Of a stretch of DNA of 64,000 nucleotides, positions 1 to 64,000 are shown one piece after another. This DNA is from Paragordius varius (lineage: Eukaryota > Animalia > Nematomorpha). The first letter of the stretch is position 1; each line of letters begins with the position of its first letter. Both the position numbers and the translations under genes were made by a program. The stretch is from contig OZ176050.1 of NCBI GenBank assembly GCA_964247055.1, positions 2,728,001 to 2,792,000 on the forward strand, given 5' to 3'. The notes under the pieces are model-generated. The model was not told the DNA's origin. It ran no database searches and worked only from the letters and a program-made list of their open reading frames with translations.

Positions 1-1241
1 ATTACGATACATTGTTTGTTAAACGCAAAAGCTACAATGTGTTCAAAATATAATCACATCTCTGATGGTCTAACTTTACGGTTTTCATCCTTAAAATATT
101 TGAATGAGGATAATTTTACATTAAAGAACCATTCAATTAAAGGACAATATGTGGTTATAAAATTAAACGGACTTAAATTAACTTTTTAATACAATTTCTA
201 GTGTTAATAAAATATATATACATACATCTGAAAAAAAATTTTACGGACAAAACGTAAAATTATAAAAACAAATATTTTTATCTTAAAAACAACCATATTT
301 TTTGAAACCTTAATTTATCTTATTAAAACATACAATAGTATAATGCATAAATTGCTTGTGTTATCAATTTACCTCTCTAATCCTATAGTTCGCAATTTAA
401 AACAATGAGTTATATGTAAATAAACTAGGATTTGGACAGTATGGGTCATCTTTTAAAAAATAATATTTATCTTTATATTTTTATGTTTTGTCCGTATAAT
501 TTCAATTTTTACTACTGTATTTTTAATTAAATTATATGAAATTTATGATTACACCAACATATTTTCTTAAATTATATGTATTTTTTCTTTATATTTCTTA
601 AAATGTTCGCGAACCTTATTATTTATTCGAGGTTTCGGTTCCATTGTGATTTTACATTGAATAAATTATAAACGTCATATTTATAAAATATATTTACTTA
701 ATTCGTCCATATCTAACCTCTATACTACTCTTCTTTTTTTTAGATTTTTCGTAAATTTAATGCATGACTTATTTTGCAAAATCCAATTAAGCTGTACAAT
801 TACCAATTAAATTTTTATAGTTTTGCCTATAAAAAAAATAATTTCTTAAAAACTACTGAGAATAAGGATTAAGATAAATTTTTTACTAATAAACATCGTA
901 ATAATTTATAGTTTATGCAGAATTTTAGCTATTTAGTCAGTGAATAGTTGGTTATTATTGATTTTCTCTGTAAAAAATATTGAGAGGAAATATGTGTAAA
1001 AACAAAAGAGTGAATATTCACGGATAATAAAAAATATAATTATTTTAACACATAATGAATGATATTAACGATATTCCATACTATATAATTAATATTTCAT
1101 ACCACGTAATTCAATAATGGTGAACAAAATTTATTTTTCGGATTCCAGTCATTATTTTAGTATCAATCTATCAAAACCCTTTATATTTTTCGATCTTCAA
1201 TTATTTTGTATGGTAATTGTCTTTTATAAATAAACATCATT

Positions 1242-4200
1242 ATGCCTATTTGTGACAATTTGAGATTGGCGCTGACCTCTAAAAACTTTGTACTATCAAC
1301 AATGATAATCTTTATTATAAGTTTTATTTGGTGTTTTAATATCGGGCACAGTCAAACTACCCAAAAAATTAATCTTGAAGAATCATTTCGACGTCAAGGC
1401 CTAACGATACCTCCCTCCATACAGAATTCAACGTTCAAAATATATCAAGAAAAGTTGATAACCAATATAACGGAAACTTTGAATGGCCTCTTACATGGCT
1501 ACGATAATAAAATACGACCAGGATACAATAGTAAGCATACTTGTTTTTCATAATTCTTTTCTACAGTCTTTTACAGATATTACTGCAATTTAATTCCATT
1601 ATGTAATAATTCCAAAAATATTTATTTGGTTATGAAATTGTGTCGACTTTGGAAATTTGCAATTACAAATGAAATATTTTTAAAAAATTTGATAAAGCTT
1701 TTATATGATATTTTGAGTTATTTAGCGTAAAATTTAATTTATTAGAAAAGAAAACTATCATTTTGGTGGATATAATGATTCGGAGTATGGGATCCATTTC
1801 AGAATTAAACATGGTAATATATATTGTCTTTTTATGCTTTATACTTTGGATAACTTCTGTTATATCAGCTAAATAAATTTTGATAAAACATTTTACAGAA
1901 TTTAAGAGCATATCCTGCATGAGCAAAATAAAACAGTAAAGAAATACGCTACCCTTTTTTACTGTATAGAGTCCCGATAATGAAATATTAATTATGATGT
2001 TTAAAATTCTATGATGTACGCAATGTTTGGTTTTAAGTACTCTACAGGGGTGTTCCGCCGCCCGAGGGCCACATGTCCTCTAAAATATTTTTGCAGCCCG
2101 CGAGAAATTTCATAAACAAAATTTTTCGAATCTAAGCAAAATTGATTTTCTTACACAAATTTTCTGAATAAATTTTTCCGAATTTTGGCAAATAACAAGC
2201 AACAAATGTCAAAATAAAGAGTATAGTTTTTACAGTCTTGAATTAAAAAACTGATATAAATTTGTCAATGCCCATATATTATACGAACGCGGCCCGCAAA
2301 GTCATTTGTGTTTCCCTGCTCTAAGCTAGAGCTCATAATATATTTGAAGCCGTTTTTACTTGATAAACCAAACGATATAATTTGGATAACCGATTGTGGG
2401 TTAGTATAAATAGGTATTCGGTAATAACACTACCCCTAAAATGTTTTATAATTTATATGGGTAGAAGATATGAGATGTGTTAAGCAAAAATTTATCTGGT
2501 TACCTCATTTTTGGTGTGAATATAATTTATATGTATCAAATATAACCGATCTAAATTATGAATACTTAACATGGTTTTTTTCTGACAGGATTTTACTATG
2601 AGCATATACTTTCGACAAAGGTGGCAAGACGAACGATTGGCTTTTTTGGGTCCCGTTAATATTTTACCAGTCTCTATCAAAATGTTAAAACAAATTTGGA
2701 AACCGGATACATTTTTTCTTAACGGAAAAGAAGCTTATGTCCATAGTATAACTGTACCCAATAAATTTTTACGTATTGATATGAATGGATCAATCCTTTA
2801 TTCAACTAGGTATTTGCACTTAATACATATGGCTAATGATCATTAACAGTATTTTAAGATTAAATGTGTTCATAAATAATCGTTTTGGTAAATTATCCTA
2901 ATTCACTCCAAACAATATAGACTTACAATAAAGGCACAATGTCCAATGAATCTGAGAAATTTCCCAATGGACCATCAAATATGTCCCTTCATTATTGGAA
3001 GTTGTAAGATATCGTTTTGCAACAAATAAAACAAATATTATATTATTTTATCATAAATCTCGTAATTAATCAATCAATCAATCACTCACTTAAAAAGACA
3101 ATAGTCTAATACATTATTCAGCTAATCTACTTCGCTTATATTATAAAATAAGAGCGGATATTCCCTGCAATGATTAATTACTATTGTATATTGTCAATAT
3201 TAATAATATTTTTTTTAGAATTGTATAACTATTGGCAAACAAAGGCATTTAAAGATGTTTTAAATTGAAAATATTAACCAATAAATTGGTATACTTTCAC
3301 TGTAAAATTAAGATAAAATAATTTATTATACAATGTACAAGATGATAGGTGTGTCATATTATTATATTTTATATTAATATATATATATAAAATTCTGATT
3401 GATTCTTAGTTAGTTATAATTCGGATGAAGTCGTTTATCATTGGAGAACTAAAAATTCTGTCGAATTGACAAATGATTTGGTATTTTCCCAGCTTGAAAT
3501 GCGTGGATTAAAAATCTATGAAACATATCTATTTACTACAATAAGTAATGGCAGGTTTTAATATACCATTACCACAAATTGACCCTTGAACACTTCAAAT
3601 TAACCATTGAACATTTTAAATTTATCTAAGAATAACTCACCTAAAAATAAATTGTGTGTTTTTGACTAATTTATTATTGATTGGTTTTTTTGTGGCATGT
3701 TTATTATTTTTTCTGTTTTACAGATAAATTTTATGCGTACTTTTCAAATGTTCAAGGGTGAATTTTAAGTGTTAATGGTGACTTTTAAATTGATAACACT
3801 CCTTTTGGTTTAAATTTCCGCTAGAATTAGAATATAAGAATAAACACAGCGTATATAAATTTTGGAAAGTTTCAAGGAAGCCTATATTTCCTTTTTTGTG
3901 CAAAGGGTATATTATTATGTGTTTTGTTTGGCATAACCATACTATTTAGATAAAATTTTTAAAAATTCCAAACCTCTCTACACGGCGTTAAATAGTTTTG
4001 TGTTAACTAAACCAAAGTATATCTATTTTATTTAAAATAAATTTATAATGTATGACGATGACAAAATATTCAAACATTCAATTTTTATATTAAATTTAAG
4101 TTTTCCTGATAATGTTTTTAAATAAATATAAAAAAATTTACTTCATGAGAATGGTCATTACGGACATGAATGCGTTTATATCCGGTTAGAACGACCTACT

Positions 4201-6264
4201 GCCATTTATATCATTTTTAACGTGGCCAAGATATATTAATTTTAAGATTAATACTTAATCCTTTAACTCTCTTTATCCATACATACATTTTATTTCAATA
4301 GAAAACACATCAATTCTTAGAGTAGATTTCGAGTTTCAAAGGCACATTGGTTATTTTTTGTTACAAATTTATTTGCCATGCATACTCATAGTCGCTTTAT
4401 CTTGGGTCTCCTTTTGGATTAACCGTGAAGCCACCGCTGATAGAGTTGGCTTAAGTAATTAATTTATTAATTAATTTGTTCATGGACAATATATAATACC
4501 TAAATTTTGTTGTTAGGCATCACCAGTGTTTTAGCCCTGTCGGCATTTTTCTTAGATGCCAGATCTGATTTGCCGAAGTCACCACACCCTACGCAATTAG
4601 ATAAATTTGTTTTTGTTTGCCTATTTTATGTCAGTGCAACCCTGATCGAATATGCCATTGTGCATTACAACACTAAATTTGGGACGGGAGAATTGCTTTT
4701 AGGTGAAATTATGGATATCAAAATTGGATATCTTAAAAGACGAAAACTTGGTTCATTCAAAACCCAAAACACTAATCCCAAGCTTAAGTCTATCGCTCAA
4801 ATGCTAATGCAAAAACGTATTAAACGGGACGATGAAGGATGTCCCATATCATCCCAGTCATCTCCATGTAATATCAAAATCATTATATGTGTTTTAATCA
4901 ATATTAGGGAACTCAAAACCAAATAATTAAATAATAAATATTTTAAATTAAAATTAATTGAATGGCTGATAATTAAGGATTATCAAATTTATATAGGATG
5001 TATTATATTATTTTTACAGCTAAAGACGAGAAAATATCAATTTCCCCAGAAACTGAAATAACCAAATCACCTGATCAGGTTGTTAATATTGGATTTGAAT
5101 GCGTTTATACATAGTTATGCAAATTTTTATAATGCTTAATTAATTTTAGATTTAAATGTCCCAACTATAATAGAATTTTTTTTAATTAATATAATTTTTC
5201 ATTAACGACTGCATTTTTTTTTCATAGTTAATGTTTGAATGTGTAAATTTGGCAAAAGCCGCTTTGTTTGTAATCGCTAATCGTTTTATTTCAACATAAA
5301 TTGAATTCAAGAATACGGAATTTTGCAGCCCCGTATTCATATAAGAGTGCTTTTATAGAAAACATAAAAAAATATCATAGTTTAATACAATATTCATGAA
5401 AAATTTTTGTTAACCATTTCTGGTGATGTGCACGCCTAAATAGGCTTTTAAATAATTTTAGATGAATAAACGGCATGTATATGTTATAGGTATTAAATAA
5501 TTTACAACATTGAAGTTTACTTATCTGTTGCATCTTTTAGTTTGACTCTTAATATAAGTTTATTTATAATGTATGCTGCATAATTTTAATTAAATATGAA
5601 GTTGTAATTTTCATAAATAACCCGTAAACCCAACCTATTAGTATCCGCATCCAGATTTTAGATATTTGGGATTTAAAAGCAATTATATAATTTATGTGAT
5701 GATTTTGGCTTTGTAAATTTTTATTTTTATTGAATATAGGAAGCCCTGTTATTTAAGTCACACAATAGAGGAGATAAAAACAAAAATCAACGACATTCTT
5801 CACTGTTGGAAAATGTTAGGAGCGCTCGAAAAAATAGTTCCTCGTTATATATCAGGTGTTTGATGTGGCCTCTCTATCTCCCACTCCTATTTTGGTCAAA
5901 ATGCATTGTAGCACAACCAAAATGGGGTAATCATCCTTCACTTAGTATAAAACGCAGATTTAGTCAAATCCCCTTGGTTCCTAAATCAAATGTTGATGAT
6001 AAAATTTCTTCATCAAAAACAAAAAGCTCACTATATAAGAGACATAAAAAAGAAGGAAAAGCCAAAAATAAATCTCCTCCAAAATCAACTACACCAACTA
6101 CCAGTTTAGAGAATTTGTCAAAAGTTAATAGTGTTTCTATCCTAGATATGATATGCAAAATTTTATTCCCACTCTCATTTATTATATACAATTATTTTTA
6201 TTGGAAACCATACTTTTCACACACAAAGAGAACAGATTTTACACAATCATACGTACAAACGTAG
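1242..6264 (+). CDS. Grd: Cys-loop ligand-gated ion channel, GABA receptor subunit of the GRD-like group (about 627 aa, 9 exons)
   Basis: Exons 1242-1530, 1746-1813, 2589-2809, 2921-3003, 3410-3544, 4302-4454, 4517-4867, 5020-5078, 5740-6264; all GT-AG and phase-consistent. N-terminal hydrophobic leader, [20 protein letters not shown], Cys loop [16 protein letters not shown]1 [23 protein letters not shown]2 [17 protein letters not shown]3 ending [12 protein letters not shown]4 [10 protein letters not shown]. The ATADRV and TKFGTGE motifs match insect GRD as I recall it. Confidence 0.9.
2045..2318. mobile_element. Degenerate hAT (Charlie-like) MITE in GABA receptor intron 2
   Basis: Starts CAGGGGTGTTCC and ends GTTTCCCTG, with GGGCC(A/G)CA / GCGGCCCGC subterminal motifs also seen in the 37336-37635 MITE. 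No clean 8-bp TSD. Confidence 0.5.
3564..3780. mobile_element. Short MITE of the TACCATT...CCCTTGAAC family in GABA receptor intron 5
   Basis: Left end TACCATTACC...GACCCTTGAACACTTCAA, right end TTCAAGGGTGAATT...TAATGGT; inverted ends shared with 7458-8148, 10070-10365 and 61501-61765. Confidence 0.6.
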
Positions 6265-7457
6265 AATTCTCAGTATTAAACAAATAAATTCAAATTTTTA
6301 TTAATATTTATATACTACTGGTTTTAAAACAATACAATTTTGTGGTCTCACGCTTAACAATGTAATATAAAGAATATGAATTGCACAGAGTTTGGAAATT
6401 AATGTATGTTGTAATCGGTACTTTATGTTTACACATGGTTTTTTTTTCAAGAATTTAATATTTTGGTGCTTAGGATAAATTCTGAAAATTATATGAGCCC
6501 ATTACGATAATTCCATAATAATATATACAATATAATGCTGTTAAATAAATTGTAAAAAAAACAAATAATAGGAAATTATTTAAAAATGGTTAAAATCGCT
6601 CTCTGTTCAGAACCATGGTTAATTAAAATTGGCAAATTTTTATTTAGTTATTGATTTCGACCTATTATGATAAATATCTTAGTATTTAAGTCGATTGAAG
6701 TATTAATATGAAAGCAGTTTACAAATATTTTATGGAAAAATTATAAGTTTTAGCACATGAATATATTAACTCATATTTAACTTCACCATACTGGAAACTG
6801 AGGACAGCCACAAATAGATAATTTCTATATTCGTAGTATGACTTATTTGGAGATTTTTAAATATAAATATAACATTTATACAATTTAGAGCTCGATTCAA
6901 AAATGATTTCATAAAATTTCAATAATGGTCCCAAACAATTTTATCACTCTATCTATACATTAACAACCGGTTGAACAAATAAAGATAGTTTATACATTTG
7001 TTTAAATCGCTTAGTTACCAATTAATTTATTGGTTATAGCTTTAAATAAAAATAAATATAAGAGGGTCTTTTTTCTTTTAATTAAGGAATTTGAATATCT
7101 AAACCATGGCCTTACCTGTTCACGGCCGACAATGTTTTAAAAAAATGTATTGGGATATATGCTCAAGTGCATATTCGACATTTAACAGAATACATGATAA
7201 AAAGATTAAATTAACGCATGTTTTCTAAAACGTATTTTTGTCAAATAAACTTATCCGCAAAAATAATTATTTTCACGGCTATAATATATGAAAGTAAAAA
7301 TAGTCCAATTATTATAAAAAATTAAACAAATCATTTAACGCTCTAACGGAAACTTAAAAAATACGGTATAAAGAGGGTAAAAAACCAAATATTTGAAGAA
7401 TGAAACCGTATCTAGACCTGTTTTCGAAAAGGATTGCCTAAAATATTATTATATATA

Positions 7458-8148
7458 TACCATTTACACTTCAAGAGTGTCCTTGAACAATTCAAGTTGG
7501 TACTTGAACAGTTCAAGTTGGTCCTTGAACAATTCAAGTTGGTCCTTTAACTTTTTTGTTTTGTTTTTAACTTTTATCAATCAAATCGAAAATAATTCGT
7601 CTATTTTATTGTTTTTAACCTATTTTCCATTATTTAACATAAATTTTAAATCGATATCAACTTTTAATCTTTGAAAAACCGTATATCTTTATTAATTTCT
7701 TAAAATAAATTTAGATATTTATAAGATTTTAACACGAAATGATAAAATATATAAGTTTTCAGGGTTATTTATTAAAATTTTTCATTAAAAACATTTAAAA
7801 GTCAATAATTTTGTTCAATTGAAAAAAAATAGTTTTAAACAAAAAAAGTGGTTTTTCAATATAAAAATTTATTTTTAAATGAATAAATATATAATAAATA
7901 AAGAAAATTAGGTTAATAAATAATTAAATAAAAAAATAAATAAAATTATGGTTAAATCAAAATTAATAAATTTTAAGGACCAACTTGAACTGTTCAAGGA
8001 CCAACTTGAATTGTTCAAGGACCAACTTGAATTGTTCAAGGACCAACTTGAATTGTTCAAGGACCAACTTGAATTGTTCAAGGACCAACTTGAACTGTTC
8101 AAGGACCAACTTGAACTGTTCAAGGACACTCTTGAAGTGTAAATGGTA
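7458..8148. mobile_element. Foldback/MITE element whose inverted arms contain tandem 21-bp units
   Basis: TACCATTTACACTTCAAGAGTGTCCTTGAAC at the left end and its exact reverse complement at the right end, flanked by TA on both sides. About 3 units in the left arm, about 7 in the right. Confidence 0.85.
7974..8125 (+). repeat. Tandem array of 21-bp unit AAGGACCAACTTGAA(C/T)TGTTC, about 7 copies
   Basis: Directly visible. Units differ only at one C/T position; an inverted 3-copy array lies at about 7480-7548. Confidence 0.95.
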
Positions 8149-8982
8149 TAATTCGAATGCTAATGACACTACATCGATTTGTACAAATTTAAGGGTTTGT
8201 ACAACAAAAATATTTTTTTTTCAAATTAGAGAACAATAAGGGCATTTTCTGAATCTCCAAAAATATACATCAAAATGGAATAGTTATTTATTGAAACAGA
8301 CTTCGGACAATATTAGAGGAGATACATAAAATGGTTTGTCATCATCTGAATAGTATAAACAATGTAGTTACGCATGACCGACAATCTTTTTTAGAAAACT
8401 ATATACTTAAAATAGTTTTATTAAAGTATCTTTCACTGTAAAATAACTTGTAGCTTTTTTGATGTCGGGATGTCCAAAAATAAAAATTTTGAATGATACG
8501 TGACAAAAAACCTCTAGACACAAAAAAACAAATAAGGACAGACATAAACACAAAGGTGTAAATATATATAGCACTTGTCACATAATTACGTTATATAAAT
8601 ATTTATATTTGCAAAATATTTAAAGGGGTATTAAGTTAAATAATATCATTATACTTTGCACTTGATTTAACATTGTGGTTTTAGCACTATTATAACATTT
8701 ATAAAAAATGATAAAAAAATAATGTTGTATATTTTTTATATTTAATGATGTTTAAAAAATATTACAAAAGAGTTTTTCAAATATTATAATCTTGTTACTG
8801 CATTTTCAAACTGTAATACTTTGGTTAAAATATGTTAGTTTGCTTAGTAAATTATCAAAACAAAATTAATGTGGTATATTTGGCAAGATAATATATAAAA
8901 ATATTTTACTTATGGTCAAAATTTATCATTGAAAGATTAAGCCAAGGCTCATTTTATAATCTCCCAAAACATATATGCTACA

Positions 8983-11350
8983 ATGCAAAATGGCAATCAT
9001 ATATTATCCAAAGATGTATTAATCATAACTGGTGGAAATGGATTCTTGGGGAAACACTTGATTCAAAACCTACCATTTTACCTGCAAAATTCACAATATT
9101 ATGCAAACCCTGGAAAACGCCGCCGAGATTCGAATCCCTATAAAAACGAACATTCAATATCCAATGACAAACTAAGCAAACAAAAATCCCACCAGCCTCT
9201 GCAAAATAATACGATTGTTGTCTCTAAAACAAACTTTGATGATATACATGAACACAGTCATCATGTAAGCTGGGCAAATGAAATTGCTGAAATTCGTTTG
9301 TTAGACATTAGTTTTGCCGAGGAGTATAGTGAAAGCCGCCTCACTATAATGGATAAATGGGATATTCCAATCAAATGTTATCGCGCAGACATTTTGGATG
9401 CTGAAAAGCTTGCAAAAGTTTTTGAGGGTGGAACGGTCGTCTTACATTGCGCCAGTATTATTATACACCCCTCGCTAAAATATTTACGAAAAGTCAATTA
9501 TATAGGTATTATTATTGGCAATTATGTTAATAACAAAATTAATAATTTTAACATTCTATATTTTTTTACCAAACAATGTTTAACATAATCTGAATACGTG
9601 TAAAAAAATAGGGCGATTGGCTATTTGATCCAATTAAAGACAAAACTACAGACTCTTAATTTTTAGCCCTATATACGCGATTAAAAGTAATAATAGGAAT
9701 GAAAGCGCATACAAATCTGTTAAAAACGAGAGATAATCTTAGTACTTTATATATCATAATATTATTGAGGCGCATGTTTATCTTATTATGTAAAATGTTG
9801 GCTTTAGGGATTCCATAAAATGCGCATAGAGTAGCAGACATCGTTAGGACTCGGTTTATAAAATGCATTATGGCATATTAATAATTTAATTTTAGAATCA
9901 ATCATTACCTTTAATATCATAAATTAAGGTATATTACGCTAGAAAAATTCAAGCAAATTTTTTATCAAGTTAGTTTCTCCTTTCTTCTGTAATATACTTG
10001 CGATCTCCTTTTATTCCATCAAAACTTTTAAAAAAAATCCAAAAATGTTTTATAAAAAACCATGGATTAATAGCATTTATATATCTAATTCACCCTTGAA
10101 CAATTCAAATTCATCCTTAAACATTTCATTCACCGGAACAATTCGAATTCACCCTATTTTTAATATCAGCCCTATATTTTTTGATTTTTTTAAAAAAATA
10201 AACTTAAAATTAACATAATACCGAAAAAACAATATGCCATAAAAGAAAATTTTATTTAATGATAAGTTATATTTCCGAAAAACATAAATTTTTTAATGGT
10301 GAGTTTAAATTATTTTTTAAGAGTTTTGAATTGTTCAAGGGTGAATTTGAGGTATAAATGGTATATCAATCATGTTTGATTACAAGCTATAATATATTTT
10401 TGCGTTGATAAGCATAGATTTTCCTATTAATTATTACATATATATATTTACCAATTAGGCACATTGAATGTCATTGAAGCTTGTCGTGAAAATGGTATCC
10501 CTATCCTAATTTACACAAGTTCGGTGGATGTGATGGTAGGATTTGGTCTGCGTACTTCGCTCAAACCCCTACCCCTGTTCCCTTACCCCAGAGTTCATTT
10601 ATTTCCGAGTTATGGCGGTTCTAAGATGGAGGCTGAACGCGCCATCTTAGCCGCTAATAATGGGACACTGAAAGACGGTTCAGGCAATTGGTTAAAAACG
10701 GTGGCGCTAAGGCCTAGCGCCATATATGGACCAGAGGATTCCTACTTTATAACGGAAAGTATAAGAATAGGACTCAAGGGTGTTGAACCGTACATATGGT
10801 GGAATTGGGGTGGGGAGTCAAAACAAAGAATACCCAACCGTTTCCCAAAACTAAATATAGGGGCTGGGATGTTTCAGGGAACGTATATTGGAAACATAGC
10901 CTGGGCCCATTTCAAAGCTTTGGAAGCCATGAAAATAGGCAACCCTAATATTGGTATGTGACAAATTGAAATTAATTTTTATCCTCTAATTTATCCATAT
11001 TTTTAGCTGGCAAAGCCTTTTACATTTCAGATGATACACCTATTTGTAGCATTTATGACTTTGTTACACCATTTTTTGAAGCGCACAAAATAAAAATGTA
11101 TCCCAGATACATCCCAACAATATTCGTTTGGGCAATGGGTAAGGCTTTTCAGGCCTTCTTCACTATTTTCCCTTGTTTGCAAGGATTTTTCCCTGTGACC
11201 TTATCATCACTCTTGTACCTGTATTCAACGCACATTATATCTTATCAACGGAGTAAGGAAGTTTTTGGATATAAACCTATTTATACGCCTCAAGAGGCCT
11301 TAGATAAATCCATAGAATATTACAGTAAAGTAACGTTAACGTCCAAATAA
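8983..11350 (+). CDS. 3-beta-hydroxysteroid dehydrogenase-like extended SDR (about 453 aa, 3 exons)
   Basis: Exons 8983-9505, 10459-10953, 11007-11350. Rossmann TGGNGFLG, VVLHCAS, VN.IGTLNVIEAC, IYTSS, catalytic YGGSK, VALRPSAIYGP, YIGNIAWAH, GKAFYISDDTP, C-terminal FGYKPIY. Confidence 0.9.
10070..10365. mobile_element. MITE of the TACCATT...CCCTTGAAC family in 3-beta-HSD intron 1
   Basis: CACCCTTGAACAATTCAA near 10091 and TTGAATTGTTCAAGGGTG...ATAAATGGTATA near 10326-10365 form inverted ends. Confidence 0.65.
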
Positions 11351-11519
11351 AAAGCTTATCAAATAATATTTAAGTATTTGACGGTATTATCATTGTTACT
11401 AAATCCATAGTGCAAACTAATTTTATTTAATAAATCTATATTTTATGTGAATGGATAAATGTTTTTCTTTATAATTGCATTCATTGTTACGTAAAATATG
11501 GTAGTTATATTGGGCACAT

Positions 11520-14500
11520 TCAACCACCCAATTGTATCATCGGTAAACTTGTGGATAACTTTTCATCTGTATAGTATATAAAAATAGCAAAAAGCTCAGT
11601 ATAATAGTTATCTGGAAAAATATAGTTACTATAATTGATCGTATAAAAAATTACAACGTTATATCTAACCAAAATGGATAATTAAAATTGTTTTAAATTT
11701 AAAAATTTCTAATAAATTTGGAAGTTTTTTCACATGATTGAGTATTTCAATAATGATACTTGCGTTTTATATCTCTAAATTTTTTTTTAAAAAAAGGCAA
11801 AAATGCCTCTAAAAGCCAATAGATATCCTATACTTTCAGTGTGATGTGCCTTTTTAGTTGTCATGTATGATCGTATATTTTCCATTACAACGGTTTCCCA
11901 CTCTTGATCATTGAGATTGTGAGAAAAAGAGCCCCTTAGGTAAGGTTTAAAGTCAAATGCATTATGACCAAAAATGCAATGCTGCAAATATAATAGCATA
12001 CATATACTAATTATGTTTAAAAACTTTATTGTATATATTATATATTTTTAACAATTCAAAAATTAAATTTAAACATAATCTTAATAACTAAATAGTATGT
12101 TTTAACTAATTTTTAGCGTTTCATTCGAAGATAAGATAAAACAAAAAATATATAAACAACAATTATTTTTTCCAAGGACGCAAAAAATTTTCCATCAAAC
12201 AAGCTCATATTAAAAATAAAACTTAAAAGAAGCATATTACTTTAAGTAATCCATTAGATGTTAAACGTATCCTATTGCAACTTCCACAAAAATGTTGCGT
12301 CATTGTAGATATAAAACCTATACGGCCAACGAAACCTGGAATTTGATATACCTAAAAAGTTAAAAGTATAAAAGTTAGGTAGGTGGTAAGGTCTAGGACT
12401 CCAAATTCGGAGTTTTGTGGCCATGAAGTAATTCCCGCCATAACTTACGATCTTTACATTGTTCTGTCATGAAACTACGTTAATTCAAGTTCATTTTTAT
12501 ATTCTCATTATAGAAAAGGGATGGTCGCTTTTTTTTTCTTTTTCCATCAACATTGATGTTTTCAACAGTTTTTAAGGGTGGGTGTCATCTCTTCTTTGAG
12601 TATGACCGTAGACACGCAATCTATTAGTTTGGATGATATAATCGATTTTATCTGTTTTTTAATAAAAATTATAGTGTACGAAAGCAGCTTTTGAGTATTC
12701 GGCTCTCACTAGATAGGAGTTTTGTTTGATTAGTTTTGTTTTATGCCCAAGTTTCAAAACCATAGGTAAGAGCTAATCTTATTCCTGCTTTGTAAACTAT
12801 GGCCAACAAAGTCCTATTGCCACCTCCCTCCGGTGTTTGCTGGGGCATGAAAATGCACTAACGGCAAAGGCCAGTTTTTCTAATGATTTGTAAAATCATT
12901 AGTTGTACACAAGGGCATGTACGTGAAAAATTGCCTCAATAAACCATGAAGTATTAATAATATGAATATAAAAAAAGTATAACGGTCATGAAATCAACTA
13001 AATATATATATATATATATATATATAAAACTGGTTAATTTTTATAAAAATAAAATTTTAACAAAACATAATAAAGACACCAGTAACTGATTATAAATATA
13101 TACTTTAGTAATTTAATAACCAGGATATATCAATCCAAAAAAGATTATATGAAATTAAAATTTCTGTTAATACAAACTTTAGCACTAGATCCTTTGATAG
13201 TATTAATACGTTCGATGTTTGGGTAACCAGATTTAATTTTTTCAAGTATTTCACCATACGGTACTAATTTAGACGTGTCCCAACCATTGTCAAGGAAAGG
13301 CATATATTCAATAAATCTCACTTCTACGTCCTGCCCTTGTTAATAAAAAGTTAAAGTACTAAATTTTAAAATTATGAAAAAACTATTAAATAGTATTTAG
13401 CAAATTGTATACATATGAAATTTGTCGAAAATTTATGTAAATAATTAAACACTATATTTATAAAACTAGGATATAAATGGTATATTTTTTAAAGTTTTGC
13501 AAGTAGATATTTTTGAAACTAATTATAAACCGCTAATTTTTCAAATAATAGTTTACCAAAATGCTGTCAAAATAAATAAAGTTATTTTTAATTTAATTTT
13601 TTCGCGATTTAAATTTTAATGGCACAAATACATTTAAAAATTGCCCTTATTGTAATCGGTGTCACTATTAAATACAAAGCTTTCATGGAAAATAACCCAA
13701 AAAAATGTTAGATTTAAATTTGCAAAATGAAGCCATCAAATAAGTAAGCGTTGAAGGCTCTTTATGATAAATTAATATAAAACTTATGTGAACCTCTTAA
13801 TTTTAATAAATATCTAACAAAGTTACAAATTAATAATTATTTTATGTTAAGTTTCTTAAAATAATAATATACTTGATTGCATGCCAAATCTACAAATTTA
13901 AAAATTTCATCCTCATTAAAATTACGCATGATGACGCAATTGATCTAAAAATAAAAATGCATATACTTTTATAACAGGAAAAAGTTTGTTTCTTAAACAT
14001 TGAGTTAGACCAGTAAAAACTTTTTCGAATCTTTGAGATGATTTGCGTTTACAACCTTTAAGTTATATTGATTAAAACCTGTTATTTTGGAAAATTTAAT
14101 TGGATCTAATGTGTCAAGAGATACATTTAAATTTGTAAGTCCAGAATTTACCAAGGAATTTAACCGCTCCATTAAAAAATATCCGTTTGTTGTCAAACCT
14201 ATGGTTGCAATATCGGTATTAATTTTTATGTGGTCTAAATATCAAATAATGTTTAAAACTTATAAGTTTTATCGTATCTGATTTTAATAATGGTTCACCA
14301 CCGGTAATTCTAATTTTTTTTATGGAAGCATTTTTGTATAGCAGGTCAACAATTTTAGTTAATTCTGCAAAACTTAATTGGTGTTCAAAATATTTGTGAT
14401 TAATTTGTTGGGGATAACAATAATTACCTAAGGTTATTTTTGGCTTACATCTAAAATTGCACTTATCAGTAACGCTTATTCTCAGATAATTGTGCAACCG

Positions 14501-14634
14501 AAAATAATTGTCGTAAAGGCCAGTCCCTAGCGACCTACATGCTTGTGTCATGTGTTTTCATGGTATATCAAATCTGACATATGGTTGAGACGCTTTTTTA
14601 AAATATTGGCATTCGTTTTCTGTGCAGAAAACAT
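11520..14634 (-). CDS. MOCS1: GTP 3',8-cyclase (molybdenum cofactor biosynthesis protein MOCS1A / MoaA), about 350-360 aa
   Basis: Exons (minus) 14634-14579 and 14534-14449 (or a single first exon 14551-14449), then 14427-14260, 14234-14079, 14055-13967, 13944-13873, 13330-13178, 12351-12241, 11981-11834, 11566-11520. Spliced product has YLRISVTDKCNFRCNYC (CX3CX2C), KIRITGGEP, GLTTNG, NVSLDTL, INCVIMR, VRFIEYMPF, FCGSCNRIRLTSNGLLKHC (CX2CX13C) and terminal PMIQLGG-stop. Confidence 0.93.
12500..12900 (-). mobile_element. Decayed non-LTR retrotransposon (RTE-like) RT C-terminal fragment inside MOCS1A intron
   Basis: Minus-strand translation VYKAGIRLALTYGFETWA*NKTNQTKLLSSESRILK and, frameshifted, IQTNRLRVYGH and DGKRKKKRP resemble the LYK..IRP.LTYG.ETW / RLRW.GH / G.RP.GRP tail of LINE ORF2. 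Boundaries approximate. Confidence 0.65.
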
Positions 14635-15307
14635 TTCATGAGGAAAATTGTTATATAGTATTTAAAATATTTTTGCTAAGAGTAAATGCAATTAAATAAT
14701 TATATAACATTTTTTGCCAAATATATTGAAAAAACCAGGATAGTATTACCTATTTTTCTGTAAGGCCATTTTTTAAATATCAAGAGCTTTCCTTATTTGA
14801 TATCTGTAAAGCCTAATATAGGGTGACCAGATTTTTTTATGGAAAAAGGGGGACAAATCTGAGAAAGGGGGCCCGGAGGTACAACCAAAAAAATTTATTG
14901 TAATTTTTATTTTTAACACAAATAGATATATATTAAAAAATTTGAATCTTCGATATATTTTTTATTTGAATTGCAGATTATCATCATTTTTTAAAATATT
15001 GTAGAAGTCTATACAAGAATTTGTAAAATTATATTTGACAGATAAAATGGCCCTTAAAGTTTCAACATTTAAATTTGATTCCGATGTCCACAACTGCTGT
15101 AGAAATAACGCGCTTAGTAGCAGCGTTGGTTCCAGGCAAAGATAGTGCAAATTCCACAATTTTTATATTATAGTATGGAACATATTTTGTTTAATCTAAC
15201 CATTTCGTTTTCACTGTATTTTTTTTGTTGCTCATAATTTAAATTATTCATTATTAATATATTTTTTAACTAATGAAACTTCAGAAAAAAGATCATTTTC
15301 TGAAAGA

Positions 15308-15826
15308 TTACTTTTTGGGAATTTTTAGGAGATGCAGGTGTAAATGATTTTGGAATATCGCACCAAATGCTGGTTTTACTGTTATCCAATAAAAATGATC
15401 AATTTCATTGAATTGCACCGTCCAGGCTATCAAATAATTACAGTTTGTATAAAACATTATATGGTACATGTTATTTTGGCAATTTATTAAACCTTGTTTT
15501 TCTAAAATGCTTATAATATTGCGGATTGCTAATGGTATAAAATTATTTTCTCTTTCTTGACATTGGAATTTTAGGTTAACTTCATTAGCTAATTCGATTG
15601 GCGAAATTTTACCACCTTCTATCAATTTAATAGCATTTTGAAAGAGAAAAGCTTGATTATGTAGGAACTCTAACCATATTTTTAAAAAATCACATTCAAA
15701 AAACTTTCCAAAGTTATGGTACATTTGTCGTGATAAAAAATAGGATTTTAAAGGATCATACATTTTTAAATTTTTTTCGATAGCTGGCAGAAGAGCTAAC
15801 CAACAAGTTTTACAATATCCGAGCAT
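15308..15826 (-). pseudogene. hAT transposase fragment
   Basis: Longest surviving ORF of the outer element; neighbouring segments are frameshifted or contain stops. Confidence 0.8.
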
Positions 15827-16457
15827 TTTTTGATATTGAACTTAAAGTCGGATAACTGATATATGATGGGTATAAACATCAAACATATTACTGTGAGCGG
15901 CATTTTCACAGAATTCCTTTAGCGTTACCACGCGTACCGTGTTACATAAAAATAGGAATATACAACAATTACATTTTGCACATCTAGGGGTAGCAAATCA
16001 GCAGCTGTTTGAATAGCGTTGTGTATTATATGCTCTGCACACCCAACGCCGATAATGTTTTGATTAAGATTATCTGCTAATTTATAAAAAATATTTTTTG
16101 TTCCCCTCCTTGCTTTTCCACCGAAGTTTGTATTAGTGCTGTAAGCGCAATATGCGATGATTTTGTCTTTTAATTTTTTTTTTCATATTCATTATTGAAG
16201 TAATTATGTCGGAATTTTCACCGGGTAGAAAAATCAAATCAAAAAATCCTATTAAAGTAAAAAATAATTTTGTTTCTTTGTAATTTGATGCATCGAGTAT
16301 AGCGATATGAAATACTTTTCAGCACTTTTTGTATTTCAGTAAATGCTTGTGGAGAAAGGACATTGCACACAATGGCTTCAGCCTTTGTACGGGCACATGT
16401 AAATTTTTATTGAATAAGGTACGAATAACCTGTGAGGTACAATCTATAGATTCAAAG

Positions 16458-18167
16458 CAGGGTTTCTTAAACTATGGGTCGAGACCTCATTTGGGGTCGC
16501 GTAGCAAAATTATGGGGTCGCGAGTGATAAAAATACAATTTAACAAAAAAATCTTTTTAAACTTGTAAAATTATTGTTATAAAGAAAAATAACAATGATC
16601 GTATATAAATATATCCTAAAATCTTCTGGTTCGGAAAGACTCTTTATACCAGCATTTCCATATCGATCATTATAATCTATATATATTTATAAAAATGGAA
16701 TAGGCTGGCTTTGTGATATGTTTCCGGAAAACTGGTGGGCCCATTCAAATCCAAATGTCAAATAATCATTAATGAATTCCCCGACAATAACTTGGCCCTT
16801 TTTTGAATTAGGCTCCTAGTTCGGGCTCAACCCGTGAACGGTTTTTGAAAACACAAGCCCGCAAAAATCGTGTCTTTGCAATTTTCCGAAAAACGTGTTG
16901 GTCAATTTCAAATATGATTCTTTTTACCTTTTTTCTATTGCGCCGAACATAATCGGCTTACTTTTTTAATTTAGGCTCTCTTTTTACACTCTTCCCCCGT
17001 ACAATGCTAATTTTTTTCAAAAAAACCCAGTAATATTAATGAGAATTCCAGGTATTCCCTGATAAAAGGCAAAAGTTATAGTCTTGCGTTTTTTTAATAT
17101 TGGCTTCTGGGTAAACAGATAGCCGCTTAAACTGCGCCTATATATAGAAATGGCGTTGTTTTGGAGCTAATTTACAGATATAAAACCATATGAGCTCATT
17201 GAAAGCTTGAAATATTACTCGTAACTAGGTAGAGGTCGGGCTTTTTTATTTGCCGTTAATTTGGGGTCTTTATGCCCTCGCCATCATATAACGATTATTT
17301 AGTGTTGAGGTATTTTTCGAATAACTCATGAGACGATGGTATCAAAGATGATTCCAAATATTTCTCTATAAAGGCAAAGAATTTAATCAGCGCTTTTTCC
17401 ATATAGGTCTATGGGTAGGGGTCTACCGGTTTAAAACTGAGACGCCAATAGGCGTAGTTTTGGAACTAATTTTCAAGAATTTAGTCAAACACATTTCTGG
17501 ATAATTTGTATAATATCATTCTTTCCTTTAGAAACCACAAATGATTTACTTTTTATATCCCTTGATCCCAGATGTGTGAACACAATTTTAAAATAGAACT
17601 TTTAGCCATGATTTCGTAAAATGAAAATCTTATGATAAATTCCAATGATAATAGAATATTAACCATAAGCATATGGTCAATTTCGAGTAAACAATATTTG
17701 AGCCTATGCAAAAATGTAAAAGAATAATTAAAGACATTTTTTATTAAATATGGTTTTATTATTTTTTATCTCCATTAACTCTATTTATTGCAAATTATTA
17801 GGAATAATTATCGGTGGGACTAAGTCACAGCTAAGCGTGACAGGGCCAGCTAGTATCTTGTATAAATTTATTATGAATTAGAAAATGTTATAGAAATTTA
17901 CAAAAGATTTATTTTTGTCAATCTCTTAAAAGTGAAATTATCTTGTATAAATTTACTATGAATCAGAAAATGTTATAGGAATTTATAAAAAATGTAGATT
18001 TATTTTTGTCAATATCTCAAAACCGTATTAATCCTAATAAATATTATTAATAAAATTTCTATATGTTATTTCGAAGAAACTATTACTTTCTTTTATATTT
18101 GTTGGGGTCGTTAAGAAACACGCCATCATAAATGGGGTCGGGAACTCCAAAAGTCTAAGAAGTCCTG
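16458..18167. mobile_element. Non-autonomous hAT (Charlie-like) element inserted into the outer transposase
   Basis: TIRs CAGGGTTTCTTAAACT / AGTCTAAGAAGTCCTG; degenerate TSD ATTCAAAG / ATCTAAAG (6/8). Removing it rejoins the transposase as HNHSFR-SIDCTS. Confidence 0.8.
16676..17853 (+). mobile_element. Non-autonomous Helitron nested in the inner hAT element
   Basis: 5' A|TCTATATATATTTATAAAAATGG; 3' hairpin GTCAC-agctaagc-GTGAC followed by AGGGCCAG-CTAG|T. A-T target, no TSD. Strong similarity to 52330-53785. Confidence 0.8.
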
Positions 18168-18483
18168 ATCTAAAGGAATGATTGTGATTAACGGCGTGAA
18201 AAGATAAAACTTCGGCTAGTGCCAAATTTTTTTCTTCCTTTCCAAAAGCGGTTTTTTGATAAAAATCGCTCATTTTGTAATATGATGCCGCCATATCTAA
18301 ACTTTTTTATGTTTCTGTTTCCATATGCTTTGTAATATCATGCTTGCCGCCATGCGCTAGGAAATCTCCTCGCATAAAGAACATTTAACAAATGATTCAT
18401 TCTTCGTTTTTTTGATAAAAGAAAATTCTTTCATTAATTCATCGTTGATACAACCTTTCTTGTACTCATATTTTAACTAATAA

Positions 18484-18675
18484 TTAGTATAAAAAAATAT
18501 TATATTACCCTAATTTTCTGGAGTAAACGTATAAGATACCGATTTGTGCTATTAATTTGTCTTTTTGATAATGTTGGTAAATATTAGTATAAAAAAATAT
18601 TTTATCACCTTAATTTTCTGGACTAAACGTATAAGCTACCGATTTGTGGTATCCTTTGTCTTTTTGTAATGTTGG
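18484..18675. repeat. Degenerate tandem duplication of about 95 bp inside the outer hAT element
   Basis: TAGTATAAAAAAATAT...TAATTTTCTGGA.TAAACGTATAAG.TACCGATTTGTG occurs twice in tandem. Confidence 0.75.
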
Positions 18676-19141
18676 CAGTAGGAGTAGGGAGCAAAGTGTA
18701 TAATCATATGAAATCAATTCGCAAAGAATAAATATTTTTAATTTAAAAATAAATTTTTTTATTTAAAATTGATATAAATTTTATAATAAAAAATTTAAAC
18801 GAATAAAATAATATATTTTTTTATAAAAAAAATTTTATAATCGTGAAAAAGCGGGACATTTTTAAAACGTAGCGGGACGTCTGGTCACCCTAACCTAATA
18901 TTCAGGCAATATTCTTGTATTAGATATGTTTTGCCCCGGAAACGTACATATAACGAATCTTTCTGGTTCCTATGTCTAAAGGTGTTGGGATAATCCTCTC
19001 TCTGGTTAGTTCGGATTTAACAATGTAGCACTCATTTCATTAGTGAATCGCTTTGTATGCCCTGACATGGGTCTCCCCTGTAATTTGTCTTTAATGGTTG
19101 ATATCGAAAAGGAATTGGGGTTTATAAACGTTGCTATATTT

Positions 19142-20712
19142 TAATGTGACCAGATAGGCTGTTTTTCGCAGTACAGTACTGGATTTTCAGAAAAAATTGC
19201 GACTGTACTTCGCCCATTTTTGTACTGATTTTACAAATTAAAAAATTTAATTTTTCATAAATATATATTAACCTTTTATTTATTCAAAAAATTATTTGAA
19301 ATTTGATATAGTACCCTCTGTAAAAATAGCCCCATAATTTGTAAAGAAATGCTTTATTTTGCGGTAAAAAACTAAGATTGGCCTATTTTTAATTGGTTAA
19401 TATATTTTCTACTCGAATTATTTATAAAATTGGAATTTGGATCGGTCAAACCGCTTATGATTCAGCTTTCGCGCTGGCGAAACTATAAATCTCACCGTAA
19501 GATTCAGGCTAAGGCTCTTTCACTCAGGGCTTCCACAAAAACAGCCTCAAAATACAAAATTAATTTATGATATTTTAATAAATGTTTGATCAGATTTAGA
19601 CAGTTCATTTTTTATTATAATTATCAAACGGAAAATTGTTTTTCCCGTAACTAGTATTAAAATATATATGGCATATGATTTCGAAATAACCTTTTTTTCG
19701 TATTAAAAAATTAATGATTTTATGTTTCTATACTCATTAGTTGGGAGGTATGGTACTTAATTTTTTTTCTAAACTTTAATTAACTATATATTAAAAATTA
19801 AAATATGCATCCTTATAACATTAGCATTTAAGCATATCAAGTTATTTCGAATAACAAAATAATCTAGCCCTGTGCAAAATAAATTACATATATGTGAACC
19901 ATAAAAAGAAAAACATCTTATATTTGGATATTAATTCATTGATGAAAGAAACTGAAAAAACTAAGTATTTTTTTGATATCCAGCATTCTATGGATTTAAA
20001 GATTTAGAAGGAAACAAACATGTGAAATAATTCATTTGAAAACAAAATTTATGATTAAATTTGATTGAATATATTTGATAATAAATATAAAAAAATGTAT
20101 AATATAATTTTTCTGAAACACAAGCTTCAGCATTGTTTTACAATCTCCAATATCGCATGATATTTACTTAAGTAAAAAATGGTAATGACCATGGTCTGAC
20201 TGTGTCTGACCGGACTTTTTTGAAAATGAGTCAAATGCACAACCCTAATTATAACATCTCAACCGTTTATATCGTTTCCATCATGCGCAAAATAGTATGA
20301 AGTATACTTCAAAACAATTTCGCTAAAAATTAAATTTTTGAAATTATGCATTGTTTAAATATTTAGTTGATATTAAAATTTAGCATATATTTAAAATTAT
20401 TGCACAATGTCGGAATTTTTGCGTTTATTTTAAGAGAACAGTCCATTTTAATAGAGCCAAAAAAAATTGGATTTTCAGAGCCCACATCTTAAATTTAAAT
20501 TTTTAAAAATATTGTTTTGCTTTTTATATGTAATTTATGTTATATTTTAGTCATTTTTTTTAATAAAGCATTTGGCTGTCACCAAAAAATATATTTGAAA
20601 TAATTGCATACAAATTTTATACGGAGCACTTACCACAAAAGTGTAAATAACTTTCTTTAATAATAAGGGTCAAAACTAAAAGAACCACGATAATCCTGAT
20701 ATTTTCCTATCA

Positions 20713-20748
<36 letters not shown>

Positions 20749-21455
20749 CATCTGGATATTTTTTTGTGGAAACTGTGAAATATAACACACCCTTGGTGTA
20801 AAAACAGGCAAAGTATGCTTTAATTTTGTACTGCGTCAAAGTTCAAAATATCTGGTCACATTATATTATTACCAGATATTTCTTGACGCAGCATATAATT
20901 ATAACATACTTTGCCTGATTTTTACTGTTATCTGTGTTTTATATAGTTGCATTGAAAATTGATTCTTTTAATGCGAAGAATCGAATTAACGTTTCATGGT
21001 ATGTTACTTGATAGACAAATACTCGAAAAAGAAAATTAAAATGGAAAAAATTGATAAAAAAAATATTTGTTGTGTGTGTGTTAAAAATTCTAAAATTTGT
21101 TTGGACAGAAATATATAACAAAACTGGATACAAGTTTGAGTTTATGAAAGTAAAAAATTGCGAAATAACATTCCCACAAATGAGAATATAAAACAAAAAA
21201 AATATCCCTTTTTTACTACGAGGTTATAAAATATAAAGTGTTACGGAAATATCAATTTTGTATAATTTTCTTTTTGATAATTTTAATTAAAGTTAAACAA
21301 AACTTAAACAAACCTATATTTATAAACAAAAATTACTTTCCAAATTATTTAAAATTTTTACTAAAATAGGAATTTTAAATTTTGAGATTTCTTACAGGCG
21401 CAGTTTTTCGAAACCTCATTACTGTACTGCGAAAAACAGTCACGTGATCGCATTA
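19142..21455. mobile_element. Old non-autonomous TIR element (hAT-like), possibly composite
   Basis: Left TAATGTGACCAGATAGGCTGTTTTTCGCAGTACAGTA is matched in inverted form by TACTGTACTGCGAAAAACAGTCACGTGATCGCATTA (21420-21455). A second inverted end TATCTGGTCACATTA lies at 20849-20863. Flanks TGCTATAT / TGCTATAG are slightly offset. Confidence 0.55.
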
Positions 21456-21801
21456 TGCTATAGGGGTTTTCCTTGACAACAATATTGGCCAAAATAAGCA
21501 TATTAAACGCCAAGGCAAACTGGTTATTTACAAAAATCACGGTCAATCTCGACAGATATGGAACAGATACCATTTTGATTTAGAAATATCATTGTATATC
21601 AATTTTATATTTGAATAATCGGTATTATTTAACTTAATACTTTTTAGAAAAGCAGTTTGCCATAAAACTTAGTACAAATAACCATAGTTGTGCATTTGTT
21701 TCATGCCAGTTTCTTCTTAAAACTTAAGATATCGATATATATGGCGATTCTTATACTATAAAACTATAAATTTATTTATAAGCATGTAAATAGTATAGCG
21801 C

Positions 21802-23097
21802 TTAATGCGATATGAGATCCAAAATAATTTGATAAACTGTTTGCGGTGCATCTATACCCCAAATAAAATCAAGGTGATTATAATGGGGTAAATGATAATT
21901 TTTCCATTTGACTGATGGATCCAGTTGTGAGGTGAACAGCGCCAAATCTTTTGGATCTGAAATCCAATCTTTCCCACCAGTGTACAAGTAAAGTGATATG
22001 TTTTGGATAAGTTTGATATCATACATTGGAGGGGTTGGCTGTTGATACATCTCCACATTACCGAACGGGCCATAATCATACATGTCATAAAGGCCAGAAC
22101 GGATACCTTGAACAAAATGAATCATGTTTTTAACAGAGGTACCGGCAGGACTGTGAGCAAAGTACGTCGGTATTCTTGACTAAAATTATTTGCGTTAAAA
22201 AAAACTTTGAACTTTGTTGAGATTGATAGAATCTGGGCCACATATAAGGAAAAGCGTATTCGAACAAACAGATCTTACAAGTCTATGATCACAAAACAAT
22301 TCAGTCAATTCATCAATTATTTTGTTAGCTGGTAAAAAGCTTTTATCTTGTCCTAACATATACTCCAAAATTTCCAGAGAAACGGGTAATCGAGAAAACG
22401 TTTCTAAAGGCCCATAGGCGTTTTTAATGAAGGCCACTGGTGATAAAGCATGAAAAGATCTTATAGATAGGGAATTAATAAGACCTACATATATTAGTTA
22501 TATCGTAATTTACCTTTTGCGATTGCAGAAAACATAATTAATGTCCCCTGCGAGTGTCCAACATAATGAAGAGACTTTTCCTTGGTAATATTTAAAATAT
22601 AATGAACAATAACCGGCATATCGAATTGAGCCATATCGTCCCAACTAATATTCATACCAAAAATATTTAACCTGAAATCCCAAAATTTTGGATCTTTTAT
22701 TGTCAAATTTATATGCTTATTGGAATAGGTATTACCGCGAGAATTAGAAATCCAAACCTCATAGGATAAATCGGCCATAATAAATGCTTGATCATTAATA
22801 AATTTAAAAACCAAGACTTCCTTTTACTTGGTTAAGGACCCACATTGCTGAAGAACAAAGCAAACCATGCTGTAAAAGTACTACACCTTTAGATTCTTGT
22901 TTTGGTATTATTCTTTGTAAACTCAATATATATCCGTCTTGTGTGGAAATCTCATGATTTTCGACTTTATATCCATAGAATGTAATTATTTCGCTCTTAA
23001 AAAATTATTTTTAATTTACCACATTCTTTGATGTTTCAGGATCTTTAGAGGCATGTGTAAGATAAATTTTTAAAAAAAATAATGATAAAAACAACAT
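21802..23097 (-). CDS. Secreted/lysosomal acid lipase family (LIPA/gastric lipase-like), 385 aa, 6 exons
   Basis: Exons 23097-23020, 22995-22812, 22786-22672, 22644-22514, 22484-22213, 22179-21802. Signal peptide MLFLSLFFLKIYLTHA, DPE, TQDGYIL, LLQHGLLCSS, NSRGNTYS, FWDFSWDDMAQFD, GHSQG, PAGTSVKNM, GGKDWISD, YNHLDFIWG. Confidence 0.93.
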
Positions 23098-26000
23098 GTC
23101 TTAACTATAAAAAAATTTAACCATATAATGATTGCACTACCTACACCCTTGTCGAAAAAATAAAATAGAAGCTTTCCCCTATAGCCGAAACATGCGCTTT
23201 GCACATGACTTAATTTATGTATGTTATACCATATTATATCAAATTGTTGTGATTTCATAATAATCATTATAAAATAAATATCTCTTAATTTTCATAAAGA
23301 AAAACTTTAATTGTCCTATTTGTTAACAATACGAATAATTTATATCTTTAAATAAATATATTATTAATAAAATAAAATGATTTTAGATCAAAAGTTGATT
23401 ATAAAGCAAGTTTTATTTAGATTAAAAACAATAATACATTTTAACTATTAAAATAACTTTAACAAAAATTTACATATTACTGTATAGTAGTATATATTCC
23501 TAGAGGGTTATTAATTATTGCTAAATAGCATATACAACAAACGGCAGTATTATTGGCTTATGGTTGTTCTTTGCACTTTTTAATATTATTAGTCAATAAT
23601 AATTCTCCTTGCTGCATATGCCAATAACTTTCTATAGCAATATGTTGTTACTCATACTGTATCTAAATTTAAATGGAAGAAGACATATGAAATAAAAATT
23701 AATAAAAAAATAATGTATTACTTAGGTTTAAAATTTTCTAATGAGATTAAGATAGTTATTTATGTGATTAATTTCAATCTAAAATTAATATAGTGGCAAA
23801 CGAACTCCAACATACGCCTAACATAACATTATGCATTTAAATATAATCTGGCATAGGATATTCATGGAATTTTCAATTCTAGCTTCATTTGGAGATATTT
23901 GACGTGGTATTTCTCATTAAATAATCGTATTAGCGTCCATTACACAGTATTCATATGAAAAATATCATATTATAAATAAGTGTATTTGATCGTGCATTTG
24001 ACACTTTTGTAGTAACTGCTTTATAAAAGGAAATCCCAAAAATATGTTGTATTTTGTTAAACAACTTTTTAAAAAATTGTTTTAAATTGTAGATGTGGGC
24101 TCCAAAAGTCTCAAGTTTTTGTCCGGATTAGGCTGGTTTTTTTGTTAAGGCGAAAGGGCGATTTTTCGATAAATGAAAAAAGTTCATACCAAAAAAATGG
24201 ATATGCTTAAATATTTGATTTATAAAAAAATTTTGGTAAAGATAGGTTAATATTTTGATTCGAATTGGGGAAAGTCTCCAGACCATATTCAAGTTAAGAT
24301 AATTAAAAATAATAAGGCGACGGCTTTATTTATGCTTCTACCATGATATTTATAAATAATTTAAGATATTTAAATAAAATTTAGTTTTGAAAAAGCTTCA
24401 AAACAAGCTGCTTCGAGGCCTTTTTTGCAACATTTTTACAAAATGTTTTTTATTCTAACGCTAAAATCAAAGTTAATTTTTATAAAATTACATTTAACAT
24501 AAATAATAGCATTATAAGTGGTTTATTTTGCAGTATTTTTATAGTTTAGTTTTATAAATTTTAGTGATATACGAGTTACTACAAAGGTGATGAAAACTTT
24601 TGACTCGTAAGGGCCAAAACCCATAGCACCCCCTCCCCCAATGGCGAGGGTATTTCATTGTTATCCATATAATGGATTTAGTGTCTGCCAAAACAATTTT
24701 ATGAAAAACAATGTGGGCAACTTTTTTGATTTTACGATATCCACCCTTAAGCCCCACATCACCAGAGAGTTCTGAAGCATATTTTTATCAGAATCTATTT
24801 GTATCATATTTTTTTATTGACAATACGTGTAAACCTCAAAACATATTTTGAAGCTCAAATAGTTTTTTGGCATAAGAGCCGAGATTGCGCTGAATATTAA
24901 GTCCGTTTGGGCTAATTTCCTACACCCACGATTTCAAATATAATTTTTAAGTTGAATTGGTCTAAAAATATGCATTAATTAGCCACTTGGGCGCAATTAT
25001 TTAAATTGTAAAAACATCCTTTTTTCGCTATTTTGTTTTATTTTGAATTTTTATAATTGATTACAACAGGCATTTAATATGTATAAAAATTTAAAAATAT
25101 GATATTTTTGACTTAAGTAAGCTTTCAAATTAGATAATAGCTACAAGCTTTGCTAAATACATATTGATTTTAAGGTTATTAGCTAGTTTTTGGTTTCGGA
25201 TATATCTCGATTTTCGACTCCAGATGGATATTTAATACAGGATTGGCTTATTTTTGACCTTATTGTGATTTGAAGCATGATGGAAATACAACAAAGCTTT
25301 TTATACATCATTCGACTTTGCTGGAGATATTAATTACCCATATTTTGATTTAAATGAATTCTATTGTGCTTCCACAAAATACATTTAGATGCTTTTAAAA
25401 CTCTGAAAATAACTTATTGTTTAACTTTAATTATAGTTTATAATATAATAATGGATTTTTTAAAAAGAAACATTTATTATCCACCAAAAAAATTTATTCT
25501 CCATAATGTGGGTTAAGCTTCCCGATTTGGGGCAATTCAAAAGTATAAGTATTAATTTAAAATAATTAATACCCGTGTAAAAGGAAACTGTAAACCTGGA
25601 GATCTAATGAATAGCGTAAAGTTTACATTTTTAATTAAGTTTGGGCGAGCAACAATCGCAGGGAAAACACATTATAGTTTAATTTGAATTATAATCGTTA
25701 TAACAAATGCAAAATGTAATTCCCCTTTAACAACTTTTACCCTAAAAATTTAAATCTTGAGTTATATTAAATACAGCATATGAAAGCTTTTTTGTCTTCA
25801 GAGGATATAGTTGTAAGATGCTAGTAATTTAGGTTTATCGTTATTTCTAGATATATATAGTTAAAGCCAGTTTATTTGACAAAAATTTGATTTTTCGACG
25901 GTAGCTTAATTTAAAAAGCATAGTAAGAGCGGGATTTAAAGCTGAATTTATACCCAAACACATTATTCTTAATATAAAAATTTAGGCGATTTTTGTTTGA

Positions 26001-26370
26001 TAAAAATATAATTTTTCGGAAAATTTTATCGATGTCTTTAAAAATATTGCCTATTTTAGACCATTTTATTAATTTACTAGTTTCTAAATGTAACAGCTCC
26101 ATATCTTGGGTTCGGATCATATTTATTTATATCCGCGGTTTTATTTTAAATGCGTGGTGCCATTTGGCAAAGGTCCCATGCTGATGTATCAGGTGTTTAA
26201 AATTTTAGATATTTAATTTAATAAGTACCCTGAACTTATATTACAAAAATATTGGTAAAATTATAGAATAAATATAATAGCTCTTTCAACATAAAATCTT
26301 TATTTCATATATTTATCATAATATTTACAAGTTATCAAAATCATTCAAAGCTAAGCAGCATAAACCAATC

Positions 26371-26850
26371 CTATTTGCATTCATAACCGTACATATCCAA
26401 GGGTCTAATAAATGTGTAGTCATTTAAATATACAGACGTTCGTTTTTCATTTAAATTTTCTGTGCCAGAGTTATATTTAAACATTGAGCTTTTAAAGTTA
26501 TTGGTATCATAATTATTTTTAATGAAATTTGAAATGGGAATATGAGAAGACAAATTTGGCATTATCTGTTCTGTGTTGCGCCATAAAAACGGATCGTACG
26601 CAACACTTTTAGATTTAAATCCAAAATAGTCAAAATTGTTTAAGTTAGAATTTCTCTGATCGATATCCCCATATTTGACATTTTGTGTTGTTGAAAAAGG
26701 TCGAGTATATTGAGTAAATGAGTTATTACTGTTAAAGTTAGCATTTGGCTGGTTTGAAATTAGATTTCCACCCAGATGATCAAAGCTGTATTCAGGGATT
26801 GTTATGAGAGGCGTAGGTATAGAATCTCGATTATATACCAATGTATTCAT
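26371..26850 (-). CDS. Orphan 159-aa Asn/Ser-rich ORF, function unknown
   Basis: ATG-started uninterrupted ORF with visibly higher GC than its flanks and a composition like the low-complexity parts of AP-2. No motif recognised. Confidence 0.45.
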   Translation of the reverse strand: MNTLVYNRDSIPTPLITIPEYSFDHLGGNLISNQPNANFNSNNSFTQYTRPFSTTQNVKYGDIDQRNSNLNNFDYFGFKSKSVAYDPFLWRNTEQIMPNLSSHIPISNFIKNNYDTNNFKSSMFKYNSGTENLNEKRTSVYLNDYTFIRPLDMYGYECK

Positions 26851-28526
26851 TTAGGCTCTTTCCTTGATATGTCTAATGATTTGGGCAATTTAAAAAATTT
26901 TCAAATATTAAATTTTACAATATAAATTCAACAATCACATAAATGTTTACGTCTTTATTTTAGTATACTAAAAAATTGTTATGACTTTATTTTCCTAAAA
27001 CATAGGATATGTAACCTAGAATTCGAACCTAACTATATAAAATTAAGATGAGATTAATTATTATAAGCTACAATAAAAAAGGCCACAGTTATTTTCATTA
27101 CCATCAAAAAATTACCCTTGAATTTTCTTTTTATGCAATGTTATTATTATTTTTATTATTATATTATTCCAAAATCATAATTACAATTTGTTAATAATCT
27201 ATCTATTAACAACATTTTAATATACCCAAAAATATATATCAATTTTATTGTTTTTTAAGCACAATCATATAAAGATAAAGATGATAATTAAGGTTAATTT
27301 TTATTTATATTATATTTGGTTTGTCACAAATAAACATCATTCATTGTAAGATGTGCAATTAATTACGTAATAATAATAATATTTTTAGATAAATAAAGTA
27401 AATAAGGTGAAAAAATAAATTTGACAATACAAAAAAATTTGAGTTAATAAATAGTTAATATAAATTATTTACCTTGAAGCAATATATTATATATAATCAT
27501 ATATAATAATTTTTAATTATTCCAGTAAAAAAATATTTTTACCTTATGTTAGAGCCCAATTTTTACGTTTAAATCTTAAAAAACTAAAAAAGAAATGCAA
27601 TTGGTAATCAAAGAATTTTAATTCATTGGGGATTAAATAAATTATAAATATTTGGTAATTTATAATATTTTTAGCAAAGTATTAAAATAATTATTTATTT
27701 ATTTATGCATAAGAAATAGACCTAATTTGCATCAATTAAAAAAATAAAAAAAAAATAAAAAAAATAACCTAAAAATCCCCACTCTAATATAAAGGTGTCG
27801 TCCTCTCTTATACATACACTTGTTGTCCTACTGCTTTCAGAGTTATAAATAGGGTCTAATGTGTGCGCTTTAACAAATATTAATTAATTAATTCAAAGTT
27901 TTAATAATTAAAAAGTAGATAAATAAAAATATTTATATAAATAAAGAAAAAACACAAAATTTAATACAAAACAATTTACTACGATACAAGAATTTTCTGT
28001 ATTTATTCTATACATTATGATTTTTGATTTTCGACACTTCAATTCGCAAATCTTGACCAAATGAAACTCTTTAATGAGTTTTGTCATTAATTTTTTCTAG
28101 CTTTATTTTTCGAATAAACTTTCGAATATTTTTTAAATAAATAATATCAAATTAAATAATATCGATGCACACTCACTTATGATTTTGTAGATATAAATTA
28201 TATTTTTCCCAATTTAGTATCTATGTATAATTTTGTATCTTTTGTGTTGATATGCACAAGAGAGCTATTTGTTGTCATTAATTTGTTTTCATTTTCTCTC
28301 TTTCTAACGAATATCATTCAATCAAATCTTAGATTCTTATTGATCCAAGATGAAACTAAATAACTAATTGCAAGCTTTTAAAATTGCGTGGGCCCTTAAA
28401 TCCTAAAAATTAAAAAAAAGGATATCTATAAAATTCCTCTATTTCCCAAAATTATTTGAGTTATCCATCAATTAATTGAATATCGGAAAATGTAAAAATA
28501 TACCGAAAAAAATCCCTTTTGATTAC

Positions 28527-28592
28527 ATGTCGGAATCTGGTCATAATCAAATATCTCCTCTCCTAGCCAATTCCAATAACACTAACTGGCAG
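28527..28592 (+). CDS. Candidate alternative first coding exon of AP-2 (MSESGHNQISPLLANSNNTNWQ)
   Basis: ATG, 22 codons, phase-0 donor CAG|GTTAAA compatible with the phase-0 acceptor at 34168. TATAAATA at 27844-27851 upstream. Confidence 0.35.
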
Positions 28593-29599
28593 GTTAAAAC
28601 ATATTTTTTTTTGTTTTAAAAAGAATTAATAAAAGTATAACTTATTAGCGTAAAAAAATAATATTTTAACAATGTTTTGTGATACGGTATATATATAGTG
28701 ATAGAGAGAGGCCTTATGGCATAAAAAAAATTTTAAGCCCTGAAAATATTTTTTGATTTATATCTAATTTATATCACATCATTTTCATTATAAAGTGAGT
28801 TTATATAATTAAGGTGTATGTGCATTCATATTTATGAAACATGGTTAAAAATTTACAAATATGAAATGGTCCAATTAACAAATCAAAAAAATCTTGAAAA
28901 TTATGTTTTATGTTTTTGATAATTGAGATATTCGTTTTTTGGAAAGTTCAATATAAATTAGAAAAATTATACAAGATCTTTATAGGTAGGTAACTGACAA
29001 TTTGATCTCAAGTTTATTTAATTAAATTTATTTAACAATCGATGCAAATCAAGCAAACTAGGTTTTACAGATCACAAATCCCCTTGAGTTATATTTCTTT
29101 GCTTTCTCTGGATAATATATTTATTGATTGATAAAATTTAGCAAACCAACCCATGAGCGTGTTTATTATCTTTACCGATTTAATTTTAAAATATTCCAAG
29201 AAAAGGATTCTGCACTTGTCACAATGCTTCATTTCTAAATTTTATTTTGCGTGCAAAACATTATAAAACTAAAATAATTTAGAATTCATTTAACATTTAT
29301 ATCTTGTATGCTTAAAAATTCGCAAATTTCTAATCATATTTATTTTTATTTGGATTAGGATTTTTTCTTATCTCAAATAAATTATAATAACACATAAGTT
29401 AACCATATTTGAAAAAGTACGGCTTTTGCGACTTTGACTATAGCACTGCGTCTGAAATCGGGGAGTATAAATACCTAATAATATATATATATATATATAT
29501 TCTCTGCATAAGAATTCTCATGATGGTCTTGATTTTGGGTAGTGATGGAAGAAAGTAATTTAGACTTTTGTGCTAACAGATTCATAGATAATGATAAAA

Positions 29600-30470
29600 T
29601 TTGCACACATTTTGTTTGATAAAAAATTTTTTGTAAAGCTTATTACTTCATTTCATATGTTATACAAAAAGCAATAAAATTTTAGCTCCGAAAGCCCCGA
29701 ATTTTTTTGCTCTTCTAAAGCTAGATCTCTTTAACCGCAAAAATGGTGTTGCGCGATAGTTTTCATTTATATGCTAAATTGTGACATCAAAAAGGTTTTT
29801 TTTGAAAAAGTTATATATTGCTTTAAAATTAAAATTATAGCAAAATTTTGTTGAATCGTCCTTCATACTATTTTGAAGCCTTGAGGAAACGGTATAAAAA
29901 CGCTTTAAGTTATTACAAAACACTTTAACTCTATAATTCGATGATGCTGAACATTTCTATAACCTCAGAATTTCGATTAAAATATTCGTTTGTCTTCAAA
30001 TTTATATTAAATTAAAATTGTGTATTTTCGCCAAAATTCGCCAAATTCACCAAAATTTCAAACTAATTTCAAAATTTTAATAGAAATGTACAGCATCATC
30101 GAATTATAGAAAAAAAGCATTTATAATATCTTAAAGCGTTTTTATACCGTTTCCATCATGCCTTAAAATATGAAGCATGTCTCAACAAAATTTTGAAGTT
30201 AATTAGAAAAAAGTATGCATTTTAAAAAAATATTTTTAATTGATGCTACAATTAAGAATATATTTTAGATTCTTATCGCGCAACCGGCATTTTTGCGGTT
30301 ATCTTAAGAAAACTAGCCCATTTGCGAAAAATTGGGGGTTTTTCGGACTCACATCTAAAAATTATATTTTCTTAATATGATTTCACTTTTCATATGTAGT
30401 TTATATTGTATTTAGTGATATTTTTTGGAATGTTTAGCTTTTACCAAAAAAATTCAAAAAATGTGCGCTT
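29600..30470. mobile_element. Foldback element with degenerate inverted arms of about 350 bp
   Basis: ACCGCAAAAATG..TTGCGCGATA, GAAACGGTATAAAAACGCTTTAAG and CTATAATTCGATGATGCTG (29735-29950) recur inverted at 30088-30300. Boundaries approximate. Confidence 0.75.
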
Positions 30471-31585
30471 TGCCGTTTTTTGATATGGAGCACTTCCCAC
30501 AAAAGTGTAAATAACTCTATTAAAACACTCGAAGAACCAAAAACAAAGCACCGTACCTAAAACATTTTACTTTCGAAAATATATTTCATCAGGATATTTT
30601 TTGTGGACACTCTGCAGTAGATGAATATTTATTAAATCACTTAAAACCATCTTAAACCTATAAGAGGAGATAGGTTGGCTTATGAACCATTATTTACTGC
30701 CATACATATTATTTGTTTTCATCAAAACCAGTCTATTAGTTAAAAGAATTTTATCTTACCCTGAAAAAAATGTACTCTGAAAAATGACTGTTTGAATCCA
30801 TACCGGAATTTACATCATATACATGGTGTCTTGATATCGTATAATGCTTTTAAAAATCAACAATTTGTTTTAATGAAAAAATCGACCATATTTGTGAGAT
30901 GATTTGTAAAAACAATCATAACAAAGCTTCAATATATGTGATTGTATGGTGAGTGTTAAAAAAATATTGAAATTTGCGTAACTTCAAAAGCGAAATAAGT
31001 TATACCAAAAGGTGAAAAAGATATTTTTATATTTTCACAAGGTCGCGTATCTGATCTTAATCTCCCAGCAAATATATAATTTTTTATGAAATCCGACTTA
31101 ATAGTTACTTAAGTAAAGGCTAAACTCCTAATATTATACATGAGTTTCTTACTATCTTCGACTTTAACAGCTAAATTTACAACATGTTTGGCCCATCTAT
31201 TTGCACACATATTTTATATTTTGTATATTAAAACTTATAAAAAAATTATTAATGATAAATTATGCATAAAAATATTATATGATAGTTTTATAAAATTTTT
31301 GGATAAGGTGTGTATAATTGTATGTTAGTGTGTTACTCAAAAAATAATCTCATCAAAAATTTTTCCCACGGGCCATTTATTATTATACGCTCATCTTTTT
31401 TTGCATTCAAATTTTTATACGTTTGTTATAATAAAAAAGGTAATATCATTTTTTTGACGCAACCTGTTTCCTTTCTACATGTTAGTTTTACAAAAAAATA
31501 TTAAAGGTGTTGGATAATACAAATTATAGTTAATATTAAGAAAATATATAATTCTAAATTTTTGGTTAGCAAAAAATTTTTTTTT

Positions 31586-31614
31586 GGGGGGGGGGGGGGG
31601 GGGGGGGAGGGGGG
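31586..31614 (+). repeat. Poly-G tract (G22-A-G6)
   Basis: Directly visible, preceded by T9. Confidence 0.95.
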
Positions 31615-33731
31615 AATTCAGCAAATATATGGTAATTTGACCATATATAAATGATGTAATTATGCTATGTGCGATATATCAGACTATGCCTAAGAAAGTT
31701 ATTAAAAATCGAAACGCATAGATGTAAAGTGTCAAGCTTTAGTATGAAAAAAATTTAATACTGTGAGAGTTTGGTTAATATTTGGATGTGTCATGCACCA
31801 CATACCTATTTGGAAACTGAAGTGTAGAGATTACTCATAAGACACTTAGTTAGTTGTTTCACAAAATTATTTTTAGTGACAAAATTTAAAACTAAGGAAT
31901 AATTCAATGAATAAAGAGTAAATTTTCTTAGAAAAATATTATTCCTTACATTTTTTATATAAGCAAAAGAGTTTTATAAATTAAATTTATACTTATCGGC
32001 ACATATTTATGCATAACCCAAAAAAGCTTTTTTTTCTTTGATGTGTTCCACATTTATCCTCTCTTGTGTCACATCGATATGTCGCCGCATATTCGGGTTG
32101 AGAGATGACTTTGCAAATTTTTGTAGATATATATTCAATTTTAAATTTTTTTTACCATGTACGTATATAAATTAAATAATTATTTCGTTGGCAGAATTCG
32201 TTTTTTAAAAAAAATAATTTTATAATACATCATATCTCTGTGAATCAATTTTGCTATTTATCGACAAAAAACCTCAGGCTTTCTCAAAACATACATATAT
32301 TCGTTTACAAAAAAGCAGGTAAAATTATATTGTGTTTATTTAAACTTTGGTTTTAGCTATAATAGCTTAGGGGTAGTCAATCGAATGGCTAAGCTTGACA
32401 GAAACACTTAAAGTATAAACCGCTATATTTCGCATTACTTACTTTTAAGTATAAGGTTAAGTTTTAACAAAAAAACATTTATACAACAAAAATTTTTATC
32501 TCGTCTTGAAATTATTCAGCTTTAAGGGATATTAAAAATTTTTATTTTTATATTTTATTGTTTTGCTATTTTGTAGTTTTGTTTTCGTAATTTTGTTAAT
32601 AAAACCGAATTGTTAATTTTCATCCTTAAATATTTCTGTGATTGCCGCTTATTTTGGTTTAAAATTTTAAATTTAAACCTAAATTTACACCTACCAAATC
32701 TGATTCAGAATGATGAGGTAATTTAAATATTTTTTTTGTAACGGGTCAACTCTCAGATATGTTGTATTGCAAAACACCAGTCAATCTAAAATGCACATTA
32801 AACGGAGTAGCAGAGTGATTGCCATTTTGAATAATACCAAAATGCATATTAAACTTATATATTTTTACTGTATATTCTTAAGGATTTCAAATTTTTTCCC
32901 TTTATGAAAAAAAATAGAACGATTTTATATTTTATAAGAAAGGATTATAAGCATTTGTAGCAAGTTTTTATTAGTTTTACTTTAATATTTAACGAAAAGC
33001 TTGCATTTAGATTTGAAGGATTCTTCGATATACAAGAAATATAAATATAATTTTGGACCAAACACTAAAACATAACTCTACCTTTCTATAGGATATATAT
33101 GTGTTTTTTTCCATTTTGTATATCGTTTTCGTATAATTTTATTTTTACTCAAAATATATTACCTTTCTAGCCGTTTTTTACCACAAACAAGACAACTTTT
33201 TTTATAATAAATAAAAACAAAAAATTTACAGAGGCCTACCTCATATTTGTCGAAAGACGAAAACCTTACACTAAAACAAATAAGAATAAAATATAAAAAA
33301 CATTTTTTGCGTTTAATAAGTGGATGTATGTCTCGAGATATGCTTAAATCTATGAAATACTTTGTTAATTTATGAACATGCTTTTGTTAAGTAGCCTCAG
33401 TATAAAATATAAATAATATTTTTAGATTATATGCGTATCTAGCAAACAGGTAGCTATATTCGACATTAAAATAATTTTAGAGTAATTTTTTGTCTTGTTT
33501 TTTATTGTATTAAAAATGATGAACTAAATGAAATACTTTATAGACTTAAACTTATTATACATACACAACACACTCAATCTCCTCCTCTAAAGTATTACTT
33601 TGTGTCGAGAAAAGCTTTTTTTACTGAATAAAAAAAATAAAAAACTAATAAAAAAATAGTTGTAAACAAAACATCCAAAAACAGCACAGAGTATATATCT
33701 TTCTTAATAACCTTAATGTTAATAATATAAA

Positions 33732-41318
<7,587 letters not shown>

Positions 41319-43030
41319 TTTTATTCAAAGAAATATTATTTCCACGGATAATTAATTAATTTGTTAAAACTTGAGATCGACAAAAAATAGTTAAATTATT
41401 TTTATTATATAAATAAATATTTTATACGCGCAATATTTTTATATAAATAAAATAGTCAACAATATTATTAATAAAACAACTATGCACTTTTATTCATTTA
41501 TATTAATTTTTATTAAAATTTTATAACCGTCCGAAATTTGGGGCAGTTAGCTTTATGCAAATATTTTCTTATGAAAAACGGAGGAAAACTAATCTCATTA
41601 TATATAACCTATATATATGCACATCGTTTATATTTTATAAATTTCTTAGACAATTGGCCAATTCATTCCTTATTCAGATAGATATATATAGATATATATT
41701 ATACTACATACAAAACATTCCATCAAATAACAAACAGTCCATCCATATCCCTATCTCTATTCTTATATGTCTTTATTCTTTGGTGCTCATAATATCAATA
41801 ATTATGTGTTCGATTGGTGACTTTCATATGTTATTTCAAACCATGATATATTTGTATATAATAAATAAATAAATAGGTATTTACGCAATAATCTATAATA
41901 TATACATTTAACCAATTAGTTAGATGTAAAGATAATGGATACAAACTAATTTAGAGTCACTATAAAAATCATAGTGTGCTAAAATTAATATTTTGGATAG
42001 ATATGCTTACTAGCTTAGAGAAAAAATGGAATAACGTTGCATATAAGGAAAATAAACACAACTTATTTTTGAGACATAAAATTTTAAATGTTAAACTAAA
42101 ATGGCTATATTTCATATATTAATATGATAATAAAATCGGGATTTATACATTTTTTGTGGTAATATGTGCCAAATTACTCTGATGTTGAGGATATAAGTTT
42201 TTATATAAAAGGGATTGGGGTTTGCGTAAGAATTTCTGTTCAACTCATTTTACAGCCATAACGCTTTTACCCTTCTACTTTGCTCGTCATAATGTGATAT
42301 TACAAACTTTGTGGTCTAACGCTGAGTCCAAAATACGATTATTTGAAACATTGTGCGGTTAGAGCCATGGAGTTTAATATTGTATATCCCTATTACTTGC
42401 GTAACTTTCCGCAATCTTCAAGCGCGTTTATCAAACATTCGTTATTTTTGTTATGAACTAACTTTCAGTTTGGGAATATACATGCGATAGCTCAAAGATT
42501 CTTGATAAAGAAGATAAAATGGTAATCGGTTAAAATAATAGAAAAGTGCCAAAAATAGCATTTTCTTGTTCATTAGGCCCAATGAAAATTATAAAATTGA
42601 AGAAAGAGTTATTAAATTTATAGGTCAATATGTCTCATAAAATAAAAGCCAATATATAGTTTAGCGTCCATAAAAAATATCATGGGAAAATATCATTTTG
42701 ATTGGATAATGTCTCTGAATTATCATGGTAATTTTGGTTTCGTTCTTTGCAAATGATTTAAGAAAGTTATATCCACTTTTGTTATATTTTCTCCATATCA
42801 GTAAATGGCAAAATTTATTGTTTAATAAATATTTTTAGGTGCATCCAAAAAATTCATAAAATATATTATAAACTACCTATAAGAAAAACAATATTTTTTA
42901 TAAAATTTATAATATAAGATATGGCTTCGAAAATTCACTAAAATTTTCGGTGAGCAATTAAATTTCTAAAAATGCTAAAATTGTGACATAAAAAAGTAAT
43001 TTCCGCAAAAAAGGATTTATTCCTTTAGAG

Positions 43031-43605
43031 CAGAGCTTCTTAAACTTTTGTTGTTCCCGACCCCATTTATGATTGCGATCTTAACGACTCCAACACAAAA
43101 AGAAAAATAATAGTTTCTTCGAAATAACGCTTAAAAATTTTGTTGATATATTCACAATTATTTCGGTTTTTAGTGATTGACAAAAAAAAATCTACATTTT
43201 TTATAAATTTCTTAAACATTTTCTGATTCATAGTAAATTTATACAAACTTGCTGGCCCTGTCACGCTTCGTTGTGGCGTAGTCTCACCGATAATTATTCT
43301 TAATAATTTATTAATAGAGGTAATGGCGATAAAAATATATAATAAACATATTTATAAAAAGAATGTCTTTAATTATTATTTTAAGGGTTTTTGCAGAGGC
43401 TGAAATATCGTTTACTCGAAATCGACAATATTCTGTCCCTTATTAAAGTTAATATTCGACTATCATTGGATTTGTTTAAAGATTTTTGCTTTACGAAATC
43501 ATGGTTAAATGTTATTTGAAATTGTGTTCATACAGCTGGGATCAAGGTATTTAAAAAGTAAATCATTTGTGGTCCTTTTTTAAAAGAAACAATGGTATAA
43601 TACAT
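43031..43605 (-). mobile_element. Truncated inverted copy of the hAT-MITE/Helitron composite
   Basis: Begins CAGAGCTTCTTAAACT and is colinear with the reverse complement of about 17510-18167, including the Helitron 3' motif GCTGGCCCTGTCACGCTT. Confidence 0.8.
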
Positions 43606-43738
43606 ACTCCCCAACCTCTGTTTAAAAATGTTTTCATAAATATGGTTTGTTTAGAACACAATTGATTTAGACTTAAATTGTGGAGAAACAAAATTTTTAA
43701 ATATCGATGTGCTAAAAATTTTCAAGAATAAATAAAAA

Positions 43739-44410
43739 TGTAATAACAGTTGTAATATCCGTAAATTAATGATAATCGAAAATTAAATAGAAAATTAATA
43801 GAAAGATAATTATAAAAAGAAATTATAAACGATATGTGAAACCCTTTCATCAATAGTAATCGTAAACTTGTTTCGTGCTTGTTAGCACATCAGTACGACA
43901 CAACTATTTAACTTGGGGTTTTCACACATCGATTTCGTATATATCCAACTTTGTAATTTTGGTATAAATGCAGTCGGTCAGAATTTGGATTCAATTTAAT
44001 TGACATTTATGAAAATTAAACTGAAAATTTGTGCAAATAAACTGTAACACTAAGTTACCCTAGATTTAGAGTATAGCTGCAATAACTAAGAAGCAGTTTG
44101 TTTTGTTAAGAAACATACTGGTGTTAATGTTTATTTTCACACATTTTGAGTTTAATTTAAATTCGTATATCCGACTGCATTTATACCAAAATTGCAAAGT
44201 TGGATATATATACGAAATCGATATGTGAAAACCCCAAGTCAAATAATAGTGTCGTAGTGATTGCTAACAAGCACGAAACTAGTCTGCGATTACTATTGAC
44301 GAAAGGGTTTCACATATTATTTATAATTTCTGTTAATAGTTATCTTTCTATTAATATTTTATTTAATTTTCGATTATCATTATATTACGGATTTTACAAC
44401 TATTATTACA
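43739..44410. mobile_element. Foldback element with inverted arms of about 240 bp
   Basis: TGTAATAACAGTTGTAATATCCG...GGTATAAATGCAGTCGG (43739-43977) matches CCGACTGCATTTATACC...CGGATTTTACAACTATTATTACA (44171-44410) inverted. No clear TSD. Confidence 0.85.
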
Positions 44411-45330
44411 AAACATAATCAATTCGTCATTTACCATTACAATATAAAAAAGTGTTTTTTATAGTGACTATTATCTGATCATACTTAAAATTGGTTAAAG
44501 CTGGTAACATAAAAATTTTGCTATAAATTCAATTTTTGATTTGGATTTTTCCCTAATATCGGCTTAGGAGGTAAAGAAAAAATTCCCTATTTAAGACGGG
44601 TCAAAAAATCTCAAACTTTAAGAGCCTACAGCTAAAATTCGAATGTTTCCCAATTTTATTTAGTAAATACAATTTTGCATTCTCAGATAAGGAATATTTA
44701 CCACCACCCTTTTATTAAATTTTTTATTACTCGCGGCCATTGAAAACATAATGAGAAACCTGTATTATCAATCAAAATATATTTTAACTTGGTAAAAAAA
44801 TTTTAAGTATTTGTAATAAATAATTGTATTACTTCATAACCTTTTTGTTTATTTTAGATGATTAAAGGGTGTTTCTGTACCCAGATGTTACTCATTATAC
44901 CAATGTTTTAAAGGTGGTTTTTGTTAAAATTAAATTATCAAACAGTAATCTTGGCTGATAAAAATATAATTCTAACTTCTGGAGCCCATAACAAATTACA
45001 CCAAAACCCGATTTGAACAATCAGCTGATTTTGTTTTAAAATAATTATTAGCATTTTGCTTATGGTATTTCCTTTACAAAATTTTAAAAATGGCTATTAA
45101 AAGGATTAATACAAGTTTTACAATTTGTTAAAAAAATTGGAACATGCGCCCAACCAAAAAAATAATTAAACCAATTGTGCAAAATAAAGTTAAAATACTT
45201 GGGTTACAATGACTCTTTTTAGCATCAAAAATGTACAAGATTCGTATTCGAGTATTTATAACAAAATTTGACGCAGTCTCTAAGGTATACCAGATGAAAT
45301 TTTATACATGACAATAGTCATCTGATTCCG

Positions 45331-47704
45331 ATGAAACGACCATGGTCCCTACTTTTTGGGATTATTTTTTCGATCAAAAATATTAATCTAGATGCAATTT
45401 TGGAAATTTTATTCTCATTTCTCGATAAAATTGGTGTGTTTCTTGGACCAGTATATATTTATTATAATTTTAGATATTAATATTTTTAGTAGTTTCCATG
45501 GTCGCATCAGTTGTAATTATTTTTCATATGCTGTTTTTAAACGAGATACTTAATAATTATAACACATTCGGCAAGTTATTTATTTGGATATTGGGTCACT
45601 ACTTCCTGTGTCAAATCGTATTGTTTTATTTTAAAGCTTTGATGATTTCGCCCGGTTACCCTAAAACAGTAGTTTTTCAGTAATTTTTTAGGTTACAGAT
45701 CTAAATTATAATTTTTGTAAAAAGTGCAATAACATTAAACCGGCCCGTACTCATCATTGCTCACTTTGCAAACGGTGTGTCCTTAAAATGGATCATCATT
45801 GTCGTAATAATATATTTTTGATGCTTTTTAGCTTGGCTCAACACATGTGTTGGACACTTCAATCATAGATACTTTTATTTATTTATGCTTTTTACTGCAC
45901 TTGGATGCACATACGTAGTTTATCATGTCTTCCCATATTTTTATTCTTATGTCCTGCCTGATTACGTTTTATAAATGACTAATTTTTTAGTTTTGGTGGA
46001 GTATTTTGAACATTGAATCTTACAATATGGTAGCTTTTAAATCTGATTTACACAAGGCTATCTTATTACAATACCCTCAAGTACATTACTTTATTTCTCT
46101 TTACACTGATTTAATTCATTCAACACTATGTGTATTTTATTATAGCAAAAAATATGAAAACCTTGGATTAAAATTAAACTAATAAACTTATGTAAAACAG
46201 TTGTATTTGTATTATTAACTTTATCGGTGTTTCATCTAATTTATGTATTTAAGAATGATATTAGCAGTATAAGTATTTCAACAAAATATTATGAAAATTA
46301 TATTTATGTTTTTTTATATTTAAAAAATAAGGCTCAGACGATATGCGTTTTATAATTTAAATTTTGTTTAAAATGTGGTATAATATATTATTTTTTAATT
46401 GTACAGCACACTATAACCCAGAACATGGTTACACAAAGCGTCATTTATAAAAATTTGATTGCTTATGAATTTTTGCTTCCTTTAGTCGCTGCCTTTTCCC
46501 TTTGTAAGTGTTTATAATTTTAAATTGTTTAATATATAGCTGGAAAATACTTTTAATTATACTGCTGGTAGGCATGGTCTTTACCATCGAAGTAAGCTTA
46601 AAAACCAATTTTGGATCGCATTTATAATAAATATTATGATGCCATTTTTTGTTCATTTTTTGTTCATTATATTTTCATTTTTTTCATCGGTTATTTTATT
46701 TAATGGAATCACACCTAATGCATTTAATCAAACTCATTTAAATAAATGTTTTCTGGTAATGTTTTCAAACATATATGTTTTTTCGAATAGGCTTAAATTT
46801 AGAATCTTTTCAAATTGTATGTTGTGGTTTTACCCGCTAAATTTTAATGTTTTGACGTTATAATTGAATCGATAATGTTATATATTCCAAAAAAATTTGA
46901 GTTATTATACTATCATAGATTGCTTATTGCTTTGGCATGGTTACTTAATTACACGAGGCGAAACGAGTATTGAAACATATGTTAACCGTGATCGCAAAAA
47001 AGATTTACTAAAGTTTTCTAGCCTATATAACGGCGACTCACCTTCAAAATATGAAAACCCATATGACTTGGGTTGGAAAAATAATTGGAAACTTATGTTT
47101 GGTTCCAATACAATAAGGTAATGAATGGTTCGTAATAACTTTTATTGTAAAATATAAATCATGATTTGATATAATATTTTTAAATAATTATTTATTTAGG
47201 GGAATATTGTACACGATATTTGTACCATCTTTCCATGATATTCGCCTAATATGTCGTGCATTTTGGAAAAACCGAACACATGCCTACAATAAAAGGGATA
47301 ACGATACATTACATTCCATTTCGGCCATTGGTGATGGTTATTGTTGGGACCCGAATTATCTTTTAACATCCCTTAAGCATTTTGATTCCAGTAAAAAGCC
47401 TCTCAAGAATGAAAATAATTATATATCCCCACAAAATCCTAATATAATAAAAGAGGGGAGGTGTTTAAATAGGTCAGATCGATACACTAATTCTGTGGCA
47501 GTTCCCATTCCATCCTATCAATTGTACAATAATGCTCATACTAATTCTTCTCATTCCAATGAACAAAATATTGTTAATTTTTATACGGATCAAAAGGAAT
47601 CCAATGTTAATATTTCTCCAATAACTGGTGTTGCAATTAATATGGCATCTGAACAAAACCCCAACATGAATACTCATAGCTTGAATCTAGTCAAAAACAT
47701 TTAA
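45331..47704 (+). CDS. ZDHHC16: DHHC palmitoyltransferase, ZDHHC16-like (about 483 aa, 8 exons)
   Basis: Exons 45331-45450, 45474-45668, 45692-45803, 45832-45965, 45991-46080, 46407-46503, 46919-47117, 47200-47704. [74 protein letters not shown]. Start codon uncertain. Confidence 0.88.
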
Positions 47705-49233
47705 AAAACCTTTTTTATGGTTTTATATAGAGTTTCGATATAATTTTAAAGTATAGGAAAAACGTGGATGTTTAAATCGAAAAAATATTATATACTTAAA
47801 AAATTAAAATAAATTTAAATGATATTAGCAATGTCCATACTTTTAAGTAGAAAAATTTTTTTATACACAGCAACTAGAAATTATGAATATTTTTTATATA
47901 ATTTACCAATATAATAATTATATCATCGCGAAATCTCGGAGTTTTTGCGTTTGTGTTGAGAAAATTATTTATTAGCGGGCCAAAAATTTAGATTTTCGGA
48001 GCCGTTATCTTAAAATTCATTTAGCTTTCACCGAAAGAATACTTGGCAAAATTTGTGAAAAAAATATTATATGGAGCAATTACCACAAAAAATGGTAAAC
48101 GCTCTCTTATATTACTTGTAAGGCCTAAAACAAAAAGCACCATGAGCCCTTAATACATCTATGTTTAAAAAAATAATCATTGCATTAGGATATTTTTTCC
48201 CAATTTTGTCCACTGTTTCAATAAATACAACGCTAAAGCCTTGCATAATATTCCGCCTTTAATTGGAAACATATGGATATTCGCTTTGTCAAAGTCGGAT
48301 AAATTAAAGTGCAACACAATTTTATTCCGCTCTCGTGAAATGATTTAACTTGCATCAATTTAAAAATTGCATAATGTGGTGGGACATCTGCATGTCTATT
48401 TACCAGGCGCGCATGAAATGGTTTTTAGGCCATTCTACATATCGAGATAGCTTCACAATGTAAACATAAGCTTCAAAACTATTTTTAAAAAATTTTAATA
48501 GAAATAAAATAAACTATAAAACACACGTTTAAGTTATCAATGGAAATTAAAATAAATAAATAATTGGAATAGCAAACCGCGGTTCCGGTTTAAAATGGTT
48601 TCAAAACGCTAGTTCATAACTACATAATTTAGATTTCCTGGATTTACTTTTACTTAAAACTGTAAAATGTTTATGATAGTTTTAGGGTCATCTATTATTT
48701 TATACCAATCAAAGATGCAGGCCAACAAAGTCGTAGTGCTTACTTTCCGCTGTGTTGGCTCGGTCATTTTTGGTGAACCTACATTACATAAAGCTTGCAA
48801 GGTTTTTCCAGGTAAATGTGAAAAGTGAAAACCTCGCACCAACTTATGTACCGTATATTTAAAGACTATAAAATGCAATTCAAAGCTTAAGCACTGCCAC
48901 TAATTTTATTTGAGAATACCATAAATACATATATCTTTTGAATATGGATATTAAAAAACATAACTTACATAATTCTAAAATTTATTAATCATGTTAACCT
49001 ATATCATAATGATATGGTTTAACTAGACTTTTTATTAATTATGATGAAAATTAAAGAAATTTACTAATTTCAAATATTTTTATACACAGTTACCACCGAA
49101 TAAGAAAGGGTATCGTTAATAAAAAAAATTAAAGGTAAAGTTTTTGGAGTATAGATAAAAACAATATTATCAGGTTACATAAATATATGCATTCATTATA
49201 TCAAATTGATAAATCAACGGTAATTGTTTGCTT

Positions 49234-52200
49234 TTACCACACGTTGCATTTTTTCACCGGATTCATTTTACTGCCGATTGGGCAGTTATAAGCATTTGAG
49301 AAATCTATTGAATTTGATAGCGGTCCAATTACTCTATAATATTGCATATACAATAAATTAGCATAAAAAATTATAAGATATAATTAAATGCAAGTCAATT
49401 CACCAGATTTTACTTCCAAACTGATATTTTTTATTTTTAAAGTGGCTGAGTTTCTTGATACTACCGTGCCTAAATATTAGTTACCGATTTTTTATAATAT
49501 GAAGGTCGATAATAAAATTACCTAATAGGTCCTGGACTGTGAACGGATGAATGTATTTTATTTAAGGCTTCCTCAGGTCTCATCGAACCACACCATATCT
49601 GTAATTTTATATATAAATTAATTTATGATTTTGAAAAAAAAAATTCGAATGGCAAAAAATATTAGCTTACCTGAGCATAATTTAAAAAGAAAAGTTGATT
49701 ATGTGTCAAATTCAGTGAAGGTATTAATTTTTCGGATCCGTGTTTTTTAACCCATTTTTGATAGGCCTATCAAATAAAAAGAATGTTAATTTTTAAACAA
49801 TTTTGTTAAATGAGTAAGCTGATATATTACTCTAAAAGCTTGTTTTAGACCCCCGTTATCAGCAATATTTTCACCCTGGGTGTTGCGTCCATTAATCTAA
49901 TGCATAAATTGGTAAGTCATATTCAGAAATAAGTAAAAATGCCTATAGAAAAGTATTGTTTCATTTAAATACTAAGAATATTTGTTCTTACATATAAATC
50001 GATTTCCTTTAACTTGTATTTGGAATATTGTTCTATGATACATTTAGCCTGTGTACGAAAGGCGCTTATGGTAGAATTATTCCACCATTGTTTAAGGTTT
50101 CCATCCTTATCAAATTGGCGGCCTTTCTCATCAAAACCATGCGTTATTTCATGGCCAATAACTACCCCGATGCCTCCATAATTTAACGATCTATATAATA
50201 AAAAAATATATTTAAACCAAAAAAAATTAAAATAGCTGGGATAATTAAATTCTTAAATACTTGGGAAATGTGTCGCTATAGAAGAGTGGCTGTAAAATTC
50301 CTGCTGGAATAACTAAACAAAGATGATACAATATTTTAAATAATCATAGGACATGAATAATAACCGAAAATATGAGAAATACCAATATTATTTTTGTTTG
50401 GACTGTAAAACGCGTTAACCACCGCGGGACCAGTTGACCATCTAAAATAGGGTAAAATTGAAAATCCTAAACTTTACATTAAATTTTTTGAAAAAACTTA
50501 ACAAAAAAAGTTTGACTTCAATATTGTAAAATGGCTTTCAAATTAAATTTATAATTAAAAAAAGTTTAAATACCTATCCCTATCTACCGGTCGATGTAAA
50601 TCTCTATAATTTTTTACAACTTGATATTTGTTGATGGCAATAACGTTATTTAAGAAGTCTTGATTTGGGTTTATCTGTACCATAAAATAATTGCAATATT
50701 GAGATAAAATTCATGAAACCAGTGTTTAAAAATAGATTATACCCCTTCATATTCCTTTAGCAATTCCGTATCGTTAAAAATATATTCAGGATATCCGATT
50801 AGCTCACTCATTGCATTGGCCTATAAAAGAAAGCGCTGTATTTAACTCAAAATTATCATACTTTTTCTTCTGCTACTTTGCGAGTGTTGCTATCCATCCA
50901 TGAATTAGATTCCAACAGCTCATTGAAAGCGTCTCTAATGTCATGAATCATTTCCATAGCCTAGACATCATCCAAAAAAATATTTTTGTTTTTTTGATAT
51001 ATGTTAGAATTCGTCAAAATATCAACGTAAATGGTAAGGGTGAGATATTAAGTCCGATATTTACCAAATTACAAAGCATAAAAACGCTAAGGGTTTTAGA
51101 AAAGACGATTTGTCTTAATTATTACTAGGGTTATCCAATTGTACATTAACTTTCTCATACTCACTCATTTAGGGTAATATTAAATAGTTTTATGGTTTTT
51201 TAGAATTTGCTTAAATCTACCGATTCTTTGCTATTGTTTTTGAAGTGTTGACGAACAAACATGGTGCCGACCGGCATTTCTAAATGTTCGTTCACATAAT
51301 CCACACATTGTTGCCATTTTATGACAGGAGCTGAAACACCAAATATCACTTTACGAAATTCAAAAAGGGCTTCCAAGTACCCTTTGGACATGTATGGTAT
51401 GAAGGAGTTGACATGGCGCCATAAAGCATAATTAACAAGTTTTCTAAAATTAATATTAGATAAAAACAATGTTTATTCATAGTATTTATTGATTGAAATA
51501 TTTTCCTAGTCCTTTTTTTAAAAAAATACTCTTAAATTTAGATAGAAACTCTATCATTGGTTCAATCGACTCTCAGATCAATGTTCAGAAAAAATGTTCA
51601 ATTAAAAAACTTGCTTATTGGTATTATTTTATGTGAGTTAAAATAATAAATGTACTGAAGCTGTTCAGAATGCTTGCCTAAAAACTAATTTTATCAATCC
51701 AAACGGTTGTGGTAATATTTAACACTTCTAAAATGCTCCCTATCAAAATACCAAAATTTATTATATCTAATTTAACGGTTACATGAAGAAGATGTATATC
51801 GTTAAGCTTTTTCTTTGAACCAAAAATTTTGGTTAAAATATGTTAATCTGCAAAATATTTTTGAAAAATACGGTATCGCATCTAATAAAAAAATTTAAAA
51901 TTTTTATTGGTGGGTATTAAAATGCAAAAAAAATTTTTGCCATTATAACATATGAGCAAAATGCGCAATAAGGCTATCTTGACGCTAAAAAAAGTGGACT
52001 CGTATAAAAAATTTAAGTTTAGTTCTTTTTTAAAGATTTTAAAGTGTCCTCTTTCAATTAATTTATTAATGATGCAACTAAATATTTTATCAAAATATTT
52101 TTTGCTACAATTTCGAAAATTACGTTTTTTTCTAAAAGTATATTTTTATATTTTTATTTATATAACTAAATAGATTACGGATAAAAATTTGGTTTTATAT

Positions 52201-55200
52201 TTTTTATATTTATAAAATGCTTATAGCACGAAGTTAACACCCATAAGTAAAAAAGAATTGAATCACAAAAGTCGGCACGGTGGGATAACTATTTTTTAAG
52301 TAGAATATTAAGTTTAAAAAAGTTAATAATCTATATATTTATAAAAATGGAAAATGCTGGCTTTATGATCTGTTTCCGGAAAACCGGTAGACCCATTCAT
52401 ATCCAAATGTCGATAAAATATAATTATTAATGAATGCCCCGACAATAGGTTCGCCCTTTTTTGAATTAGGCCCCCAGTTCGGACCCACCCCGTGTGAAAA
52501 ACGGGTTTTTTTTGAAAACAGAAGTCCACAAAAATCGTGTCTTTGAGACAACTTTCCGGATAACGTGTTGGACAATTCAATTTCAAATATGATTTTTGTT
52601 TACTTATTTTCGATTGCGCCGAACATAGTCGTCTCGCTTTTTTAATTTAGGCCCTCTTTTTACCCGCTTCCCCCGTAAAATGCCATTTTTCCAAAAAACA
52701 AAAGTCTACAAAAATAATTTTTTGATTCTATTTTTCGCCCAAGGTATAAAACCGTAAAAATTCAATAAAGATTTAAGGTATTCCCTGTTAAAAGGCAAAC
52801 TTAGTCAAGCGTTTCTTTGATGATAGCTGCTGAGTAAGAAGCTACCCACGAAAAAGTGACCCGTCATATCGGAATAGCGTGCTTTTGGGGCTAAGTTTCA
52901 GAAAACCTATCAGGCCATATAAGTTCAATAGCTGCTTAAAATATTACCCGTAACAAGGCAAAAATTTAGATCGTGCGGTTTTTTAAAATTAGCCGTTAAT
53001 TAATCCCTTCATGCTCTGAAAAATGCGCCACCATAGAATGATTTCATAATCTTGAGGCAATTAAAAACTAATAAGAGCATATGGAATCAATCATGATTCC
53101 AGGTATTCTCCGTATAAAGGAAAAATTTAATCAGGCGCTCTTTTTGTATCAGCCTCTGGGTAGGGAGCTACCCGCCAAAAACTGCGCCACTATATAGAAA
53201 TTACGTTGTTTTGGAACTATTTTAAAGACTTATGCCATATGAGCTCATTGTTCGAAATATTACCCGTAACTAGGTCAAAATTAAGGTCAGGCCTTTTTTT
53301 ATTAGATGTTAATTTGGGGCCTTTATGCCCTAATACGCCATCATATAACTATTATTTAGTGTTGAGGTATTTTTTCGAATAACCCATGAGACGATGGTCT
53401 CAGCGCATTTTCCATATAGGCGTAAGGGTAGGGGTCTACCGGTTTAAAACTGAGACGCCATACAAAAATGGCGTGGCTTTGGAGATAATTTTCAAAAAAC
53501 TTAAGAAGCCACGCGAGTTCACTTAAGGCTTTAAATATTACGCATAAAAAGGTAAAAATATATAGTATAGCGGTTTTTTCCGTTAGCCGTCAATTCGGGG
53601 CCTTTATACCAGTAAACAATATATTAGTATGAAAGCAACATTTAGAAAATCCTATGAGCTCATTATTAAAAAATATTTCGAAATAATCCACATATATGGA
53701 TCATTTTATTGATCCCTTTTTTCAAATAGCCCTCCCCGGAAGTCCGAAGGACTTCCCGTGCGTAGCAGCACGAGATTTGCGCTAGTTATGATATAAAATA
53801 TATCGAACATAAACCTTCTCGGCGTGGTAGAAAATAACTTTCCCATAAAAACCAGAAAGCGTTCGGAGTAGACAACGATTTGTTCATGTTCTGATATTTT
53901 AGATGTTCCAGGGATGTTCTTAAAGAATTTCATCCAATCAAACTATGAGTTAAAATAGAATTTACTTGAGGGACAATTTGTTTGAGCTGTTGAATTTTCA
54001 TTTTGAGGTAGAAAGCGCTCGCATCATGTCTATCAGCATTTGGAACTGATGCCTATACATATCATAAAAAATTTATTAATATTTTAAAACGTTGTTATGT
54101 ATAAAAAAAATTAACTCTTAAAATAATATTACTATGATTAAATGTAGACTTGGTTAAAATATATATAATTAGTTATGTAAAATTTGAACTAAATTACAAC
54201 ATACTAAAGCGATTTCAGTTTCAAGATCCACAATCTCATCCGCTTCTTGTTGAGCTCTAGGACCGCCCCCACCCATGAGCAGTACAACGGCATAGACGAG
54301 CCTTTTGTAAGCGCGGATAATCAAAGTTTCTTCCGAATTTAAATAGTATTCACGGCTTGGCAAAACAAATGAATTTTGATCCACCTAATAAAAATTCGTG
54401 AAATTTAATTTATTGAAGAGCCTTTTTACTTTAGTCTTAATATTTGTATTATACTATTGAACTAAATATTTACCTGCAGAATATTCATAGAAGAATTTTT
54501 ATCGTCAGGACCGACCATGATTTCCATATAAGCCGGTGTGTTATAGGATATTAATTGAGCTAATAAAACTTCGATTGAAAAATTGTTGGCTGGATTCCAA
54601 GTTTCATTCAAGATCGGCCATCCACCCATTGATTTTAGAGTTTCTTTTATCGGTTCTTCAGCGTTTTCACCTAGTGTTACAAAAAATAAGTGTAATAGCG
54701 TCTTGTCGGATTTTTATGCGGCCGGATGTAATTTTATTCTTATTTTTAACCAAAAAATCAAGTGACCTAAACCTAAGAAAAGTCGAAGTTTAATTCACCG
54801 CATAAATTTCAAAAATTCATAATGCAATTTTAAAATGATATGTACTTGCATTTAGACAAGATTGGTATAATAATTTAGCTTTGTTTACAGCTATGAGATC
54901 GGTTGCATTAATAGGTTCTTCCAATAATTCTAGAAAACAAAATTATTTAGACATATTTTTTAATTATCCACAAAATATATAAAAATATATTATCAACCTT
55001 TTAACAGGATTTGAAGTTTGGATGATAAAACTTCGAAAGTACTGATACTACTTCTATCTTCGGGTATGATATGATATCGATTCCAAGATCCACAAGCAAA
55101 TTGATAAAAGTCATCACAGGGGTCGGCCTGAACATCCATACCTTCCATCAAAATTGCCGCTTTGATTGAAAAAATGGTTGGTTTATATATTGTAATATAT

Positions 55201-56910
55201 GGCGATAAATATTTTATTATTAATTGATTTGTCTCTTTAACTCAGCAAAAATATTCAATATTTTTTCATCAAAGAAACATGTTGAATGAACCGAAGACGA
55301 GAAATAAGAGCAGGGATGAACGCGCTCAGTATTAGATAATATGGTGTAAAATATATTTGGCTAATGAATAGAGACTATTTTATTTCCAACTGTATTTTAA
55401 CCCTTTACTTTTTTTCTATAGCCAATAGATTTAAATATTAGATAGAGCGTGTTGGATAACATGGAGTGTCAAGGGTCATTAAACAACCTTAATCACCTAG
55501 GCTTTATAAAATTTCAAAGATATAATTACATGGTTAATTCATAAATGACAGTCAAATACTTAACATTCGGTTGTATATTAAAAAATTAAATCTACGTAGT
55601 TTGAGCCTTGTTGGAATTTTAATGATATCGTTTGATTCCTGTTTTTAAATGAACCTCCAAACCAAAGAGTTTGCAGTCATGGTTGAAATTTGCATTGGGA
55701 ATGATAGCAAAGTGTACAAAAAGTGTTTTTTAGATTTAGAAACCTTTTAATTCAGTCGTAAATGTTTAAAATTATAGTTCCACATCTTGTATATAATCTA
55801 TTTTAACGGAGCATGTTAATCAGAAATCTGGGAAATTTAGGTCATTGGCTATGTGTTATTTAAATCAATAGTTATATAAAAATGACTTAAAATGGTAATC
55901 CCAAACTTCTAGCGTCTATTCTCTGACATAGCGTCAAAAACAAATTATATCAGTTATATATTGTTCATAACAGAGAAAAACAATGTCTCTTAACTACGTA
56001 TTAATTTAAAACTAACGAATGATATTATAGAAAAGAATAATTTTTGGTTTGTGAAGAAAATTTTTTAAAAAAAAATTCCCTCCTAAAATATACATTTTTT
56101 ATAGCAGAATATTATCAAATCGATTGTAAAGCTAGTTTTTGAAAATCATTATTTATTGAAATAATCGGCCAGAAAACGTATACTAACTCAAGCATAGATT
56201 TTTAAATTATATTTTAAGTAATAATATAATTGATGTGTAAACGTACCAACTTTTATACAATCCGGGGTGTAACAGACCTCTTGCCATTTGTTCATTTCTA
56301 TATTAATGGATAATATTTTTATATGTATATCATCTAGCACTTTGAAAAATCATATAATATTGATTGTACAATATATATAACTTTGTATAGCTTGATTTAA
56401 TTGTTTGCGGTTAAGGAGGGCATAGATTAGTAGTCCCAAGGCTGTGAGGGCTAACAAAAGCAGTGTTGATAACAGACAATACTTTAGCCTAATTTTGTGC
56501 TTTTTGTGATGTTTCCGATTTGCAGGTTGATCAGAGAGCAGTGTGCTTGATTTCCGAATATTGTTTCTAAGTTTTATCGGTTTGAAACTTAGGTTTTCTT
56601 CCACGCTATTCTTGTTTCCCAAAAAGGTTTCATTTTGGTTTTGTTGTTGATGTTTTCTTAGATCGGAAGGCACCAAAATATTACCGGACTCCTTTCCAAG
56701 CAAACTCGACGCCTCGTCACCCGTAGCATTATTAGCAGCGTAAGGGATAGATATTGGCGGATTGTAAGTTTGATTGATATTAATCTGTCTATTTTCGTCT
56801 ACATTGTCATGGTTGACATTAATAGGGGGCCTTTGAAGTGTTTCTGTTGTTTGAGTAGGATAATCACTTGAATGATGCATTATAAGACGGCGGCTTAAAA
56901 ACAACAACAA
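49234..56910 (-). CDS. M13 family zinc metalloendopeptidase (neprilysin/ECE-like), type II membrane protein, 19 exons
   Basis: Exons 56910-56382, 56333-56247, 55159-54998, 54929-54846, 54670-54474, 54384-54205, 54052-53966, 53942-53815, 51443-51221, 50960-50862, 50820-50743, 50674-50574, 50441-50383, 50312-50261, 50190-49992, 49896-49831, 49766-49671, 49598-49522, 49333-49234. TM anchor, [45 protein letters not shown], terminal KKCNVW. Confidence 0.93.
52330..53785 (+). mobile_element. Non-autonomous Helitron in the 2.4-kb neprilysin intron
   Basis: 5' A|TCTATATATTTATAAAAATGG; 3' hairpin CGTGC-gtagca-GCACG then AGATTTGCG-CTAG|T. Internal degenerate repeats of about 270-330 bp (GGGTAGGG.....CCG...AAAACTG). 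Confidence 0.82.
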
Positions 56911-59023
56911 AAGATTTGATTAAAATTAATAAAAGAGAATGGCTCATATTCCTGATCTGAGTAAAGGGTTGTAAATATATTCCTGAATATGCGATGATGT
57001 TGTAATAATAATCATGGTTAAGAGATTAAATATACATTCATTGAAATTGGTTATTTTTGTAATTGAAAGGCGTGCACGCTAAATATTAATTAGGACAAAA
57101 AAATTGGGAGTCTTCCATCCATTATATAACTTAAAATAAAAATTGAGAAAAATAATTAGTGGGAAAAATAAGATAGGTAGGTGGAAAGAGCAAAAGATCT
57201 ATTCATATATTCTCCTTGCATAATTGTGCTAAAAGGCAGAGCACATCTTTACTTTTTCGTAAAAAAATGGCTCTCAAATCCCAAAGGAATCAATTTTCAT
57301 AAATATTTAGAATAGGATAGGATAATAAGGAGTATAGTGATGAGGAGGTAATTATTATTAATATACCTTAGAATTCGACCTTCTCTTTATAAAATAATTG
57401 CAATATAGCGTTGACTTTTTCGAGGAATTTTTGTAGAATTCGATATTAGATACAAAATAATTATATTAACATCATCAAAATTTGACTAGATGAACGATTG
57501 AGATTAAAAATGGAAAAATTGAATATTTTTACATTCATCATTCATGTTAATTCAATAAGGGGGGTCTAAAAGAAGCATAGGCAAAAAATAATATTAATTC
57601 TCCAAAAATATCGTATTCATAAAACACTAATAAGTACACATGAATAAATACAGTAATACATTATAAATTCTTATCTATTTTTATTTTTATAGTAATATGT
57701 GCTGTATACAATATTTTAGATATATCTGCCATTTTAATTAAAAAAATTAAAAAAAATCTGGTTGCTTAGCAATATTTTTTTCTAATGATTTTCTTTTCGT
57801 TCTTTACTTACAATATTTATTTTACAGATTAAAAAATATTAAATCAGTAGTATATATATAGAGACAAAAAAGTTGTAAAAATGTGCGATCATCTCCTTTA
57901 AACACAGAGTATTCTTCATATGTCTTTATAGAATTTTTTTTAAATTTTCCACAAAATAGTCTAAAAATTGAAGTTAAAAATAAAGCCTAAGAGGGGGGCC
58001 TCTAACCAGTTTTAAATAAAATTCGTTATGTGGAATAATTCTTTTATATTATGTATATATATATATATAATTAAATTTGAGATATCACACTCTCGTTAAA
58101 AATTAATTAATTTTTCTTTTCGCATATATACCACATTACATAATAATAATTAAAAAAAATTGCTATATTTGTTGTGGAGATAAAATCACAATGCTGATAA
58201 TATTGAAATCAATATTTTGAATATTTTTGTTTTGTGTTATATATTTAGCAATCAAGATAAAAAAAACCTAAATATAATTTTATTCAATTATATTAAGTAC
58301 TTTCCGTAACAAATATGCACATTATATCTATATATATTATAAAAACTTTGTTGAAATTCATATTATTAAATAAAAAAAAGGTATTTTACCGCTTTTCGCT
58401 ACACAAAGCTGCTTTATTTAAATTTTATCATTGAGGCTGGTAGGTAAAGATTAGATTTAGCCTAAAATACGTTAACGTTATATCATTTGAGATATTATCT
58501 ATAATTAAACATCTTTTGAAAAAGATTATTTGATCGTTTTAGATATGGTGTCGGTTGTTTATACGAGATTTAAATTGATAAAAAATAAATTACCGTATAT
58601 TACTAAAAGACATTTTTTTATTTTTAACACTTCACCACCTGTTTAGTTTTGTGTCCTGAATCCAGCTCAATATTATAAATGAACTACAGTTTTGAAAGTT
58701 ATTTTAGTTAAAACTTAATTATCTAACATTGTTCTCAGATATTAGATATAGAGCTTAGATTTACAGATTTGTGACTTCTACATCCTAAAATTGGGACATC
58801 TCCAAAACACGATTGAAACGTACATATCAAGTTTTTGCTCTTAAAATGTTTTTTTTAGTTAATGAGATTTTTTAACCATAATATACATTTATTTGCCTAT
58901 TAGTGATTAAATAATATAAAAAATGGGAGCAAAAAAGTTTGATGAGGATTTTTTGAATAAATTGTATAATGCGCCTAAAAGGCTTAAGAAAGCATATTTT
59001 TAAATTTACTTAATACTTTAAAC

Positions 59024-59296
59024 CATGGTTTTCAAAAGGGTGGCAATGCCCCACCCAGGGGTAGAAAAATTTGGGGGGGGGGAGCAAAGATTTTGGAGAA
59101 TTTAATGAAAAATACTAGAAACAAATTGAAGGTAATGCGAATCTTAGGTGAAAATTATCAAAATGTGTCTTAGATATGGAAAAATATTTTGACATTGATA
59201 CTAGGAATTTGAATATTTATCTTTGTTTTTTTTTGGGGAGGGGGGGGGCACAATTTTTTTGGTTTGGTGGTGCTTAAAAAAGGTTGGGAACCACTG
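59024..59296. mobile_element. 273-bp hAT (Charlie-like) MITE
   Basis: Perfect 8-bp TSD CTTTAAAC on both sides; right TIR AGGTTGGGAACCACTG, degenerate left CATGGTTTTCAAAAGG. Confidence 0.85.
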
Positions 59297-60638
59297 CTTT
59301 AAACACTTTTTAAGATATTCAAATATTAAATCGCTTTGGATAAAATTAACCCAAAAGGTAAAGGAGCGATAATAATCATTAAGGTACACTTTCTGTCGTT
59401 TTTTTATTTAACGAAAACACGATTTTTTTTATTTTACAGTAACATCAATTTAACGATGCGCTGAAGGTCAATAAATTAAAGTATATTATAGGCAACAATA
59501 AAATTTAAAGTGGATCTAACTTTTGCTAAAATGTACGCTCAACTAAATAATAAGCATGAATACGTGTCCATTAATATTAAACCATTAGTATAAAAGGCAT
59601 GCGTGCACACATTATGATAAAAATTTATTTAGATATACACATATATAAAGATAAATATGAAATTTGAAATGAAATGTTAACTAAAAGCACATCACGAGTG
59701 AGGTATAATGGAATCGAAGAACCACTCAATTTGGAACATATGGCTAATAAATTTATACAGCAAGCAGTTTTGATTTGCATATAATGTATATTTATGTAAA
59801 ACTAGTACAAAATATTTTAAACTTTAATATTTAAGCACACGATATTTTCACATCTAGTATACATGTATTTTGAATTTAAATTGACAGTTAAAACGGTTAA
59901 ATATTATTTTTTTAGTAACATAAAGAATATTTTATGATAAGCCTATTGCGCTAAAAATTAAATAATATAAAACTTTAAATATTATACCTAATTTTAAACG
60001 TACGCTACATTTTCTCCAAAGCCTTCAATCAATATTAATTATGTTATCCCATGACATGATGGAAAAACCATATTTAAGTGTGAAATTTAAAACATTAATA
60101 ATTCCCATTAATAAAATAAGTAGTATATTGAGCAATTTTTTTATTATAAAAATAATACTAGTTAGTTATACATAAGAATATATATGTTAAAGTTTGTGAA
60201 GAAACCTTTTCATTATTACTTTTATATACGTATAAAATTACAAAAATTATAATGTTTCAATGGTATTTGGTCACAGAAGATATCTATTATTGTCATCATA
60301 CAAAAAATGGAATATAAAATATCTAATATTTATAAGCCATTTCGGCAATCAAAAATAAGCATTTTCCTTACAAAAATTGAAATTAAATTTTTGGATTGTA
60401 TTAAATTAATACAGATTATCTGGATGTATATATATATATATATAAATCATATAAATATATTGCAGGATTTAAAATAAAGTAAAGGTGTCAAACACATAAG
60501 ACGTGATTAATAATTAATGATTTTATAAGGCACAAAATATAAATTTGGAGCTATCTAGATGTAATCCTTGATTAGATGCGTTATATATGATAGATGTGAC
60601 ATTTAGACTAGATTATATGCAATGATACATCAAAATAA

Positions 60639-60641
<3 letters not shown>

Positions 60642-60671
<30 letters not shown>
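60642..60671. repeat. (AT)n microsatellite; others at about 13001-13026, 20716-20743 and 29481-29500
   Basis: Directly visible. Confidence 0.95.
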
Positions 60672-60677
<6 letters not shown>

Positions 60678-60860
60678 CCAAATTACAACTGTAGACTAAT
60701 CCCCATTTTAGGGTAATTTTATCTTTTTTTTGGCATACGAAAGATGGGTGTGTGTGTGTCTATGTGCACAAAAAAATTAATGTGGTAAGAAAACAAAATA
60801 AAAAGTATCAACATTATTAAAGAGAGATCCATCTATCTTTGCGTTTTTTATGCACGTATC

Positions 60861-62646
60861 CTACGTTTTCCAAACGGCATTAAATGCTTCCATTAAGCTG
60901 TCATAAATCATAAATGTAATTCCAACATCAAGGCAAACTCGACTAAGCCTTGGCACTGTGCCTTTGTAAAATCTAAAATCAAAATTTTTTTTAGATAATT
61001 TAAAAGAAAAGTAAAACAGAAAAATAGTACGTATAGTGTGTTACTTACGCGGAAAAACCTTCATTCTTGGCAATCTTCAATGCGCAATCCAAAGTATTTT
61101 TATACTTTTTGGCTTCCAAACTCTATTGTTTTAAACAAATGGGAAAAAGTTTAAATTTAAAATAAATGTCGTAATTTATAAATTCCATATTTCGATCGCA
61201 GTATTTTTAAGAATAAATAGTAAACCTAAAAATTTAATGGAAATATTGTAATTAATTAGTTATAACTAATTAATTAAATTATAACAAAAATAAATAGCTT
61301 CTTTAAAGAGCAGAAAGACCAGTGCTAACCCACATAAAATAACTATAAACATAATAAATTAAACCAAACCTTGAACCAAATTTAAATATTTAAAGACGGC
61401 TACATTACAATATAATTACACGCTTTCAAACAAACAGATAAAATATATTTTGTTATTTAAGCAAATAAATACGGGAAAACTAAACGGAAAACCGTAATAG
61501 TATACCAATGACAGCTCAAGTTCACCCTTGAATAATTCAAATTCCCTATAAAATAATTAAGCGGTTTCAATTATTAAAAACTACCTATATTTTTTATATT
61601 TTAAAATGAATTCGTTTAACTTTAACATAATACTAAAAAAATAATAGAATATGCCAAGAAATAATTAATATTAATATAGCCTAAAAACACATAATATATT
61701 TTTAATGTGATTTTGAATTGTTCAAGGGTTGTGAATTTTTAAAGGGTATATTTAAAAATGGTATATAAAAGGTAGACTTGAAACCTACCTAACCTTACAA
61801 TAGTGCATTGCGAAGAATAGCATGAATTACTGCCAAAAAACTCCATATCAGGAGGAATTCATTAATCTACCTTAAAACCTTTGCAATCTATAAAGAACAG
61901 GTGATTAAAACCTTGATCTACGCTAAATAAGTGATCCTTATTAATAAACAATTAAATGTAAACTAGTTTATTTTTCAATTATTTTGTAAGTCAAAAACTG
62001 CCATTAGGTCGAAAGGTGGTTTAGTTTAAGATGTAACATTGAAAGTTAAAGTTATTTAAAAATTGCAAGTCATAAGACATGCATAATCTAATAAAAAAAC
62101 CATTTTATAATAATCATTTGATTAAAACGTTCAAACATCAAATAACTTTGCCAACAATAATTATAATCACTTATGTTCGTGAAAGTAATTTACAATACGT
62201 TATATTCAGAATTCATAAAATTGGGTTGATTAAATTTCGTATATATTAAATAATTACTGTAAAAAATTCAAAAAAAAACAATATACATTTTTAACCCTTG
62301 ATAATATTTACATAATCTATATGATTATAATTGTTGTTACCAATTTACATCTCTATTTTTAATTTTGCGACCCAAGAAACAGGTTTAATTTAAATGTTTG
62401 ATATGGTTGTCTTTTAAAAATGTGCCTGTATGATTTCAATACAAAAGTTCCAATTAATTAATTTATGTTTCCAACATATTTAAATATTTAAAACTGTATG
62501 TAAAAATTTGCTTAAATCCTACTTGCATTCTAGTCTTGACGACATCAATGGGAGTATTACCAAATACTGATGCGGCCCCAGCCACTGCACCGAAAATCCC
62601 GGTTGCAATTTTATTTACGGGTTTTGAAGAATCGCCTCCGCGATAC
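60861..62646 (-). CDS. SLC25A1: Mitochondrial citrate (tricarboxylate) carrier, last three exons; 5' exons not found in the window
   Basis: Exons 62646-62523, 61122-61049, 60972-60861: [41 protein letters not shown]|[25 protein letters not shown]|[24 protein letters not shown]...VWKT-stop. Confidence 0.92.
61501..61765. mobile_element. MITE of the TACCATT...CCCTTGAAC family in SLC25A1 intron
   Basis: TATACCAATG...CACCCTTGAATAATTCAA and TTGAATTGTTCAAGGGT...AAAATGGTATA inverted ends. Confidence 0.65.
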
Positions 62647-63269
62647 CTAAAATCAAAAAAAATATTATTTTTAGAGATTAAACAAAAACGAATTACTCAA
62701 AATAAAAAAGTATAAATATGTAATATAATTAATTAATATTTGACAAAAAGGATACGATTTTGTGAGAAGATGCTTTTTTAGATTTAAATTAATGTATTTT
62801 TCTTCGGGAAAAAATACCATATTAATTAAAATATGCATAAAATATGTCATATTATCAAAAGTCTAAATACGATAACGTGGTACATATTTGACACAGGTTA
62901 CAAAAATCAAACCCGATAAACAATACAAAGGGTCTACGAAAATGATATTAGGGAGAATCAATTATAAAATTTACCGATACCGAAAGGTGAAATCTATAAT
63001 TTAAACAGAACCCTTAAATTCAAACCCAAGGATTGGAATGGGCTCAATCTCAGTCGGCCAAATGATATTTTCAATAAACTTCTACGTTCACCTATAGAGG
63101 TAATAACCAAATTATTCCAAAAAAAATTTAACCTTCTCTCCCTCAAGATGATTAAAATCTATACTTATTGCTATCTCCTAATGATTACAAAGCATACAAC
63201 TATATATCAAACTTTATTAAGTAAATGCATCAATGTCTTTCTTTAAAATTCGTTTAAATCGTATACAAG

Positions 63270-63600
63270 GTGTAATTAACCCTGAAATAGCCAATAAACA
63301 AGCGGGGAAAAGACGTAGAGATATTATCTGCAACATCCGTTTAATCGAAGAATCAAATCAGAAAAAATGATTTTTTGAAGGCGTTCGACAATATCAGTCA
63401 GATTTTGATCTGGAAAGATAATCAGATGCAAGTTTCGACACACATAAAATAAATCTTACAATGCCACGTTTCCAACTCTGCACGATATATCCGTGCACCA
63501 TAGCTCATAATTTCGGATACAAATGACGAAAGAGTGACGCTTCCAACAATTTTTAACGTGTCTTTAGAAAATATTGTACGAACCATAAACAAGAATTACG
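63270..63600 (+). mobile_element. Decayed non-LTR retrotransposon RT fragment
   Basis: Plus-strand pieces ANKQAG..RDIICNIRLIE, DFLKAFDNI and LPTIFNVSLENI resemble the QAGFR / D..KAFD / LSP.LFN motifs of LINE RT; multiple frameshifts. Boundaries approximate. Confidence 0.6.
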
Positions 63601-64000
63601 GTTTATTTGACAAGCCCCTTCACCAAGTAAATGATTAATTAATTTGGCTAATAGATCAAAAATACTCTAAAAGGATTTTATATACAAATGCGCAAATTTG
63701 TTTATCCATCAAAGAAAAAAATAATAATATACATTAATCCAATAATTTTACAACATCCATAGGCCAAATGACTGAGGTACTTCTTTAAAACATATGAAGT
63801 CTCGACAACTATTGTATTGTATATGTAGCTTAAGTCGTTGTTTAATTATATCTTTTTTTTGCGCAAGTGAGCGTCAATTTGATTTGTTTTAAGTAAGAAT
63901 TATAAGATTTCGTAATGAAAAATTTGTGTTTTAAGTTGAGTTTTGTGTCCAGAGCATTAAACAACGGCCGAACTTTCTATTTTCTTATACATTATTTGTC

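What the first reader, a model, noticed from the sequence alone, without database searches (positions are those of the whole stretch)
13945..53965. A class of ultra-short (21-33 nt) spliceosomal introns coexisting with normal-sized introns in an animal genome
Seen: 14 GT-AG segments of 21, 22, 23, 23, 23, 23, 24, 25, 25, 25, 27, 28, 29 and 33 nt across four unrelated genes (MOCS1A 4, lipase 5, ZDHHC16 4, neprilysin 1). Removing them restores frame and conserved motifs. The same genes or their neighbours also have introns of 41 nt to 2.4 kb. Established: introns this short are best known from ciliates, nucleomorphs, microsporidia and dicyemids, whereas most animals have a practical floor near or above 40 nt. 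Inference: this lineage has a spliceosome able to handle a distinct micro-intron mode alongside long, transposon-containing introns.
Basis: partly seen in the sequence, partly recalled or inferred. Interest (0 to 1): 0.92.

Follow-up and report, generated by a model that had tools for sequence, protein, structure and literature searches.

The report
Tiny 21-33-base introns, probable hairworm
Four ordinary genes of this very AT-rich animal genome (probably a horsehair worm) are interrupted by 14 apparently genuine introns of only 21-33 bases next to introns of 41-2,371 bases, a size so far published for only two other animal groups, but I could get no RNA reads to show the cutting.

Summary
Observation confirmed. 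All 14 GT...AG segments exist at the stated lengths. Four lie in MOCS1A, five in an acid lipase, four in ZDHHC16 and one in a neprilysin.

Removing them gives stop-free reading frames of 348, 385, 217 and 661 codons. It restores the radical-SAM CX3CX2C motif and the DHHC-CPW block, and leaves the exons collinear with family profiles. The lipase then aligns without gaps to 38 full-length homologues.

Four of the five lipase micro-introns sit at the same codon position and phase as introns of 114-4,105 nt in other animals. So they look like shrunken ancestral introns.

Contigs from a second individual carry the four MOCS1A segments with base changes but no indels, which rules out assembly artefacts.

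About 50 introns could be placed in the window. Their lengths run 21-33 nt (14 introns), then 41, 53, 64-95, and on up to 2,371 nt. The micro-introns are clustered and mostly lie at gene 5' ends, as flatworm microintrons do.

Not shown: splicing in RNA, because no RNA run held these genes. The taxon was also not shown here; Nematomorpha rests on earlier scan notes and GC content.

The scan has already reported this phenomenon many times on other windows of this genome. The papers I could search report introns under 30 bp only in dicyemids and myxobolid myxozoans.

The parts
11790..14551 (-). MOCS1A (GTP 3',8-cyclase) gene: 8 exons, with introns of 21, 25, 23, 22, 542, 826 and 259 nt
   Evidence: Spliced reading frame of 348 codons without stops. 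The exons map in order onto the NCBIfam TIGR02666 moaA profile, positions 1-23, 25-80, 90-134, 160-182, 185-231 and 241-275.
14428..14448 (-). 21-nt GT-AG micro-intron, phase 1, inside the CX3CX2C motif
   Evidence: Removal turns CNFRC-KPKITLG-NYC into CNFRCNYC. Exon 1 ends at profile position 23, the split Cys codon is position 24, and exon 2 starts at 25. If retained it would be an in-frame, stop-free 7-aa insertion in the Fe-S motif.
14235..14259 (-). 25-nt GT-AG micro-intron, phase 1
   Evidence: If retained, a stop follows after 13 codons. The flanking exons are collinear with the moaA profile. A second individual's contig shows no indel here.
14056..14078 (-). 23-nt GT-AG micro-intron, phase 1
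   Evidence: If retained, a stop follows after 24 codons. The second individual has two base changes inside it (14059, 14062), with GT, AG and the length kept.
13945..13966 (-). 22-nt GT-AG micro-intron, phase 0
   Evidence: If retained, a stop follows after 14 codons. The next exon starts at moaA profile position 160.
21802..23097 (-). Acid (gastric/lysosomal-type) lipase gene: 6 exons separated only by micro-introns of 24, 25, 27, 29 and 33 nt
   Evidence: Spliced reading frame of 385 codons with a signal peptide and the GHSQG motif. Matches Abhydro_lipase and Abhydrolase_1. No relative gaps at any junction against 38 full-length homologues.
22996..23019 (-). 24-nt micro-intron, phase 0
   Evidence: Same alignment column and phase as introns of 149-4,105 nt in crinoid, nemertean, bivalve, sea anemone and nematode lipase genes. 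Contains an in-frame stop.
22787..22811 (-). 25-nt micro-intron, phase 1
   Evidence: Same column and phase as a 178-nt intron in the second lipase domain of the Onchocerca flexuosa gene. If retained, a stop follows after 2 codons.
22645..22671 (-). 27-nt micro-intron, phase 2
   Evidence: Same column and phase as introns of 135-1,125 nt in all five comparison species. If retained it would insert 9 residues into the conserved FWDFSWDDM block.
22485..22513 (-). 29-nt micro-intron, phase 1
   Evidence: Gap-free junction against homologues. The position is not shared; it lies 7 columns from a conserved phase-0 intron. If retained, a stop follows after 6 codons.
22180..22212 (-). 33-nt micro-intron, phase 0
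   Evidence: Same column and phase as introns of 114-1,619 nt in the five comparison species. Contains an in-frame stop.
45331..47701 (+). ZDHHC16-like palmitoyltransferase gene: the first four introns are 23, 23, 28 and 25 nt, followed by longer ones (about 459-516 nt, an unresolved 45-240 nt, and 82 nt)
   Evidence: The spliced 5' part is 217 codons without stops. 3' junction candidates are.
45451..45473 (+). 23-nt micro-intron, phase 0
   Evidence: Restores the frame between exons 1 and 2. If retained, a stop follows after 9 codons. No profile covers this junction.
45669..45691 (+). 23-nt micro-intron, phase 0
   Evidence: Joins ...SPGYPKT to [12 protein letters not shown].... If retained, a stop follows after 4 codons. 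The DHHC profile starts 5 residues into the next exon.
45804..45831 (+). 28-nt micro-intron, phase 1, inside the DHHC-CPW block
   Evidence: Exon 3 maps to Pfam DHHC positions 5-36, the split Pro codon is position 37, and exon 4 maps to 38-76. Removal restores DHHCPWLNTC.
45966..45990 (+). 25-nt micro-intron, phase 0
   Evidence: Restores the frame. If retained, a stop follows after 2 codons. No profile covers this junction.
49237..56910 (-). Neprilysin (peptidase M13) gene with about 18 introns: one of 23 nt, the others 41-2,371 nt
   Evidence: From exon 3 onward the spliced reading frame is 661 codons and ends ...CNVW. Junction search. The exons are collinear with Pfam Peptidase_M13_N.
53943..53965 (-). 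23-nt micro-intron, phase 0, the only one in the neprilysin gene
   Evidence: It is the only frame-keeping GT..AG solution between the two flanking exons. The downstream exon starts at M13_N profile position 225. The 29-residue upstream exon fills positions 195-224. If retained, a stop follows after 11 codons.

Best explanation
The 14 segments are genuine U2-type (GT-AG) spliceosomal introns that have shrunk to 21-33 nt. Most descend from ancestral animal introns.

Each keeps only a minimal signal set:
- GT followed by A or T at the 5' end;
- an A-rich stretch about 8-11 nt before the 3' end, the likely branch point;
- a run of about four T and then AG.

They form a discrete short class, mostly adjacent to one another and near gene 5' ends. 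They sit beside ordinary short introns (about 41-95 nt) and long, repeat-bearing introns in the same transcripts.

Shown here: their presence, boundaries, necessity for the reading frame, positional homology for the lipase, and presence in a second individual's DNA.

Inferred: that the spliceosome removes them, presumably by intron definition with an unusually short distance between the 5' splice site and the branch point.
For: - Exact coordinates and GT..AG ends for 14 of 14. The chance frequency of GT..AG for segments of these lengths is 0.0017, and it is the only boundary pair present at all 14 junctions.
- Stop-free spliced reading frames of 348, 385, 217 and 661 codons. If retained, 12 of the 14 would give a stop within 2-24 codons. 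The other two would insert 7 or 9 residues into conserved motifs.
- Exons abut on family profiles: moaA 1-23 | 25-80, DHHC 5-36 | 38-76, M13_N 134-194 | [29 aa] | 225-262.
- All five lipase junctions are gap-free against 38 full-length homologues.
- Four of five lipase micro-introns share alignment column and phase with introns of 114-4,105 nt in crinoid, nemertean, bivalve, sea anemone and/or nematode genes.
- A 738-nt contig from a different sample of the same organism covers 13863-14600 with 25 base changes and 0 gaps. Contigs of three other runs agree.
- Six of nine listed exonic polymorphisms in MOCS1A are synonymous in the spliced frame.
Against: - No RNA evidence. The runs labelled RNA for this organism held none of the sampled words of two stretches. 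The four runs I laid were all DNA.
- ZDHHC16 junctions 1, 2 and 4 rest only on frame restoration and GT-AG ends; no profile or homologue covered them.
- Two introns whose length is a multiple of three (21 and 27 nt) have no stop. They could be retained without breaking the frame.
- The branch-point assignment is weak in a 72% A+T background.
- A blind scan for deletions that join open reading frames did not enrich GT..AG over control dinucleotide pairs. The case therefore rests on homology, not on reading frames alone.
Confidence: 0.9

Rival explanations
1. The segments are small insertions in decaying genes (pseudogenes), or indel errors of the assembly, and are not removed from any transcript.
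For: No RNA data. A blind scan shows that many deletions can join open reading frames by chance in this sequence.
Against: - All 14 have GT..AG ends.
- Sizes fall in a narrow range.
- The four genes carry no other frame disruption.
- Four of five lipase sites are ancestral intron positions.
- The same segments occur without indels in a second individual and in four independent runs.
- Exonic polymorphisms are mostly synonymous.
Confidence: 0.03
2. The segments are removed, but not by the ordinary spliceosome. Possibilities are precise DNA elimination in somatic cells (as with ciliate internal eliminated sequences), another RNA-processing route, or translational bypass.
For: Segments of 21-25 nt are shorter than the distance between the 5' splice site and the branch point that is usual in model animals. 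Nothing here shows which machinery acts.
Against: - The boundaries are GT..AG, not the TA..TA of ciliate eliminated sequences.
- Positions and phases coincide with spliceosomal introns of other animals.
- The 5' and 3' ends look like those of the longer introns in the same genes.
- All DNA runs laid contain the segments.
- Myxobolids and dicyemids have introns of this size with conserved U2 and U2AF (PMC13644364).
Confidence: 0.04
3. The segments are real introns but are spliced inefficiently or conditionally. In particular the stop-free 21-nt and 27-nt ones may be retained, so that retention serves regulation or yields protein variants.
For: The 21-nt MOCS1A and 27-nt lipase introns would read through in frame. 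Very short microsporidian introns are reported to splice at a median of about 25% (cited in PMC13644364).
Against: Both in-frame insertions would fall inside strongly conserved motifs, CX3CX2C and FWDFSWDDM. The retained forms are therefore unlikely to function.
Confidence: 0.15

Closest known systems
Flatworm microintrons (Opisthorchis felineus and other Neodermata, Macrostomum); PMC6530080
   Same: A discrete short-intron class beside kilobase-long introns in large genomes. Microintrons lie next to each other and preferentially at gene 5' ends. They often lack a clear polypyrimidine tract. Default annotation settings miss them.
   Different: The flatworm peak is near 37 nt, with a second peak near 90 nt, and the class is defined as under 75 nt. 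Here the mode is 23-25 nt and 13 of the 14 are under 30 nt. The lineage is also different: probably Ecdysozoa (Nematomorpha), not Platyhelminthes.
Ultra-short introns of myxobolid Myxozoa and Dicyema japonicum; PMC13644364
   Same: Canonical GT-AG introns of about 20-30 nt in animals. The 5' signal is reduced to about 'GTa'. [quoted passage not shown] The hosts are parasitic.
   Different: In those lineages the genome-wide median is 22-27 nt and the genomes are compact. Here only about 28% of the window's introns are this short. The rest are 41-2,371 nt, and the long ones hold high-copy repeats.
Ciliate, nucleomorph and microsporidian tiny introns (Paramecium about 25 nt, Stentor 15-16 nt, Bigelowiella nucleomorph 18-21 nt)
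   Same: They show that a spliceosome can excise introns of this size.
   Different: They are not animals, and their size distributions are uniform. Part of this comparison (the Paramecium and nucleomorph sizes) rests on my own knowledge. The Stentor and ciliate references are cited in PMC13644364.

Membership tests
U2-type GT-AG spliceosomal intron | GT at the 5' end and AG at the 3' end | tested here: met
   14 of 14.
U2-type GT-AG spliceosomal intron | Removal is needed to restore the reading frame and the homologous protein | tested here: met
U2-type GT-AG spliceosomal intron | Position and phase homologous to introns of orthologues or paralogues in other species | tested here: met
   Four of five lipase introns. 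Not testable for the other three genes, because no full-length homologues with gene structures could be fetched.
U2-type GT-AG spliceosomal intron | Branch point and polypyrimidine tract | tested here: inconclusive
   T in 10-11 of 14 at positions -6 to -3, and A in 7-9 of 14 at positions -8, -10 and -11. A YTRAY motif is present in only 8 of 14, and the background is AT-rich.
U2-type GT-AG spliceosomal intron | Absent from mature mRNA | not testable with these tools
Genome-wide ultra-short-intron lineage (myxobolid/dicyemid type) | Median intron length under 30 nt | tested here: not met
   In this window 14 of about 50 introns are 21-33 nt. The others are 41-2,371 nt. This is one window only, not the genome.
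Genome-wide ultra-short-intron lineage (myxobolid/dicyemid type) | 5' splice signal reduced to about GTa | tested here: met
   Position 3 is A (8) or T (6). There is no consensus at positions 4-8 or in the exon flanks.
Flatworm-type microintron class | A discrete short peak, separate from longer introns, within the same genes | tested here: met
   Lengths are 21-33 (14 introns), then 41, 53, 64-95 (10 introns), and 111-2,371. The sample is small.
Flatworm-type microintron class | Microintrons adjacent to each other and biased to the gene 5' end | tested here: met
   MOCS1A introns 1-4 of 7, ZDHHC16 introns 1-4 of 7, and lipase 5 of 5. The exception is the single neprilysin micro-intron, seventh of about 18.
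Flatworm-type microintron class | Peak length about 32-37 nt | tested here: not met
   The mode here is 23-25 nt.
Ciliate-type internal eliminated sequence | TA..TA boundaries and absence from somatic DNA | tested here: not met
   The boundaries are GT..AG. The segments are present in all four DNA runs laid. The tissue of origin is unknown.

The most novel reading that the evidence does not exclude
Horsehair worms are a third, independent animal lineage with introns under 30 nt, and the first in which they form a separate 5'-clustered class inside a large, repeat-rich genome. Default aligners and gene finders cannot model such introns. [quoted passage not shown]
Probability: 0.35. Interest if true: 0.8.

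Novelty: new member of a known kind. Interest (0 to 1): 0.62.

Why it matters
A September 2026 survey of 51 animal genomes found introns under 30 bp only in myxobolid myxozoans and a dicyemid (PMC13644364). It linked them to extreme genome compaction.

A macroscopic bilaterian with a genome of a few hundred megabases, full of repeats, would break that link if it carries a discrete 21-33-nt intron class next to kilobase introns. It would also give a natural within-genome contrast for asking how a spliceosome recognises introns of 21 nt and of 2 kb in one transcript.

There is a practical side. PMC6530080 notes that microintrons are under-represented in draft annotations because default minimum intron lengths are too high. 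The published hairworm annotation pipeline (STAR plus BRAKER/AUGUSTUS, BUSCO 71.6%, 10,320 genes; 10.1101/2023.06.26.546503) does not mention intron length at all. Gene-loss claims for this phylum should therefore be rechecked.

Tried and rejected
1. RNA evidence. Two run searches found only DNA holders. The runs labelled RNA for the same organism held 0.00 of the words. I suspected X4 and X5 were RNA, because their word share resembled the exon fraction. Laying them showed contiguous genomic contigs from a polymorphic second individual.
2. Close relatives and taxon. Three homologue searches returned no close relative and no copy of the window's own proteins. They used the MOCS1A reading frame, a lipase alignment seeded with a full-length homologue and the 434-aa TFAP2 exon. 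I therefore could not confirm Nematomorpha or compare orthologous loci in a sister species.
3. P0004, the best single hit to the last lipase exon at 52% identity, lies in a 40% GC genome. It is not a close relative.
4. Blind scan for GT..AG deletions of 18-36 nt that join two stop-free stretches of at least 30 codons. It found 168 loci, against 166-215 for control dinucleotide pairs. It is not discriminative and was replaced by the homology-anchored boundary test.
5. tRNA and Rfam scans of the window found nothing.
6. The Cunha et al. 2023 hairworm genome paper is not held in the library. I could not check whether it mentions intron sizes.
7. Looking up the full spliced proteins in the exact-sequence index was left out. 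A spliced protein has no reference and would have had to be typed.


Full report
**What is there**

The window has 27-28% G+C throughout and no tRNA or Rfam match.
- MOCS1A (- strand): 21, 25, 23 and 22 nt, at 14428-14448, 14235-14259, 14056-14078 and 13945-13966.
- An acid lipase (- strand): 24, 25, 27, 29 and 33 nt, at 22996-23019, 22787-22811, 22645-22671, 22485-22513 and 22180-22212.
- A ZDHHC16-like palmitoyltransferase (+ strand): 23, 23, 28 and 25 nt, at 45451-45473, 45669-45691, 45804-45831 and 45966-45990.
- A neprilysin (- strand): 23 nt, at 53943-53965.

**Are they needed?**

Removing the segments, together with the longer introns I could place, gives reading frames without stops:
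- MOCS1A: 348 codons.
- Lipase: 385 codons, complete from signal peptide to stop.
- ZDHHC16, 5' part: 217 codons.
- Neprilysin from exon 3 to its ...CNVW end: 661 codons.

Stop triplets make up 7.2% of all triplets here. Stop-free frames of 217-660 codons are therefore expected at about 1e-7 to 1e-22 by chance.

If retained, ten segments shift the frame and bring a stop within 2-24 codons. Two of the four whose length is a multiple of three carry an in-frame stop. The other two would insert 7 residues into the radical-SAM CX3CX2C motif and 9 residues into the conserved FWDFSWDDM block of the lipase.

**Do the exons abut on independent models?**

Each exon was scanned on its own.
- MOCS1A exons map to the NCBIfam moaA profile at 1-23, 25-80, 90-134, 160-182, 185-231 and 241-275. 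The Cys codon split by the 21-nt intron is position 24.
- ZDHHC16 exons 3 and 4 map to Pfam DHHC 5-36 and 38-76. The split Pro codon is position 37.
- Neprilysin exons map to Peptidase_M13_N at 134-194, then a 29-residue exon, then 225-262, 266-336 and 338-370.
- The spliced lipase was aligned with 38 full-length homologues from an exhaustive search. It shows no gap relative to them at any of its five junctions.

ZDHHC16 junctions 1, 2 and 4 are not covered by any model. They rest on frame restoration and GT-AG ends alone.

**Is GT...AG more than chance?**

Only 0.17% of random segments of these lengths in the window start with GT and end with AG. I let each boundary slide by 6 nt either way while keeping the frame. 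GT..AG is then the only one of the 256 dinucleotide pairs available at all 14 junctions. The runners-up are AT-rich pairs such as TT..TT, at 12 of 14, and the mean over all pairs is 2.1.

A blind scan for deletions that join open reading frames was not discriminative: 168 loci for GT..AG against 166-215 for controls. The argument therefore depends on the homology anchors.

**Ancestral positions**

I fetched the gene loci of lipase homologues from a crinoid (Anneissia japonica), a nemertean (Tubulanus polymorphus), a bivalve (Sinanodonta woodiana), a sea anemone (Actinia tenebrosa) and a nematode (Onchocerca flexuosa). I derived their exact exon structures.
- The 24-, 27- and 33-nt introns lie in the same alignment column and phase as introns of 114-4,105 nt in all five species.
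- The 25-nt intron shares column and phase with a 178-nt intron of the nematode gene only.
- The 29-nt intron is unshared. It lies 7 columns from a conserved phase-0 site.

At roughly eight conserved sites in about 1,150 coding positions, four exact coincidences out of five are expected at about 1e-8. These are shrunken ancestral introns, not insertions.

**Not an assembly artefact**

No RNA holder was found. All four runs laid on 8900-14600 are DNA.

One contig, from a different sample of the same organism, covers 13863-14600 in a single piece with 25 base changes and no gap. Contigs from three other runs agree. Two of the changes fall inside the 23-nt intron and spare GT, AG and the length. 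Six of the nine listed exonic changes in MOCS1A are synonymous in the spliced frame.

The same depth table shows very high copy number at 10046-10427 (first NSDHL intron) and at 12338-13101 (the 826-nt MOCS1A intron). This confirms that the long introns carry repeats.

**Anatomy and distribution**

The 5' end is GT followed by A (8 introns) or T (6), with no further consensus. At the 3' end, positions -6 to -3 are T in 10-11 of 14. Positions -8, -10 and -11 are A in 7-9 of 14. The longer introns of the same genes have similar ends.

I could place about 50 introns across the seven genes of the window. Their lengths are:
- 21-33 nt: 14 introns;
- 41 and 53 nt: one each;
- 64-95 nt: ten;
- 111-260 nt: about ten;
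- 400-2,371 nt: the rest.

A few junctions are unresolved. The first neprilysin junction has candidates of 30-111 nt, and one ZDHHC16 junction has candidates of 45-240 nt.

The micro-introns are clustered. They are introns 1-4 of 7 in MOCS1A, 1-4 of 7 in ZDHHC16 and all five in the lipase. Neprilysin has one of about 18. The Cys-loop channel, NSDHL-like and TFAP2 genes have none.

**Comparison with what is known**

PMC13644364 (Mol Biol Evol, September 2026) reports introns under 30 bp only in myxobolid myxozoans and Dicyema japonicum among 51 metazoans. It describes the same reduced 'GTa' 5' signal and A residues upstream of the AG. It does not mention Nematomorpha.

PMC6530080 describes flatworm microintrons. 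They peak near 37 and 90 bp beside a 3-kb peak, lie next to one another, favour gene 5' ends and are missed by default annotation settings.

The present case has the architecture of the flatworm class and the size of the myxobolid and dicyemid introns. I therefore file it as a new member of a known kind.

**Taxon**

I could not verify it; three homologue searches found no close relative. Several leads point to Nematomorpha:
- Earlier scan notes name a horsehair worm.
- One note describes a long coding palindrome in the mitochondrial genome. That trait is published for Nematomorpha only (PMC6649704, listed).
- The Gordionus montsenyensis assembly has 26.93% G+C and 63.8% repeats.
- One lipase intron position is shared only with a nematode.

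That genome preprint never mentions introns. No accessible paper links Nematomorpha to tiny introns. The Cunha et al. 2023 paper could not be read.

**Verdict**

The interpretation as spliceosomal micro-introns coexisting with long introns is supported at about 0.9. Direct RNA proof and any statement about the spliceosome itself are missing.

The scan has already reported the same phenomenon on many other windows of this genome. What this window adds is the second-individual DNA check, the five-species positional test for the lipase, and a window-wide intron length table.

Noticed in passing
window 10046-10427: The first intron of the NSDHL-like gene holds a repeat whose summed contig depth is 100-600 times that of the flanks in all four DNA runs. 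It is a very high-copy element or satellite.
   Followed up: no
window 12338-13101: The 826-nt MOCS1A intron holds another high-copy repeat, with depth up to about 100 times the flanks and many loose ends in the contigs.
   Followed up: no
window 7975-8127 (wider region 7393-8240): A tandem array of a 21-nt unit, 7.3 copies at 98% identity, that stays open in several reading frames on both strands.
   Followed up: no
window 13863-14600: A second sample of the same organism differs at 25 of 738 positions (3.4%) with no indel. This is very high diversity, or a cryptic sister lineage.
   Followed up: partly
window 8900-14600 and 21700-27600: Runs filed under four other organism labels (B-E) hold 6-41% of the 31-mers. 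Run X3 (organism B) carries near-identical contigs at low depth. These could be infected hosts, mislabelled samples or sibling species.
   Followed up: no
window 22180-23019: The five lipase micro-introns grow steadily from 5' to 3' (24, 25, 27, 29, 33 nt), and the gene has no other intron.
   Followed up: no
window 22787-22811; L006: Among the five species compared, the 25-nt lipase intron's position is shared only with the nematode Onchocerca flexuosa. It may be an intron position specific to Nematoida.
   Followed up: partly
window 51444-53814: The 2,371-nt neprilysin intron contains at least four degenerate copies of a unit spaced 154-278 nt apart.
   Followed up: no
window 34303-36210 and 40014-41318: The TFAP2 gene has two giant, low-complexity coding exons of 635 and 434 codons. 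Only about 15% of the second aligns to other AP-2 proteins.
   Followed up: no
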